From: Myxococcota bacterium
Lineage (GTDB): Bacteria > Myxococcota_A > UBA9160 > UBA6930
NCBI GenBank assembly: GCA_965223705.1
Contig: OZ245015.1
Location: forward strand, 1,152,001-1,216,000
Direction: 5' to 3'
Length of the DNA stretch: 64,000 bases
Of this stretch, positions 1 to 64,000 are shown in pieces. The translations under genes and the position numbers were made by a program. The notes beneath the pieces were generated by a model. The model was not told the DNA's origin. It worked only from the letters and a program-made list of their open reading frames with translations, and ran no database searches. Position 1 is the stretch's first letter; each line of letters begins with the position of its first letter.

Positions 1-996
1 CAGTTGTATCGGCGCGGTCTGCGACGCGCCGGCCGCTTACCTTGCGTGGTTGTCAGCATCGGCAACGTCGTTGTCGGAGGTTCGGCCAAAACTCCGCTCG
101 CCGCTTTCGTAGCGAAGTCGCTCCGCGGCGCGGGCGAACGAGTCGCTCTCGCGAGTCGAGGCTACGGTCGCGAGGAAGGTGCTGCGGTGGACGTCGTCTC
201 CGACGGAAGGCACGTATGCAGCCCGGCCGCCCGGTCCGGTGATGAACCGTGGCTTCTCGCCGGGCTCGTGCCGGGCGTCCCGGTGTTGGTGGGTCGCGAT
301 CGCCGCCGCGTCGGATTGCGAGCGGTGTCTTTGTACTCGACCGACGTGCTGGTCCTCGACGACGGCTTTCAGCACCACCGTCTAGCGCGCGACGTGTCCA
401 TCGTGTGCGTGGACGCCCATGCGGGCTTCGGAAATCGACGCATTCTCCCGGCGGGTCCGCTCCGGGAACCGCTCGCAGCTCTCTCGGCCGCCGACGCGGT
501 GGTCGTGGTCGACGGCGCGCTCTCCCCCGGCGACGACGTCTTGCTCGCGCGCTACAGCGAAGGAGCGCCGCGTTTCACGGCTCGTCGACAGCCCACCAGG
601 CTTTGGAATCTCGCGGACCGCGCGCCGATGGATCTGGCGACGATGCGCGGCCGGCGAGTCGGTCTCTTGTCGGCGATCGCGCGTCCAGCCGGGCTGCGAC
701 ACACGGTTGCGTCTCTGGGCGCTACAGTCGTCGCGGAGCGCCATTTCCGGGATCACCATCGCTACCGGGCGCGCGATGTCGCGCGCTTGGGCGACGACGC
801 GTCCGTTTGGATCACCACCGAAAAAGACGCGATGAAGATTCGTCCCGAATGGTTGCCGGGGCTTTCCGTTTTCGTGCTCGGTATCGATCTGCATTTCGAG
901 GACCCCGCGAGTTTCGACGCGTTTCTCAAAGACGCGGTCGCCACGGGGCGCGAAGAGAAGAGGATCCGCCGGGGTAGAGGAGTGCATGTCGCTTGA
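1..996 (+). CDS. lpxK: Tetraacyldisaccharide 4'-kinase (5' end probably outside window)
   Basis: VVSIGNVVVGGSAKTP, SRGYG, GDEP, VLDDGFQH, LPAGPLREP, FRDHHRY and TTEKDAMK motifs. Confidence 0.95.
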   Translation, partial: QLYRRGLRRAGRLPCVVVSIGNVVVGGSAKTPLAAFVAKSLRGAGERVALASRGYGREEGAAVDVVSDGRHVCSPAARSGDEPWLLAGLVPGVPVLVGRDRRRVGLRAVSLYSTDVLVLDDGFQHHRLARDVSIVCVDAHAGFGNRRILPAGPLREPLAALSAADAVVVVDGALSPGDDVLLARYSEGAPRFTARRQPTRLWNLADRAPMDLATMRGRRVGLLSAIARPAGLRHTVASLGATVVAERHFRDHHRYRARDVARLGDDASVWITTEKDAMKIRPEWLPGLSVFVLGIDLHFEDPASFDAFLKDAVATGREEKRIRRGRGVHVA

Positions 997-1789
997 CCCG
1001 TGCGTACTCGCGCGGCAGCGCCCGCCACAACGCGCGCCGTAGCGTTCGGTCGCCTGCGACGTACGCGCTGAAGAAGGTCGCGAGACCGACCTTCCCGACC
1101 CGCGCAAGACAACCGCGCTTGGCGCCCGAACGAAACAGGCGCATGAGCTCGCGCATGCGCCGCGCAGGCGTGAGGTCCGCGGGCTGCGGCGCACCGGAGA
1201 GGTCGATCACGGTTCCCTCCGGTTCGGCACCGGAAGCTCCCGAAACGAGCAAGTTCTTGATCTGAAGGTCCGGGTGCGAACCGCCGGCGTCGTGAAAGCG
1301 ACGGACCGCTTCGCCCAGCGCCCGCAGGCCCGTGAGGAGTTCCTCGATCGAACGGCATGCGGAGAGCCATGCCAGTGCATCTCGGCTGTCGCGGACGAAG
1401 ACGGTGCCGACGGCGCAGCGGTTTCCGTCCCTCCAGACCAGGGCGGGCTCCGGCACGGGTGCGGAGCGGTTTCGCAAGCTCGCGGTCACACCCAGTTCGC
1501 GAGTCGCGCGTTTCCACGCGTCGCGCGGACTCGCGACGAGCGCGCCGAACGCGCCGCCGCGGCGCAATTCCCGGACGAGGACGCGCTCCCCCAGCGCGGG
1601 TAGCGACAACACGGCGGTTGCGGCGCGTCCCCGGGGTCCCGGGTGCTCCCGAAACGTTCGGGCCAACGCGCCGACGCAACACAGTTCCAGGTCACGTTCC
1701 GACCGAAGCGCGGCTTCGATGCGCGGAGTCGCGGCGAGATCGACGTCACCCCGACAAATCGGAATCAGCTCGAAGCTAGAGCTCTGCAA
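926..1789 (-). CDS. Kdo/WaaP-family lipopolysaccharide kinase
   Basis: LRRGG, FHDAGGSHPDLQIKNLLV, VIDL and RLFRS kinase motifs; LPS gene context; start uncertain. Confidence 0.75.
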   Translation of the reverse strand: MQSSSFELIPICRGDVDLAATPRIEAALRSERDLELCCVGALARTFREHPGPRGRAATAVLSLPALGERVLVRELRRGGAFGALVASPRDAWKRATRELGVTASLRNRSAPVPEPALVWRDGNRCAVGTVFVRDSRDALAWLSACRSIEELLTGLRALGEAVRRFHDAGGSHPDLQIKNLLVSGASGAEPEGTVIDLSGAPQPADLTPARRMRELMRLFRSGAKRGCLARVGKVGLATFFSAYVAGDRTLRRALWRALPREYARVKRHALLYPGGSSSLRAPWRPRL

Positions 1790-2915
1790 GTCGGGCGCGC
1801 CGCACCAACAGGAACGCGAGTCCCGCCGTCAGGACGTTCGGAATCCAAAGCGATACCGCGGCGGGGAGGGTGCCACTCTCCGCGAGATAGATGCCGACGG
1901 AAAGCGCGGCGTAGTAGCCGAACACGATCGCGACACACAGGAAGACGCCCCAGGAGCGCGCGCCTCGCGAACGGCGAAGTCCCAGCGGGACCCCCATGAT
2001 GCCAAACAGCAGCGGAGCGACGGGAAGGGCGAAGCGTCGATGCAGCTGAATCTCGTACGACTCCGGCGTCAACACGCGCGCCCACGAAGGCGCACGGCCC
2101 TCGTTCTCGAAGTTCTCGAGCGCGTCGAAGAGGACCTCGGTGTCGAGCTCGGGCGGGCGCAATCGGTGGAGCTTCGCTCCGAGTACTTCACTCAAATCGA
2201 AGGTGTAGCGCGCTTCGCCGAACGCGATGCGGCGGTAGCTGTTCGATTCGGGATGGGGTGTTTCGAAATGGATGTCGCCGTTGGCGAGAGTCAGTGTCAC
2301 GATCGCTGTCTCGCGATCGAAGTTGAAGTCGCCCCCTTCGGAAAAAACCGTAAACGGGCGCTCCTGATTCGTGCGGTCGGAGATCACGACGCCTGTCAGG
2401 CGCAGGTTCTCGTCCCGGTCTTCGACAAACAGCAGCCGCTTTCCGCTGCTGTCGAGACGGATGAACTCTCCGGGCTGGATCATCGACCCGCTCGCCGCGA
2501 TTTCCGCGGCCATTGCGCGGATATGACGCCGCGCACGCGGTTCGACCGAATGAAGCAGGTAAGCCGTCGTCGCGGCGACGAGCAACCCGCACAAGACGAC
2601 CGGCGCAGAGAACTGCGCGAGGCTGACCCCAAGCGCTTTCATCGCGGTCCATTCCGAGTCCGAGGAAAGCCGGCCGACCGCAGCGAGCACCCCGAAGAGA
2701 AACGCCACGGGAACCGCGTAGGACGCCAACATGGCGCACAGGCTGCCTGCGATTCCCAACACTTCGCTGGGCGAGACCGTGGCGCCGCCCAGATCGCCGA
2801 GACGGCGCAAGAGGTTCTGTAGGACCAAGACCGAGCTCACACCGAGCAAACCCACGCCGGCGTACACGCCGACTTCGCGAAGGACGTAGCGGGACAAGGT
2901 GCCTGAGAGCTTCAT
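1776..2915 (-). CDS. lptF: LPS export permease LptF/LptG family
   Basis: Start at MKLSGTLSRYVLRE; GRLSSDSEWTAMKALGVS, HRRFALP and WIPNV motifs. The upstream part of the 767-aa track ORF is an antisense shadow. Confidence 0.85.
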   Translation of the reverse strand: MKLSGTLSRYVLREVGVYAGVGLLGVSSVLVLQNLLRRLGDLGGATVSPSEVLGIAGSLCAMLASYAVPVAFLFGVLAAVGRLSSDSEWTAMKALGVSLAQFSAPVVLCGLLVAATTAYLLHSVEPRARRHIRAMAAEIAASGSMIQPGEFIRLDSSGKRLLFVEDRDENLRLTGVVISDRTNQERPFTVFSEGGDFNFDRETAIVTLTLANGDIHFETPHPESNSYRRIAFGEARYTFDLSEVLGAKLHRLRPPELDTEVLFDALENFENEGRAPSWARVLTPESYEIQLHRRFALPVAPLLFGIMGVPLGLRRSRGARSWGVFLCVAIVFGYYAALSVGIYLAESGTLPAAVSLWIPNVLTAGLAFLLVRRARLAEL

Positions 2916-3086
2916 CGGTGAGTATGCTAACGCCCCGGTGCGCATCGGCGAGGCGCGGATCGCTCCGGCGAGACCACCGGCGCGAAAGAAGCGAGGCCCA
3001 TCATCACGTCCAGCGAGAACCCCGCTGCGGAGACCCGGTGGGCCTGCGAAAACCCGCTCGCTGAGGCGCCCCCGGCAGAACGCCTC

Positions 3087-4139
3087 TTGGTGTTGCGTTT
3101 GGGCGCGGTCGGTGACGTGGTTCGCACACTGCCGGCGGCGAGCGCGCTGCGCGACCACTATGCCGACGCGCACCTCGCGTGGTTGGTCGAGCCCGGCGCG
3201 CAAAGCCTCCTCGAAGCGGTTCCTTGGATCGACGAAGTCCTGGTGTTCCCGCGTGCAGAGCTGCGGGAACGCGCAGAGCGGGGGGATCTCCGGGGCGTCG
3301 CGGCGCTGTTTCGCCGCTTCCTCCAGGCCCTTCGGGGCGGGCGCTTCGACACCGTGGTGGACTTCCATGCGATCTTGAAGAGCGGCGTGTTGGCGAAGCT
3401 CTCCGGAGCGCCCCGCCGGGTGTCCTACGCGCCGCCTTTTTCGCGGGAGGGGGCCTACTGGTTTGCGACGCATCGCGCGCGGCTCGGCAGCGGGAAACGC
3501 TCGCGATTCGAACGAAATCTGGGCCTGGTCCGCTATTTGGGCATCGGAGACGAGCCGCGCCCGCGACCTTTCGAGGTCGACGCGATCGCGAAGCGAGAGG
3601 CCTGGCGGAGCCTCGGGCTCACGAGCGGAGAACGCCCACCGATTGTGCTCCACCCCGGGACGAGCCCCGGAGCGTCCCACAAGCGCTACACCGTACCCGG
3701 CTACGCGGAGGTTGCGCGGCGCCTCGCCGATCGTGACGTGGCGTCGATCGTCACCTGGGGGCCGGCTCCCGGAGAGCGCGAATTCGCCGAGGCGATCGTC
3801 GCTTCCGCCGACGGTGCTGCGACGCTGGCCCCGGCGACGCCATCGCTGGTTTCGCTCGCTGCGCTTCTCGCATGTTCCCGAGCTTACGTCGGGAGTGACA
3901 CCGGGCCGATGCACCTGGCCTCTCTCGTCGGGACGCCTGTGGTGCAGCTGATGGGGCCGACAGACCCCGTGGAAAACGAGCCCTTCGCCGGCACGCCATG
4001 GCGGCGCGTCCGCGTTCAGATCGCCTGCAACCCGTGCCGCAGAGGATGCAGCGCCGCTCCGTGTATGGGGCTGATTCAACCCATTGATGTGGTGCGAGAA
4101 ACCCTCGCTCTGTTGACGGTGGCAGACCGGCGCTGTTAG
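3087..4139 (+). CDS. GT9 ADP-heptose:LPS heptosyltransferase
   Basis: RLGAVGDVV, LHPGTS, GSDTGPMHLA and GPTDP motifs; true start unclear (ERLL precedes the TTG). Confidence 0.88.
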   Translation: MVLRLGAVGDVVRTLPAASALRDHYADAHLAWLVEPGAQSLLEAVPWIDEVLVFPRAELRERAERGDLRGVAALFRRFLQALRGGRFDTVVDFHAILKSGVLAKLSGAPRRVSYAPPFSREGAYWFATHRARLGSGKRSRFERNLGLVRYLGIGDEPRPRPFEVDAIAKREAWRSLGLTSGERPPIVLHPGTSPGASHKRYTVPGYAEVARRLADRDVASIVTWGPAPGEREFAEAIVASADGAATLAPATPSLVSLAALLACSRAYVGSDTGPMHLASLVGTPVVQLMGPTDPVENEPFAGTPWRRVRVQIACNPCRRGCSAAPCMGLIQPIDVVRETLALLTVADRRC

Positions 4140-4201
4140 CGTCTACCCTCTCACCACCCTCCTTGGTTCTCCTAACTGTCCGATTTTGCGAGGAAAGTCA
4201 C

Positions 4202-5179
4202 CTGGCCGATCTCTCGATCGTGATCGTCACCTGGAATGCCCGGGACGTTCTGATGGACGCGCTGGCGTCGATCGAATCGGTCGTGCGCGGTCGCACCGAC
4301 GATGGCCGCATCGAGACCGAGACGCTCGTCGTCGACAACGGTTCCGCCGACGGGTCGGCGGAGGCCGTTCGCGAACGCTTCCCATGGGTGGAACTGATCG
4401 CGCTCGATGAGAACTTGGGTTTCGCTCGCGGCAACAATGTGGGGCTGCGACGGGCGAAAGGTCGCCACGCGCTGCTCCTGAACAGCGATACGGTCGTACT
4501 CCCCGACGCCCTCGAGTCCTGCGTCCGCTATCTCGACGCACACCCCGATGTCGGCGTCGTCGGTCCCCAGCTGCTGAACCCCGATCGCAGCAAGCAGAAT
4601 TGCATCCACAACTTCCCGGGCCTCGTCTCCGAAATCGTGCCCAAGGGTGTGCTCGAAACCCTCTTCCCGCGCCGCTACCCGTCGAAGCGGTACGTTCACC
4701 CCGAGCCCATCGAAGTCGAAGCAGTGCTCGGAGCGTGCTTGTTCGTCCGGGGCTCGGTGCTCGACGACGTCGGCCTGATGCCGGAGGACTACTTCTTTTT
4801 CCTCGAAGAGACGGACTGGTGTTTTCAGATTCGCCGCGCCGGGTGGAAGATTGTCCAGGTGCCAACGGCGCACGTGATCCACATCTTTGGAGCGAGTACG
4901 AAGAAAAAACTGCCCGCCCCGACCCGGATTGAATATCACCGCTCGCTCTACCACTTCTTCCGAAAGAACCGAGGGCCGGGTATGTGGTTTGCCGCGGTCG
5001 CGCTTCGGCTCGCAAAGCAGTTTCTGTACGCGGTGGCGCGCGCCCCGGTCGCCCTGTTCTCGGCCCGCGCGCGCGGCCGCTGGCAAGGTGACCTGCGGCT
5101 CCTGGCCTGGCACCTCGTGGGGCAGCCGGCCTCCTGGGGGCTCTCGGGACAGAGGAAGGTCGAAGGGGGAAAAGCGTGA
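4202..5179 (+). CDS. GT2 family glycosyltransferase
   Basis: DLSIVIVTWN, VVDNGSADGS, NLGFARGNN, LLNSD and FLEETDWC motifs. Probable CTG start at 4202 after GAGGA; alternative TTG at 4163. Confidence 0.9.
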   Translation: MADLSIVIVTWNARDVLMDALASIESVVRGRTDDGRIETETLVVDNGSADGSAEAVRERFPWVELIALDENLGFARGNNVGLRRAKGRHALLLNSDTVVLPDALESCVRYLDAHPDVGVVGPQLLNPDRSKQNCIHNFPGLVSEIVPKGVLETLFPRRYPSKRYVHPEPIEVEAVLGACLFVRGSVLDDVGLMPEDYFFFLEETDWCFQIRRAGWKIVQVPTAHVIHIFGASTKKKLPAPTRIEYHRSLYHFFRKNRGPGMWFAAVALRLAKQFLYAVARAPVALFSARARGRWQGDLRLLAWHLVGQPASWGLSGQRKVEGGKA

Positions 5180-6291
5180 AAGCCCTGGTGACCGGAGGCG
5201 CCGGTTTCGTCGGCTCCCATTTGGTGGACGCTCTCATTCGCGAGGGCCACGACGTGCGGGTGCTCGATAATCTCGATCCCCAGGTTCATGGGGAAGCGCG
5301 TCGCCCGCCGGACTACCTCCACCCGCAAGCGGAGCTCCAAGTCGGAGACGTGCGCGATCGAGACGCCGTGTCGCGCGCCATGGCGGACGTCGATGCGGTT
5401 TTTCACCAGGCGGCCGCCGTCGGCGTCGGTCAGTCGATGTACGAAATCGAGCGCTACGTCTCGGTGAACAGTGTCGGCGCCGCCGTTGTTCTCGAAGAGG
5501 CGGTGGCACGCCGCGACCAGCTCCGCCGCCTGGTCGTCGCTTCATCGATGTCGATCTACGGCGAAGGGGCCTATCGCGACGCGAGCGGGCGAGATGCTTT
5601 TCCCGGTCTGCGCAGTGAGGCGGACCTCGCCCGTCGCGAGTTCGAGTGCCGTGGGGAGGATGGTCGGAACCTGATCCCGGTTCCCACCAAGGAAACCAAG
5701 CCGCTCAAGCCGACCTCCATTTACGCGGTGACGAAGCGAGATCACGAGGAGATGTTCCTCTCCGTGGGCGCCGCGTACGGGATTCCGACCGTCGCGCTTC
5801 GCTACTTCAACATCTACGGGACGCGCCAGTCCCTCTCGAATCCCTACACCGGCGTGATGGCGATCTTTTCGTCGCGACTTCTCAACGGGAATCCTCCGAT
5901 CATTTTCGAAGATGGCCGCCAGACGCGAGATTTCGTCCACGTTTCGGACATTGTTCGCGCGAACGTGTTGGCGCTCACAAGCGAACGCGCCGTGGGGGGC
6001 GTGTACAACATCGGAACGGGGAAGCCGACTTCGGTATCGCAGATTGCCTCGGTGCTCGCAGAGAAGCTCGGCGTCGCTGCGCCCGCGGACGTCACCGCGC
6101 AATTTCGCGCCGGAGACATCCGGCACTGCTACGCGGATATCGATCGCGCCCGCGCCGATTTGGGCTACGCGCCGGAGGTGAGTCTCGAAGCCGGCATGGA
6201 GGAGCTTCTCGATTGGCTGCGCGGCCAGCAGCCCGATGACCGCGTCGCGGAAGCCGCGGACGAGTTGCAGAAGAGGGGGCTCACGCGGTGA
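5176..6291 (+). CDS. NAD-dependent nucleotide-sugar epimerase/dehydratase (extended SDR)
   Basis: TGGAGFVG, YAVTK (YxxxK), RYFNIYG, RDFVHV and GDIRHC motifs. Confidence 0.92.
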   Translation: MKALVTGGAGFVGSHLVDALIREGHDVRVLDNLDPQVHGEARRPPDYLHPQAELQVGDVRDRDAVSRAMADVDAVFHQAAAVGVGQSMYEIERYVSVNSVGAAVVLEEAVARRDQLRRLVVASSMSIYGEGAYRDASGRDAFPGLRSEADLARREFECRGEDGRNLIPVPTKETKPLKPTSIYAVTKRDHEEMFLSVGAAYGIPTVALRYFNIYGTRQSLSNPYTGVMAIFSSRLLNGNPPIIFEDGRQTRDFVHVSDIVRANVLALTSERAVGGVYNIGTGKPTSVSQIASVLAEKLGVAAPADVTAQFRAGDIRHCYADIDRARADLGYAPEVSLEAGMEELLDWLRGQQPDDRVAEAADELQKRGLTR

Positions 6292-6326
6292 AGCCGCGCC
6301 GTGTCGAACGAGGGTCTACCCGCTGA
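6288..6326 (+). other. 12-codon coupling mini-ORF MKPRRVERGSTR
   Basis: GTG overlaps the epimerase TGA; its TGA overlaps the ATG at 6326; degenerate 35-nt duplication of the junction. Confidence 0.45.
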
Positions 6327-7342
6327 TGCCGCGACTCGACTCGCGCCGGTTGGAGCGCCTGGTCCGTCGTTTTGAGGGATTGCGACTCCTGGTCGTCGGC
6401 GACGTGATGGTCGACGAATATCTCTGGGGCGACGTCGACCGCGTCAATCCCGAAGCGCCGGTGCCCGTGGTCCTCGTGACCCGAGAATCGACGGCGCTCG
6501 GCGGTGCGGGCAACGTCCTTCGCAACGCCGCCGCCTTGGGTGTCACGTGTTCGCTCTGTTCGGTCGTCGGTGAAGACGCCGCGGGAGACCGGGTCATCGA
6601 TCTACTGAAGGACCTGGGAGTCGATCCCAGCGCGGTGGTACGCGTGCCGGGCCGACCGACGACGCAGAAGACCCGCGTCGAGGCGCGCTCGCAACAGATG
6701 CTTCGCTTCGACCGCGAGACGGAAGATCCGATTCCGCGCGCGGTCGCCGCGCGACTCACCGATGCGATCGAAGCGCTGCTCCCGAAGACCGACGGCGTCA
6801 TCTTGGAGGACTACGGGAAGGGGCTCCTCACACAGGGTTTCGTCAAGGGTCTCCTGCGGCGCGCCATCGATTCCGACGTTCCGGTGACCGTCGATCCGAA
6901 GTTCGAGATCGCGATGTACCGGGGCGCGAGCCTCGTGAAACCAAACGTTCGAGAGATCGAGGCGTTTCTCGGGACGAAGATTCGCTCCCGAGACGATCTG
7001 GTGTCCGCGGGCAACCGGGTGCGGAAGAAGCTCGGCGGAAGTCCTCTGGTGGTGACGCGCGGTGCCGATGGCATGAGTGTGTTCGACGAGGGTGACGACG
7101 CTGTCGACGTGCCCGTCGCGCGCCGGAAGGTGTTCGACGTGCAGGGCGCCGGCGACACGTCGATCGTCGCTCTGACCCTCGCGAGACTCGCCGGAGCGAG
7201 TCTCGTCGAGGCTGCGATCATCGCGAACGCCGCTGCCGCCGTGGTCGTCGCCAAGGTGGGAACGGCGACGGCGACGGCCGACGAAATCGCGGCGCTGCTC
7301 CCGGATGCGGTGGCCGCGGCCAGGCGAGCGGGGCGCGCGTGA
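6326..7342 (+). CDS. rfaE1: D-glycero-D-manno-heptose-7-phosphate kinase (HldE/RfaE domain I, stand-alone)
   Basis: VVGDVMVDEY, VNPEAPVPV, GGAGNV, DYGKG and DVQGAGDT motifs; no adenylyltransferase domain. Confidence 0.9.
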   Translation: MPRLDSRRLERLVRRFEGLRLLVVGDVMVDEYLWGDVDRVNPEAPVPVVLVTRESTALGGAGNVLRNAAALGVTCSLCSVVGEDAAGDRVIDLLKDLGVDPSAVVRVPGRPTTQKTRVEARSQQMLRFDRETEDPIPRAVAARLTDAIEALLPKTDGVILEDYGKGLLTQGFVKGLLRRAIDSDVPVTVDPKFEIAMYRGASLVKPNVREIEAFLGTKIRSRDDLVSAGNRVRKKLGGSPLVVTRGADGMSVFDEGDDAVDVPVARRKVFDVQGAGDTSIVALTLARLAGASLVEAAIIANAAAAVVVAKVGTATATADEIAALLPDAVAAARRAGRA

Positions 7343-8223
7343 TCCGGAGCATGACCGGTTTCGGGCGCGCCACGGTTTCCGTCGGGGAGCAAGCCCTCCA
7401 AATCGAGATTCGGACGCTGAACCACCGCCACGCCGACGTGGGGGTCAGGCTCCCTCGAATTCTCCAGTCGCTCGATCACGAGCTGCGCGCAGAAGCGAAA
7501 CGCACGTTCGGTCGCGGCAAGATCGACATCAGCGCGAACCTCGTTTCCGAAGCGGCGCCGGGCGCCGTCCTGTCCATCGACACCGCCGCGGTTGCGCAGT
7601 ACGTCGAGGCAGCCGCGTCGTTCGCGGCGGACCACGGCGCCGACGGCGAGCTTCGGTCCGCCGAGCTCTTGGCGTTGCCGGGCGTGGCGAGACTCGTCGA
7701 AGGTGCGTTGCCCGAAACCGAAGCCGAGGAAGCGCTGAGGGCCGGTTTTCGCGAGGCGGCCGCGGCTGTGCAGGCGATGCGCGAGCGGGAGGGCGCGGGT
7801 CTCTACGAAGAGCTCACGTCACAGCTCGTCCGCGTTCGCGAACTGTGCGCCGCACTCGAGGCGCGTGCGGGTGACGTGGCACAGCTTGTCCGTGAAAGGC
7901 TTCGCAAGCGCGCCGAAGGGCTGCGCGACGAAACCGGCATTCTCGACGAAGCGAGACTTCATCAGGAAGTCGTGTTGGCCGCGGATCGCATGGACATCCG
8001 CGAAGAGCTCGTACGTCTCGGCAGCCATATCGATCAGTTTCGGTCGACCATCGACGGCGAGGGAGAACCGGTGGGTCGGCGGCTCGATTTTCTACTGCAA
8101 GAAATGGGACGTGAAGCGAACACGATCGGATCCAAAGCGGGCGACGCACCGCTCGCGCATCTGGTCGTCGACCTGAAGACCGAGCTCGAACGGATCCGCG
8201 AGCAGGTCCAGAACGTGGAGTAG
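7339..8223 (+). CDS. yicC: YicC/YloC family endoribonuclease
   Basis: MIRSMTGFG, RGKID, GRRLDFLLQEMGREANTIGSK and REQVQNVE motifs. Confidence 0.95.
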   Translation: MIRSMTGFGRATVSVGEQALQIEIRTLNHRHADVGVRLPRILQSLDHELRAEAKRTFGRGKIDISANLVSEAAPGAVLSIDTAAVAQYVEAAASFAADHGADGELRSAELLALPGVARLVEGALPETEAEEALRAGFREAAAAVQAMREREGAGLYEELTSQLVRVRELCAALEARAGDVAQLVRERLRKRAEGLRDETGILDEARLHQEVVLAADRMDIREELVRLGSHIDQFRSTIDGEGEPVGRRLDFLLQEMGREANTIGSKAGDAPLAHLVVDLKTELERIREQVQNVE

Positions 8224-8226
8224 CGC

Positions 8227-8517
8227 GTGGCCGCTTCCGAAACTCCGCGTGCGCCGGCCGTCCTCCGCATGCTCAACATCGGTTACGGAAACCTGGTCGC
8301 TGCAGAGCGGGTGGTGGCTATTGTCTCCCCGAACTCTTCGCCGATGAAACGCCTCCGCGAAGAGGCGGCCAACGCGGGGCGCTTGCTCGATGCGACCCAA
8401 GGCCGCCGTACGCGTTCGATCTTGGTGACCGACAGCCACCACATCATCCTTTCGGCGATCAACCCCGAGACCATTCAAGCGCGTCTCTCGAGTGATGCTG
8501 AGGAGGCGGGCCGGTGA
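8227..8517 (+). CDS. remA: DUF370/RemA family protein
   Basis: [17 protein letters not shown] and [11 protein letters not shown] motifs; yicC-remA-gmk synteny; alternative start ATG 8269. Confidence 0.88.
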
Positions 8518-9131
8518 CCGGGCGCACCGGGATTCCGTTTGTGGTGTCAGCACCGTCCGGGACCGGGAAGACCACCGTATGCCGCGCCGTGGTCCGCGGG
8601 GATCCCCAGCTCGAGTTCTCCGTTTCTCACACCACGCGAGCTCCCCGGGCAGGTGAGACCGACGGTGTCGACTACCACTTCGTTTCGACCCGAAAATTTC
8701 GCCAGTTGATCGAAGCCGACGCCTTCGTCGAATGGGCGGAGTACGCGGCGCAGCTCTACGGAACGAGCTGGAAGTCGATCGATGGTCCGTTGCAAGAAGG
8801 GCGCGACCTCCTCCTCGAAATCGAGGTGCAGGGTGCGGCGCAGATTCGAGCCCGGCGAGACGATGCCCGCCTGATCTTTCTCCTGCCGCCGTCGGCGGAA
8901 GAGCTCGAACGACGACTTCGCGGGCGGGGAACCGACGCACCCGACGTGATCGAACGTCGTCTGGCGCTCATCCAGCGCGAGTTCGAGGCGCGTCACGGAT
9001 TCGACTACGCGGTGATCAACGACGACCTCGACGAGTGCGTTCGCTCCGTCGAATCGATTGTCGCCGCCGAGCGCGCCGGGGACGTGTCCGCGGTCCGTGA
9101 GCGCTTTGCGGTGCCGAGAAATCTCGCATAA
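8514..9131 (+). CDS. gmk: Guanylate kinase
   Basis: [29 protein letters not shown] and FLLPPS motifs. Confidence 0.96.
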
Positions 9132-9197
9132 TCGCATTTCGACTTCCCACGGGCCCTCAGCTATTTTTAGAGGGACGAAAAGTCGATAAGAATCAAG

Positions 9198-11375
9198 ATG
9201 TTGCGCTTCAACGACATCGCTGACCGCGTGCTCGAGCACGACCCGGAAGCAGATCTCCACCTGCTTCAGCGCGCGTACGTCTACACGGCGAAGGTGCACG
9301 AAGGGCAGGAGCGTCTCTCGGGCGAGCCCTATTTAGTCCATCCCCTTGAAGTCGCCGGCATCCTTGCGGACATGCGGATGGACGCCGTGACCATCGCCGC
9401 CGGTCTGCTGCACGACACGGTGGAAGACACCCACAGCACCGTCGAGGAGATCACGTCGCTCTTCGGAGACGAAGTGGGGTTTGTGGTCGAAGGGCTCACC
9501 AAGATCGCCAAGATCGAGTTCAAGTCGGCGCGCGAACGGCAAGCCGAGAATTTCCGCAAGATGTTGATCGCGATGTCGAAGGACATCCGCATCCTCCTCA
9601 TCAAACTCGCGGACCGCCTTCACAACATGCGGACCCTCGATTACATGGAGGAAGATTCCCGTCGGCGGATCGCCCAAGAAACGCTCGATATCTACGTGCC
9701 CCTCGCGCACCGTTTGGGGATCTATTGGATGCGGCAAGAGCTCGAGGAGCTCGCGTTCCGCGCGCTCAAGCCCGATGCCGCGGCGGCGATCGAGCAGCGG
9801 TTGCGCGGCAGTCACAGCCAACGCGAGCGATACATCGAGGAAGTGATCGGCATTCTCACCGAGAAACTCGAAAAGGCGAACTTGCGCGCCGACATCACGG
9901 GCCGGCTCAAAGACCTCGCGTCGATCCACAACAAGATGGAAACCCAGGGAGTCACGCTCGACGAGATCTACGACGTGATCGCGTTCCGAATGGTGCTCGA
10001 AGCCGGGCCGGACGCGGTGTACGCAGCGCTCGGAATCGTCCACGCGACCTGGTCGCCTGTGCCCGGGCGCTTCAAAGACTACGTCGCGCTGCCACGGCAA
10101 AACGGTTACCAGTCGCTCCACACGACGGTCATCGGGCCCTACGGCGAGCGGATGGAGGTGCAGATTCGCACCCGCGAAATGCACCAGAACGCGGAGTTCG
10201 GAATCGCCGCGCATTGGCGTTACAAGCAGCGCGGAGTTCCCGTAAACCCCGAAGACCACGCGAAGTTCGCTTGGCTCCGCCAGCTCGTCGAGCGGCAGGG
10301 CGAGCTCTCCGATCCACACGAGTTTTTCGACACGCTGAAAGTCGACCTCTTCCCCGACGAGGTCTTCGTCTTCACACCCAAAGGCGACGTGATCAATCTG
10401 CCCCGCGGCGCGACAGCGCTCGATTTCGCGTACGGCATTCACTCCGAAGTGGGCGATCGGTGCACCGGGGCGCGTGTCAACGGGAAGATGGTGCCTCTCC
10501 GCCACCCGCTGCAAGACGGGGATACCGTCGAAGTCGATACCCGGAACAACCAGACGCCTCGAAAAGACTGGCTCGAGTTCGTCGTGTCTGGCAAGGCGCG
10601 GAGCCGGATTCGCCACGCGATCCGAGCGGAGGAGAACGAGCGCAGCCGAGAGCTGGGACGCGCCATTCTCGAACGTGAACTGCGGCGCGTCGGGTTGTCT
10701 CTCGCGCGTGTCGAAGAACGCGGAGAGCTCGCCGACTTCGCGAAGAAGCACGCCAGCGGTTCGGTCGACGATTTGTTCGCCGCAGTTGGCTACGGGCGCG
10801 TGCCGGCCGTCAAGATCGCCCGGGCGTTGCGACCCGATTTGGAAGAGGAAGCGCCGCGGCAAGAGCCCAAGCCCGAGCCTGAGCGCCCGCGACGGCTCCC
10901 GCAGTTGTTCCGCCGCCGCGAACGCCGCACCGCGGGCACCGGCATCCGGGTCCAGGGCCAAGAAGGCGTGCTCGTGCGGTACGGCCGTTGCTGCACGCCG
11001 CTTCCCGGGGACGACATCGTCGGGTTCGTGACGCGGGGACGCGGTGTGACGATCCACCAAAAAGATTGTCGCGTGGTGTTCGAACTCGACCCCGAGAGAA
11101 GAATCGACGCGGAATGGGACACGGAGACGGCCGCCCCGAGGAAGATCCGCGTCCGAGTCACGTCCCGCGATGAGCCGGGACTCCTCGCGAAGGTGACGAA
11201 GACGATCTCTTCCGCCGGCATCAACATCGGCGCCGCCCGCATCGCAACCCACGCCGATCGCACGGCGACGCAGAACTTCGAGCTCTGGGTGACGGACCTC
11301 ACTTCTCTCACGTCGGTGATGAAGCAAATCGAGCGCATCAAGGGCATCGTTTCGGTGGAACGGGTGCGGACGTGA
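9198..11375 (+). CDS. relA: Bifunctional (p)ppGpp synthetase/hydrolase (long RSH)
   Basis: RLSGEPY, LLHDTVED, KLADRLHNMRT, RFKDY, YQSLHT; TGS, CC and ACT domains. Confidence 0.96.
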   Translation: MLRFNDIADRVLEHDPEADLHLLQRAYVYTAKVHEGQERLSGEPYLVHPLEVAGILADMRMDAVTIAAGLLHDTVEDTHSTVEEITSLFGDEVGFVVEGLTKIAKIEFKSARERQAENFRKMLIAMSKDIRILLIKLADRLHNMRTLDYMEEDSRRRIAQETLDIYVPLAHRLGIYWMRQELEELAFRALKPDAAAAIEQRLRGSHSQRERYIEEVIGILTEKLEKANLRADITGRLKDLASIHNKMETQGVTLDEIYDVIAFRMVLEAGPDAVYAALGIVHATWSPVPGRFKDYVALPRQNGYQSLHTTVIGPYGERMEVQIRTREMHQNAEFGIAAHWRYKQRGVPVNPEDHAKFAWLRQLVERQGELSDPHEFFDTLKVDLFPDEVFVFTPKGDVINLPRGATALDFAYGIHSEVGDRCTGARVNGKMVPLRHPLQDGDTVEVDTRNNQTPRKDWLEFVVSGKARSRIRHAIRAEENERSRELGRAILERELRRVGLSLARVEERGELADFAKKHASGSVDDLFAAVGYGRVPAVKIARALRPDLEEEAPRQEPKPEPERPRRLPQLFRRRERRTAGTGIRVQGQEGVLVRYGRCCTPLPGDDIVGFVTRGRGVTIHQKDCRVVFELDPERRIDAEWDTETAAPRKIRVRVTSRDEPGLLAKVTKTISSAGINIGAARIATHADRTATQNFELWVTDLTSLTSVMKQIERIKGIVSVERVRT

Positions 11376-11386
11376 GCCGCAGATGA
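11372..11386 (+). other. 4-codon coupling mini-ORF MSRR
   Basis: GTGAGC...ATGAGC; starts on the rel TGA and stops on the ATG of the next gene. Confidence 0.4.
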
Positions 11387-12162
11387 GCGTACCCATCACG
11401 GCCTGCACGATGGCGCATCGCGAGAAGAGGCTCTTGCAGCGCGCGTTAGCTTCCCTCGAATGGGCAGACGAAGTGGTGGCGGTGATCGATCCGACCGGTG
11501 ATCCCGAAACCGAAGCCATCGCGCGGGCGAGCGGCGCGCGCGTCGTGATGCACGCGTACCCGGGCGATATCGAGCAGAAGCGCTTTACCGTAGGCCAAGC
11601 GACCAACGATTGGGTGCTCTACATCGACGCGGACGAAGAAGTGACGGAAGAATTGGCCGAGGAGATCCGCGAGTTTCTGAAGGGGGTCGACGACGACGTC
11701 GCGGGTTGTGAGATCTCACGCCTGACATGGCATCTCGGGCGCTGGATACTTCACGGCGATTTCAATCCCGATCGCTTGGTTCGCTGTTTTCGCAAGAGCC
11801 GCACGCGGGTCGAAGGCACGAATCCACACGGCCGTTTCGTCGTCGATGGACGCGTCGAGTCGTTCGCCGAGGTGATCGCGCACTACAGCTACCGCGACCT
11901 CGCGGATCAGGTCGAGCGGATCCAGTCTTTTAGCGAGATCTCCCATCGCGCGTTGCTCGCCGAGGGAAGGTCGGCGCGGCTGTCGGACATCGTGGTGCGC
12001 CCGTTCGCGCGTTTCTTGCGCGGTTACGTCTTGAAACAGGGTTTTCGCGACGGGTTGCCCGGATTCATGATCGCTGCGTCGAGCGCGTTCCACGTGTTTC
12101 TCAAGTACGCAAAGCTTTGGGAAGCGCGCCTGCCGGAGATTCACCGAGCGCCCCCTCTGTGA
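11383..12162 (+). CDS. GT2 beta-1,4-glucosyltransferase-like (WaaE/KdtX type)
   Basis: SLEWADEVV, NDWVLYIDADE, HYSY, GFRDGLPG and FLKYAKLWE motifs. Confidence 0.88.
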   Translation: MSVPITACTMAHREKRLLQRALASLEWADEVVAVIDPTGDPETEAIARASGARVVMHAYPGDIEQKRFTVGQATNDWVLYIDADEEVTEELAEEIREFLKGVDDDVAGCEISRLTWHLGRWILHGDFNPDRLVRCFRKSRTRVEGTNPHGRFVVDGRVESFAEVIAHYSYRDLADQVERIQSFSEISHRALLAEGRSARLSDIVVRPFARFLRGYVLKQGFRDGLPGFMIAASSAFHVFLKYAKLWEARLPEIHRAPPL

Positions 12163-12173
12163 ATCCCCGATGA
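12159..12173 (+). other. 4-codon coupling mini-ORF MNPR
   Basis: GTGAAT...ATGAAC; starts on the GT2 TGA and stops on the GT4 ATG. Confidence 0.4.
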
Positions 12174-13309
12174 ACATCCTCCAGCTGACCAGCGATTGGA
12201 AGTGGACCGGGCCGGCGGAGCCGATGGTGCGTCTCGCGCGCGGGCTCAAGGAAGCGGGACACCGCGTGTGGGTCGCCGCCCCCGAACCACCGGAGCCCGT
12301 CAAGCGATCCCTCGCGGAAGAGACGGCGCGCGCGGGTTTCCCTCTCTCCTTGACGATCGACTACGCGCACGGCACCCGACCGCTTCGCGACCGACGCGAC
12401 ATCGGACGCTTGCGGGAGTTCGTCGCCCGGCGCGATATCGAGCTCGTCCAGACCTGGCACACGCGGGACCACATGCTCGCCTGGCGCGCGCTCGGATTGC
12501 GCGCGACGCGGCGAAGGGCCGCCTTGGTGCGTTGGTACAAAACCGCCGAGGCGATCTCTCACCGCCTGCACAATCGTGTGTTGTACGGAGCCGGGTGCGA
12601 TGGGTTGCTGTGCGTCTCTCCGAAAATCGCGGAGCGCAACCGCGGTTTGTGTCACGGGCCGGTCGCGGGCGTTTTCGGCGCGGTCGACACTGAGGTGTTT
12701 GCCCCCGCGCCGAAAAATCCGCAAGTCTTGAGCTCGCTCGGTTTGTCTCCGGAGCACCGCGTCGTCGGCATCGTCGCGCGCGGGCAACGCAAGCGGCGTT
12801 TCCCTTTGCTCCTCGAGGCGGCGAAGCGATTGTTCGAGCGTGACCCCGACGCACGTCTGCTGATCATCGGACGCGGCACGCACCGTCGAGAAGTCGCGGA
12901 GGAGCCCGCGCGCGAGCTCGGGATCGCGGATCGTGTGGTGTTTGCCGGCTATCGCGTCGACGACTACCTCGACGTCGTGCGGTGCATCGACGTCTTCACG
13001 TTTTTGGTCCCGGGAAGCGACGGGACGTGTCGCGCGCTGCTCGAAGCCCTCTCGCTGGGTATGCCCGCGGTGACGACGCGCCGTGGAGCGCTCCCCGAGA
13101 TTGTTCGACATGGCGTGACAGGCTACGCGGTCGGGGAAGATCCCGACGCGCTGGCCGGCCACTGGCAGGAGCTCCTCGCGGATCCGGCGCGGCGTGCGCG
13201 GTTTGGAGAGGCGGCGCGGGACGATGCCCTGCGGCGCTTTGGCATCCCCCGATTTGCCGAGGAGGTCGGAGCGTTCTACGGCCGCGTTCTTGCGAGCCGC
13301 CGCTCCTAG
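12170..13309 (+). CDS. GT4 family glycosyltransferase
   Basis: VDTEVF, VVFAGYR and LLEALSLGMPAVTTRRGALPEIV motifs. Confidence 0.9.
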   Translation: MNILQLTSDWKWTGPAEPMVRLARGLKEAGHRVWVAAPEPPEPVKRSLAEETARAGFPLSLTIDYAHGTRPLRDRRDIGRLREFVARRDIELVQTWHTRDHMLAWRALGLRATRRRAALVRWYKTAEAISHRLHNRVLYGAGCDGLLCVSPKIAERNRGLCHGPVAGVFGAVDTEVFAPAPKNPQVLSSLGLSPEHRVVGIVARGQRKRRFPLLLEAAKRLFERDPDARLLIIGRGTHRREVAEEPARELGIADRVVFAGYRVDDYLDVVRCIDVFTFLVPGSDGTCRALLEALSLGMPAVTTRRGALPEIVRHGVTGYAVGEDPDALAGHWQELLADPARRARFGEAARDDALRRFGIPRFAEEVGAFYGRVLASRRS

Positions 13310-15180
13310 CGATCCCCCTGCAGCGCGACCAGTTCGCGGTAGAGCCCTTCGCGTGCGACGAGCTCTTCGTGCTTGCCCATCGCCAGGACGCGACCGTGAT
13401 CGAGGACGAGAATCTTGTCGGCGTTCCGGATCGTCGACAGCCGATGCGCGATCACGAACACCGTGCGCCCCGACAACATGCCCTCGATCGCTTCCTGGAC
13501 GAGGCGTTCGCTCTTCGCGTCGAGAGCGCTCGTCGCCTCGTCAAAAATGAGGAGCGCCGGGTTCTTCACGATGGCACGCGCGATCGTGACGCGCTGCCGC
13601 TGTCCCCCCGACAGTGCGCCACCGGCCTCACCCACCGGCGTATCGAGCCCTTCGGGCAAACGATCCGCGAACTCCATGACGTGGGCCGCCTCGGCCGCGC
13701 GTTCGATCTCCGCGGGAGACGCGTCGGGACGGCCGTAGCGGATATTGTCGCGGATGGTCCCCTCGAGGAGCAGTGGTTCTTGGGTGACGACGGCGATGTG
13801 CTCCATGAGCGAGCGCCGTGCCATGCCGCGAAGGTCGCGTCCGTCGAATTCGATCGAGCCGCCGTCGGGGTCGTAGAATCGGACCAAGAGGTCGGCGAGG
13901 GTGGTCTTTCCCGACCCTGTCCGGCCGACGATGGCGACGACTTCTCCGGCCCGGACTTCGAACGAGACGTCTTCGAGGACCGGCTCTCGGCCGTACCCGA
14001 AGTGAAGATTCTGGACGCGGATCCGGTCGTTGAGAGAAAAGGGTGTCGCATCGGCGGTGTCAGCGGTTTCGGCGGGTTTATCGAGAAGCTCGAAGAAACG
14101 GTCGGCGGCCGGCAAGGCATCCATGAAGCCGTTCCACCCACGGGTCAGGTCCTTCACCGGCCGATAGACGCTCGCCATCACGCCGACAAATGCGATCAAG
14201 GAGCCCGGTGTGAGACCCCACGCGCCGCGATAGACGAGCCAACCGCCGAGCAGCAGGACCCCGACGCCGACGACATTGTTGACGCCTTCGACGACCGTGC
14301 GCGAGAGAGCGCGGTTGAGGACGACTTTCATGCTGCGGCGAAACAGTCGCCGATTGTGCTTCGCAAAGGAGTCCGATTCGATCCGTTCCGCACCGAACGC
14401 CTTGATGACCTTCATGCTCGACAGGATCTCGACGAGTCGCTGGGTGACGTCGCCGAAACTCTCTTGGCGCTTCATGGCGTCGCGCCGAATGCGACGCCCG
14501 AAAAACGCGATCGCGCCGGCGATGACCGGCGCGGTCAAAAGAACGAGCAGTGTGAGCTGCCACGAGATCGCAAAAAGGAGAACGCCGCCGGTCAGCAGGG
14601 ACAACGCGCCGAGCAGGACATCCCCGAACAGCATTTCGAGGGCCAAGTGCGCCCGCGTCGCGTCGTTCGTCGCCCGGGACAGGAGCTCGCCGCGCGTGGT
14701 GCTCTTGTGTGAGCGCAGGGGCAGGCACAAGAGCTTCTCGCAGAGGCCCTGCTGCATGTCGACGAGAACGCGTCCCAGGACGTAACGGATGAGATAGCTC
14801 TGGCCGAAGTGCGCCAGCGGGACGAGCATGACCACAAAGAGGAGCGCGCCCGCCGCGTGCTGGAAATTCTCGGCGACCCGAGCGTCGAAAGCCTCCGGCG
14901 TCGCAGGACCTTCGGGCTCGGCAACGTCCGCCTCGGTCTCTATTCCGGGAACCCAGTCGAGCCAGCCCAACCGAGCGGGGATCTCACGTTCACCGCTACC
15001 CAGCTGGATGCCGATGCCGTCCATGATGGGTTTCATCAGATAGGCACGGCCGGCGCGCGCGCCGGCGTACGCAACCGCACAGAGCACGGTGATGAGGAGC
15101 AGCCCGACGTAGGGCCGAACGTACCGTGACAACCGGAGGCCTGTGGCGAGCTTTTCGTTCGTCGGCTGCGAAGATCCCAT
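13306..15180 (-). CDS. msbA: MsbA-like ABC exporter (lipid A flippase)
   Basis: TM domain plus GRTGSGKTT, LSGGQRQR, DEATSALD and IAHRLST; LPS cluster. Confidence 0.8.
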   Translation of the reverse strand: MGSSQPTNEKLATGLRLSRYVRPYVGLLLITVLCAVAYAGARAGRAYLMKPIMDGIGIQLGSGEREIPARLGWLDWVPGIETEADVAEPEGPATPEAFDARVAENFQHAAGALLFVVMLVPLAHFGQSYLIRYVLGRVLVDMQQGLCEKLLCLPLRSHKSTTRGELLSRATNDATRAHLALEMLFGDVLLGALSLLTGGVLLFAISWQLTLLVLLTAPVIAGAIAFFGRRIRRDAMKRQESFGDVTQRLVEILSSMKVIKAFGAERIESDSFAKHNRRLFRRSMKVVLNRALSRTVVEGVNNVVGVGVLLLGGWLVYRGAWGLTPGSLIAFVGVMASVYRPVKDLTRGWNGFMDALPAADRFFELLDKPAETADTADATPFSLNDRIRVQNLHFGYGREPVLEDVSFEVRAGEVVAIVGRTGSGKTTLADLLVRFYDPDGGSIEFDGRDLRGMARRSLMEHIAVVTQEPLLLEGTIRDNIRYGRPDASPAEIERAAEAAHVMEFADRLPEGLDTPVGEAGGALSGGQRQRVTIARAIVKNPALLIFDEATSALDAKSERLVQEAIEGMLSGRTVFVIAHRLSTIRNADKILVLDHGRVLAMGKHEELVAREGLYRELVALQGDR

Positions 15181-15216
15181 CCGGTTTGAGCTTAGCCGCC
15201 GGTCGAGGGAGAGCGA

Positions 15217-16593
15217 CTAGGGCGTCGGCGCTACGGCGTCCGCGCCGCGCCAGCCGAGAAGGGCGTCGCCTTCGACCCCGAGCCCACCCAGTCGTCCGCG
15301 ACGCAGCGCGAACACGGGAAGCTTGCCGGGAATGCGGAGTTCGGTCGCGGCCGGGAGTCGAGGCGTGTCGGGCGTTTGCTCGATCGCGCCGGGCGTATCC
15401 CAGACGGACGGGCGGCTGTACGCCACGCGCTCGAGGCGGTCCTCGCAAAACGGGAAGAAGTCGCGAATTGCACCCTCGATTTCGTCCGCGATCGGCCCGG
15501 TCTCGGCATCGGCGGGGAAAAGACCGCGCGCGTGAAGCAACGTCGCTCCCGGCGCTCGCTCGGAAGGGAAGAGGGAAAGGGCGAGCGGGACCGGCGCGCG
15601 TCGCGTCGCGAGAATCGATCGCGCGGCCAGCGCCTCGGGGAACAGCTCGGCGTCACCTTGGAAAATCACGGCGACTTGTTGCGGTCCGAGAGGGCCGTCC
15701 TCGAATCCGCGGGGCAAGGTGCTTCCCCAATCTTCGAGGGCGCGCATCACGTTCGGAACGGGCGTGTTGATTACGAGCGCTCGTCCGAGCCACGCTTCGC
15801 CGCTCGCGCGCAGGGCAATCCCGGGATGGCCGCCGACTTCGACGAGCTCGAAGGAGCCCGAAAGTCGCCGCACTTCGCCGTGCACGCGTTCGACGCGCTT
15901 CTGAAGGAGTCCGAGGAGAGACGTTCCCGGTCGTCCGAAGTAGACGCCACCGCCCAAGCCGGCGCAGAGGTGGCGCGCATCGCTCTCCTGTCCCGCCAGC
16001 TGAATCAGGGACTGGGCGTCGATTTGGGCGGACACAAACGCCGCGAGATCGGGCGAGAGGGTCCGCAGCGCACCGGGCGCCGGAGGGAGCTGCGGCGAGG
16101 CGGAGCTGCGACCCGCGCCGCGTCGCGAGCTCGCCCGCACCCAGTTCCCGGTGAGCAGCGCCCGGGATTGGCCCTTCACGGCATCGTCGAGTTCGCGCAT
16201 CAGCGCCCGCGCTTCGTCGGGTTTCGCGACGCCGTAGGCGACGAGATCATCGACGGTCGCGTTCGGATGCCCGATGTCGATCCGGGCCTCGTCGAGCAGC
16301 ACTTGATAGGTCACCGGGCTCGACTCGAGGCCCCGCCGGTCTACCGGAGTCACGCCGCAGGCTTTCAAGGCTTCGTCGAGGGGACCCCCAGACGGACAGG
16401 AAGAAAAGAACGGCTCGTTGAGCAGAGGAAACTCTCGGTTCGGGGCATCTTCCTCGACGATCAGAACGCGAAGTCCCAAGGATCCCAGCCGGGCGGCGGC
16501 GAACCACCCCGGAAGCGCACTGCCCAAGATGAGGACGTCCCATCGGCGCGCCCGCCAGCTCCCGGCGGTTCCCCGCAGAGAGAGCCGCCTCAC
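15217..16593 (-). CDS. FAD/NAD(P)-binding oxidoreductase-like protein (phytoene desaturase/GDI-like fold), degenerate Rossmann motif
   Basis: WDVLILGSALPGWFAAARL...VLIVE; GTG overlaps the purM stop. Confidence 0.55.
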   Translation of the reverse strand: MRRLSLRGTAGSWRARRWDVLILGSALPGWFAAARLGSLGLRVLIVEEDAPNREFPLLNEPFFSSCPSGGPLDEALKACGVTPVDRRGLESSPVTYQVLLDEARIDIGHPNATVDDLVAYGVAKPDEARALMRELDDAVKGQSRALLTGNWVRASSRRGAGRSSASPQLPPAPGALRTLSPDLAAFVSAQIDAQSLIQLAGQESDARHLCAGLGGGVYFGRPGTSLLGLLQKRVERVHGEVRRLSGSFELVEVGGHPGIALRASGEAWLGRALVINTPVPNVMRALEDWGSTLPRGFEDGPLGPQQVAVIFQGDAELFPEALAARSILATRRAPVPLALSLFPSERAPGATLLHARGLFPADAETGPIADEIEGAIRDFFPFCEDRLERVAYSRPSVWDTPGAIEQTPDTPRLPAATELRIPGKLPVFALRRGRLGGLGVEGDALLGWRGADAVAPTP

Positions 16594-17672
16594 GGTTCCT
16601 CGAACACGATCGCGGGTTCGTCTTCTTCCTTGCGCTCGACGACGCCGATCGTATGCGGGCGTTCGCCCATACCGCGGAGGCGCTGCGTGATGTCTTCGGC
16701 GTCTTCCGCTGCGACGACGAGGACCATTCCGATGCCGCAATTGAAGACCCGCAGCATTTCGGTTTCGCTGACGTCGCCTTCCCGAGCCAAGAAATCGAAG
16801 ATCGGCGGGCGCGGCCACGCCGTGCGATCGATGCGCGCGCGCACACCGGAGGGGAGGACGCGCGGTACGTTGCCCGAGAAACCGCCGCCGGTGATGTGGA
16901 CCAGCCCGTGGATGTCGAAATCGCGCATCAAGTTGAGGATGGGCTTCACGTAGATCCGCGTCGGCGAAAGCAACGCACTCGCCAAGCTCGAGTTGAGCTC
17001 CGGCGGGGTGGTTCGCAGATCGAAGCGGCCCGCGGCCATGCCTTCGTCGAGAATCCGCCGCACCAGGGAAAACCCGTTGCTGTGGACGCCGTTGGACGCG
17101 AGCCCGACCAGCGCGTCGCCCTCCCGGATCGCCGTGCCGTCGATCACACGGCTGCGTTCCACGACACCGACGCCGAAGCCGACGAGCTCGAGCTCTCCTT
17201 TCGGATAAAAGCCCGGCATCGTTGCCGTTTCACCGCCCAAGAGGGCGCAGCCGGCACGCCGACAACCCTCGGCGACGCCGCGCAGCGCCTGCTCTGCCAG
17301 CTCGTCGTCTTGCTCTCCCAACGCCAGGTAGTCGAGAAAGATCAGCGGTTCGGCACCTTGCACGACGAGATCGTTGACGACCATCCCGACCACGTCGATC
17401 CCCGCGACGTCGAAGCGGGAAAGCAGCGCCGCGAGCTTGAGCTTAGTTCCGACGCCGTCGGTCGAAGCGACGAAAATCGGCTCCTTGTAGCGGTCCGGGG
17501 CCTTGAACAGCCCGGCGAAGCCCCCGATGGAGGAAAGGACTTCCGCACGGAACGTACCCCGCGCGATGTCCTTCACGCGGTCGACAAAGCCTTCGTCGTG
17601 GTCGAGGTCGACGCCCGCGCTGCGGTAGGCCGGGGCGCTGGCGTCGGTATCCTTGGGAGGCGGGGACGACAT
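16590..17672 (-). CDS. purM: Phosphoribosylaminoimidazole (AIR) synthetase
   Basis: YRSAGVD, STDGVGTKLK, GGETATMPG, HSNGFSL, HITGGG and FNCGIGM motifs. Confidence 0.97.
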   Translation of the reverse strand: MSSPPPKDTDASAPAYRSAGVDLDHDEGFVDRVKDIARGTFRAEVLSSIGGFAGLFKAPDRYKEPIFVASTDGVGTKLKLAALLSRFDVAGIDVVGMVVNDLVVQGAEPLIFLDYLALGEQDDELAEQALRGVAEGCRRAGCALLGGETATMPGFYPKGELELVGFGVGVVERSRVIDGTAIREGDALVGLASNGVHSNGFSLVRRILDEGMAAGRFDLRTTPPELNSSLASALLSPTRIYVKPILNLMRDFDIHGLVHITGGGFSGNVPRVLPSGVRARIDRTAWPRPPIFDFLAREGDVSETEMLRVFNCGIGMVLVVAAEDAEDITQRLRGMGERPHTIGVVERKEEDEPAIVFEEP

Positions 17673-17756
17673 GGTTGACCCGTGATACTCGAGGTCCCCG
17701 AGGGCTGTCAAACGCGATCTCCGAGGCCCCGCATGGCGCGCGCTACACTGCACCGG

Positions 17757-18455
17757 GTGAGCGTTGCGGTCGTGATCCCCGCGCTTCGCGAGGCGGAACG
17801 GATCGAGGCCGCTATCGCGAGTGCGTTCGAGTATTCCTCCGAAGACCGATCCCCCGAGCAAGGCCCCGTCACCGTGATCGTCGTCGACGGCGGAAGCGAT
17901 GACGGTACCCCCCAGCGGGCGGCGCGGGCCGGCGCCAGGGTCGTCCGAAGCGAGCCCGGGAGAGCGCACCAGCTCCGGGTCGGCTTCGCGCAGTCGGAAG
18001 CGCCCGTGGTGCTTTTTCTGCACGCCGACACGCGCCTACCGAAGGGGTGGTTGCGTTTGGTAGAAGGAGCCATGGCCGACGCGGACGTCGCGGGAGGCGC
18101 CTTTGGTTTTCGCTTCGATCGGCGGTCGGCGCGGCTCGCCTGGATCGAGTGGGGCGTCGCGTTGCGTAATCTGCTGTTTCGTCTGCCGTATGGCGATCAA
18201 GCGATCTTCGCGCGTCGGCAGGCTATCGAAGCCATGGGCGGGATCCCGAGCGCTCCGATCATGGAAGACCTCGATTTGGTGCGCGAGTTGAAACGGCAGG
18301 GACGCTTCGTCTTGTTTCGCGACGCGGTGTTGACGTCGCCTCGGCGCTACGACGGCGCGGGGCCGGTGCGGACGTTCCTGCGCAACGCCGGTGCGTTGTT
18401 GGCGTGGCGCGTCGGGATCGACCGACACCGGGTCGCTCGGTGGTATCGGGCATGA
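17757..18455 (+). CDS. GT2 glycosyltransferase, TIGR04283-like
   Basis: VVIPALRE, VDGGSDDGT, FLHADT, LPYGDQ, MEDL and TSPRR motifs. Confidence 0.85.
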   Translation: MSVAVVIPALREAERIEAAIASAFEYSSEDRSPEQGPVTVIVVDGGSDDGTPQRAARAGARVVRSEPGRAHQLRVGFAQSEAPVVLFLHADTRLPKGWLRLVEGAMADADVAGGAFGFRFDRRSARLAWIEWGVALRNLLFRLPYGDQAIFARRQAIEAMGGIPSAPIMEDLDLVRELKRQGRFVLFRDAVLTSPRRYDGAGPVRTFLRNAGALLAWRVGIDRHRVARWYRA

Positions 18456-20233
18456 GCGCGCGGGGCGCGATCGCTTCGCTGGCCCACCTGCGCCCTTATT
18501 TGCGCGGTCATCGGGCCGACTACGCCTGGGGCGCCCTCTCTGTCGTTTCCTATGTCGCGTTGTTCGCCGCGGGGCCGCCGCTCTTCGGTTGGACCCTCCG
18601 CGCCTTGACGGAAGGGCTCGGCCGGGAAGAGGTCCTGAAGCGCGCGGCCGTCTTTGCAGGCGTGGCTCTGGTTTCGACGGCGGTTCGGTTCTTCTCGCGC
18701 ACGTTGTTATTCAATACAGCGCGGCGGATCGAGTACGAGCTCCGCAACGATTTGTTCGCCCACCTGCAGCGCCTTCCGCAATCGTTCTACGCGAAGTGGC
18801 GGACCGGCGACCTCATGAGCCGCTGCGTCAACGATCTCAATTCGATCCGGCTCATGCTCGGCGTGGGAGGCGTCAACATTCTGCAGGCGCCCATCCTGTA
18901 TGCGGCGTCGATCGCGGTCATGCTGACGCTCAACCCGACGCTGACGCTGTTGGCGCTGTGTCCTTATCCGCTCTTCATCGCCATCGCGCGCACGTTCGGC
19001 CGCGCGAACCACGCGGCGAATCTCGCCGTACAGCGCGGCCTGGGCCTCCTCTCGAATCAGGTACAGGAATCCGTTTCGGGCATCGCGGTGGTCAAGGCGT
19101 ACGCCATGGAAGCGGCGACGCAAGAAAGGTTCGACCGAGCCGCGGAGAGTCTGTTCCGCCGTCACCTTCGCCTGGTTCGCGTGAGCAGCGCGATACCGAC
19201 GATGGCGCGACTGCTCCCCGGCCTCGCGATGTGGGTCGTACTCTGGTTCGGCGGACGCGCCATTCAGGGCGGCCGTATGGACATCCCGGAGTTTTTCGTC
19301 TTCGCCCTGTACATCCACCAGCTGACGTTTCCCACGGTGATCACCGGTTGGGTCTTCGCGATCGTTCAACGGGGCGCGGCTTCGATGCAACGCGTGCAGG
19401 AAATTCTCGCGACGAAACCCACGATCGACGATGTCGAAGGCGCACGTGCACCCGAACCCGTCCGCGGCGAAATCGAGTTTCGCGGGCTCTCGTTCCGGTA
19501 CGCCGGCTCGCCCGACCCGGTTCTTCGCGACATCGACCTGCGCGTTCCGGCGGGCTCTGTGCTCGGCGTCGTCGGTCCCATCGGTTCCGGGAAGACGTCG
19601 CTCATTTCGCTGATCCCGCGCCTTTACGAAGTGCCGCCGGGTTGCCTCTTCGTCGACGGTGTGGACGTCAACGACTGGCCGCTCGAAGCCCTGCGCAGCA
19701 GCATCGCTGTCGTACCCCAGGATTCGTTTCTCTTCTCGCTGTCGCTCGCCGACAACATCGCCTTCGGCTTGCCGTCGACCGATCTCGAGACCGCGGCCGC
19801 CGCCGCCCGGTCGGCCCAGCTCGCGGAAGACCTCGAGGAACTCCCCCACGGCCTTTCGACGGTGGTGGGTGAGCGTGGCGTCATGTTGTCGGGGGGACAG
19901 CGGCAGCGGACCGCCTTGGCGCGCGCGTTGATCCTCGATCGACCCATCTTGTTACTCGACGACACGCTCTCGGCCGTCGACGCCGAGACCGAAGCCGCGA
20001 TTCAGGCCGAGTTGCGGAGTCGCTTCGACGGGCGAACGGTCGTCGTCGTGAGCCACCGCGTGTCTTCCGTTCGCGAAGCTGATCAGATCGCCGTGCTCGA
20101 CGGCGGCCGCATCACGGAACTCGGCACCCACGACGAGCTCGTCGCTCTCGGCGGCTGGTACGCACGACTCGCCCGTGCGCAGGCGCTCGAAGCCGAGTTG
20201 TCGACCCTCGACCGCGACGCCGAGGTCGCCTGA
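18452..20233 (+). CDS. ABC exporter, fused TM/ATPase (MdlA/YheI-like)
   Basis: RTGDLMSR, GPIGSGKT, LSGGQRQR, LLDDTLSAVD (degenerate catalytic site typical of heterodimers). Confidence 0.9.
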   Translation: MSARGAIASLAHLRPYLRGHRADYAWGALSVVSYVALFAAGPPLFGWTLRALTEGLGREEVLKRAAVFAGVALVSTAVRFFSRTLLFNTARRIEYELRNDLFAHLQRLPQSFYAKWRTGDLMSRCVNDLNSIRLMLGVGGVNILQAPILYAASIAVMLTLNPTLTLLALCPYPLFIAIARTFGRANHAANLAVQRGLGLLSNQVQESVSGIAVVKAYAMEAATQERFDRAAESLFRRHLRLVRVSSAIPTMARLLPGLAMWVVLWFGGRAIQGGRMDIPEFFVFALYIHQLTFPTVITGWVFAIVQRGAASMQRVQEILATKPTIDDVEGARAPEPVRGEIEFRGLSFRYAGSPDPVLRDIDLRVPAGSVLGVVGPIGSGKTSLISLIPRLYEVPPGCLFVDGVDVNDWPLEALRSSIAVVPQDSFLFSLSLADNIAFGLPSTDLETAAAAARSAQLAEDLEELPHGLSTVVGERGVMLSGGQRQRTALARALILDRPILLLDDTLSAVDAETEAAIQAELRSRFDGRTVVVVSHRVSSVREADQIAVLDGGRITELGTHDELVALGGWYARLARAQALEAELSTLDRDAEVA

Positions 20234-22119
20234 TGTCGGGGAAAGAGAAGCCGAGCGGCGCGCAGCGAGAAGTTCTCCAAGAAGAAGAGGCCCTGGGGAA
20301 GGCGGTCGACGGACATCTCATCGCGCGCTTGTGGCCCTACGTCACACCGTACCGTTGGCAAGTCCTCGTGACGCTGTTGCTCGTGGCCCCGCTCTTCGTG
20401 CTGATGTTCGCTCCGGTCTACATCGTGAAGACCGGCCTCGACCGCGTGTTCGGCTCCGGTGAGCGCGAGCCCAGTTGGATCGAAACGCTTCTCGACGCGC
20501 CGGCCGGGTTTGATGCGCTCCTCTGGCTCGCGGGGCTCTACCTGCTTTCGGTCGTCGCACACTCCGCGCTCGACTTCATCCGTCTCGTCCTGATGGCTCA
20601 AACCGGTCAATCGGCCATGCGGGATCTGCGGCGGGACGTCTTCGCGCACGTACAGCGACTCCACTTGGGTTTCTTCGATCGCTATCCGGTGGGTCGACTG
20701 GTGACGAGGACGACGAACGACGTCGAGAACGTCGCGGAGATGTTCAGCCAGGGAATCATCGCCTTCATCACCGATCTGCTCATCATGATCGGGATCGCGG
20801 TGGTGCTGCTCCTCCAGGACGCCAAGCTCGCGCTGCTGACGTTCTGCGTCGTGCCGGTTCTCGCTGCCGCGGCGGTCATCTTCCGACTCAAGGTGCGAGA
20901 GGCGTACCGGTTGGTGCGCGTTCGCATCGCTCGAATCAACACCTTCATTCAAGAATCCATCACCGGTATGAAGGTCGTTCAGCTGTTTGCGCGGGAGCGT
21001 CGCAACCAACGGGAATTCGAAGCGCTGAACGCCGAGCATCGCGACGCTTGGTTTCAATCGATTCGCTACGACGCGGCACTGTTCTCGGTTGTCGAGCTCG
21101 CGGGCCAAATCACGATGGCCGTGGTGATTGCGAACGCGACCCATATCGCCGAAGCCGGGACGATCTACTTTTTCATCGAAGGGATGCGGCTGTTCTTCAT
21201 GCCGCTTCGGGATCTGTCCGCGAAGTACGCGGTGATGCAGTCGTCGATGGCGAGTTGCGAGCGGATCTTTCAACTGCTCGACACGGAGCCCGCCATCGTT
21301 GACCCGCCCGAACCGAAACGGCTCGATGACGCACGCGGAGAAGTCGTCTTCGAGAATGTGTGGTTCCGCTACAACGACGACGACCCCGACTGGGTCCTGC
21401 GGGACGTTTCCTTCCGCGTCGCCCCCGGCGAGAAAGTGGCGTTCGTCGGGTCGACCGGTGCGGGCAAGACGACAGTCATCAAGCTGCTCACCCGGCTGTA
21501 CGAAGCGACGCGCGGACGGATCACCTTGGACGGCGTCGACATCCGGGACCTGTCCCAAGAGACCCTCCGGCGCCGGGTCGTGACCGTGCTTCAGGACGTC
21601 TTCCTCTTTAGCGGCACGATCGCCGAAAACCTGCAGCTCGGTCGCGACGACATTTCCGAGGCGGCGCTAAAGGACGCCCTCGAAGCGGTCGGGGCCAGTC
21701 GCTTCGTCGACCGGTTGGCCGACGGAATCGATTCCGAGGTTCGCGAACGCGCGACGAACTTCTCGGCGGGCCAACGCCAGCTGTTGTCCTTCGCCCGGGC
21801 GTTGGCGTACGGCGCCCGCGTCTTGGTCCTGGACGAAGCGACCAGCGCCGTCGATGGCGAGACGGAGGAGCTCCTTCAACGCGGTGTCCAGGTGCTGCTC
21901 GAGGACAAGACGGCGCTGGTCATCGCGCACCGCCTGTCGACGATCGAGGACGTCGACCGAATCCACGTTCTGCACCGCGGTCGCATTCGCGAGTCCGGGA
22001 GCCATGAGGAGCTCCTCGCGGCGGGAGGCATCTACGAGCGCCTCTACAGGCTGCAATATGCCGGCTCCGACTCTCCCCTGAGGGAGACGGCTTGCACGTC
22101 CGCCTCCGGCGGTGTTTAA
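20233..22119 (+). CDS. ABC exporter, fused TM/ATPase (MdlB/YheH-like)
   Basis: VGRLVTR, GSTGAGKT, FSAGQRQ and LDEATS motifs; TGATG overlap with partner gene. Confidence 0.9.
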   Translation: MSGKEKPSGAQREVLQEEEALGKAVDGHLIARLWPYVTPYRWQVLVTLLLVAPLFVLMFAPVYIVKTGLDRVFGSGEREPSWIETLLDAPAGFDALLWLAGLYLLSVVAHSALDFIRLVLMAQTGQSAMRDLRRDVFAHVQRLHLGFFDRYPVGRLVTRTTNDVENVAEMFSQGIIAFITDLLIMIGIAVVLLLQDAKLALLTFCVVPVLAAAAVIFRLKVREAYRLVRVRIARINTFIQESITGMKVVQLFARERRNQREFEALNAEHRDAWFQSIRYDAALFSVVELAGQITMAVVIANATHIAEAGTIYFFIEGMRLFFMPLRDLSAKYAVMQSSMASCERIFQLLDTEPAIVDPPEPKRLDDARGEVVFENVWFRYNDDDPDWVLRDVSFRVAPGEKVAFVGSTGAGKTTVIKLLTRLYEATRGRITLDGVDIRDLSQETLRRRVVTVLQDVFLFSGTIAENLQLGRDDISEAALKDALEAVGASRFVDRLADGIDSEVRERATNFSAGQRQLLSFARALAYGARVLVLDEATSAVDGETEELLQRGVQVLLEDKTALVIAHRLSTIEDVDRIHVLHRGRIRESGSHEELLAAGGIYERLYRLQYAGSDSPLRETACTSASGGV

Positions 22120-22215
22120 TCACCTCGACCCCCCGTGAGGACGATCGCCGTTTGGGCTCCGGACGCCCGGGCGGGCGGATGACCTCGCCCGTCGGCGAAC
22201 GCCAGGGGGGTGCTC

Positions 22216-25200
22216 TTGCACGTCAAGTCCCTAGAAATTCACGGCTTTAAGAGCTTTGTCGATCGTGTCGTCTTCGGCTTTGAAGAAGGCATCACCGCGA
22301 TCGTCGGCCCGAACGGCTGCGGCAAGTCGAACGTGGTGGACGCCTTTCGCTGGGGCATGGGCGAGCAATCGCCGCGCCGATTGCGAGGCAAAGGGATGGA
22401 AGACGTCATCTTCGCGGGGTCCGAGCAGCGCTCCCCCGTCGGAATGGCGGAAGTGGTGATCACCTTCGACACCAGCGACGGCCAAGCGCCGCCGGCTTAC
22501 GCAGCGTTCCAAGAGGTCCAGGTATCCCGGCGCCTCTATCGGTCGGGCGAATCGGAATACCTGATCAACAAGGTGCCGAGCCGTCTGAAAGACGTCCTCG
22601 ATTTCTTCCGCGACACCGGTATCGGCACTCGCGGCTACGCGATCGTCGAACAGGGTCGGATCGCGGAAATCGTTTCCGCTCGCCCCGAAGAGCGCCGGGG
22701 GTTGATCGAAGAAGCTGCCGGCATCAGCAAATACAAGGCCCGGCGTCGCGAAGCCGAGCGGAAGCTCGAGGGCACCGAACAAAACCTGCTCCGCGTGTCG
22801 GATGTCCTCGGCGAGATCAAGCGCCAGATCAACTCCCTCGAGCGCCAGGCGCGCAAGGCGGCCCGCTTCAAGCGCCTGCGCGAGACCCAGCGGCTGCTCG
22901 AGCTCTCCTTGGCGTACGACGAGCGCGCGACGCTTCTCGAGGAGATCGAACGCTCGCGGAAGCGCGCGGCGGAACGATCCGATGCACTGACAGCGAGCGA
23001 AGCGAAGCTCTCCGAAAAAGAAGCGGCCCTCGAGCAGCACCGGGTCGAACTCGCCGAGCGCGAGCGCGTGGTGATGAGCGAATCGGAGCGGTTGTTCCAC
23101 CTGCGCAGTCAGATCAAAGATCTGGAAGGCCGCATCAGCTACGGCCGGAGGGAGCGGGGATCGCTCCTCGAGGCTTCGGAATCCCGGACCCGCGAGCGCG
23201 AGCAGCTCGAAAAGCAACTGCGCGAATCCGAGGAGAGCTTGGCGCGCCAGCAGGATGAGCTGCGCGCGGTCGCGGCCGCGCTCGAGGCCGACGGGCAGGC
23301 GATGGCGGTGGCGGAAGCAGAAGCGCGCGGTGCGGAAGAGGCCCTGCGCGAGGTCGAAGCGCAGCGCGACGCGGCAAACCACACGCTTGTCGAGCACCTG
23401 ACCCTGATCGCTCGGCTGGAAGACCGATTGTCTGCACTGGGGGATCGGCGCGACGAGGTCGATCGCCGGCTCCGCACGACCGACGAGCAGGTCGAGGTGC
23501 ACCAGAACGAGGCCGCGAGGGTGAATTCCGATCAGCAGGCGCTGGAAGAAGGGCTTCGGAACCTTCTCCACGACCGCGACGCGCTGATGGGAAGGCTGCG
23601 CGAAGCCACGAACCAGAAGGCGACTGCCGACGGCGAACTCGACCGGGTGCGCGGTGAGCTGCGCGAGGCTCGGGAACTTCGCGAAACGCGCAAGGCGCGC
23701 CTCCTGTCGCTGGAAGAACTCATCGAACGTCGGGAAGATCTCGGAAGCGCCGCGCGCCACTTGCTCTCGGGAGACGCCGCGGGGCAGCGGTTGGGTCTAC
23801 TCCGGGACACCTTGACGATCGAGCCGGGGTTCGAGCGCGCTCTCGAGGCCGTCTTGGCCGGGGTCGCGGAAGCCCTCGTCGCCGAAGGTCCCGACGCCGC
23901 ACTGTCCGCCATCGATCGACTGCGATCCGAAGGAGCCGGGCGCGGCGCGTTCGTCGTCGCTTCGGGAGATGCGGAGCCGTCCGCCGGCATCGTTCCTCTG
24001 GGCACACCACTGCGTTCTCACGTAACGCCGCGCTCGGGTTACGCGGGGCTGTTCGACCGGTTGTTGCGCGACATCAACTGTGTCGATTCGCTCGGCGAAG
24101 TCGTCCGCCTCTACGGGACGAAGCCTCCCTGCACGTTCGTCACGCGGGAAGGCGACGTGCTCACGCCGTCGGGGGTCCTACAGGGCGGTGGCGGAACGAG
24201 CGAGCCCGGTGTGCTCGGTCGCGTCGCGGAGGTTCAGCAACTCCATGCCGAAGTCGCCGAACTCGATCGTCGCGTCCAAACGCTCGAGGAGCGCGAACGG
24301 TCTGCGGCGAGCGCCGCGTCGGTTGCGAGCGACGAACTCGACAATCTGCGCAATCGCCACCATACGGCGGCCCTCGCCGTCGCGAGCCACGAGAAAGATC
24401 TCGAACGCTCTCGCGACCGGTTGAAAGCGATCGGTGAAGCTCAGGAAGACCGCGTCGCGGCGCGCTCGTCACTGCTCGAGGAAGCGGGACGTTTCGATGA
24501 GGAGCGTGCGCGCGCCGAAGAGCAACTGGCCGAGGCTCGCGGCGAACGGACCCGCCGGCAGGGTCTTCTCGACGGCCTGGGTATGCGGATCGGGAGCGCT
24601 TCGCGAGAGGTAGCCCGTCTGGCCGCGGTGGTCACCGAGCGTCGCGTGCAGCAGGCGAGTCGCGCGGAGACCCGCGATCGGGTGTCCGAATCCGTGACCG
24701 CGACCCAGGCGAGCGTGGAGGAGCTTCGCGGTTGGATCGGCCAGCGGGAAGAAGAGATAGCGAGTGCGACGCAGCGCCGCGGGCAGCTCGCCGAAGAAAT
24801 CGAATCGTGTGAGCGGGAATTGGCCGAACGGCTTCGGGACGAGGAGACGGCTCGGGTCGACGCTGAGGCCAAGCGCGAAGCGTTCGAGCGATCCGCGGCC
24901 GAGGTTCGCACGCTCGAGGAAGGCGCACGCGGCGACCGACAGGAAGTGAACCAGGCGCGAGAATCCGCGCAGGCGGCGGAGCTCGCGGTGAAAGAAGGCG
25001 AGCTTCGGTTGACCCATCTGGCGGAAACCATCCGCGACCGGTGGCACGTCGATCTCGTCGATTGGAAGCCGCCGGTTCCCGCCCAGGACGTCGCGATCGC
25101 TACGGAGACCGAACGCGCGGCCACCCAAGGGCCGCCGTCGGACGGCGAATCTCTCGAAGACGACGCCGATGTGCGGCGAGAAGCCGCTCGGAACGCCGAG

Positions 25201-25860
25201 CTCATGGCGGCCGACACGCCCGAGCGCAAGCGCGTCCTCGAGGAGACCCGACGCAAGATCGAATCGATGGGCGAAGTGAATCTCGGAGCGATCGAAGAGC
25301 ACGAGGAGCTCAGGGAGCGGGACCGCTTCTTGACCGAGCAAAAGGCCGACCTCGAGCACAGTGTCACACAGCTGCGCGACGCGATCTCGCGAATCAATCG
25401 CACGAGCCGAAAACGGTTCCGCGAGACCTTCGACGCGGTGAACGAGCAGTTCGAAAAGAACTTTCCGAGGCTCTTCCGGGGCGGCAAAGCGTCTCTCAGC
25501 CTGTCGGAATCGGAAGACGTGCTCGACGCCGGCATCGAGATCATGGCGCAGCCCCCGGGCAAGAAGAACCAGAGCGTGAACTTGCTGTCCGGAGGCGAAA
25601 AGACCATGACGGCCCTGGCTTTGTTGGTCTCCGTATTCCAAGTGCGACCATCGCCGTTCTTCCTTCTCGATGAGGTCGACGCCGCGCTCGACGATGCGAA
25701 TATCGGTCGCTTCAACGAGATGTTGGCCGAACTGTCCGATGACTCGCAGTTCCTTCTCATCACCCACAACAAGCGCACGATCGAGGTCGCGAAGACGTTG
25801 TACGGCGTGACGATGGAAGAGAAGGGCGTGTCGAAACTCGTCGGCGTCGAGCTCGGCTGA
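22216..25860 (+). CDS. smc: Chromosome segregation protein SMC
   Basis: GFKSF, GPNGCGKSN, coiled coils and hinge, LSGGEK, LDEVDAALD. Confidence 0.97.
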   Translation: MHVKSLEIHGFKSFVDRVVFGFEEGITAIVGPNGCGKSNVVDAFRWGMGEQSPRRLRGKGMEDVIFAGSEQRSPVGMAEVVITFDTSDGQAPPAYAAFQEVQVSRRLYRSGESEYLINKVPSRLKDVLDFFRDTGIGTRGYAIVEQGRIAEIVSARPEERRGLIEEAAGISKYKARRREAERKLEGTEQNLLRVSDVLGEIKRQINSLERQARKAARFKRLRETQRLLELSLAYDERATLLEEIERSRKRAAERSDALTASEAKLSEKEAALEQHRVELAERERVVMSESERLFHLRSQIKDLEGRISYGRRERGSLLEASESRTREREQLEKQLRESEESLARQQDELRAVAAALEADGQAMAVAEAEARGAEEALREVEAQRDAANHTLVEHLTLIARLEDRLSALGDRRDEVDRRLRTTDEQVEVHQNEAARVNSDQQALEEGLRNLLHDRDALMGRLREATNQKATADGELDRVRGELREARELRETRKARLLSLEELIERREDLGSAARHLLSGDAAGQRLGLLRDTLTIEPGFERALEAVLAGVAEALVAEGPDAALSAIDRLRSEGAGRGAFVVASGDAEPSAGIVPLGTPLRSHVTPRSGYAGLFDRLLRDINCVDSLGEVVRLYGTKPPCTFVTREGDVLTPSGVLQGGGGTSEPGVLGRVAEVQQLHAEVAELDRRVQTLEERERSAASAASVASDELDNLRNRHHTAALAVASHEKDLERSRDRLKAIGEAQEDRVAARSSLLEEAGRFDEERARAEEQLAEARGERTRRQGLLDGLGMRIGSASREVARLAAVVTERRVQQASRAETRDRVSESVTATQASVEELRGWIGQREEEIASATQRRGQLAEEIESCERELAERLRDEETARVDAEAKREAFERSAAEVRTLEEGARGDRQEVNQARESAQAAELAVKEGELRLTHLAETIRDRWHVDLVDWKPPVPAQDVAIATETERAATQGPPSDGESLEDDADVRREAARNAELMAADTPERKRVLEETRRKIESMGEVNLGAIEEHEELRERDRFLTEQKADLEHSVTQLRDAISRINRTSRKRFRETFDAVNEQFEKNFPRLFRGGKASLSLSESEDVLDAGIEIMAQPPGKKNQSVNLLSGGEKTMTALALLVSVFQVRPSPFFLLDEVDAALDDANIGRFNEMLAELSDDSQFLLITHNKRTIEVAKTLYGVTMEEKGVSKLVGVELG

Positions 25861-25907
25861 CCGGCTCGGCGCGAGGCGCCGCCAGCCCAAGCTGTTAAGT
25901 TCCGGCC

Positions 25908-27133
25908 ATGGAACCTTCGGCCGGATTCGCAACCGAGTTCATACAGTGGGCGCGCGACAACGCTTCGTTGTTGGTCGGCCTCGCGGCGGTGTTGCCCTCT
26001 GCGTTCACCGCTCTCGCGATGCTCCTCGGGCGATCACCCGAGGTTGCGCCGGAAGCGCCGGAACCGGCGCCGCTGCCCGCGCCCGAGGCACCTTCACCCG
26101 CGCCGGAACCCGTAGAGGCGGACGAAGCCGAGCCGCTAGAGGCGGAGGAAGCCGAGCCGCTAGAGGCGGAGGAAGCCGAGCCGCCGCGAGCCGCTAGAGC
26201 CGGAGGAAGCCTCCCGCGATTCCCGAGGCGGTCCCACTGCGCGAACGGCTCGCGCGGACCCGCGAAGCGCTCGTCGGTCGGATCGGCTCGTTGCTGTCGG
26301 GAAAGACACTCGATGGCGACGTTCTCGAGGAGCTCGAAGCCACCTTGTTCGGAGCCGATCTCGGCGTTCGGACCGCAGACGATCTGTTGCAAACGGTTCG
26401 ACGAGAAGCCGCGGGCGGCGACGCCGAGGCCGTGCGGAACGCGCTTCGCGCGACGCTCCTCGATCGGCTCTCGCGCGTGGAGCCTTCGACCGATCCCCTG
26501 GCGCTTCAAGGCAAGCCCCACGTCGTTCTGGTGCTCGGAGTCAACGGGTCGGGCAAGACGACGACGATCGGAAAGCTCGCCGCGCGTTACCGAAGCGCCG
26601 GCCGCAGCGTCATCCTCGGAGCGGGCGACACGTTCCGCGCGGCCGCGGCGCAGCAGCTCGAAGTTTGGGGAGAGCGCGCCGGCTGCGAGGTCGTCGTGGG
26701 GCCCGAAGGCGGTGACCCTGCGGCGGTCGCTTTCGACACGGTGAAAGCGGCGAACGCGCGCGGGATCGACGTGGCCTTGATCGACACAGCCGGCCGGCTC
26801 CAGACCAAGGCGCCGCTCATGGAAGAGCTCGGCAAGATCGCGCGCATCCTCGGTCGCGACGTCGAAGGCGCGCCGCACGAAACCCTGCTGGTGCTCGATT
26901 CGAACACCGGGCAGAACGCTCTGCAGCAGGCGGAACTGTTCACGGAAGTCACTCCGGTCACCGGCATCGTTCTCACGAAACTCGACGGCACGGCGAAGGG
27001 CGGCGTGATCGTCGGTCTGGCCGACGCGTTCGGTATCCCCGTGAAACACGTCGGGGTTGGAGAAGGCGTCGAGGATCTTCGAGACTTTCGCGCGGAAGAG
27101 TTCGTCGACGCGCTTTTCGACTCCGGGGCTTGA
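25908..27133 (+). CDS. ftsY: SRP receptor FtsY (apparent frameshift(s) near 26185-26212)
   Basis: NG domain GVNGSGKTTT, DTFRAAA, DTAGR and TKLDGTAKGG in one frame; TM plus acidic Pro/Glu N-region in another frame. Confidence 0.92.
26113..26211 (+). repeat. 24-nt coding tandem repeat (EAEEAEPL) in the ftsY acidic domain
   Basis: tagaggcggaggaagccgagccgc repeated about 4 times, last copies irregular. Confidence 0.8.
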
Positions 27134-28626
27134 CCGTGTCGCGCTTTGTTCTCGCTCTCGACCAGGGCACCACTTCATCCCGCGCGATTCTTTTCGACCG
27201 GGACGGTCAACCCGCTGCCGTGGCGCAAGCGGAGTTCCGCCAGTACTTCCCCAAACCGGGTTGGGTCGAGCACGATCCCGAGGAGATCTACGCGACACAG
27301 GTCGACGCCGCGAAGCAGGTGCTCGCGAAGGCCGGCGTCACGACGCGCGACGTGCGCGCCATCGGGATCACGAATCAGCGCGAGACCACCGTGGTGTGGG
27401 AGCGCGCGAGCGGACGTCCGATCTATCCGGCGATCGTCTGGCAATCCCGGCAGACCGCACCGCTCTGTCAAGAGCTTCGCGATCGCGGGCTCGCCGAGGA
27501 CGTGCGAAACCGCACCGGGCTCGTGATCGACGCGTACTTCTCCGCGACGAAGATCCGCTTCATTCTCGATCGCGTGGAGGGGGCGGCGGAACGCGCACGG
27601 CGCGGAGAACTCGCTTTTGGAACGATCGACAGTTGGCTCATCTACCGGCTGACCGAAGGCGCGGTGCACGCCACCGAAGGGTCGAACGCCTCGCGCACGA
27701 TGATCTACAACATCCGCGAAAACGATTGGGACCCGGTCCTGCTCGACGCGATCGACGTCCCGCGCGAAATCCTGCCCGAGGTGCGGGACTCGAGCGGCGA
27801 TTTCGGCGAGACCGGCGTGCTGGGAGGTCCGCTGCCCATCGCCGGCGTCGCGGGGGACCAGCAAGCCGCGCTCTTCGGTCAGGGATGTTTTGCGCCCGGA
27901 AGCGCGAAGAACACCTACGGCACGGGTTGCTTCTTCCTTTCGCAAACCGGCGAGCGCGCGCCGCACTCGGAGAACGGCCTGGTCACGACCATCGCCTGGT
28001 GTTTGGAGGGTCGCGTCTCGTACGCTCTCGAAGGCAGCGTGTTTGTCGCTGGGGCTGCGATCCAGTGGTTGCGCGATGAGCTCGGGATCCTCGAGAGCGC
28101 GGCGGAGAGCGAGACCCTCGCCCGCTCCGTGCCCGACACCGGGGGCGTCGTGCTCGTACCGGCGTTCGCGGGGCTCGGTGCGCCCCATTGGGATGAGACC
28201 GCCCGGGGCCTTCTGATCGGATTGACCCGCGGGACAAGCCGAGCGCACATCGTCCGCGCGGCACTCGAGTCCCTGGCCTACCAGTCGCGTGACATGATTC
28301 GTTGCGCGGAGTCCGATTCCGGAGAATCGGTTGCGAGCCTGCGCGTGGACGGTGGCGCGTGCGAGAATGACTTCTTGATGCAGTTTCAGGCGGATATCTT
28401 GGGTGTGCCCGTCGAGCGACCGAGGAACCTCGAGGTGACTGCGTTCGGCGCCGCCGCCCTCGCCGGGCTGGCGACGGGTTTCTATTCGGACCGGAATGCA
28501 CTCACGGAGACGGCGCGGGCCGGGGCTCGGACCTTCGACCCGTCGCTTCCCGAGAGCGAGCGTTCTGCACTCGTCGAACGCTGGGGCCGGGCCGTCGAGC
28601 GTGCGCGGGGCTGGGAAACGCTGTGA
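27130..28626 (+). CDS. glpK: Glycerol kinase
   Basis: DQGTTSSR, GITNQRET, GDQQAALFGQ, KNTYGTG and LRVDGG motifs. Confidence 0.97.
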   Translation: MTVSRFVLALDQGTTSSRAILFDRDGQPAAVAQAEFRQYFPKPGWVEHDPEEIYATQVDAAKQVLAKAGVTTRDVRAIGITNQRETTVVWERASGRPIYPAIVWQSRQTAPLCQELRDRGLAEDVRNRTGLVIDAYFSATKIRFILDRVEGAAERARRGELAFGTIDSWLIYRLTEGAVHATEGSNASRTMIYNIRENDWDPVLLDAIDVPREILPEVRDSSGDFGETGVLGGPLPIAGVAGDQQAALFGQGCFAPGSAKNTYGTGCFFLSQTGERAPHSENGLVTTIAWCLEGRVSYALEGSVFVAGAAIQWLRDELGILESAAESETLARSVPDTGGVVLVPAFAGLGAPHWDETARGLLIGLTRGTSRAHIVRAALESLAYQSRDMIRCAESDSGESVASLRVDGGACENDFLMQFQADILGVPVERPRNLEVTAFGAAALAGLATGFYSDRNALTETARAGARTFDPSLPESERSALVERWGRAVERARGWETL

Positions 28627-28739
28627 TCGTCATTCCCGCAAGCGGTAGGACCAGCCTGTGATCGTCATTCCCGCAAGCGGTAGGGCCAGCCTGTGATCGT
28701 CATTCCCGCAAGCGGTAGGACCAGCCTGTGATCGTCATT
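28621..28739 (+). repeat. 35-bp tandem repeat x3.4, each unit a translationally coupled 12-codon mini-ORF
   Basis: ctgtgatcgtcattcccgcaagcggtagg(a/g)ccagc at 28621, 28656 and 28691, partial at 28726. Confidence 0.95.
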
Positions 28740-29426
28740 GCGCACCGGGGTTCTTCCGCCGATTACCCGGAAAACTCCATGGCGGCGTTCGAAGCCGCGA
28801 TCGGCGATGGCGCGGACATGATCGAGACCGATCTGCACCTGACCCGAGACGGGGAGATCGTGCTGGTTCACGATCCCGAGCTCGCGGGGCACGGGGACGT
28901 CGGACAGCGGAGCCTCGCGGAACTGCGACAGCTCGACATGGGCGACGGCGAGAGCATGCCCACTCTGGGAGAAGCGCTCGATCGCTTCGGCGGCCGCATC
29001 TCGTGGAACCTGGAGATCAAGCGAGGCGTGCGTGGGCGCTATCCCGGGCTCCCGTCCGGAGCGCTCCGGGAAGTCCGCGATCGAGGCCTCCTCGATCAGA
29101 CGCTCTTCTCGTCGTTCGATCCCGAGACCCTGGCCGAGCTGCGCTCGCTCGCGGTCCGTGCGCGGATCGGCGTCCTCCAGGGGAAGCTGCCGATCGATCC
29201 GGTTTCGAAGGCGATGTCGCTACAGGCCGAGGCCGTACATCCCGAGCGGGCCCTGGTGACTCCGGAGCTCATTGAGGTCTGTCACGCGCGCAAGCTGCAG
29301 GTCTACCCCTACACCGTGGACGAGCCGGCGGACATGGAGCGTTTTCGCGCCTGGGGAGTCGACGGGCTGTTCACGAACGTCCCGGCCCAGCTGCGTGCGC
29401 TCCTCGCCGGGGCGGCGAGCGGCTAA
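28728..29426 (+). CDS. Glycerophosphodiester phosphodiesterase
   Basis: IAHRG, PENS, ETD, VHD, NLEIK, SSF, YTVD and GVDGLFTN motifs. Confidence 0.93.
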   Translation: MIVIAHRGSSADYPENSMAAFEAAIGDGADMIETDLHLTRDGEIVLVHDPELAGHGDVGQRSLAELRQLDMGDGESMPTLGEALDRFGGRISWNLEIKRGVRGRYPGLPSGALREVRDRGLLDQTLFSSFDPETLAELRSLAVRARIGVLQGKLPIDPVSKAMSLQAEAVHPERALVTPELIEVCHARKLQVYPYTVDEPADMERFRAWGVDGLFTNVPAQLRALLAGAASG

Positions 29427-29446
29427 CGGCCGCAGCCTGCTTCTGC

Positions 29447-29475
29447 TTGACACGAAATTGCGGATCGTTTAGCCT
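29447..29475 (+). promoter_or_regulatory. Sigma70-type promoter of gltBD
   Basis: TTGACA-N17-TAGCCT. Confidence 0.6.
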
Positions 29476-29605
29476 CGATTTTCCGAAAACGCTAAGACTC
29501 TCGCATAGTTGCGTGTTTGTGGCGCACGGATAGGAGAGCCCTCGCGTTCGCCTCAGCCACCGCCATCGCGCCGGCTAGGCGTCTCAGACAGTTTGAGGTC
29601 ATTGC

Positions 29606-32600
29606 ATGCCGCTCCCCCAGCGACACCATCTGCCCCAAAAGCAGGGTTTATACGATCCCTGTGCCGAGCACGATGCATGCGGGGTGGGGTTCGTCGCGCA
29701 CCTCCACGGCGAAAAATCGCACACAGTCATCCGCAAGGGCGTCGAGGTTCTGCTGAACCTCGAACACCGGGGCGCGTGCGGCTGCGATCCCGAGACGGGT
29801 GACGGCGCGGGCGTGTTGATCCAGATCCCCGACGCGTTCATGCGCGAATGGGCAGCGGGCGAAGGCACGGAGCTTCCCGAAGAGGGTCGCTACGCCATGG
29901 GGATGGTCTTTCTGGATCCCGATGCCGAGATCGGCCAACGCCAACGCGAGCTCTTCGAAGAAACGGTCGCCAACGAGGGCCAGCGCGTGATCGGTTGGCG
30001 CGAGGTTCCGCACGATCCGGAAGCGATCGGTCGCGTTGCGCGCGAAGGGCTCCCCGACATTCGCCAGATCTTCATTGCGGCGGAGGGGCCCGCTGCCACG
30101 GATCGCGATCACTTTGAACGCAAGCTCTACGTGATCCGGCGCCGGATTGAACGCGCGGTCGCCGACGATTCGTTCTTCTACGTACCGAGTCTCTCGAGTC
30201 GCACGCTCGCTTACGTCGGGATGCTGATCTCGCGCCAGATCGACGCGTTCTTCCCCGATCTGCTCGATCCTCGGATGGCGTCCGCGCTGGCGATCGTCCA
30301 TTCGCGCTACAGCACCAACACGATGCCCACCTGGTCGTTGGCGCACCCGTTCCGCTACTTGGCGCACAACGGCGAGATCAACACGATGCGGGGCAATCGC
30401 AACTGGATGCAGGCCCGTGAGGGCGTGATGCAGTCGGAGCTCTTTGGCGACGATCTCGCGAAGCTCTACCCGATCATGCGCGAGGGCGCGTCGGACTCGG
30501 CGCAACTCGACAACGCACTCGAGTTCTTGGTGCTGGCCGGTCGAGATCTCTCCGAGGCCGCCCTCATGATGATTCCCGAAGCTTGGGAAAATCAGCCGGA
30601 TATGGATCCGGATCTCCGGGCTTTCTACGAGTATCACTCGTTCATGATGGAACCCTGGGACGGCCCGGCGTCGATCGCGTTCACCGACGGCCGAAAAGTC
30701 GGCGCGGTACTCGACCGCAACGGTTTGCGGCCCTCGCGCTACGTCGTGACGAAAGACGGCTTGGTCGTGATGGCCTCCGAGGTCGGCGTGGTCGATGAGC
30801 CGGCTTCGAACATCGAGACGAAAGAGCGGCTACATCCCGGCAAGATCTTTTTGGTCGATCTCGAAGAAGGTCGAATCATCGAGGACGAGGAGATCAAGCG
30901 AGGCTACGTCGCTCGCCACCCCTACCGGCGTTGGGTGGAGGAGGGGCGGGTTCGCCTGGCGGAGCTCCCGGAGGCGCACGCGCCGGAGCCGATCGGCGAA
31001 GAAGCGCGTTTTCAGTTGCAGCAGGCCTTCGGGTATACGCTCGAAGATCGAAAGTTCCTGGTCGCTCCGATGGCGGCGAAGGGCAAGTGGCCGATCGGAT
31101 CCATGGGCGAGGACGCCGCTCTCGCGTGCCTCTCCGATCGTCCGCAGATGCTCTACCGCTATTTCAAACAGCTCTTTGCGCAGGTCACGAATCCCGCGAT
31201 GGACTCGATCAACGAGCGACCGGTCATGGCGCTCTTTTCACCGCTCACCACGGGGGCGAACCTTCTCGAGGAAGGCGCCGATCACGCGCGTGCGATTCGT
31301 ATCGAACACCCGGTGTTGACGGACGGTGAGCTCGCGAAGCTCGCGGCGATCGACCGTCCGGGGTTCCGCACTGAGGTGCTTCCGTGTCTGTTCAAGGTGG
31401 CCGACGCCGGAGACGGTTTGCGCGGCGCGCTGCGAGCACTGTGCGAGACCGCTGAGGCCGCGGTCGAAAGCGGCGCGAACATCCTCATTCTCTCCGACCG
31501 CGGCGTCGACCCCGATCACGCGCCGATTCCCATGCTTCTCGCGACGGGCGCCGTCCACCATCACCTCGTTCGGAAGGCGCTCCGCACGCGCTGCAATCTC
31601 GTCGTCGAAACGGGAGAGGCGCGCGAAGTCGCGCATATGGCGCTGCTGATCGGCTATGGCGCCGCGGCGATCAATCCATATCTCGCGTTCGCGACGATCG
31701 ACGAAATTCTCGAAGAGGGCGCGTTCGTTCCGAGCGACCTCGATCGCGAAACGGCGCACCAAAACTTCGTCCAAGCCTGTGACAAGGGGCTCCTCAAAAC
31801 CTTTGCGAAGATGGGGATTTCGACGCTTCAGAGCTACCTCGGCGCGCAGATCTTCGAGGCCGTCGGGATCGCTCCCGAGGTGATCGACGCGTGTTTTACC
31901 GGGACGGCCTCACGCGTGTCGGGCGTGGGCTACGACGTCATCGCCCGCGAGTCCGCTATGCGACACGAGCGCGCCTTCGAAGCGGAAGGCGCTTACCCCG
32001 AACTCGATCCGGGCGGCTTGTACCAGTGGCGAACGCGCGGCGAGAATCACACGTTCAATCCCGACGTCGTTTCCAAGCTTCAGATCGCTGTGCAGCGCGG
32101 GAGCTACGAGGACTACAAATCGTTCTCCGCTGCGGCCGACCGCGATTCCGAGAGCGCGTGCACGCTGCGCGGCTTGTTCCGCTTCCGCGAAGCCGAGTCG
32201 CCGATCCCTCTCGAAGAAATCGAGCCCGCGAGCGAGATCGTCAAGCGATTCTGCACCGGCGCCATGTCCTACGGCTCGATCTCTATCGAGGCTCACCAAT
32301 CGCTCGCGATCGCGATGAACCGGCTCGGGGGCAAGAGCAACACCGGAGAGGGCGGCGAAGACGAGAGCCGCTTCCAGGCCGACGAGAACGGAGACCTGCG
32401 TCGAAGCGCGATCAAGCAGGTCGCATCGGGCCGCTTCGGTGTCACGAGTTGGTATCTCGTGAACTCGGACGAGATGCAGATCAAGGTGGCGCAGGGGGCG
32501 AAGCCTGGAGAAGGCGGAGAGCTACCCGGTCACAAAGTGGACGAGACCATCGCGAAGACCCGCCACTCGACGCCGGGAGTCGGGCTGATCTCACCCCCGC

Positions 32601-34129
32601 CGCATCACGACATCTATTCCATCGAAGATCTCGCCCAGCTGATCTACGACTTGAAGAACGCAAACCGGCGCGCGCGCGTCAGTGTCAAGCTCGTTTCGGT
32701 GACCGGTGTCGGAACAATCGCCGCCGGTGTTTCGAAAGGGAAGGCCGACGGCGTCCTCATCAGCGGTATGGACGGCGGGACCGGAGCCTCGCCCCAAGCC
32801 TCGATCAAGTACGCGGGTATGCCGTGGGAGATCGGGCTCGCCGAGACACAGCAAACGCTGGTGTTGAACGACTTGCGCGGGCGTATTCGCGTACAAACCG
32901 ACGGCGGGCTCAAGACCGGGCGCGACGTGGCGATCGCCGCGCTCCTCGGCGCCGACGAATTCGGCTTCTCCACGGGGCCGCTCGTCGCGTTGGGCTGCAT
33001 TCTGATGCGCGTTTGTCACCTCAACACGTGTCCCGTCGGGATCGCGACGCAAGATCCGGAACTCCGCGCGCGTTTCGCGGGGAAGCCCGAGAGCGTCGTT
33101 CGCTACTTGCTTTGGATCGCCGAAGAGCTGCGCGAGTACATGGCGCTCCTCGGGTTCCGCACCGTCGACGAGATGGTCGGCCGTGTGGACCGCCTCGACG
33201 TCGCGGAAGCGGGCGCGCACTGGAAACGGCAAGGGCTCGACTTCTCGGGTCTGTTCCATCGGCCCGACGTGCCCCATGCCATTCGAAACACCGAGGGCCA
33301 AACCCTCGCCGAAGAGCTCGAAGAAGTGTTCGATGCGAAGCTCCTCGAGCTCGCGGAGCCCGCGCTCGCGCGGCGCGAGCGTGTCGAGATCGATCTGCCG
33401 ATTCGCAACGTCAACCGGACCGTAGGTACGATCCTCGGTTCCGAAATTTCCCGCGCGTACGGCCCCGAAGGTCTTCCCGAGGATACGATTCAGCTTCGTC
33501 TTCGCGGAAGCGCCGGACAAAGTCTCGCCGCTTTCTGCACGCGCGGAATGACCTTCACGATCGAGGGCGACACGAACGACTACTGTGGCAAAGGTCTGTG
33601 CGGTGCCAAGATCGTCGTCCGCGTCCCCGAGGAAGCGACCTTCGATCCGTCTCGCAACGTGATTACCGGAAACGTGGTGCTCTACGGAGCGACGAGCGGT
33701 GAGGCGTACTTTCAGGGGCTCGCCGGCGAGCGCTTCTGCGTTCGCAACAGTGGCGCCCAGGCCGTTGTCGAAGGGGTCGGCGATCACGGTTGCGAATACA
33801 TGACCGGCGGATTGGTGGTCGTCCTGGGCCGCACCGGGCGCAACTTCGCCGCCGGTATGAGCGGCGGCATCGCTTACGTGCTCGACGAAGACGGCGGTTT
33901 CCCGGATCGCGTCAATCCCGAGACGGTCGATCTCGATCCCATGGGAGAGTCGGATCTCGAAACCCTGCAACGGCTGGTTCGGCGACACTTCCAGTACACG
34001 CGAAGCCGCAAAGCCGACGAAGTCCTGCGGAAGTGGGACAGCTTGGCACCGAAGTTCGTGAAGGTCTTTCCGAAAGACTACAAGCGCGCCTTGGGCGACC
34101 GCATTCAAGCCGAGAGCGGAAATGGCTGA
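29606..34129 (+). CDS. gltB: Glutamate synthase large subunit
   Basis: [39 protein letters not shown] and GXGXG domain. Confidence 0.98.
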
Positions 34130-34166
34130 TCCGCGAGGTTGTCTCCACAATGGCTGATCCGCGAGG
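34121..34166 (+). repeat. 18-bp direct repeat of the gltB/gltD overlap, 28 nt apart; creates mini-[14 protein letters not shown] (34122-34157)
   Basis: aatggctgatccgcgagg at 34121 and 34149. Confidence 0.85.
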
Positions 34167-35619
34167 CTTCCTCAAATACGGCAGAGAGGGCGTCGCGTAC
34201 CGAGACGCAGACGAGCGCGTCAAGGACTATTCGCACGTTCAAGAGAACTTCCCGGCGGAGAAGACCAAGCAGCAGGCGGCGCGTTGTATGGATTGCGGGA
34301 TTCCGTTCTGCAACAACGGCTGCCCGCTCGGGAATATCATCCCCGACTTCAACGATTTGGTTTTCCGGGACAAGTGGGAAGACGCGCTCGTCCGGTTGCA
34401 CTCGACCAACAATTTTCCCGAGTTCACGGGAATGGTGTGTCCGGCTCCCTGTGAGCAAGCGTGCGTGCTGGGAATCAATCAAGACCCGGTCGCTATCAAG
34501 CAGGTCGAGTGGGAGATCGTTCGCAAAGGTTGGGAAGAGGGCTGGATCACACCGGTGCGCCCGGAACGTCGAAGCGGTCGCGCGGTGGCCGTCGTCGGTT
34601 CGGGTCCCGCCGGGCTGTCCGCTGCGCAACAATTGAACCGCGCGGGCCACACCGTCACGGTGTTCGAAAAAAACGATCGTCTCGGCGGTCTGCTGCGCTA
34701 CGGAATTCCGGACTTCAAGCTCGAGAAGTGGGTGATCGATCGTCGGCTCGAGCAGATGCGAGAGGAGGGCGTGTCGTTCCAGACCGGCGTCAACGTCGGT
34801 AGCGATCTCGCCGTTTCGGAGTTGCGCCGAAGTTTCGACGCCGTGCTCCTCGCCATGGGGAGCGAGGTTCCGCGCGATCTCGAGGTGCCGGGTCGCGAGC
34901 TCGACGGCGTTCATTTCGCGATGGAGTTCCTGCCGCAACAGAACCGCCGCGTCGCCGGTGACGTCGTCCCGGACGACGGGGCGATTCGCGCGGACGGGAA
35001 GCACGTGGTGATCTTGGGCGGCGGAGACACCGGCTCCGACTGCATCGGCACGTCTCATCGTCATGGGGCGGCCAGCGTCACGTCGATCGAGTTGCTTCCC
35101 GAACCGCCCGTGGGCCGACACCCGTCGGAGCCGTGGCCGCTTCCCAAGAAGATGTATTTCAACGTATCGAGTTCGCACGCGGAGGGCGGCGAGCGCTCCT
35201 ACGCCATGTTGACGAAAGGGCTGCGGGGCGAGAGCGGGCGCGTCCGTGAGCTTCTGGGCGTCGAAGTCGCTTTTGATCGCGATGAGCTCGACCGGCCGCG
35301 TATGGAGACGATGCGCGAAGTTCCGGGGAGCGAGTTCTCACTTTCCGCCGACCTCGTCCTCTTGGCCATGGGCTTCGTCCATCCGGTACACGACGGATTG
35401 GTCGAAGAGCTCGGTGTCGAGCTCGATCCCCGCGGCAATGTGCAAGCCGACACGAAGCGCTTCACGACCAGCGAGCCCGGTGTATTCGCGGCGGGCGATT
35501 GCCGTCGAGGTCAATCACTCGTCGTCTGGGCGCAGTGGGAAGGACGCGAAGCGGCACGTGCGATCGATCTTTATTTGACCGGCGACTCGCGTTTGCAAAC
35601 GCGTTACGCGCACGTTTAG
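34150..35619 (+). CDS. gltD: Glutamate synthase small subunit
   Basis: [34 protein letters not shown] and [10 protein letters not shown] motifs. Confidence 0.97.
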
Positions 35620-35674
35620 TCGCACAGCCTCGGTTACGCACACGCTAAACTTCGATAAACCGCCGCTTCGATGG

Positions 35675-35704
35675 TTGACGCGCTGACGTAGCCCTCGGTA
35701 CGAT
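35675..35704 (+). promoter_or_regulatory. Sigma70-type promoter of the zap operon
   Basis: TTGACG-N18-TACGAT. Confidence 0.55.
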
Positions 35705-35730
35705 TCGCGAGTCGCAGCCGGGGGGAACTC

Positions 35731-36084
35731 ATGACCGATCGCATCGATCCCGCGGGCACCCGCCACAACGAACATTCGGAGCCGGAACGATCCCAACGGG
35801 AAGGCGACTTGGCCCGGCTCGAACGGGGTGTTCGGAAACTGGTCGAGCAGCTCGAAGCCGCTCAGTCTCGCAACCAGCAACTCGAGCGCGATCTGAAAGC
35901 CCGTGAAAGTCGCCTACACGAACTCGAGGCGGAGATCCTTTCGGCAAACCAACGTCGCCAAGACGTGGTGAAGCGCATCGACGATCTCGTCGCGTGGATC
36001 GATCGCGCGACGAGCAGTGACGGAACAGCGTTTGATCTCGAGTCCGAGCCGGCCCAAGCCCAGGCTGGCAGCGGCAACGCTTAG
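35731..36084 (+). CDS. Coiled-coil protein, ZapB-like
   Basis: Heptad coiled coil ending RQDVVKRIDDL; upstream of zapA. Confidence 0.6.
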   Translation: MTDRIDPAGTRHNEHSEPERSQREGDLARLERGVRKLVEQLEAAQSRNQQLERDLKARESRLHELEAEILSANQRRQDVVKRIDDLVAWIDRATSSDGTAFDLESEPAQAQAGSGNA

Positions 36085-36105
36085 TTTCGCCGGGCGGTCC
36101 AAGTC

Positions 36106-36408
36106 GTGACGAAGCAAACGATTCCGGTCGAGATTCAAGGTCAGCAGTACCGCATCCGGAGCGGCGGCGACCCGGAGTCGGTGCAAAAAGCCGCGAAAAT
36201 CGTCGACGAGACGATGGGAAAGCTTCGGCAGCGGGCGTCGACGGTCGATTCGCTCGACATCGCCGTCTTGGCCGCGCTGAATCTGGCGAACCAGTTGATC
36301 GCCCTCCAGAACGAGAGCGAGGCAGCTTCGAGCGAGTCTTCGCAGATTCAGGCGCTGATCAGTCTCGTGGAAGCGGCTCTCCCCGAGGGCTCGCTGTCTC
36401 CGCACTGA
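36106..36408 (+). CDS. zapA: Cell division protein ZapA
   Basis: VEIQGQQYRI, AKIVDETM and AVLAALNLA motifs. Confidence 0.88.
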   Translation: MTKQTIPVEIQGQQYRIRSGGDPESVQKAAKIVDETMGKLRQRASTVDSLDIAVLAALNLANQLIALQNESEAASSESSQIQALISLVEAALPEGSLSPH

Positions 36409-36992
36409 ACGAGGCCATTTCGTCCGAAAAGCGCTCGCTGCGCGCAACAATGAGGCGCGGGCTCCGCGACATACCCGAAGCGGTGCGCGCCCGAGCAGGA
36501 GCCGCCGCGGCCGAGGCCCTGGGGGATCTGCCTGCGTTCAGCCGCTGTGCCCGGGTCGCCGCGTACGCGACCCTTCCCGATGAGTTTCCCTCGGAATCGA
36601 TTGTCGAACTCGCGCGCGCGCGGTCGAAGCCAATCCTCTGGCCTCGCATTGCCGGCTCGCAACTGCAATTTGTCGAGGCACCCCCCAAGGCGCTTCGACC
36701 CGGAGCGTTCGGCATCCTCGAACCACCGGTAGGGCTTCCGGAAACGCTTCGCGAAGACGACCTCGTGCTGGTCTCGGGTTTGGCCTTTGACGACGAGGGC
36801 TTTCGTTTGGGACGAGGGCGCGGGTTCTATGACCGGGCGCTCGCGACCGGAACCGCTCGAAAAGCGTTTCGGCTCGGAGTCGGCTACGCATTCCAATGGG
36901 TTCCACGCATACCTCGGGACGAATGGGACCTCGCCGTTCACGCCGGGGTCACGGAAGAGGGGCTCCGAGACGTGAGGAGGCAGAGAACTTGA
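36405..36992 (+). CDS. ygfA: 5-formyltetrahydrofolate cyclo-ligase
   Basis: EKRSLRATMR N-terminus (needs CTG 36405), FGILEP, GLAFD and RLGRGRGFYDR motifs. Confidence 0.9.
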   Translation: MNEAISSEKRSLRATMRRGLRDIPEAVRARAGAAAAEALGDLPAFSRCARVAAYATLPDEFPSESIVELARARSKPILWPRIAGSQLQFVEAPPKALRPGAFGILEPPVGLPETLREDDLVLVSGLAFDDEGFRLGRGRGFYDRALATGTARKAFRLGVGYAFQWVPRIPRDEWDLAVHAGVTEEGLRDVRRQRT

Positions 36993-38275
36993 GCGACGGT
37001 TTCCTGGAGGAACTCCGCTGGCGAGGTCTGCTCTACCAACAGACCGCCGAAGAAGAGTTGACCGCGCACCTCGCCGAGCAGCGTCGAACGGGCTACTGCG
37101 GCTTCGATCCCACCGCCGACAGCCTGACGATCGGCAACCTCATCGCGATCAAGCTGTTGATGCATTGGCAGCAGCACGGGCATCGGCCCGTCGTCGTGAT
37201 GGGCGGTGGGACCGGTCTCATCGGCGATCCGTCGGGGAAAGATGCCGAGAGGCCGCTTATCACCGACGAGCTCGTCGAAGCCAATATCGCCGGCCAACGT
37301 CGCATCTTCGAGAAGCTGCTCGACTTCGACCCTCAGCGAGAAAACCCCGCGGAGATCGTGAACAACGCCGAGTGGCTGCGGAAGCTCGGTTACATCGAGA
37401 TGCTTCGCGACGTCGGAAAGCACTTCTCTGTCAACGCCATGATCGCCCGCGATTCCGTACGGAAACGTCTGGAAGATCGCGCGCACGGAATCAGCTACAC
37501 GGAGTTCAGCTACATGCTGCTCCAGGCGTACGACTTTCTCGAGCTCAAGCGGAGCCGAGACTGTACGGTCCAGGTCGCGGGCTCCGATCAGTTCGGAAAC
37601 ATCGTCGCGGGCATCGATCTCATCCGCCGCGAATCCGGTGAATCGACCTACGGTGTGACGGCGCCGCTCGTGACTCACGCGGATGGGCGCAAGATCGGAA
37701 AGAGCGAGGCCGGCGCGGTTTGGCTCACCGCGGATCGCACCAGCCCCTACGCGTTCTATCAGTATTGGGTCAACGTGCCGGATGCGGACGTCGGCTCGTT
37801 CCTCCGATGGTTCACGCTCCTGCCCCAGGAGAGGATTCTCGAGCTCGAGGCCGAGCGGGAGCGAGCCCCGGAGAAGCGTCCCGCGCAGCATGCCCTGGCC
37901 GAGCACATGACGGATCTCTTGCACGGCGAGGACGAGCGGCGCGCGGTAGCCCAAGCCACGGAAGCGCTGTTCGGCGGCGGTGATCCTCGAGGCGTCCCGG
38001 AAAGGATCCTGCAGCAGGTTGTGGGGGAGCTTCCCAACAGCGAGCACCCTGTTTCGTCGCTTGGGGCCTGCCCCTTGGCAGAGCTTCTCCCCGAGACGAC
38101 GCTGGCGAACTCGAAAAGAGAAGCCCGGGAGTTCCTCAAGAATGGGGCGATCTGGCTCAACGGCGAGCGAGTTCCGGCGGATCGCGCGCTGACGTCCGAG
38201 GACCTTCTCCCCGGCGGGATCGCGCTGCTGCGCCGGGGAAAGAAGAACTGGCACGCGACGCGCTGGGTCCGCTAG
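36989..38275 (+). CDS. tyrS: Tyrosine--tRNA ligase
   Basis: YCGFDPTADSL, IGDPSGK, EFSYMLLQAYDF, GSDQFGNI, KIGKS and C-terminal S4 RRGKK; TTG overlaps ygfA stop. Confidence 0.97.
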   Translation: MSDGFLEELRWRGLLYQQTAEEELTAHLAEQRRTGYCGFDPTADSLTIGNLIAIKLLMHWQQHGHRPVVVMGGGTGLIGDPSGKDAERPLITDELVEANIAGQRRIFEKLLDFDPQRENPAEIVNNAEWLRKLGYIEMLRDVGKHFSVNAMIARDSVRKRLEDRAHGISYTEFSYMLLQAYDFLELKRSRDCTVQVAGSDQFGNIVAGIDLIRRESGESTYGVTAPLVTHADGRKIGKSEAGAVWLTADRTSPYAFYQYWVNVPDADVGSFLRWFTLLPQERILELEAERERAPEKRPAQHALAEHMTDLLHGEDERRAVAQATEALFGGGDPRGVPERILQQVVGELPNSEHPVSSLGACPLAELLPETTLANSKREAREFLKNGAIWLNGERVPADRALTSEDLLPGGIALLRRGKKNWHATRWVR

Positions 38276-38326
38276 CCGCGAGATGCGATCGTCGCGGTAA
38301 CCCTGGTCACCAGCGCGTTTTTCGGG

Positions 38327-38355
38327 TTGACGGCACCTTGCCCGAATCGTACCTT
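38327..38355 (+). promoter_or_regulatory. rrn promoter
   Basis: TTGACG-N17-TACCTT about 300 nt upstream of 16S. Confidence 0.65.
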
Positions 38356-38489
38356 CCGCTTCCTGCCTCGGCGGGTGTAGACTCGCTGAACCATCTGCGA
38401 ATGCTGTTTACGCCCACGCTGTGCTCGATTCGCGCAGCGAAGAGGCAGCTCGCCCGAAGGGCCCGATACAGGCCCAGACGGCTACGGAC

Positions 38490-38510
38490 GGTCTTTGAAA
38501 ACCGAATAGC
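38490..38510 (+). promoter_or_regulatory. boxA-like antitermination/processing-stem element (second copy 40891-40911)
   Basis: ggtctttgaaaaccgaatagc and ggtctttgacaatcgaatagc; complementary segments near 40385 and 45178-45215. Confidence 0.6.
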
Positions 38511-38660
38511 GTGTGGTCCGATGAGAGTGACCTGACTCTCATCTGGACGGTGACGGGTCCTTATATATACGCCGCACCCTCGGAACGTCAGGCGTTCCTT
38601 GGGTGCAACTTAGGACTACGAGGGATCGCTCTCTCACGAGCGAGACCTCGAGCCAAATTC

Positions 38661-40221
<1,561 letters not shown>

Positions 40222-40410
40222 GGGAGCATGGGTGAACGCCTCGTGTGTTCACTCGAGCAACCAGGTCAAAGTCGATCCTGCCTTGTGTGCAAACACACGG
40301 TCGCATGAAGTCTGAATCCCGGGTTCTCCCGGTAACTCGTTCAATCGGGGGACTTCGAGATCGATTCCCGCACCGTCGCCACACGCTATTCGTTTTTTGG
40401 AGACAGTCCT

Positions 40411-40496
40411 TGCGGTGCCCGCCGCGGCAAAGCCGCGCCGGCCGCACTACGCAACGCTCCGCGTTGCTGCGCGCGACGCTCCCGCGTCGCTTGCAA
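40411..40496 (-). repeat. About 85-bp GC-rich palindromic interspersed element, copy A (inverted)
   Basis: Reverse complement aligns with 41058-41140. Confidence 0.7.
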
Positions 40497-40527
40497 GGAG
40501 TGTCATCGTGAGTTGGATGCTCGATGG

Positions 40528-40604
40528 GGGCCTGTAGCTCAGTTGGTTAGAGCGTCCGCCTGATAAGCGGGAGGTCGATAGTTCAAATCTATCCAGGCCC
40601 ACCA
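40528..40604 (+). tRNA. tRNA-Ile(GAT)
   Basis: GGGCCTGTAGCTCAG...CTGATAA...CAGGCCCACCA. Confidence 0.97.
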
Positions 40605-40640
40605 CCATCAGGCGTACCCGCCGTAGCAAGGCAACCTCCA

Positions 40641-40737
40641 ATGCAAGCGGAGTGAGTGCGAAGCACGAACGAAGCGCGCAGTGAGCCGCAGGCGAACGGA
40701 GCGGGGTGGCGACGGCTCTGCCGGCGCCGGGACCACA
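40641..40737 (+). repeat. Interspersed element copy B (more diverged)
   Basis: atgcaagcg...agcgcgcagtgagccgcaggcgaacg...ggctctgccg...cgggacca. Confidence 0.5.
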
Positions 40738-40744
40738 AGATCCA

Positions 40745-40820
40745 GGGGCTGTAGCTCAGCTGGGAGAGCGCGGGCTTTGCAAGCCTGAGGTCGTCGGTTC
40801 GATCCCGTCCAGCTCCACCA
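40745..40820 (+). tRNA. tRNA-Ala(TGC)
   Basis: GGGGCTGTAGCTCAG...TTTGCAA...CAGCTCCACCA. Confidence 0.97.
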
Positions 40821-41057
40821 ATTTTTCGCATCTCCGGATGCGTTGCGGATTCTTCGAGAATCCCTCGCCCGACACAGGCGAGCACGATGCGGTCTTTGAC
40901 AATCGAATAGCTTTCTGGGTCCACGTTTATTTTCGTGGATCGCGCTTTGGCAGAATACACAGCCTAGGGCTGTGTGCTCTGCAGCAGAATGCACAGCCTC
41001 GCGTTGTGCGCTCTGCAAAATGATTAGAGAAAACACAGAGCTTATTGGGCTACGTCC

Positions 41058-41140
41058 ATGCAAGCGACGCGAAAGCGGAGCGCGCAGCGAGGCGTAGCCG
41101 AGCGTAGGCATCGCCGCGGCTTCGCCGCGGCGGGACTGCA
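41058..41140 (+). repeat. Interspersed element copy C
   Basis: atgcaagcgacgcgaaagcggagcgcgcagc...cgcggcttcgccgcggcgggactgca. Confidence 0.7.
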
Positions 41141-41195
41141 AGAATTAGGCTCTGGTCAAGCAAGTAAGAGCAGACGGTGGATGCCTTGGCACTAG

Positions 41196-41230
<35 letters not shown>

Positions 41231-41593
41231 TCGGGGAGCTGCTAAGCAAGCTTTGATCCGGAGATTTCCGAATGGGGAAACCCGGCTGGGGTCATGCCCA
41301 GTCATCCTGTACTGAATACATAGGTGCAGGAGGCGAACCAGGGGAACTGAAACATCTAAGTACCCTGAGGAAAAGAAATCAATTGAGACTCCCCTAGTAG
41401 CGGCGAGCGAACGGGGAACAGCCCAAACCGGCGGGAAGTGATTCCTTCCGGGGTTGTGGGACTCCAACGTGGGACTCTGAGGGATAGTGGAACGGTCTGG
41501 AAAGTCCGGCCATAGAGGGTGACAGCCCCGTATGCGAAATCCCAAAGAGCTCTAGGAGTATCCCGAGTACCACGGGGCACGGGAAACCCCGTG

Positions 41594-41624
<31 letters not shown>

Positions 41625-42055
41625 GTACTACCTAGTGACCGATAGTGAACCAGTACCGTGAGGGAAAGGCGAAAAGAACCCCGGTGAGGGGAGTGAAATA
41701 GATCCTGAAACCGTTTGCTTACATCCAGTGGGAGCACTATGGGGCTTGCCCCAAGTGTGACTGCGTACCTTTTGTTTAATGGGTCCGCGAGTTACTCCTC
41801 AGTAGCAAGGTTAAGCCGTTAGGTGTAGCCGTAGCGAAAGCGAGTCTGAATAGGGCGTTTAGTTGCTGGGGGTAGACCCGAAACCGAGTGATCTAGCCAT
41901 GGCCAGGTTGAAGCTCAGGTAAAACTGAGTGGAGGACCGAACCGTAGAAGGTTGAAAACTTCCCGGATGAGCTGTGGCTAGGGGTGAAAGGCCAATCAAA
42001 CTCGGAGATAGCTGGTTCTCCCCGAAATATATTGAGGTATAGCCTCATGTATCAC

Positions 42056-42102
<47 letters not shown>

Positions 42103-42176
42103 GAACCCAATCAAACTCCGAATACCGGCAAGTGCCAGCATGGGAGTCAGACTACGGGCGATAAGGTTCGTGGTCG

Positions 42177-42211
<35 letters not shown>

Positions 42212-42977
42212 CAAATCTACGCTAAGTGGGAAAGGAAGTGGGATTGCTGATACAACCAGGATGTTGGCTTAGAAGCAGCCACCATTTAAAAAGTGCGTAA
42301 TAGCTTACTGGTCTAGTGAACCCGCGCCGAAAATGTAACGGGGCTAAAGCGTAGTACCGAAGCTGCGGAGCCATACTTTGTATGGTTGGTAGGGGAGCGT
42401 TCTAGTAACTGTGAAGCTCGACGGTAACGACGGGTGGAGATGCTGGAAGTGCTTATGCGGACACGAGTAGCGATAAAGCAGGTGAGAAACCTGCTCGCCG
42501 TAAACCTAAGGGTTCCTGAGTAAAGCTAATCTTCTCAGGGTTAGTCGGCCCCTAAGCCGAGGGCGAAAGCCGTAGGTGATGGGAAACGGGTTAATATTCC
42601 CGTACCAGTAGATAAGTGTTTGACCGATGGGGGAACGGAGAAGGGTAGCCTGGCCGGGTGTTGGACATCCCGGTTTAAACCTGTAGGCAGGAGCTGTAGG
42701 AAAATCCGCAGCCCCGCTAATGCCGAGAGGTGATACCGAGGCCTTCGGGCCATAAAGCAGGTGATCCCACGCTTCCTAGAAAAGCCTCTAAGGGAGCTTG
42801 TCTGCTGACCGTACCGTAAACCGACACAGGTAGGTGGGCAGAGCATGCCAAGGCGCTTGAGAGAACCCTGGTTAAGGAACTCGGCAAATTGACACCGTAA
42901 CTTCGGGAGAAGGTGTGCCTCGGTTGGTGAAGGGACTTGCTCCCCGAGCTGGCTGAGGTTGCAGAGAGCAGGGGGTA

Positions 42978-43014
<37 letters not shown>

Positions 43015-43098
43015 AATAGAGGACGTATAGGGTCTGACGCCTGCCCGGTGCCGGAAGGTTAAGGGGACCTGTTAGCTCTTCGGAGCGAAGCGGTGAAC

Positions 43099-43129
<31 letters not shown>

Positions 43130-43884
43130 GAACCGTTGTAGTTACGTAAATAAATTCGGCCATATGCTGGGATACCCAGTCGAAGCGCGGGTACTCGCCA
43201 CTAGGAGCCAAGGCTCCGAAGAAGGTGGCAGTGAAAACCCCACGCGGATGGGCAATCAGCAGGAAAGGCTCGAGCCAATGCTCAAAGTTCGCCAGATAGA
43301 GCCCAAGATAGGGTGGTATCTCGCGGGTTTCACTGACGGCGAAGGAAGCTTCAACGTTTCCTTTCGTGCACGTCACGACTACAAGAACCCGTGGAAGATC
43401 TCACTCTGCTTCAACATCTCTCAAAAGGACCCTGTCATCCTCTCGCTGTTCAAGCGGCATCTCCACTGCGGAACGATGCGGCAGCGGAAGGACGGCATCT
43501 GGTACTTCGAAGTCAACAACTTCGAGGCCATCAAAGAGAATGTCATTCCTTTCTTCAATCGCTTTGGATTTCTTTCAGCGAAGAAGAAACGCGACTTCAG
43601 CAAGTTCAAACAACTCGCGAAGATCGTGGAAGAGGGGCGACACCTCGAAAAAGAAGGGGTTCGAGAGATACTGAAAATTCGAGAGGACATGAACGACGGC
43701 GGCAAGCGGCGGTATTCGGATGAGGACATCCTCAGCCGAATCGAGAATCCCCAGAGACCATACGCCGAACCAGCCAACAACGAAGTTGAAGCGCTGGATG
43801 ATATGGTCCGATCTCCGCGGGAACGCGGAGAGTCAGACGGAAACGATCTGACCACTCACCAACAAGGTGAGTCGTAACAACTCG
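43130..43884 (+). mobile_element. Group I intron at 23S position 1917 (755 nt) with homing endonuclease
   Basis: Exon ends in U, intron ends in G; P1 CGUAACUAU/GUAGUUACG with U.G pair; P10 ACCGUU/AACGGU; P3 UUCGGC/GCCGAA; AAUCAGCAGG; P7 GACCA/UGGUC. Confidence 0.95.
43248..43877 (+). CDS. Single-motif LAGLIDADG homing endonuclease
   Basis: YLAGFTDGEGSF, FNISQKD, IPFF and KKRDF motifs; start is ATG 43248 or 43278. Confidence 0.92.
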   Translation: MGNQQERLEPMLKVRQIEPKIGWYLAGFTDGEGSFNVSFRARHDYKNPWKISLCFNISQKDPVILSLFKRHLHCGTMRQRKDGIWYFEVNNFEAIKENVIPFFNRFGFLSAKKKRDFSKFKQLAKIVEEGRHLEKEGVREILKIREDMNDGGKRRYSDEDILSRIENPQRPYAEPANNEVEALDDMVRSPRERGESDGNDLTTHQQGES

Positions 43885-43898
43885 AACGGTCCTAAGGT

Positions 43899-44174
43899 TG
43901 CATTGCAGCCCTCGCGCGTCGAAAGGCACGCGATGCATCTGGCTGTATGCTGGGAAGTCTGAGTATCTGGTGGTACTCGCTCCGCATGGAGCAGTGATAA
44001 TCCATCCAGTGCAGACAATCAGCAGGGAAGTTCATCGAAACGGCGGTGAACCCCTCAGAGACTGTACGCCGGACATCCCTCGGGATGATGAGACAGTCCG
44101 TTCCTCATGGCGACATGAGGAGGTCGACAGAAATGATCGACCCGCTCCGCTTCGGCGGAGAGGTAACAGTAAAG
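43899..44174 (+). mobile_element. ORF-less group I intron at 23S position 1931 (276 nt)
   Basis: Exon U / terminal G; P3 UCUGGC/GCCGGA; AUGCUGG and AAUCAGCAGG (P4); CUCAGAGACUGU and GAGACAGUCC (P7). Confidence 0.92.
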
Positions 44175-44221
<47 letters not shown>

Positions 44222-44479
44222 CGACTTCCCCACTGTCTCAACCAGGGACTCAGCGAAAATGAATTGCCGGTGAAGATGCCGGCGACCCGCGGCAGGACGG
44301 AAAGACCCCGTGCACCTTTACTACAACTTCGCAGTGATCATCGATTTAGCACGTGTAGGATAGGTGGGAGGCTTTGAAGCCGGGACGCCAGTCTCGGTGG
44401 AGCCAACCTTGAAATACCACCCTTGTTGTGTTGCTGATCTAACCTAGGCCCGTTATCCGGGTCGGGGACATTGCGTGGT

Positions 44480-44526
<47 letters not shown>

Positions 44527-44667
44527 GCGAAGGTTCTCTCACGCTGATTGGAAACCAGCGGAAGAGTGCAAAGGCATAAGAGAGCCTGACTGCGAGACAG
44601 ACATGTCGAGCAGGTGGGAAACCAGGTCTTAGTGATCCGGTGGTTCCGTATGGAAGGGCCATCGCTT

Positions 44668-44700
<33 letters not shown>

Positions 44701-44707
44701 TATCTCT

Positions 44708-44769
<62 letters not shown>

Positions 44770-44779
44770 GTGGAGCAGC

Positions 44780-44813
<34 letters not shown>

Positions 44814-44829
44814 CACGCGAGCTGGGTTT

Positions 44830-44875
<46 letters not shown>

Positions 44876-44888
44876 GATTTGAAGGGAG

Positions 44889-44933
<45 letters not shown>

Positions 44934-44978
44934 CCGGTTGTTCCGCCAGGAGCACCGCCGGGTAGCCATGTTCGGATG

Positions 44979-45011
<33 letters not shown>

Positions 45012-45245
45012 CACCCTAAGATGAGATCTCCCTGGAACTTCGGTTCCCTGAAGGGCCGTCCGAGACGAGGACGTCGATAGGTCGGAGGTGGAAGCGCAGC
45101 AATGTGTGGAGCTGACCGATACTAATCGCCCGTGAGGCTTGACCAAAGCCTTTGCAGTCGGCGCGACCCATGAGATGAACGTGACCCAGAAAGCTATTTG
45201 GTTGATCAAAGACCGGCGGCACGAGCCGCGGTTTTGAACACGGTT

Positions 45246-45363
45246 TTCCCACCGTTCATAGAGCGGGGGCCACACCCGTTCCCATACCGAACACGGAAGT
45301 TAAGCCCCGCTTCGGCGATGGTACTGCCGGGTTTCCCGGTGGGAGAGTAGCGCGACGGTGGGA
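45246..45363 (+). rRNA. rrf: 5S rRNA
   Basis: CACCCGTTCCCATACCGAACACGGAAGTTAAG, GATGGTACTG and GGGAGAGTAG; terminal stem CCCACCG/CGGTGGG. Confidence 0.96.
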
Positions 45364-45371
45364 TTTCTTTG

Positions 45372-45410
45372 ACGGCGTCAGGCCTCACGGCCTGGCGCCG
45401 TTTTGCGTTT
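45372..45410 (+). terminator. Intrinsic terminator of rrn
   Basis: acggcgtcaggcc-tcac-ggcctggcgccgt followed by a T-rich tract. Confidence 0.75.
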
Positions 45411-45442
45411 CCGGATGGGTGTAGACTCGGGGCGGAGGCGCC

Positions 45443-46660
45443 GTGGCAGATCACAACACCCTCGACGTCGCGATCATCGGAGCGGGTTTCGCGGGTCTGG
45501 CCTGCGCCGCACGCCTGCGCGCGTTGGGCATCAAAAACTTCGCAGTGTTCGAGCAAGGTTCGGGCGTCGGAGCGGCCTGGCGCAAACACTACGACCGAAT
45601 ACGACTCCACAGTCCGTTCCACGATCTCCCCGACGACGGAGGGTTGCGTCGACGCTACGGGTTGTTCCTCTCGCGCCGAGAACTCCTCGATTATTTCGAA
45701 GCGTACGCCGAGCATCACGCGTTGGCGCCGCACTTGCGCTTCGGGCAACGCGTCCGTCAGATTGCGAAAGAGCGAGAATCGTGGCGGCTCGAGACAGACG
45801 AAGCGGTGCACGAGGCGCGCTCGTTGGTTGTGGCCACGGCTTACAACCGAAAACCGATCGTTCCCGAACTACCGGGTCGCTCCGAATTCCCCGGCCAGGT
45901 GATTCATTCCGGCGCGTATCGCAATGCGGATCCGTACCGCGGTGCGCGGGCGCTGGTGATCGGGAGCGGCAACTCCGCCGCGGAAATCGCGCTCGATCTC
46001 TGCGAAGGCGGCGCCGCTTCGGCGGCACTGCTCATCCGCGCGCCGCGACATGTGCTGTCGCAGAAAGCGATGGGTCGCATGGCCAAGATCGCGCGCTTGC
46101 TGCGAATCGAACTCACGCCGAAGCACATCGCGCGTTCGCATGCGTACACCCGAACGCACCCCGAGTTTCGCGACAAGCTCCGCGAGAAGGACGCGTTCTT
46201 CGGGAAGTTCGCGATCGATCTTTCCGAGTACGGTCTCGAGCAACCCGAAGACGGTCCGGCCACCGAAATGTATTTCCGGGGCCGCGTGCCTTGGATGGAT
46301 CAAGGTACGGTCGCGGCCGTCCGCGATGGCCGAATCGAGGTCATCGATGCGAAGCGAGAGCCGCTCTCGAAGCTCACGCCGTCGGGCGTCGCCCTCGGTG
46401 GGAGAGTCCTGCCCTGCGATCTCGTCGTGTTGGGGACCGGCTTTGAGCCCGGCCTCGACGACTTGTTCGTCGACGCCGATCGACTGCTCTATTGGAACCC
46501 GGATATGGGACGGCGAATGCCGCACACCGACGGTCGCTCCCGATCGGTGCCCGAACCGACGCTGTTCTTCCCGGGCTTCGACTTGTCCGCGAACGGCGGT
46601 CTCAGCCTCGGTCTCTGGGGCGTCGAAGTCGCCGACGCGATCAGCAACGCCCGGGCCTAG
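45443..46660 (+). CDS. Flavin-containing monooxygenase (class B)
   Basis: GAGFAG, FPGQVIHSGAY (FxGxxxHxxxY), GSGNSA and GTGF motifs. Confidence 0.9.
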   Translation: MADHNTLDVAIIGAGFAGLACAARLRALGIKNFAVFEQGSGVGAAWRKHYDRIRLHSPFHDLPDDGGLRRRYGLFLSRRELLDYFEAYAEHHALAPHLRFGQRVRQIAKERESWRLETDEAVHEARSLVVATAYNRKPIVPELPGRSEFPGQVIHSGAYRNADPYRGARALVIGSGNSAAEIALDLCEGGAASAALLIRAPRHVLSQKAMGRMAKIARLLRIELTPKHIARSHAYTRTHPEFRDKLREKDAFFGKFAIDLSEYGLEQPEDGPATEMYFRGRVPWMDQGTVAAVRDGRIEVIDAKREPLSKLTPSGVALGGRVLPCDLVVLGTGFEPGLDDLFVDADRLLYWNPDMGRRMPHTDGRSRSVPEPTLFFPGFDLSANGGLSLGLWGVEVADAISNARA

Positions 46661-47636
46661 GCCCACTTCGCCGGCGCTGATACGCCGCCACGCCGAGTAG
46701 AGCGAACAAAAACAAAACCGCCGCGCCGGGTTCCGGAATGGCGGCTTCGACGAGCTTTTCTCCGACGATCTGATGGATCGCCGTAGTCGGGTGGACCGGG
46801 TCGAAGAACGCGAAGCCTTCGCACGTCGGCGGGCCTGCCGGGGGAGCCGAGCCGCTGAAAAGGCACGCGTCCGTGACGTTGATGCCACTCGGCAACCCGA
46901 AAGCCGTCGGATCGGCGCCGATGCCGTCTGAAATCGCGAGGACATCGACGAAGATCGCTTGCCCGCCGATCGCCGCCGCGATCTTGGCGTTGATCTCCTC
47001 GCTCGCAGCGCGGCCTTCGGCGCTCGCGGCCCCGCCGAGCGCGAGCGTTTCCGGAATGCCGCCGACGTCACCGACGCCGGCCACAATAATGTGCTGCGCG
47101 CCCGTGGTCTTGAGAGCCGACACGCTTGTCGCGATCGCGACGACTGCGTCGTCAATGACATCCTGCCGCGCGCTTCCGGTGAGCCCGCCTTGCACGATGT
47201 CACGGATGTCGTTCCCACCCGCATTGATCAGGTAAAGCGCTTGGGGATCGGAGACGCCCGAGACGTTCAGGGAGTAGGCGCCGACCTGGGCGACAAGATC
47301 GGGGATCAAGTCGACGTCCGCTCGCGCTCGCGCGCCGCCAAAAGCGTAGTTGTCGCCACCGGACAAGAAGCCTTGAGAATTCGTGCCCTCGACGAACTGG
47401 TTCAAGACGTCGCCCGAATGGATTCCGTTGGTAAAGCGACCCTGGAAGTAACCCGCGCTCGCCGGGGCGACATCCGGCCCCCCGGCCGCGAGCACCGACG
47501 CTTGGGTGTTGCCCTGATCGACGATGCTGTCTCCGAAGATGTACAGGTCGCTAAACGCGGCGGCCCCGAGCGGGGCGAAAACGACGAGGGCTACGAGAAC
47601 AAAGAGGATCCAGCGGCGGCTGTGGTGCCTCATCAT
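46641..47636 (-). CDS. Secreted SGNH/GDSL hydrolase with PEP-CTERM-like tail
   Basis: Signal peptide; FGDSIVD, GRFTNG, NYAFGGA, GGND and FFDPVHPT; C-terminal IPEP-TM-RRR. Confidence 0.88.
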   Translation of the reverse strand: MMRHHSRRWILFVLVALVVFAPLGAAAFSDLYIFGDSIVDQGNTQASVLAAGGPDVAPASAGYFQGRFTNGIHSGDVLNQFVEGTNSQGFLSGGDNYAFGGARARADVDLIPDLVAQVGAYSLNVSGVSDPQALYLINAGGNDIRDIVQGGLTGSARQDVIDDAVVAIATSVSALKTTGAQHIIVAGVGDVGGIPETLALGGAASAEGRAASEEINAKIAAAIGGQAIFVDVLAISDGIGADPTAFGLPSGINVTDACLFSGSAPPAGPPTCEGFAFFDPVHPTTAIHQIVGEKLVEAAIPEPGAAVLFLFALLGVAAYQRRRSGPRPGRC

Positions 47637-47726
47637 CGACCTCTTCGACGCGCACCCCCGAAACGCCTCGATGAGGTGATATTAACACGAGGCAACGGTC
47701 CGAGACTGACTCCGAGTCGGGCGAGG

Positions 47727-48701
47727 CTAGTTGCGAGCTAGGTCTCGACCGGCACCGAACTGCGCTCGGCAGTGGAGACCGCTCGGGATGGCGAGATCGG
47801 GATTCGCCAAGGTGAGCTCTACGTTGAACGTATCGCTCGTCGCATCAATGATCGGGTCGACCACATCGATTGTGGCTCGCAACCGCCGACGCAGGGGGGC
47901 TTCGGCCTCGATCTCGGCGCTCGCTCCCGGTTTGAGCGAGCCGTACAGGTGACTCGGCACGACGACGCGCACCCGCAGTGGGTCGAGGCGCACGATCTTG
48001 ACGATCGGAGCGTCGCCCACGCGCTCCCCTTCGAACTTGAGCTGTTCGACGACGACGCCGTCGATCGGGCTCGTGAGACGTCGCCGGTTCGCGTCCGCGT
48101 AAGCGCGTTGCAACTCGAGTTGGGCAATGCGACGTCGATCGCGCGCGAGTTCGAGTTCCAGCTCCGCGAGCTTCACATCGGTTTCCGCCTGGTCGCGCGC
48201 GTCCACTGAGATCGCACGCCCGGCAAACATCTCGCCGCTGCGCTCGTTCTGTCTCTGCTCGAGTTCGAGCTGCGCTTCGCGCGTACGCACTTCGCCGGTG
48301 GTTTGCGCGCGTGCTTTCGCGACGGCCACTTGCGCCCACTCGACGCTCGATTCGAGCTCGGCGATGACTTCACCGGCTTCGACGGGTTCGCCTCGGGTCA
48401 CGTATAGCGACGAGAGTACGCCTGGAACCGGAGCCCCCAATTCGACGACGCGATCGGGCTCGATCACACAGTCGAGGGCTTCGGCACCGAGCGGTGTATC
48501 GGGAAAGTCCGGGACAAACGGGGCGGGGTTGCGCGAAGAATCCGTTCCAACGGGCGGAAGCGTTGTCGAGACGGCAACGGAGACGTCGGTCGGCACTTCG
48601 CGGGGTTTCGCCTGTTCGACAATCGCCCAGGCCAGGCACAGCGCGAGGGTGGCCCCAACGACAGCGATTCGCTGGCCCATGGTGTCTTCGATCGGTCCCA
48701 A
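47727..48701 (-). CDS. Periplasmic adaptor (HlyD/RND MFP)
   Basis: N-terminal TM, DCVIEP, lipoyl half-motifs, LTSPIDGVV, VVDPIIDATSDTF and IPSGLHC. Confidence 0.88.
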   Translation of the reverse strand: MGPIEDTMGQRIAVVGATLALCLAWAIVEQAKPREVPTDVSVAVSTTLPPVGTDSSRNPAPFVPDFPDTPLGAEALDCVIEPDRVVELGAPVPGVLSSLYVTRGEPVEAGEVIAELESSVEWAQVAVAKARAQTTGEVRTREAQLELEQRQNERSGEMFAGRAISVDARDQAETDVKLAELELELARDRRRIAQLELQRAYADANRRRLTSPIDGVVVEQLKFEGERVGDAPIVKIVRLDPLRVRVVVPSHLYGSLKPGASAEIEAEAPLRRRLRATIDVVDPIIDATSDTFNVELTLANPDLAIPSGLHCRAQFGAGRDLARN

Positions 48702-48713
48702 AGAGGTCCTCGC

Positions 48714-50735
48714 CTACTCCGTACCACCCGCGAACGCGAACCGTTGCCGGCGGCCCTCCTCTTCGCGAAGGACCGCGTTTCGCTCGGCAGCGTGTCTTCT
48801 TTCAACGGCAACTTGGGCGTAAGAATTGAGCAGGGATCCGATCTTTGAGGTGAGTTTCAGCGCCGAGATCCCGCGAGAAGCCGCAATTCGCAGGATTGGC
48901 GGGGCGAAAACCTCCCGGAGCAGTCGGTCGTCCAACGACAGGAGAACCTCGTACCGGCCGGGATCCCCACGACGTCCGGAGCGGCCGGCCAGCTGACGGT
49001 CGATGCGCGCGGAATCCCCGCGACCCGTAGAGAGCACGAACAGTCCGCCGGTCTCGAGAACACCGTCGCCCAAGCGGATGTCGGTGCCGCGCCCAGCCAT
49101 GTTCGTCGCAACCGTCACGGCACCGGGTTGGCCGGCGACTCCGATAATGTCGGCTTCCTCGCGGTGAGTTGATGCGTTGAGGAGGCGGTGCGTCACACCG
49201 GCTTTCGCGAGCCAACGACTGACGGCGAGGGAAGCTTCGACAGTCTGGGTGCCGATGAGCAGCGGTTGCCCGGTCTTCCGCAGCTCCTTTACCCGAGCGA
49301 GAACCGCACGTTCTTGTTCGGCGCTGTTGCGGAACACGCGCTCGCCGAGGTGCACGCGCCGCACTGGACGCGCCGGCGGAACGCGGACGACCGCAAGCTC
49401 GTAGACCCTCGACAGCTCGCGCGCGACTTCGCGTGCCGTGCCTGTCATGCCTCCGAGTTGTCGGTAGCGCCGATAGAACTGTTGAAAACTGATGCGCGCG
49501 AGCGTCTCTTTGCCGGCGGTGGTTTCGCAGGATTCTTTGCACTCGATGAGCTGATGCAGACCGAGCTCCCACGATCGGTCGGGCAGTGCTCGTCCTGTGC
49601 GCGGATCGATGATCGAAACCCGACCCTCGTCGACCAAGTAGTCGATGTCGCGCCGGAAGAGGTGAAGCGCTGCCAGGGCCAAGTCAATGAGCTCACGCAC
49701 CGTTTGCGGGCGAAAATTCCGAAGCGCTGTTGAAGCGAGGTCCCGCGCGACCTCGGGTAGCGCCGCATCGAAAACCAGCGCGCGCTTTCCTTTTTCGTCG
49801 AGCTCGAAGTGCTCTCCTTCCCGCAACGAGCCCGCCAGTGCGAGGGCGGCCTCGTACGCCTCGCGGGTAAACCGATCGGGTCGTTCTTGGGAGAGGATCA
49901 ACGGTGTTCGCGCCTCGTCGATGAGCACGTGATCCGCTTCGTCGATGAGCGCGAAACACAGCCCCCGCAAGAGCGGCGCTTCGGCCGGTCCGCTTTCCCG
50001 CAAAGCCGCCATGGCGCGTTCCGCAGGCGTTCCGGCACCCGGAATCCGTCCGGCGGTCCGATCGCGCAAGTAATCGAACGCGAGCTGTTGGCCGGTCGTA
50101 TAGACGATCGCCTTGGCGTAGGCCGCGCGTCGGGCCCCTTCGTCGAAGTCATCCGCCGTGACGGAAGCCACTTCGAGCCCGAGTGCACCGTAGATCGGGC
50201 TCATCTCCTTCGCGTCGCGCGCAGCGAGGTAGTCGTTCGAGGTAATCACATGCACGGGACAGCCGGCGAGTGCGGCGGCACTGGCGGGCAACGTTGCCGA
50301 TAGGGTCTTGCCCTCGCCAGTTGCCATTTCTGCGATCCCGCCCCGGATCATGATCCAGCCGGCGAGGAGCTGGGTGTCGAGCGGGCGCAAACCCAGCGTG
50401 CGCTCTGCGACTTCTCGCGTGAGGGCGAAGCTGCGAATGAGAAGGGTTTGTTCAAAGCCGCGGCGATGGAGGGCCGCGCGGAGCTCGGTCGCTGCCGCCG
50501 TCAGCTCAGCGTCGCTCGCGTCGCGAAAGGCTTCTCCGGCGGCGCCGATCGCTCGCACGACGTCGTCTAGCGCGCGGCGTTGAAAGCGCCTGGCGCGACG
50601 GCGCGCGGCGAGCATCCGCCCGATGCGGTGATCGAAGCCCCGCTCGATGCGCTCACGGTTCTCCGGGTAGGGATCGCTCCGCGTCGGCCTCGGAGCCTGC
50701 TCCCCGCGCTCTTTCGTCGCCCCGTGGCTAGACAC
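48714..50735 (-). CDS. Truncated SecA paralog (SecA_DEAD type, about 670 aa)
   Basis: EMATGEGKT, NDYLAARD, IDEADHVLIDEARTPL, GMTGT, ATNMAGRGTDI and RIDRQLAGRSGRRGDPG; lacks the SecA C-terminal wing region. Confidence 0.9.
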   Translation of the reverse strand: MSSHGATKERGEQAPRPTRSDPYPENRERIERGFDHRIGRMLAARRRARRFQRRALDDVVRAIGAAGEAFRDASDAELTAAATELRAALHRRGFEQTLLIRSFALTREVAERTLGLRPLDTQLLAGWIMIRGGIAEMATGEGKTLSATLPASAAALAGCPVHVITSNDYLAARDAKEMSPIYGALGLEVASVTADDFDEGARRAAYAKAIVYTTGQQLAFDYLRDRTAGRIPGAGTPAERAMAALRESGPAEAPLLRGLCFALIDEADHVLIDEARTPLILSQERPDRFTREAYEAALALAGSLREGEHFELDEKGKRALVFDAALPEVARDLASTALRNFRPQTVRELIDLALAALHLFRRDIDYLVDEGRVSIIDPRTGRALPDRSWELGLHQLIECKESCETTAGKETLARISFQQFYRRYRQLGGMTGTAREVARELSRVYELAVVRVPPARPVRRVHLGERVFRNSAEQERAVLARVKELRKTGQPLLIGTQTVEASLAVSRWLAKAGVTHRLLNASTHREEADIIGVAGQPGAVTVATNMAGRGTDIRLGDGVLETGGLFVLSTGRGDSARIDRQLAGRSGRRGDPGRYEVLLSLDDRLLREVFAPPILRIAASRGISALKLTSKIGSLLNSYAQVAVERRHAAERNAVLREEEGRRQRFAFAGGTE

Positions 50736-52866
50736 CGAGTCGATCCAGCAGCAAGCGCCGGAGGCCACGCGCGACGCGCACGGCCAGAGCCTCACGCCCG
50801 TGGTCGAACAAGACGTATACCCGGCTGCCGATCTCCGCGTGAGCGGGCGAGATGGCGAGAACCAGGTCGAGCTGAAAAACGCGGTCGAGCGTTTGCAGCG
50901 CGTCGGGATCATCGGGGTCGACGGGGAAACGGCCGCCGCCCTCGCTTCCCAGCGCGCGCGTCGGCAACCGGTAGGACGCGGCGGGGACTTCGCGCTTGAG
51001 CGCCGCATCGTACGTCTCGGAAAGATCTGTCGCGAACCGCACGCGAATGCGATCCGCGCGCTCCCGGACCATCGCGATTTCGTCCTGAGACACGACCACG
51101 CGAACGGTGGGCGTATTTTCGTCGGTGACGAACCCGATGACATCGCCCTTACGCAACAAGCGCCCGGATAGATCGCGACTTCCCGGGAGGACGAGGTTGC
51201 CCGATTCGGGGCTCTTCACACTGAGCGACGCGACGTCTTTTTCGACCCGTCGCAGCTTCTCTTCAGCGGCTTCGATTTCATCGTCGATCTGGCGAACCCG
51301 AAGCGGGTCGGACTGCAAGGCGGCTGAGCGCTCGGCGTGGAGCACGCGGAGCTCGGCTTGCGCGACCGTGAGTCGCGCCGTCAAGAGCGGATCCTCGGTC
51401 TCGATCACGGTTTCAAACTTCTCGACCTTGGAGCCGTCGAGCCTCTGGAAGAACCGGACGAAGCCGTCCGTATTCACGCGAATCTCCCGCCCCGGCGGCG
51501 CCCAGACAACTCCTTCGGCGCGCGTCATGTTCGGCACCGGGAACACGCACACCAAGGTGATGAGGCCGCCGGCCACGGCGGCCGCAGTCGTGACGGCGCG
51601 CGTCCGGCGATGCATGAGTTCGGGGCTTGTCGCGAGATATCGGACCACGCGAGCCGCGGGGAGGCCGAATTGTTGGACACCGAAGTAGAGGACGAGCAGG
51701 ACGCCGGCCGTGACCCACACCTCGCCGACGATGATCGCGATCGCCGTCAGGATCGAGATTCGGTAGAGGAAGGACAACAGACCGTAGGCCGCGAGCCAGC
51801 CTTCCTCGTCGGGTGCGTCCGCCGGGCTCTCGCTCTCGCGAAGTTGGAGGATCCAACGCTTCGCCAAGTAGACCCAGTACCGGCTCGAGCGCTGTCCGAG
51901 GTTCGGAATGCCGATGAGATCGGTGAGGACGTAGTAGCCGTCGTAACGCAGGAGTGGATTCGCATTGAACACGACGGTCGAAGCCGCACCGAGCCAAACG
52001 AGCTGCCAAGCAAAGGTCCGGAGACCGCCCGGCTCGAGCGAAAGCCAGAGAAACAGAGCGGCGGAAGAGATGAGGACTTCGACGGCAATACCGGCGGCGG
52101 CAACGGCGACGCGTTTTCGCCGACTCGGAAACACGGCCGACGCCGACGCGTCGACGTACGGCATCGGGAACAGGGCGAGGAGCATCACACCCGCTTCGTG
52201 GACCGCACCACCGAAATAGCGTGCGACCAACCCGTGACCGAGCTCGTGGAAGAGCTTGAGCAGGAGATACGCCAGCACCAGGGCGGGGAGGTTTTCCGCC
52301 GCCAAAATGCGCTCGCTCGTCGCGTGGGTGAGATCCTGCCAGTGCATCATGGCGGCGACGGCCGCGAACGCGATCAGTGCGGCGGCAGCCAACATCGGTA
52401 GCGGACGACACACGACGCGCGCGATGGGCAACAGGCGAACGAGTAGGGCGTCGGGATCCACGAGCGGAATCCGGATCGCCAACGGGTTCGTGCGTTCCTT
52501 CCGACGTTTCGTCCTCTGCTTCTGGAATCGCTCACTGAGCTCGTCCCCTGCGTGGGTCTCCGCGCGACGCAGGAGTTCCGCGCCGTCGAGCCGCGCGAGA
52601 AGGTCGATCGTCTGATCTTGCGTCGGAGTGCGATCCCCGAGCTCGGCTTCTGCCTCGCGGTAGATCTCGTCGAGCGTCCGGCGACCGTCAAAGCACCGAA
52701 TGATGGGATGGGCTTCCGCCGGGTAGCGGTGATGTCGGCCGCTTAGCGTGTCTTCGAGGACATACCAGTCTCGGCCCCGCACGGGTTGGCGAATACTCCG
52801 TACGTGACTTCGGAGCTCTGGGCGCAGGTTGGCCACCCGGTACCAATCCGCGGAGTGTTGTTTCAC
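50728..52866 (-). CDS. M50 (site-2-protease-like) membrane metallopeptidase fused to HlyD-type domain
   Basis: PqqD-like N-terminus, FHELGH, FNANPLLRYDGYY, TM helices, then MFP coiled coil and beta-barrel; start GTG 52866 or TTG 52872. Confidence 0.88.
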   Translation of the reverse strand: MKQHSADWYRVANLRPELRSHVRSIRQPVRGRDWYVLEDTLSGRHHRYPAEAHPIIRCFDGRRTLDEIYREAEAELGDRTPTQDQTIDLLARLDGAELLRRAETHAGDELSERFQKQRTKRRKERTNPLAIRIPLVDPDALLVRLLPIARVVCRPLPMLAAAALIAFAAVAAMMHWQDLTHATSERILAAENLPALVLAYLLLKLFHELGHGLVARYFGGAVHEAGVMLLALFPMPYVDASASAVFPSRRKRVAVAAAGIAVEVLISSAALFLWLSLEPGGLRTFAWQLVWLGAASTVVFNANPLLRYDGYYVLTDLIGIPNLGQRSSRYWVYLAKRWILQLRESESPADAPDEEGWLAAYGLLSFLYRISILTAIAIIVGEVWVTAGVLLVLYFGVQQFGLPAARVVRYLATSPELMHRRTRAVTTAAAVAGGLITLVCVFPVPNMTRAEGVVWAPPGREIRVNTDGFVRFFQRLDGSKVEKFETVIETEDPLLTARLTVAQAELRVLHAERSAALQSDPLRVRQIDDEIEAAEEKLRRVEKDVASLSVKSPESGNLVLPGSRDLSGRLLRKGDVIGFVTDENTPTVRVVVSQDEIAMVRERADRIRVRFATDLSETYDAALKREVPAASYRLPTRALGSEGGGRFPVDPDDPDALQTLDRVFQLDLVLAISPAHAEIGSRVYVLFDHGREALAVRVARGLRRLLLDRLGV

Positions 52867-54650
52867 AGCCAAAAGCCCCAGGTCGCCAGGCGGAACCAGT
52901 CCGCCGCGCGATGCGAGGCGACCCAGTACAAGGAGCGGCGCCCGATCTCAATTTTCGCGAGGCCTTCCATTCCCGGCCGAAGTCCGAGCGTATCGTCGGC
53001 GAGGCCGGCTTCGACCCGGAAAAAGTTCCGGCCTTCTTCGGCCGAGGCCATCGGTGTCACCCGTTCGATGCGGAACGGGTGTTGTTGATGGGGCAGGGCC
53101 GTCAGGGCCAGTCGGCCCGTCTGCCCGATGGCGACGTGCGCGACGTCTCGCTCGTCGACTTCGAGCGTGACCCGATAGGAATCCAAGGGGGCGATTTCGA
53201 AGAGGACTTCGCCTCGCTCCACCGGCGCTCCGAGTGAACGACTGAGGTCGCCCTTGACGATCACCCCGTGAAAAGGGGCGACGAGGCGACTGCGTTCGAT
53301 CTGCACTTCGAGCGCCGCGAGTTCCGCGTCGGCTTGCGCCAGGCGAGCGGCCAGGATTTTCGCTTCCGCGTATTCGCGGCGCGCCCGGGCTTGGCGCTGC
53401 TCCTTTCGGGTTTGCGCGCGGCGCGTCTCCCACTGGACTTTTTCGAGCTCGAGTTCCGTCGCATCGAGCGCCGCGATCAATTCGCCTTCCTCGACGACAT
53501 CGCCGGCTCGGGCCCGGGCCTCGCCGATGTAGCCGTCGCTCGCCGCAACGACCGCTCGTTGAACGGTGCCTTCAAGAACGGCGTCGGCGGATACGCGATG
53601 AGGAACGGGAAGGAACGCGAGGAGGAAGAAGAGGAGGGCGCCAACGGCTGTGGCCTTGCCGACGAAGCGGTTCGGTCCGAGCCAATCTCTGAGTTTCTCC
53701 GTCGCGCGCGCTCTCAGGATGCGCAGAGCCGGTTGCGATTCGCGCTGTCGCGTGGCGAGGACTGGTCCGATCATGGTCGCTGCCGCGTCGCAGAGAGCCT
53801 CCGTCTGCGCGGTGAAGGCCGAGTCTTCGGCCGTCTCGACGAGAACGACGCCACTCGGCACCGCCGTCGAGCGTTCGGAATCCGAACCGCCGAAGGGAAA
53901 CGTCGCTACCACACCGCCGGCGTGCTCTTTCTGGAGAGACGCGTGAGCTGGGAACGTTCCCGCCTCGGCCTCTTCTCCCGGATATCGGATCGGCTCTCCC
54001 TCCGACAGGGTTTCTTCCATCGCTTGCTCGATCGCCGATGCGAGGTCGCTGCTGCGATCGAATTCCGCCGCGTGGGAAATTGCGTGGAGCTCGATTCGCG
54101 TACCCAGCCGAAAGCCGAGGCTCACGCGCGTCAGTCCACCGCGACCGGCGAGCTCCGTGACGAATCGGACGAGAGACGGCTTGAGCTCAGGCGTGTCCGT
54201 CGTCATCGCGAGCAACTCGAGCACGTCTTTCGCCGTCGATGCGCCTTCGCTACTGCCGGTCCGCAAGGTTTCGAGCCACACGGCTCCGCACAAGAGATGC
54301 TGGATCACGGCTTGTTGTGTCGCCGCCGGACGGTGTGGCATGTCGACGACGAGCCCGCCGCGGGTTTGCCCGCTGCTGTGGAGCGGGACGGCCAGCGTGT
54401 CGAAGATCTTGTCGTCGCGCTTGCGCGTCTGGGGATGGAGAGCGGGCTTACCGCTTCCCGCGACCCGCCGCGCTTCGGCGACGCGAGCGGGTTCGGGTTT
54501 TCCGACGCCCTCCGGCCACGCGATCACGTGGCCCCCCGGTGACGGATCGAGGACGGCGACGGCGCGATCTGCGCCCGGCGTCATCGAGCACAACACATGA
54601 AGCCAGCGCGCGGCGAGCGCCTCGGGAGGGCTCGGCACGGAAGCGTTCAA
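52863..54650 (-). CDS. GAF-like domain plus HlyD-family adaptor
   Basis: N-terminal GAF-like region (AMEE), TM, DGYIG...GDVV, APFHGVIV.GDL and LRPGMEG motifs. Confidence 0.85.
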   Translation of the reverse strand: MNASVPSPPEALAARWLHVLCSMTPGADRAVAVLDPSPGGHVIAWPEGVGKPEPARVAEARRVAGSGKPALHPQTRKRDDKIFDTLAVPLHSSGQTRGGLVVDMPHRPAATQQAVIQHLLCGAVWLETLRTGSSEGASTAKDVLELLAMTTDTPELKPSLVRFVTELAGRGGLTRVSLGFRLGTRIELHAISHAAEFDRSSDLASAIEQAMEETLSEGEPIRYPGEEAEAGTFPAHASLQKEHAGGVVATFPFGGSDSERSTAVPSGVVLVETAEDSAFTAQTEALCDAAATMIGPVLATRQRESQPALRILRARATEKLRDWLGPNRFVGKATAVGALLFFLLAFLPVPHRVSADAVLEGTVQRAVVAASDGYIGEARARAGDVVEEGELIAALDATELELEKVQWETRRAQTRKEQRQARARREYAEAKILAARLAQADAELAALEVQIERSRLVAPFHGVIVKGDLSRSLGAPVERGEVLFEIAPLDSYRVTLEVDERDVAHVAIGQTGRLALTALPHQQHPFRIERVTPMASAEEGRNFFRVEAGLADDTLGLRPGMEGLAKIEIGRRSLYWVASHRAADWFRLATWGFWL

Positions 54651-56461
54651 CGCGCTTTATTCTTCTGACGAAGAAGTTCGTTCCAGCGCTCGGCGGGCAT
54701 CGGTGGACTGAAATAGAAGCCCTGCACGTGATCACACCCGGATTCCACCATGAAGTCGAGCTGGTCGCTGCGCTCGACTCCTTCGGCGACGACCGACAGG
54801 CCCATCCCGTGCGCCAACGCGATGATCGATCGAACGATCGAGACGTCGTCGCCGTCATCGGGGACGCCTTTGACGAAGGAGTGATCGATCTTGAGTTCGC
54901 TGATCGGAAAGCGTTTGAGATAGGCGAGTGAGGAGTAGCCCGTTCCAAAATCATCGATGGAGATTCGTACACCCATCTTGCGGAACTGACCGAGCGTGAG
55001 TGCAGCATGCTCCGGATTCCCCATCAGAATGCTCTCGGTGAGTTCGAGGGTGAGTCGTTCGGGTTCGAGTTGTGTCTCCTCGAGCGCCGTTGCGAGTACG
55101 TGCCGGAGATCGCCGTACTGGAACTGCTCGGCCGAGACATTGACGGCCACACTGAGCGGGAAGTCCGTAAATGCGCCCCAGGACTTTGCCTGTCGACAAG
55201 CTTCGCGGATCGCCCAGCTCCCGAGGCTCCGAATCGTTCCGGTTTCCTCTGCCAACGGAATAAAGCGGGCCGGTGAGAGCTCGCCCAACTTCGGATGAAC
55301 CCACCGCATGAGCGCTTCCGCCCCGATGACTTTCTTCGTGCGGAGATCGATCTTGGGCTGGTAGTGAAGGCGGATCTCGTTCCGATCGAGAGCGCCCCGT
55401 AGCAGGTTCTCGAGCTGCAGTCGCTCCGCCGACTCGGCGTTCTGGCGCGCATTGTAGAACTCGTAGCCGCCGCCACTCGATGAGCCGGCGTGGGTCATGG
55501 CGATCTCGGCGTGGCTCAAGAGTTCCCCGGCTTCGCCGCTGTCGTCCGGGTAGAACGCGATCCCCACGGTGCAGCCGAGGTGAAGGGATTGGCGATCGAG
55601 CAAGAACGGCCGTTCGAAACTCGCAATGACGCGCTTTGCGATCCGGCGCGCATCCTCGCTAGAGCGAGCCCACGGGAGGAACATGGCGAACTCATCGCCG
55701 CCGACACGCGCGATGATGCCGTTGTCGCCGAGCGCGTCTCCGGGTCGTACGGATTCTTCCAAACGCGTCGTCGCGGACTTGAGCAAGAGATCGCCCGCAT
55801 CCCGTCCCAGGGCGTCGTTGATCTTCTGGAAGCGCTGCAAGTCGATATACAGGAGGGCGCAAGAAGCGCGATCGTGGTCGATCCGGCGCAGCGCGCGCTG
55901 CATCTGTTCGGTCAGGGAGAGCCGATTGGGAAGCCCGGTCAGCGGGTCGAAGTACCGCAGGCGGTCTTGGTAGGCCTTCGCGGCGAGCGTGTTGCGGAGG
56001 CGAAGGGCCAACTCACTGGGGTCGACGGGTTTTCCCAGAAAATCCGTGGCACCGAGTTCGAGCGCTTTCAGTTTCGTGTCCGCGTCAGTCGACGACGTCA
56101 GGATGATGATGTTCGAATACTGCAGGGCTTCGTCGTTGCGAACCGCTTGCAGAATCTCGAACCCACCCACGTGGGGCATGTTGAGATCGAGGAGCACGAC
56201 GTCGGGACGGACCCGCGCCAGGGTTTCGAGTGCGTTCCGGGAGTCGGTCTCGCGGACGAAATTGCGATAACCCGCGTCCTGCAGGGCCATTTCCAGGACA
56301 TCGATGGTCGTCTCCTCGTCGTCGACCATCATGACGGTGGCCGATTCGAGGAGGCTCTCTGAGGGACCGCGCAAATCCGGGGTTGTCGCCCGGTTGGCGT
56401 CGACACGTAGAACGGAGGCTTCGGCGAAGCCCGTGTTCTCGGTCTTGTCCTGATCAGACAT
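54647..56461 (-). CDS. Response regulator with REC, GGDEF and EAL domains
   Basis: MMVDDE/LLDLNMP/GKP; DPLTGLPN, RVGGDEF; AEALMRW, DDFGTGYSS and EGVE. Confidence 0.93.
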   Translation of the reverse strand: MSDQDKTENTGFAEASVLRVDANRATTPDLRGPSESLLESATVMMVDDEETTIDVLEMALQDAGYRNFVRETDSRNALETLARVRPDVVLLDLNMPHVGGFEILQAVRNDEALQYSNIIILTSSTDADTKLKALELGATDFLGKPVDPSELALRLRNTLAAKAYQDRLRYFDPLTGLPNRLSLTEQMQRALRRIDHDRASCALLYIDLQRFQKINDALGRDAGDLLLKSATTRLEESVRPGDALGDNGIIARVGGDEFAMFLPWARSSEDARRIAKRVIASFERPFLLDRQSLHLGCTVGIAFYPDDSGEAGELLSHAEIAMTHAGSSSGGGYEFYNARQNAESAERLQLENLLRGALDRNEIRLHYQPKIDLRTKKVIGAEALMRWVHPKLGELSPARFIPLAEETGTIRSLGSWAIREACRQAKSWGAFTDFPLSVAVNVSAEQFQYGDLRHVLATALEETQLEPERLTLELTESILMGNPEHAALTLGQFRKMGVRISIDDFGTGYSSLAYLKRFPISELKIDHSFVKGVPDDGDDVSIVRSIIALAHGMGLSVVAEGVERSDQLDFMVESGCDHVQGFYFSPPMPAERWNELLRQKNKAR

Positions 56462-56502
56462 GAAGCCACCGTTCGGGTGCGCAACGCACCCGCCCACCTG
56501 AC

Positions 56503-56530
56503 CCATCGGCCCACGGGAGCGCTCCCTTGA
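56503..56530 (-). promoter_or_regulatory. Possible sigma28 (FliA-type) promoter
   Basis: TCAAG-N15-GCCGATGG on the minus strand upstream of the regulator. Confidence 0.35.
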
Positions 56531-56559
56531 GCCTGTAACTAATTGTTTTCACGTAGGAT

Positions 56560-59325
56560 TTAGGAAAGCTTGCCGGCGACTTTCCGGATTTCGGAGAGAA
56601 GGCCTTCGATGCCCTCGGGCGAGCCTGACTTCGCTTCGGTCTCGAGCGCGGAGGCGGGCTCGACCAGTAGGTCATACCCCACGGTTCCGGACGCGCCCTT
56701 CAGCCAATGAGCAAAGCCGGCTACGGCGTCCGGGCTCGCGCCGTCGTAGGGGGTCGGGAGCTCTGCGAGCCTCGTCGTCAGGTTCTCGCGGAATTTCACG
56801 AGGACCTTCGCAAAGCGGTCATTGTCGGCAAACCGCGAGCGCAGGTCGCCGTTCTCGAGATCGAACGAAGCGGCGCTCCTCGAAGCTCCGACGGGCGCGA
56901 GTGCGATGCGGTTCGCCATATCGTGGAGCGTGTTGACGAGCGCTTCACATTCCGGCTCTTTCGACTGCAGAGCCGCTTGCTCCAGTTCGGCCGCCGGCTG
57001 TGTGAAGTCATCGAACCCTACGGTTCCGCCGGCGCCTTTCAGCCAATGGGCGAGCTGTGCGAGCTCTCCGAACGCACGCTTGGCAACGGCCGCGTCCATT
57101 TCGCCGAGCTTTTCGGACAAGCGGCCGGCGAACCGTTCGATCGTCGGCTTGAGCTTCGGGTTGTCCGCCAAACGCGAAACGATCGGAGCGGCGACACTCG
57201 GGCGGGGCGCGCTCGTCGGTGCGGGCGATCGATCCGCAGTCTCCGCGGTCGCTTGATGCCGCGTACCGTTGAGAAAGCCGCCGAGACATTCGAGCAGGGC
57301 AGCGATGTCGATGGGCTTCGTGAGGTAGGCGGTGCAACCCGCCTCGATGCATTCCCGCTCGAAACCCTTCATCGCGTTCGCCGTCAGGGCGACGATGGGT
57401 GTCTCCACACCGTGTTCTCGGATTTTTTGGGTCGCCGTGAAACCGTCCATCACGGGCATCTGCATGTCCATCAGAATGGCATCGAACGACTCGCGCTGCG
57501 CGGCCTCCAGCGCGGCCAGGCCGTGCTCCGCCTGCGCGACTTCGAGCCCGGCTTCCTCGAGGACGACCCGGACGAGCTCGCGGTTTTCATCCCCGTCGTC
57601 CACGACGAGGACCCGCGCGGACTCGAATCGCCAGGTCCATTCTTCGCGCTCGGTCTCAGCGCGAGCGGCTTCGTAAGCCTCCTGGGGCGACAAGAAGCGC
57701 TGTTCGCTCACTTCTCCGAGGAGGAGCGTCACCGTAAACGTGCTGCCGACACCCGCGCGACTGGTCGCTTTGATGTCGCCGCCCATGAGCCTCGCAAAGC
57801 GACGACTGATCGGGAGGCCGAGCCCCGTCCCGCCGAACTTCCGCGTGACGGAACTGTCGGCTTGCACGAAGGGATCGAAGATGGCTTCGAGCTTGTCTTC
57901 CGGAACGCCAATACCGCTGTCCTTCACATCGATGGCCAGGGTCTCGTCGTCGACGGCGCGCACCACGAGTTCGACCGCCCCTTCGTCGGTGAACTTGATC
58001 GCGTTGTTGACGAGGTTCGTGATGATCTGACGCAAGCGCGTCGGATCCGACTTCATGAGCGCCGGCGTGTCGCCCTCGGCGCGGACGCTCAAGGTGATGC
58101 CCTTCTCGCGGGCTTTCACGTCGAGTGTCGTCAATACGTCGTGGATCACCGCGTGAGGAGAGAACTCGAGCTCTTCGGTCTCGAGTCGGCCCGACTCGAT
58201 TTTGGAAAGATCGAGGAGGTCGTTGATGAGATCGAGCAAGTGCTGGCCGCTGGTGTGGATGGTCTCGAGATAGCGGTCGCGATCGGTCTCCTCGCGCACC
58301 AGTCCTTGTCGAAGGACGTCCGTAAAACCCAGGATGGCGTTCATCGGCGTTCGAATCTCGTGACTCATGTTGGCCAGGAAGTCGCTCTTCGCACGATTCG
58401 CGGCTTCGGCGTTGCCCTTCGCTTCTTCGAGCTCGGTGACGTCGTCGAGGCTGACCAGCACACCACCGAACTGGCCGCCGGCGCCCAGCACCGGTGAGCA
58501 GTTCGCGATGAACGTGCGTCGCGGTGTTCCCGGGATCTCCAAATGGAGAAGGTCGTTTCGCAGAGGCGCGCCGGCTTCGAGGGCGCGGTCCCACGGAAAC
58601 TGCCCCTCGGGCAGCTCTTCATCTTCTGCGCTCTTCCAGGGTAGTTTCGCCGCCGAGCGCCCAGTGAGCTTATCCGCGTCTTCGCGCGCGAAGGACGCAA
58701 ACGCTTGGTTCGCGAGGACAATCTGGCCGCGCAAGTCGACGACGAGGAGTCCCTCGGCGAGGGTGTCGAGCGCTGAGCGAACGTGGGTCGGCACGGCTTG
58801 CGAAGGGTCGAGTTGCTTCAGGGTCTTCCACAGGTAGACCCAGAATACGAAGAAAGAGACGACGGTCAGCAAGCCGATCAGCCGGAGTCGCGGCTCGTTG
58901 ACAGCGCCCCAGATCCCCGGGCTCGTGAGCGGCTCGAAGCGAAGCTCGACCTGTCCCCAACGGACGCCGGCGGAATACAGCGGAACGACCACTTGCGCGT
59001 CGCTTTTGACATGGGGGTCCCAAGCTTCGTGAGCACCGGTCTGCGTGACGAGCGAGCCGTCTGGCCGGCGAATTCCCGCAGAATGGAGGTCGTCATTGCG
59101 GCCGACGATGAATTCGAGTGTCGCCGTCAGGCGGCGGATGTCGTGGGTGCTCAAGAGCGCCGATCCGCTCGCAGCGATCGATTCCGCCAACATCGCGCGG
59201 CCGGAGCGTTCGGCGCCGATGCGGTCCGGAATCAAGCCAAGACCCGACGCCGCGAGGAGGAGCGTCGAGAGCAAGAAGCTCAGACCCACGGCGATATGGG
59301 TCTTTGCACCCAAGTTGATCTTCAC
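56560..59325 (-). CDS. Membrane hybrid histidine kinase (PAS-HisKA-HATPase-REC-Hpt-Hpt)
   Basis: [38 protein letters not shown] and two AHWLKG motifs. Confidence 0.93.
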
Positions 59326-59395
59326 AGATTGGACTACCCGGGGGTGGGACGTTCCTCTGCCCGTATCGGCAGCCGGCCAACCGAGCCGTAGAACG

Positions 59396-62300
59396 CTAGG
59401 ACGGTGCTCGCGTGGTGTCCGGGCGCTTCCGCTCTTCCGAATCCGCGCCTTCTTCGTCCTGCTCGGCTTCGAGGAGCTCCTCGAGGGATTCGCCGTCTTC
59501 GGTCATACCCCCGGCGAGGCTCGCCAGAATCGGCGTCGGGTCCATCAGCTGCCACGCCGGCATGGACGAGACGAGACTCGCGAGGAGCAAGCCACCGCGC
59601 GTGAGCCAGACGACGTAGCCCACCGAGAGGCCGGTCGTCACCGCGAACGCGGAACCGACCACGGTCTGCTCGATTTCCAGCGCGCCGGTGAATTGATCTC
59701 GGAGCGCGTCGAGTTCACCCAACAAGCTCTCCTGGGCATTCGCGAACAAGAGCTCACTGAGCGAGACCTCGGGAAGAACTTTTTCGATCAGTTTTTCGAC
59801 CAGTGCCCGCACCGCCGGGTGATCGACGTCGAGCGTGGCCGAGGCGTCCACCGTCGCGGCCGCCGCTTCGAACGTGAACGCCGTTGTGGTCGCCGCGTCG
59901 GATTCGTCGCGCTGAGCCTCTTCTAGAATGCCGCGACCCAGACGATCTTGGCCTGATTCCGTCGACGCGACCGGTCCGGCGACAGGCCCCGGGGCCTCGG
60001 CTGCGCTCTCTCCCGAGTCTTCGCCAGCGGCCTCCTCGCCGCCGCTCTCACCGACATCCGGCGTCGGAGCCGGCGCGGGCGGTGGGGTGGGGGTGTTGCC
60101 GACGAATGTACCGATGCGGGAGTACGCCCCACTGATAGCGGTGGTACCGCCGTGAATACTCGCGTCGCAATTCGTTCGGTTCTCGATTCCACCGTTCGTC
60201 GAGGAAAATCCCCCGCTGTAGGTGTTGTCGATGGCCCGCAACACGAGAGGCGGGGGCGTTCCGGCGAAACCCGGCTGCGGTACGAACCGCACGCGCGCGT
60301 TCGCATGGAGGACCAGCGCGGTCGCATCGTCGCCGACGCTACCGATGTCGGCCCAGTTCGTTCCGTCCGTCGAGTATTGCCAACTGCCGCCGCTCCAGGT
60401 GGCGCTCGGGTTTCCAACCACTGCAACACCCGCGAGGCTCGATCCGGCATCGACGTCGCCGATGGCGCCGCCGAGGAGCGCCGCAATCCGCTCGCCGAGG
60501 GGCTTCGCCTGACCGTTCGGAAGGGGAGCGAGCCCAACGCTCGCGGCGCCGGGTGCGTCGTTGACGGCGCTCGTCGAGACCGAGGCGACGTTGCCGGCCA
60601 CCGAGAAGGGCGTCTGACCGCCGCGTATCGACGCGTCCGCTAAGCCGCCGGCGACTCCTTGGGATTGATCCCAGCCGTGGAACGCCAAGTTACCGCCGCC
60701 GGCGTTCATGCCGTCGGGGCGGAAACGGACGAGGTCGGTAGCGCGCAGGAGTTTCGCCGCGCTGGTGGAAGTTCCGGCGAGCAGGTTCCAGTTCGCACCA
60801 CCGTCGGTGGAGTACTGCCAAAAACCGTTCATCGCATTGGTCGTCGTGACGGCAATGCCTTCGACCGACAGCACGTCCGGGTCGCTCAGCGAGCCGCCCA
60901 AGATCGACGCCACGGTGACGCCGCCGTTCGCGACGTCGTCCTCGGTGATCCCCGGGAGTGCAGGGGAAGCGTTGGCCAGCGTCGGCGCATCGTTGACGGA
61001 TGAGGTCACCACGGATGAGGTGGTGTCCGAATATGTCCCGCCCGACGAGTCCTGGACCCAGATCGTGAACTGCGTGGTTTCGCTCAAGCCGGGTTGCACG
61101 CGATTCGGGGTGGGCGTGAAGACGAGGCTTCGGATCGCGCCCTCGGCCGCGGCCGCTGTGCCCGTGAATTGGTAGACGCCGCCCCCGAGGTTGGAGAAGC
61201 CGCCGCCCGCCAGGGTGCCCTTCGCGCCGTTGTCGAGCCGGACTTCGACGACGAGATTCTCCGCGTCGAGGTCGCTGAACGTAACGGTTCCGAACGGCGC
61301 CATGGGAGTGTTGTCGGTCGCGGGTTGTCCCGCGGCGGTGCCGCCGATGACGGTCGCGTCGTTGATCGAAGTGGAGACCACCGTGGTGGTGTTGTCGATG
61401 ACCGGGCCGCTGCTGTCGGTCACGGCAATCGAGAAGGTCGTGGTCTCGGTGAGGCCCGGCGCGACGCGGTTTTCCGTCGGGTCGAAGACGAGTGCGCGGA
61501 TCGCAGTTTGGGCGGACGCGGCAGTTCCCGAGAACTGGTAGTGCCCGCCGCCCAAGTCCGTGAAGCCGCCTCCGCTGAGCGCGCCCTTCGTCGCGGTGTC
61601 GAGCTGGACGTCCACGGTCAGGATCTCGCCGTCGGGTTCGGCAATCGTGACACCCGAGAACGGGGCCAGTGTCGCGTTGTCGTTGACCGATTGACCGGAG
61701 ACAGCTCCTCCGATCGACGCCGGGTCGCCGACGGAGGTCGACACGACCGTCGTGGCGTTGTTCGAGACCGGTCCCGCGCCGTCCGTGACGGTGATCGTGA
61801 ATGTGGTCGTTTCGGTAAGGCCGGGCGCGACACGATTCTCGGTGGGATCGAAGGTCAGGTTGCGGATGGCGGCCTGCGCGGCAGCCGCCGAACCCGTGAA
61901 TCGGTAGCTACCACCGCCGAGGTCGGTGAAACCGGCGCCGGTGAGGACGCCTTTCGCGCCGTCATCGAGTTGAACGTCGACGACGAGGTTCTCGCCGTCG
62001 GGGTCGGCAATCGACGCTCGAAAACGGCGCGATCGTCGCGTTGTCGTTGACGGGCGTTGGCCACCGTGCCACCGATCGGTCGCGTCGTTGATCGAGGTCG
62101 ATACGACCGTCGTGGCGTTGTTCGAGACCGAACCCACGCCGTCCGCCACGGTGATGGTAAATCCGGTGGTCTCGGTGAGCCCCGGTGCGACTCGATTCTC
62201 CGTCGGGTCGAAAACGAGCGCGCGAATCGCGGTCTGCGCTGCGGCCGCTGTGCCCGTGAACTGGTAGAGCCCGCCGCCGAGATCGGTGAAACCGCCGCCG

Positions 62301-64000
62301 GTCAGTACGCCTTTGGCCCCGTCGTCGAGCTGGACATCGACGACCACGTTCTCCGCATCGGGATCGGCAATGGAAACGGTCGCAAACGGAGCGATGGAAG
62401 CGTTGTCGTTCACCGCCTGATTCGCGACGGTGCCGGCGATGCTCCCAGAATCGTTGATCGAGGTCGAGACGACGGAGGTCGTGTTGTCGATCACCGGTCC
62501 GCTGCTGTCGGTGATCGTGATGCTGAACGTCGTGGTTTCCGTGAGCCCGGGGGCCACGCGATTGTCGGTCGGGTCGAACACGAGCGCGCGGATCGCCGTC
62601 TGCGCCGCAGCCGCTGTGCCCGTGAACTGATAATGCCCTCCGCCGAGGTCGGTGAAACCGCCGCCGGTCAGTACGCCTTTCGCGCCGTCGTCGAGCTGGA
62701 CATCGACCACGACGTTCTCGGCGTCGGGGTCGGCGATGGTGACGGTGGAGAAGGGCGAGATCGAAGCGTTGTCGTTCACGGCCTGGTTGGCGACGGTGCC
62801 GCCGATGGCGCTCGGATCGTTGACCGAGGTGGAGATCACCGGTGGCGTTGTTCGAGACCGGCCCACCGGAGTCCGTGACCTTGATCTCAAAGCTGGTCGT
62901 TTCAGTGGCACCCGGTGCGACTCGATTCTCCGTCGGGTCAAACACGAGCGCGCGAATCGCGGTCTGCGCTGCGGCCGCTGTGCCCGTGAACTGGTAGAGC
63001 CCGCCGCCGAGATCGGTGAAACCGCCGCCGGTCAGTACGCCTTTGGCCCCGTCGTCGAGCTGGACATCGACCACGACGTTCTCGGCGTCGGGGTCGGCGA
63101 TGGTAACGGTGGAGAAGGGCGAGATCGAAGCGTTGTCGTTCACGGCCTGGTTGGCGACGGTGCCACCGATCGCGCTCGGATCGTTGACCGACGTCGAGAT
63201 CACCGTGGTGGTGTTGTTCGATACCGGGTCGATGCCATCCGAAACGGTCACGGAGAACGTCGTGGTCTCGGTCAGGCCGGGTGCCACGCGATGGTCCGTA
63301 GCATCGAAGATGAGGGCACGGATCGCGGTTTGCGCTGCGGCCGCCGACCCGGAGAACTGGTAGAGGCCGCTGCCCATGTCGGTGAACCCACCGCCGGCAA
63401 GCGTTCCCTTCGCGGGGTCGTCGAGCTGGATCTTGATGGTCAAGGCGTTGCCGTCGACGTCGTCGACGGTCACCGCCGCGAACGGGGCGATGTTCTGATC
63501 GTCGTCGACGGTCTGACCCACTTGGAAGCCGCCGATGCTCGGCGCCGTGTTTGCGGCGGGGGCGACGAGCGTGAACGCGTCGAGCTCTTCTCCGCCCGCA
63601 CCTCCCAACCCGACGTCGGCGCCTTCGAACACGAGCTCGGCCGTGGCGCTGCTGTTGCCGACGCCGGCCCCGAGCTCGGTCGCCGTCACGTGGAGCGCAA
63701 AGATGTCGTTTTCCGTGACGGACACGTTGTTCGTTCCCAACGTATCGCTGCTGTGCACGGTGGCCAGCAGCGTGCCGGCCGCGAACGTTCGCCCGCCAAT
63801 CACGGTCGCGGATTCAAGCAGCTCGAGGCCATGGAGATGCTGATCGATGCCAAAGACGTCGCCTTCGAGCAATTTGCTCGCTGTGCCCGTCGTGTTTCCG
63901 GCGCCCACGGTCCCTGTCTCGAACACCCAGACGTCTTCATCATCCGAGCCACCGCTCCGCGTAAAGAGGAAATCACCTGCGTCCACGGTGTAGTCGCCGA
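59396..64000 (-). CDS. Giant repetitive surface protein/adhesin (5' end outside window; apparent frameshifts near 62845 and 62015-62080)
   Basis: Seven 122-aa Ig/cadherin-like repeats, two WQYSTDG modules, Pro/acidic linker and a hydrophobic C-terminal motif. Confidence 0.85.
60995..63551 (-). repeat. Seven about 366-nt tandem coding repeats
   Basis: Unit starts (N/G-D/T-x) at about 63551, 63185, 62821, 62455, 62089, 61729 and 61363. Confidence 0.9.

Follow-up and report, generated by a model that had tools for sequence, protein, structure and literature searches.

Five of the 30 co-oriented gene junctions called in the window (the whole 64,000-nt stretch of Myxococcota DNA analysed) are bridged by mini-ORFs that overlap the upstream gene's stop codon as well as the start codon of the next gene, as does the internal ORF of a MIRU. 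We call these mini-ORFs relays; each hop carries a -4, -1 or -8 stop/start overlap. All lie on the forward strand, and start codons were taken from our own gene model rather than from curated annotation.

The first relay (6288-6326; VKPRRVERGSTR*, 12 codons, 12 aa) joins an NAD-dependent epimerase (5176-6291) to a PfkB-family kinase (6326-7342) and is a decayed 35-nt duplication of the junction. Two relays of four codons each follow: VSRR* (11372-11386) between rel/spoT (9198-11375) and GT2 (11383-12162), and VNPR* (12159-12173) between GT2 and GT4 (12170-13309). At the junction of glpK (ending at 28626) and GDPD (starting at 28728), a 35-nt tandem unit (28621..28739; 3.4 copies, 97%) yields three chained relays of 12 aa each (28623-28661, 28658-28696 and 28693-28731); the array comprises four copies of the 14-nt native junction and three of a 21-nt spacer. 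The spacer has no donor elsewhere in the genome, and its assignment to a REP or IS sequence was rejected: the core is found 22 times, mostly in unrelated coding matches. Finally, gltB (29606-34129) and gltD (34150-35619) are joined by a relay of 11 codons and 11 aa (34122-34157), lying within a duplication of period 28 nt (34121..34166) that contains an exact 18-nt copy and doubles the 8-nt ATGGCTGA overlap. Gene labels are consistent with Pfam, except that of GT2, which comes only from a first-pass annotation made on the sequence (the protein has no Pfam match at E<=1e-8).

That annotation had proposed closed mini-ORFs at these five junctions, and all five are found in the sequence. It gave the peptides ATG-type starts, but GTG opens six of the seven mini-ORFs; it assigned NTGA overlaps to the spacings of 2 mod 3, but the second overlap at epimerase>kinase is TGATG (-1). 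It had the peptides mimic the downstream N-terminus; the end of the epimerase>kinase peptide resembles that of the upstream gene (RGSTR* vs RGLTR*). A clear repeat of sequence is confined to glpK>GDPD, gltB>gltD and, in decayed form, epimerase>kinase; the two 11-nt cases (rel>GT2 and GT2>GT4) have just 4-5 bases in common.

Contigs from three of four public runs (one study, possibly of the source sample) span gltB>gltD gap-free, and the duplication there is thus not an assembly artefact. At glpK>GDPD the public-run contigs are interrupted (28650/28721), which is what a true repeat would produce, and the copy number is that of this assembly alone.

A genome-wide class of short tandem duplications

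The duplication process is visible as a pattern. Tandem duplications of mutually unrelated sequence, with a peak at 32-36 nt, occupy 87 loci in this genome, and the burst is family-wide. Repeats of non-3n period number 35 across the eight such periods in the range 28-38, compared to 7 across the other 41. The first-pass annotation had envisaged a process that duplicates junctions: such a process exists, but it is not junction-specific, for 32 of the 87 loci lie within genes (31 of these being 3n) and 17 are intergenic, and the class also occurs in linkers. Fresh units reproduce the two flanking gene ends exactly; in full arrays the residual is <=2 nt in 17 of 55 cases, with a range of -2 to 32 nt. 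Duplications are denser on stops (28.7 loci/100 kb in the stop-covering class vs 11.0 in convergent gaps), a contrast that falls short of significance (35 vs 2, p=0.22) and in which the stop-covering class is inflated by frameshifts near gene ends. Templating by a ribosome footprint was rejected, because the position of the stop codon within the unit is uniformly distributed across 26 arrays (KS p=0.68).

The bacterial tandem repeats of constant size described by Subirana and Messeguer (PMC8161180) also combine a preferred unit length with unrelated sequences and an unexplained origin. Those repeats, however, measure 20-21 and 52 nt and form families, whereas the units described here are of 32-36 nt, at single loci and in low copy, are drawn from local sequence and are enriched on stop codons; the period spectrum of this genome has no peak at 20-21 or 52 nt. 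Eukaryotic end-joining at staggered breaks similarly produces short tandem duplications with little microhomology (PMC8355091), but by eukaryotic enzymes, and this leaves a fixed size of 32-36 nt unexplained. Our guess is that the copies come from staggered breaks closed by end-joining or by ligation of a flap. Ku is present in G000, G014, G017 and G031 and missing from G001, G049 and G050, yet the duplication signature is weak in G031. One reverse transcriptase match was found (C1:3636337). Several other origins were rejected. A by-product of CRISPR adaptation, suggested by the spacer-sized units, finds no Cas1 in any of five genomes (87-97% complete); loss of repair genes is countered by MutS-family and Pol I 5'-3' exonuclease domains in all five (domain presence only); for a REP origin, the search found no Y1/RAYT transposase; and for IS target-site duplication, a list of 82 isolated repeats inspected by eye contained no IS-like element with 24-45-nt flanking repeats.

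Frame bias at duplicated junctions

Where a copy spans a stop/start overlap, the upstream gene would stop within the first copy, and the last one would supply the start of the downstream gene. If the length copied is 3n, the downstream protein would gain an N-terminal extension; if it is a closing length (2 mod 3 for -4 and -1 overlaps, 1 mod 3 for -8), a mini-ORF would run from overlap to overlap. We compared the closing with the non-closing frame at junctions carrying a DTGA motif at both ends, binned by spacing. The 3n frame is left out of this comparison, which therefore removes the bias from invisible in-frame copies against which the first-pass annotation had cautioned.

The frame rule proposed in that annotation is real. 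At spacings of 27-40 nt, both motifs occur at 17 of 75 closing but only 4 of 82 non-closing junctions in this genome (p=0.0017); at <=26 nt the figures are 18/186 and 11/244 (p=0.05), and at >40 nt there is no bias (12/197 vs 13/217, p=1). In 2.0 Mb sampled from the relatives G014, G017 and G031 the 27-40-nt counts are 8/28 and 0/32 (p=0.0012); pooling these with this genome gives p=5e-6. Relays thus exceed chance as a class; from the 15/326 seen in the non-closing class, chance is expected to account for about one in three of the short junctions with both motifs. The flanks of the 17 closing 27-40-nt junctions are alike (mean 11.1/24 vs 6.55 for mismatched pairs, p=1.4e-4), which argues that many of them are old duplications; short relays show no duplication relic in their flanks (6.3/24). 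Among visible non-3n duplications, those at overlapped junctions are closing in eight cases and non-closing in none (script-defined class; 10/0 by hand), whereas those at other stops divide 8/8 (contrast p=0.022 by script, 0.0095 by hand).

The same junctions in relatives agree with two expectations of the first-pass annotation: most relatives keep a single overlap, and other lengths follow the frame rule, closed expansions of 11-89 nt having arisen independently. Relatives share ancestry, and p-values across them overstate significance. Orthologues of epimerase>kinase have a direct -1/-4 overlap in 17 of 19 cases and a 1-nt gap in one, the only relay being that of this genome, where the second junction looks like the ancestral epimerase 3' end. 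At gltB>gltD a single -8 overlap is present in 26 of 29, and the three expansions (+28, +55, +37) are all closed. At rel>GT2 12 of 16 have a direct -4 overlap, one is abutting and three have relays (+11 in this genome, +35 in L157, 2x23 in L165). For GT2>GT4, both same-genus genomes (L152, L153) carry a closed 38-nt relay (translation read by eye), 27 nt longer than the 11-nt relay found here and identical to it over the first eight bases; five junctions in relatives have gaps without a relay. The suggestion that the 11-nt cases might be chance accordingly divides: rel>GT2, taken singly, could be of chance origin, but GT2>GT4 probably is not, because the homologous same-genus relays begin with the same eight bases.

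At glpK>GDPD, the spacers of genus g2 come in nine different lengths between 17 and 110 nt, 2 mod 3 in eight of the nine. Three of ten expanded spacers are not closed by ATG, GTG or TTG (L213, with a premature stop, L214 and L218). The non-closing frame is seen in none of 27 genomes, compared to 8 of 27 at the neighbouring and mostly uncoupled ftsY>glpK (p=0.004, subject to the same shared ancestry). Where an array has several copies, the relays are chained: examples are the 3x35 array described above, two further arrays of 2x35 and 2x32, and 2x23 in both L165 and L293.

Origin and maintenance of relays

These data make it likely that relays arise by local duplication and are kept by purifying selection that preserves termination-reinitiation, the relay peptides being by-products. 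According to this hypothesis, mutation in this family of bacteria copies arbitrary DNA head-to-tail, mostly in lengths of 32-36 nt. On a closed relay the ribosome would terminate, reinitiate, translate some 11 codons, terminate and reinitiate again. A copy in the third frame would leave a 30-nt gap, breaking the coupling, and the allele would be purged; surviving relays would then decay in sequence and change in length mainly by multiples of three. We infer translation of the mini-ORFs and a fitness cost of the third frame, the latter because gaps of 20-38 nt almost abolish reinitiation in E. coli and Haloferax (PMC10666635). That selection keeps hand-over frames, as the first-pass annotation proposed, is supported by the frame bias genome-wide and in relatives and by the 8/0 division of visible duplications.

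SD-like motifs precede 8 of 37 first (relay) starts and 22 of 37 second starts. Compared with 188/423 at ordinary -4 overlaps, they are rarer at the first starts (p=0.009) and commoner at the second (p=0.09); many downstream genes may therefore initiate independently. A somewhat unlikely alternative builds on this pattern and gives selection against the non-closing frame another cause: in a non-closing copy a ribosome that reinitiates at the first overlap would cross the downstream start in the wrong frame and occlude it, while the downstream gene initiates de novo from a copied SD. The mini-ORF would then be tolerated without being used. Blocking of a main RBS by upstream ribosomes is described for Sinorhizobium (PMC13285730). 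Against occlusion, 15 of the 37 second starts have no SD-like motif, and relays stay closed through repeated 3n length changes instead of having the first start mutated away.

We regard as distinctly improbable that relays are adaptive valves, selected to lower or modulate downstream translation per hop and so set stoichiometry. Some are indeed long-lived, at GT2>GT4 (throughout a genus in which GT2 protein identity is 56-57%) and at glpK>GDPD in genus g2, where five of nine genomes also have a GTTCC..GGAAC hairpin just 5' of the GDPD start that a relay ribosome could melt. Yet most relatives keep the single overlap, including at gltB/gltD (26/29), whose products form a complex; relays are conserved neither in length nor in copy number or peptide; and the same duplications are found in linkers and intergenic DNA.

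Nor was the relay layout undescribed, as the first-pass annotation had supposed: it is known for MIRUs and engineered two-cistron designs (PMC12548453). According to the same source, the mycobacterial MIRU (Supply et al. 1997) is a short element, inserted at a start codon, with an internal ORF that is -4-coupled to the downstream gene, so that expression is little disturbed. In favour of mobile elements of this kind, targeting DTGA overlaps, are the shared layout, the X-Y-X form of 32 of the 87 arrays (whose spacers resemble the flanks barely better than random sequence does, with 126 vs 109 matches and p=0.08) and the palindromic repeat-like DNA at glpK>GDPD in L208 and L213. However, MIRUs as there described are a dispersed, apparently mobile sequence family, whereas the units here are differing local junction copies belonging to a genome-wide duplication class that includes linkers and intergenic DNA. 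Relay units are mutually unrelated, and a genome search found neither donors nor sister copies for their spacers; of 23 tested, 22 match the genome no better than shuffles (mean 1.7 vs 2.0 mismatches). With fresh units copying both flanking gene ends exactly, and neither a Y1 transposase nor a suitable IS-like element found in the searches above, a MIRU-like origin appears largely refuted for this genome and is very improbable. Chance or assembly artefact, for which one might cite the frequency of DTGA (390 of 1314 starts in divergent pairs) and a 24-nt repeat in nearby ftsY over which two public runs disagree with this assembly by 17 nt, is refuted for the relay class by the frame bias with its null at >40 nt, replicated in three genomes, by the 31/32 in-gene copies in frame and by the contigs spanning gltB>gltD.

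Duplication with selection for hand-over invokes, at each hop, the known termination-reinitiation at -4, -1 and -8 overlaps (PMC10666635, PMC6728339), whose steep dependence on distance (PMC10666635) would explain the selection; the cases seen in PMC10666635 are single overlaps of two genes, whereas here chains pass through disposable mini-ORFs, the origin of which is a further point of difference. Short ORFs that bring a ribosome to a following start are likewise found in bicistronic designs, in the coupled uORFs of Sinorhizobium (PMC13285730) and in integron ORF-11 and attC short ORFs (PMC8876359). Such uORFs are served by an RBS of their own in a leader and overlap at one end (PMC13285730), whereas a relay overlaps at both ends and is a chimera of its two neighbours' ends. 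What is added here is genome-scale statistics with internal controls and a length-ruled duplication process; searches of open-licence literature turned up neither duplication-born relays nor a ~33-nt signature. It is debated whether native coupling requires true overlap or whether scanning across 30 nt suffices. If scanning sufficed, frame would be irrelevant at such spacings; relays provide reporter-free, population-scale evidence on this point. More tentatively, and with some doubt, we may be seeing an undescribed, sequence-independent copying activity with a 32-36-nt ruler and a preference for stop sites, its products filtered by frame into relay ORFs: a natural experiment in which multi-hop termination-reinitiation is selected. 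The sharp signature common to the family points to a repair or replication activity. One prediction is of translated small ORFs with irrelevant peptides, missed or misread by annotation and small-protein surveys; N-terminal extensions and short gaps in operons would be explained as duplication scars.

Outside the family, outgroups give 1/8 closing vs 1/13 non-closing at 27-40 nt, a sample too small for the class. In unrelated high-GC controls (400 kb of G049 plus 48 high-GC loci) the closing frame is in excess at <=26 nt (10/33 vs 2/33, p=0.02), and the relay rule may be general in bacteria.

Relay junctions in the window

The first-pass annotation claimed that, at five co-oriented junctions, a tiny ORF begins on the upstream gene's stop and ends on the downstream gene's start (a relay mini-ORF). 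In the genome under study (G000; 4.56 Mb, two contigs, 65% GC), of which the window covers C1:1152001-1216000, such mini-ORFs were found at all five, with spacings of 35 nt at epimerase>kinase (terminal overlap TGATG), 11 nt at both rel>GT2 and GT2>GT4, 3×35 nt at glpK>GDPD and 28 nt at gltB>gltD. GTG is the start codon in six of the window's seven relay mini-ORFs. Obvious repeats are confined to two of the five junctions: glpK>GDPD (period 35, 3.4 copies) and gltB>gltD (an 18-nt exact copy). The assembly was checked against public-run contigs (four runs, two samples, one study, perhaps the source sample): contigs from three runs span gltB>gltD without a gap, and contigs end at the 35-nt array of glpK>GDPD.

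Other repeats were seen in the window. The ftsY gene (25908-27133) seemingly changes frame at a 24-nt tandem repeat (26113-26211), leaving two parts; contigs from runs X1 and X2 carry 17 nt fewer here, which would join both parts in one frame, and the split is probably explained either by misassembly or by an unstable variant of the repeat. Six 366-nt coding repeats lie within a large minus-strand ORF (61118-63397), likely a surface protein. A 34-nt duplication at 40950 falls in a 5-kb stretch without called genes (~38300-43200), which has lower GC and looks rRNA-like by eye.

Short tandem duplications across the genome

Exact direct repeats in G000 show a sharp maximum at periods 32-36, and a mismatch-tolerant scan gave 87 loci of period 28-38 (19 per Mb). 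Repeats of a length not divisible by three number 35 over eight periods within 28-38, versus 7 over the remaining 41 periods of 8 to 80; the units, among those listed, are mutually unrelated in sequence. Samples from relatives gave 27 loci per Mb in G014 (1.2 Mb), 27.5 in G017 (0.4 Mb) and 10 in G031, from another family (0.4 Mb); in unrelated DNA there were 2.5 per Mb in genome G049 (0.4 Mb) and 2.4 across 78 loci (1.26 Mb). Since G017 has additional 23-26-nt duplications (L165, L278, L291, L293), two 2×23-nt relay chains included, genera may differ in their preferred length.

When placed on a self-trained gene model (4212 genes), 32 of the 87 loci fall within genes, and all but one of these (31/32) are divisible by three. 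A stop codon is covered by 35 loci (28.7 per 100 kb of opportunity); three cover a start only (3.1 per 100 kb) and 17 are intergenic (4.7 per 100 kb). The stop excess recurs in G014 and G017 (16 loci in 43 kb versus 9 in 184 kb), and may come either from targeting of stops or from better survival of copies there. It is this excess, together with the putative 32-36-nt generator of head-to-tail copies, that is the more surprising part of the finding. Arrays of X-Y-X form account for 32 of the 87 loci; their spacer barely resembles the flanks and has no donor, the simplest account being putative decay followed by re-expansion. A search for Y1 transposase as a possible origin of the duplications found none, and Cas1 was not found in five genomes searched. 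Among candidate repair genes, MutS and Pol I domains are present, and Ku was found in four of five relatives tested, G000 among them.

Elsewhere in G000, about ten similar ~130-nt palindromic repeats, 0.4-2 kb apart, occupy C1:165700-175600; they resemble integron attC sites. The genome's sole reverse transcriptase match (C1:3636337-3636999) lies where tRNA-end-like sequences are repeated.

Reading frame and orthologous junctions

G000 has 2647 co-oriented gene pairs, of which 775 overlap directly. For the non-overlapping pairs we scored DTGA at both upstream stop and downstream start, contrasting spacings that leave a closed mini-ORF (closing, 2 mod 3) with non-closing ones (1 mod 3); the in-frame class was excluded, which removes the bias in the frame statistic feared in the first-pass annotation. 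At 27-40 nt both motifs occur at 17/75 closing versus 4/82 non-closing junctions (p=0.0017), at ≤26 nt at 18/186 versus 11/244 (p=0.05), and at >40 nt at 12/197 versus 13/217. Three relatives, pooled, gave 8/28 versus 0/32 (p=0.0012), 10/77 versus 2/71 (p=0.03) and 10/93 versus 4/76 (p=0.27), respectively. Flanks of the 27-40-nt closing junctions are alike (11.1 versus 6.55 of 24), and 15 of the 17 have an end-to-end open frame; short closing junctions showed no duplication relic in the flank comparison. Visible duplications not divisible by three are 8 closing and 0 non-closing at overlapped junctions as defined by script (10 and 0 with two hand-added loci), versus 8 and 8 at other stops. The same tendency is present in unrelated controls when spacings are short (10/33 versus 2/33, p=0.02), their sample being too small at 27-40 nt.

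At gltB>gltD (30 loci from 41 genomes, 29 scoreable) 26 junctions are a single 8-nt overlap, and the three expansions (+28, +55, +37) are each closed and 1 mod 3. Epimerase>kinase (19 scoreable of 24 loci) is direct in 17, with one 1-nt gap and one relay, whose second junction is the ancestral epimerase end in decayed copy form. At rel>GT2 (16 of 25) there are 12 direct overlaps, several with in-frame N-terminal extensions, one abutting pair and three relays, one a chain of 2×23 nt. GT2>GT4 (15 of 25) has seven direct overlaps, four gaps of 0-4 nt, one of 61 nt and three relays: 11 nt in G000 and 38 nt in both same-genus genomes, the first 8 bases identical. Kinase>yicC (22 of 24) is direct in 20, with one 38-nt relay and one junction left unclassed by the script. 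By hand tally, glpK>GDPD (27 of 30) comprises 17 direct overlaps, seven relays and three not closed; the non-closing frame occurs in 0/27, versus 8/27 at ftsY>glpK (hand tally; p=0.004, overstated, as are p-values across relatives generally, because kin are not independent). Genus g2 shows nine lengths of the glpK>GDPD spacer, eight of them 2 mod 3.

In the same genus (L205-L221) a GTTCC-N-GGAAC inverted repeat directly precedes the GDPD start, with a hairpin fold in 5/9 genomes; it may act as an operator or as a stem that occludes the RBS. In L208 and L213 the glpK>GDPD junction is filled with palindromic GC-rich repeat DNA (frames 0 and 2 being kept, respectively), to which a 99-nt array at G000 C1:4047475 is similar.

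Proposed translational coupling and known systems

The duplication signature, the frame bias, the ancestral single overlaps and the frame-keeping length changes are observed. The junctions and mini-ORFs first noted are real, and the frame test and orthologous junctions now support them more strongly; they are best read as the signature of a mutational process that selection on coupling has filtered, rather than as a dedicated regulatory system. Ribosomes would translate the mini-ORFs, and third-frame copies would be purged through loss of coupling, because that frame would uncouple the genes. Reinitiation drops steeply with distance, E. coli losing 80-100% at 38 nt (PMC10666635). The peptides resemble neighbouring termini because of copying, so peptide function is not needed. 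A rival also fits: the bad frame may be purged since it occludes the start. SD-like motifs are consistent with this explanation, being scarcer at first (relay) starts (8/37) and commoner at second starts (22/37) than at direct overlaps (188/423), a distribution that counts against a pure relay.

Searches of the open-licence literature turned up neither duplication-born relays nor a 33-nt signature. Relay junctions function like MIRUs (PMC12548453), but they do not belong to that class because, unlike MIRUs, relay units form no family; the mini-ORFs function like ribosome-delivering short ORFs (PMC13285730, PMC8876359). Bacillus likewise has repeats of fixed size, at 20-21 and 52 nt (PMC8161180), which differ in length from the duplications here.
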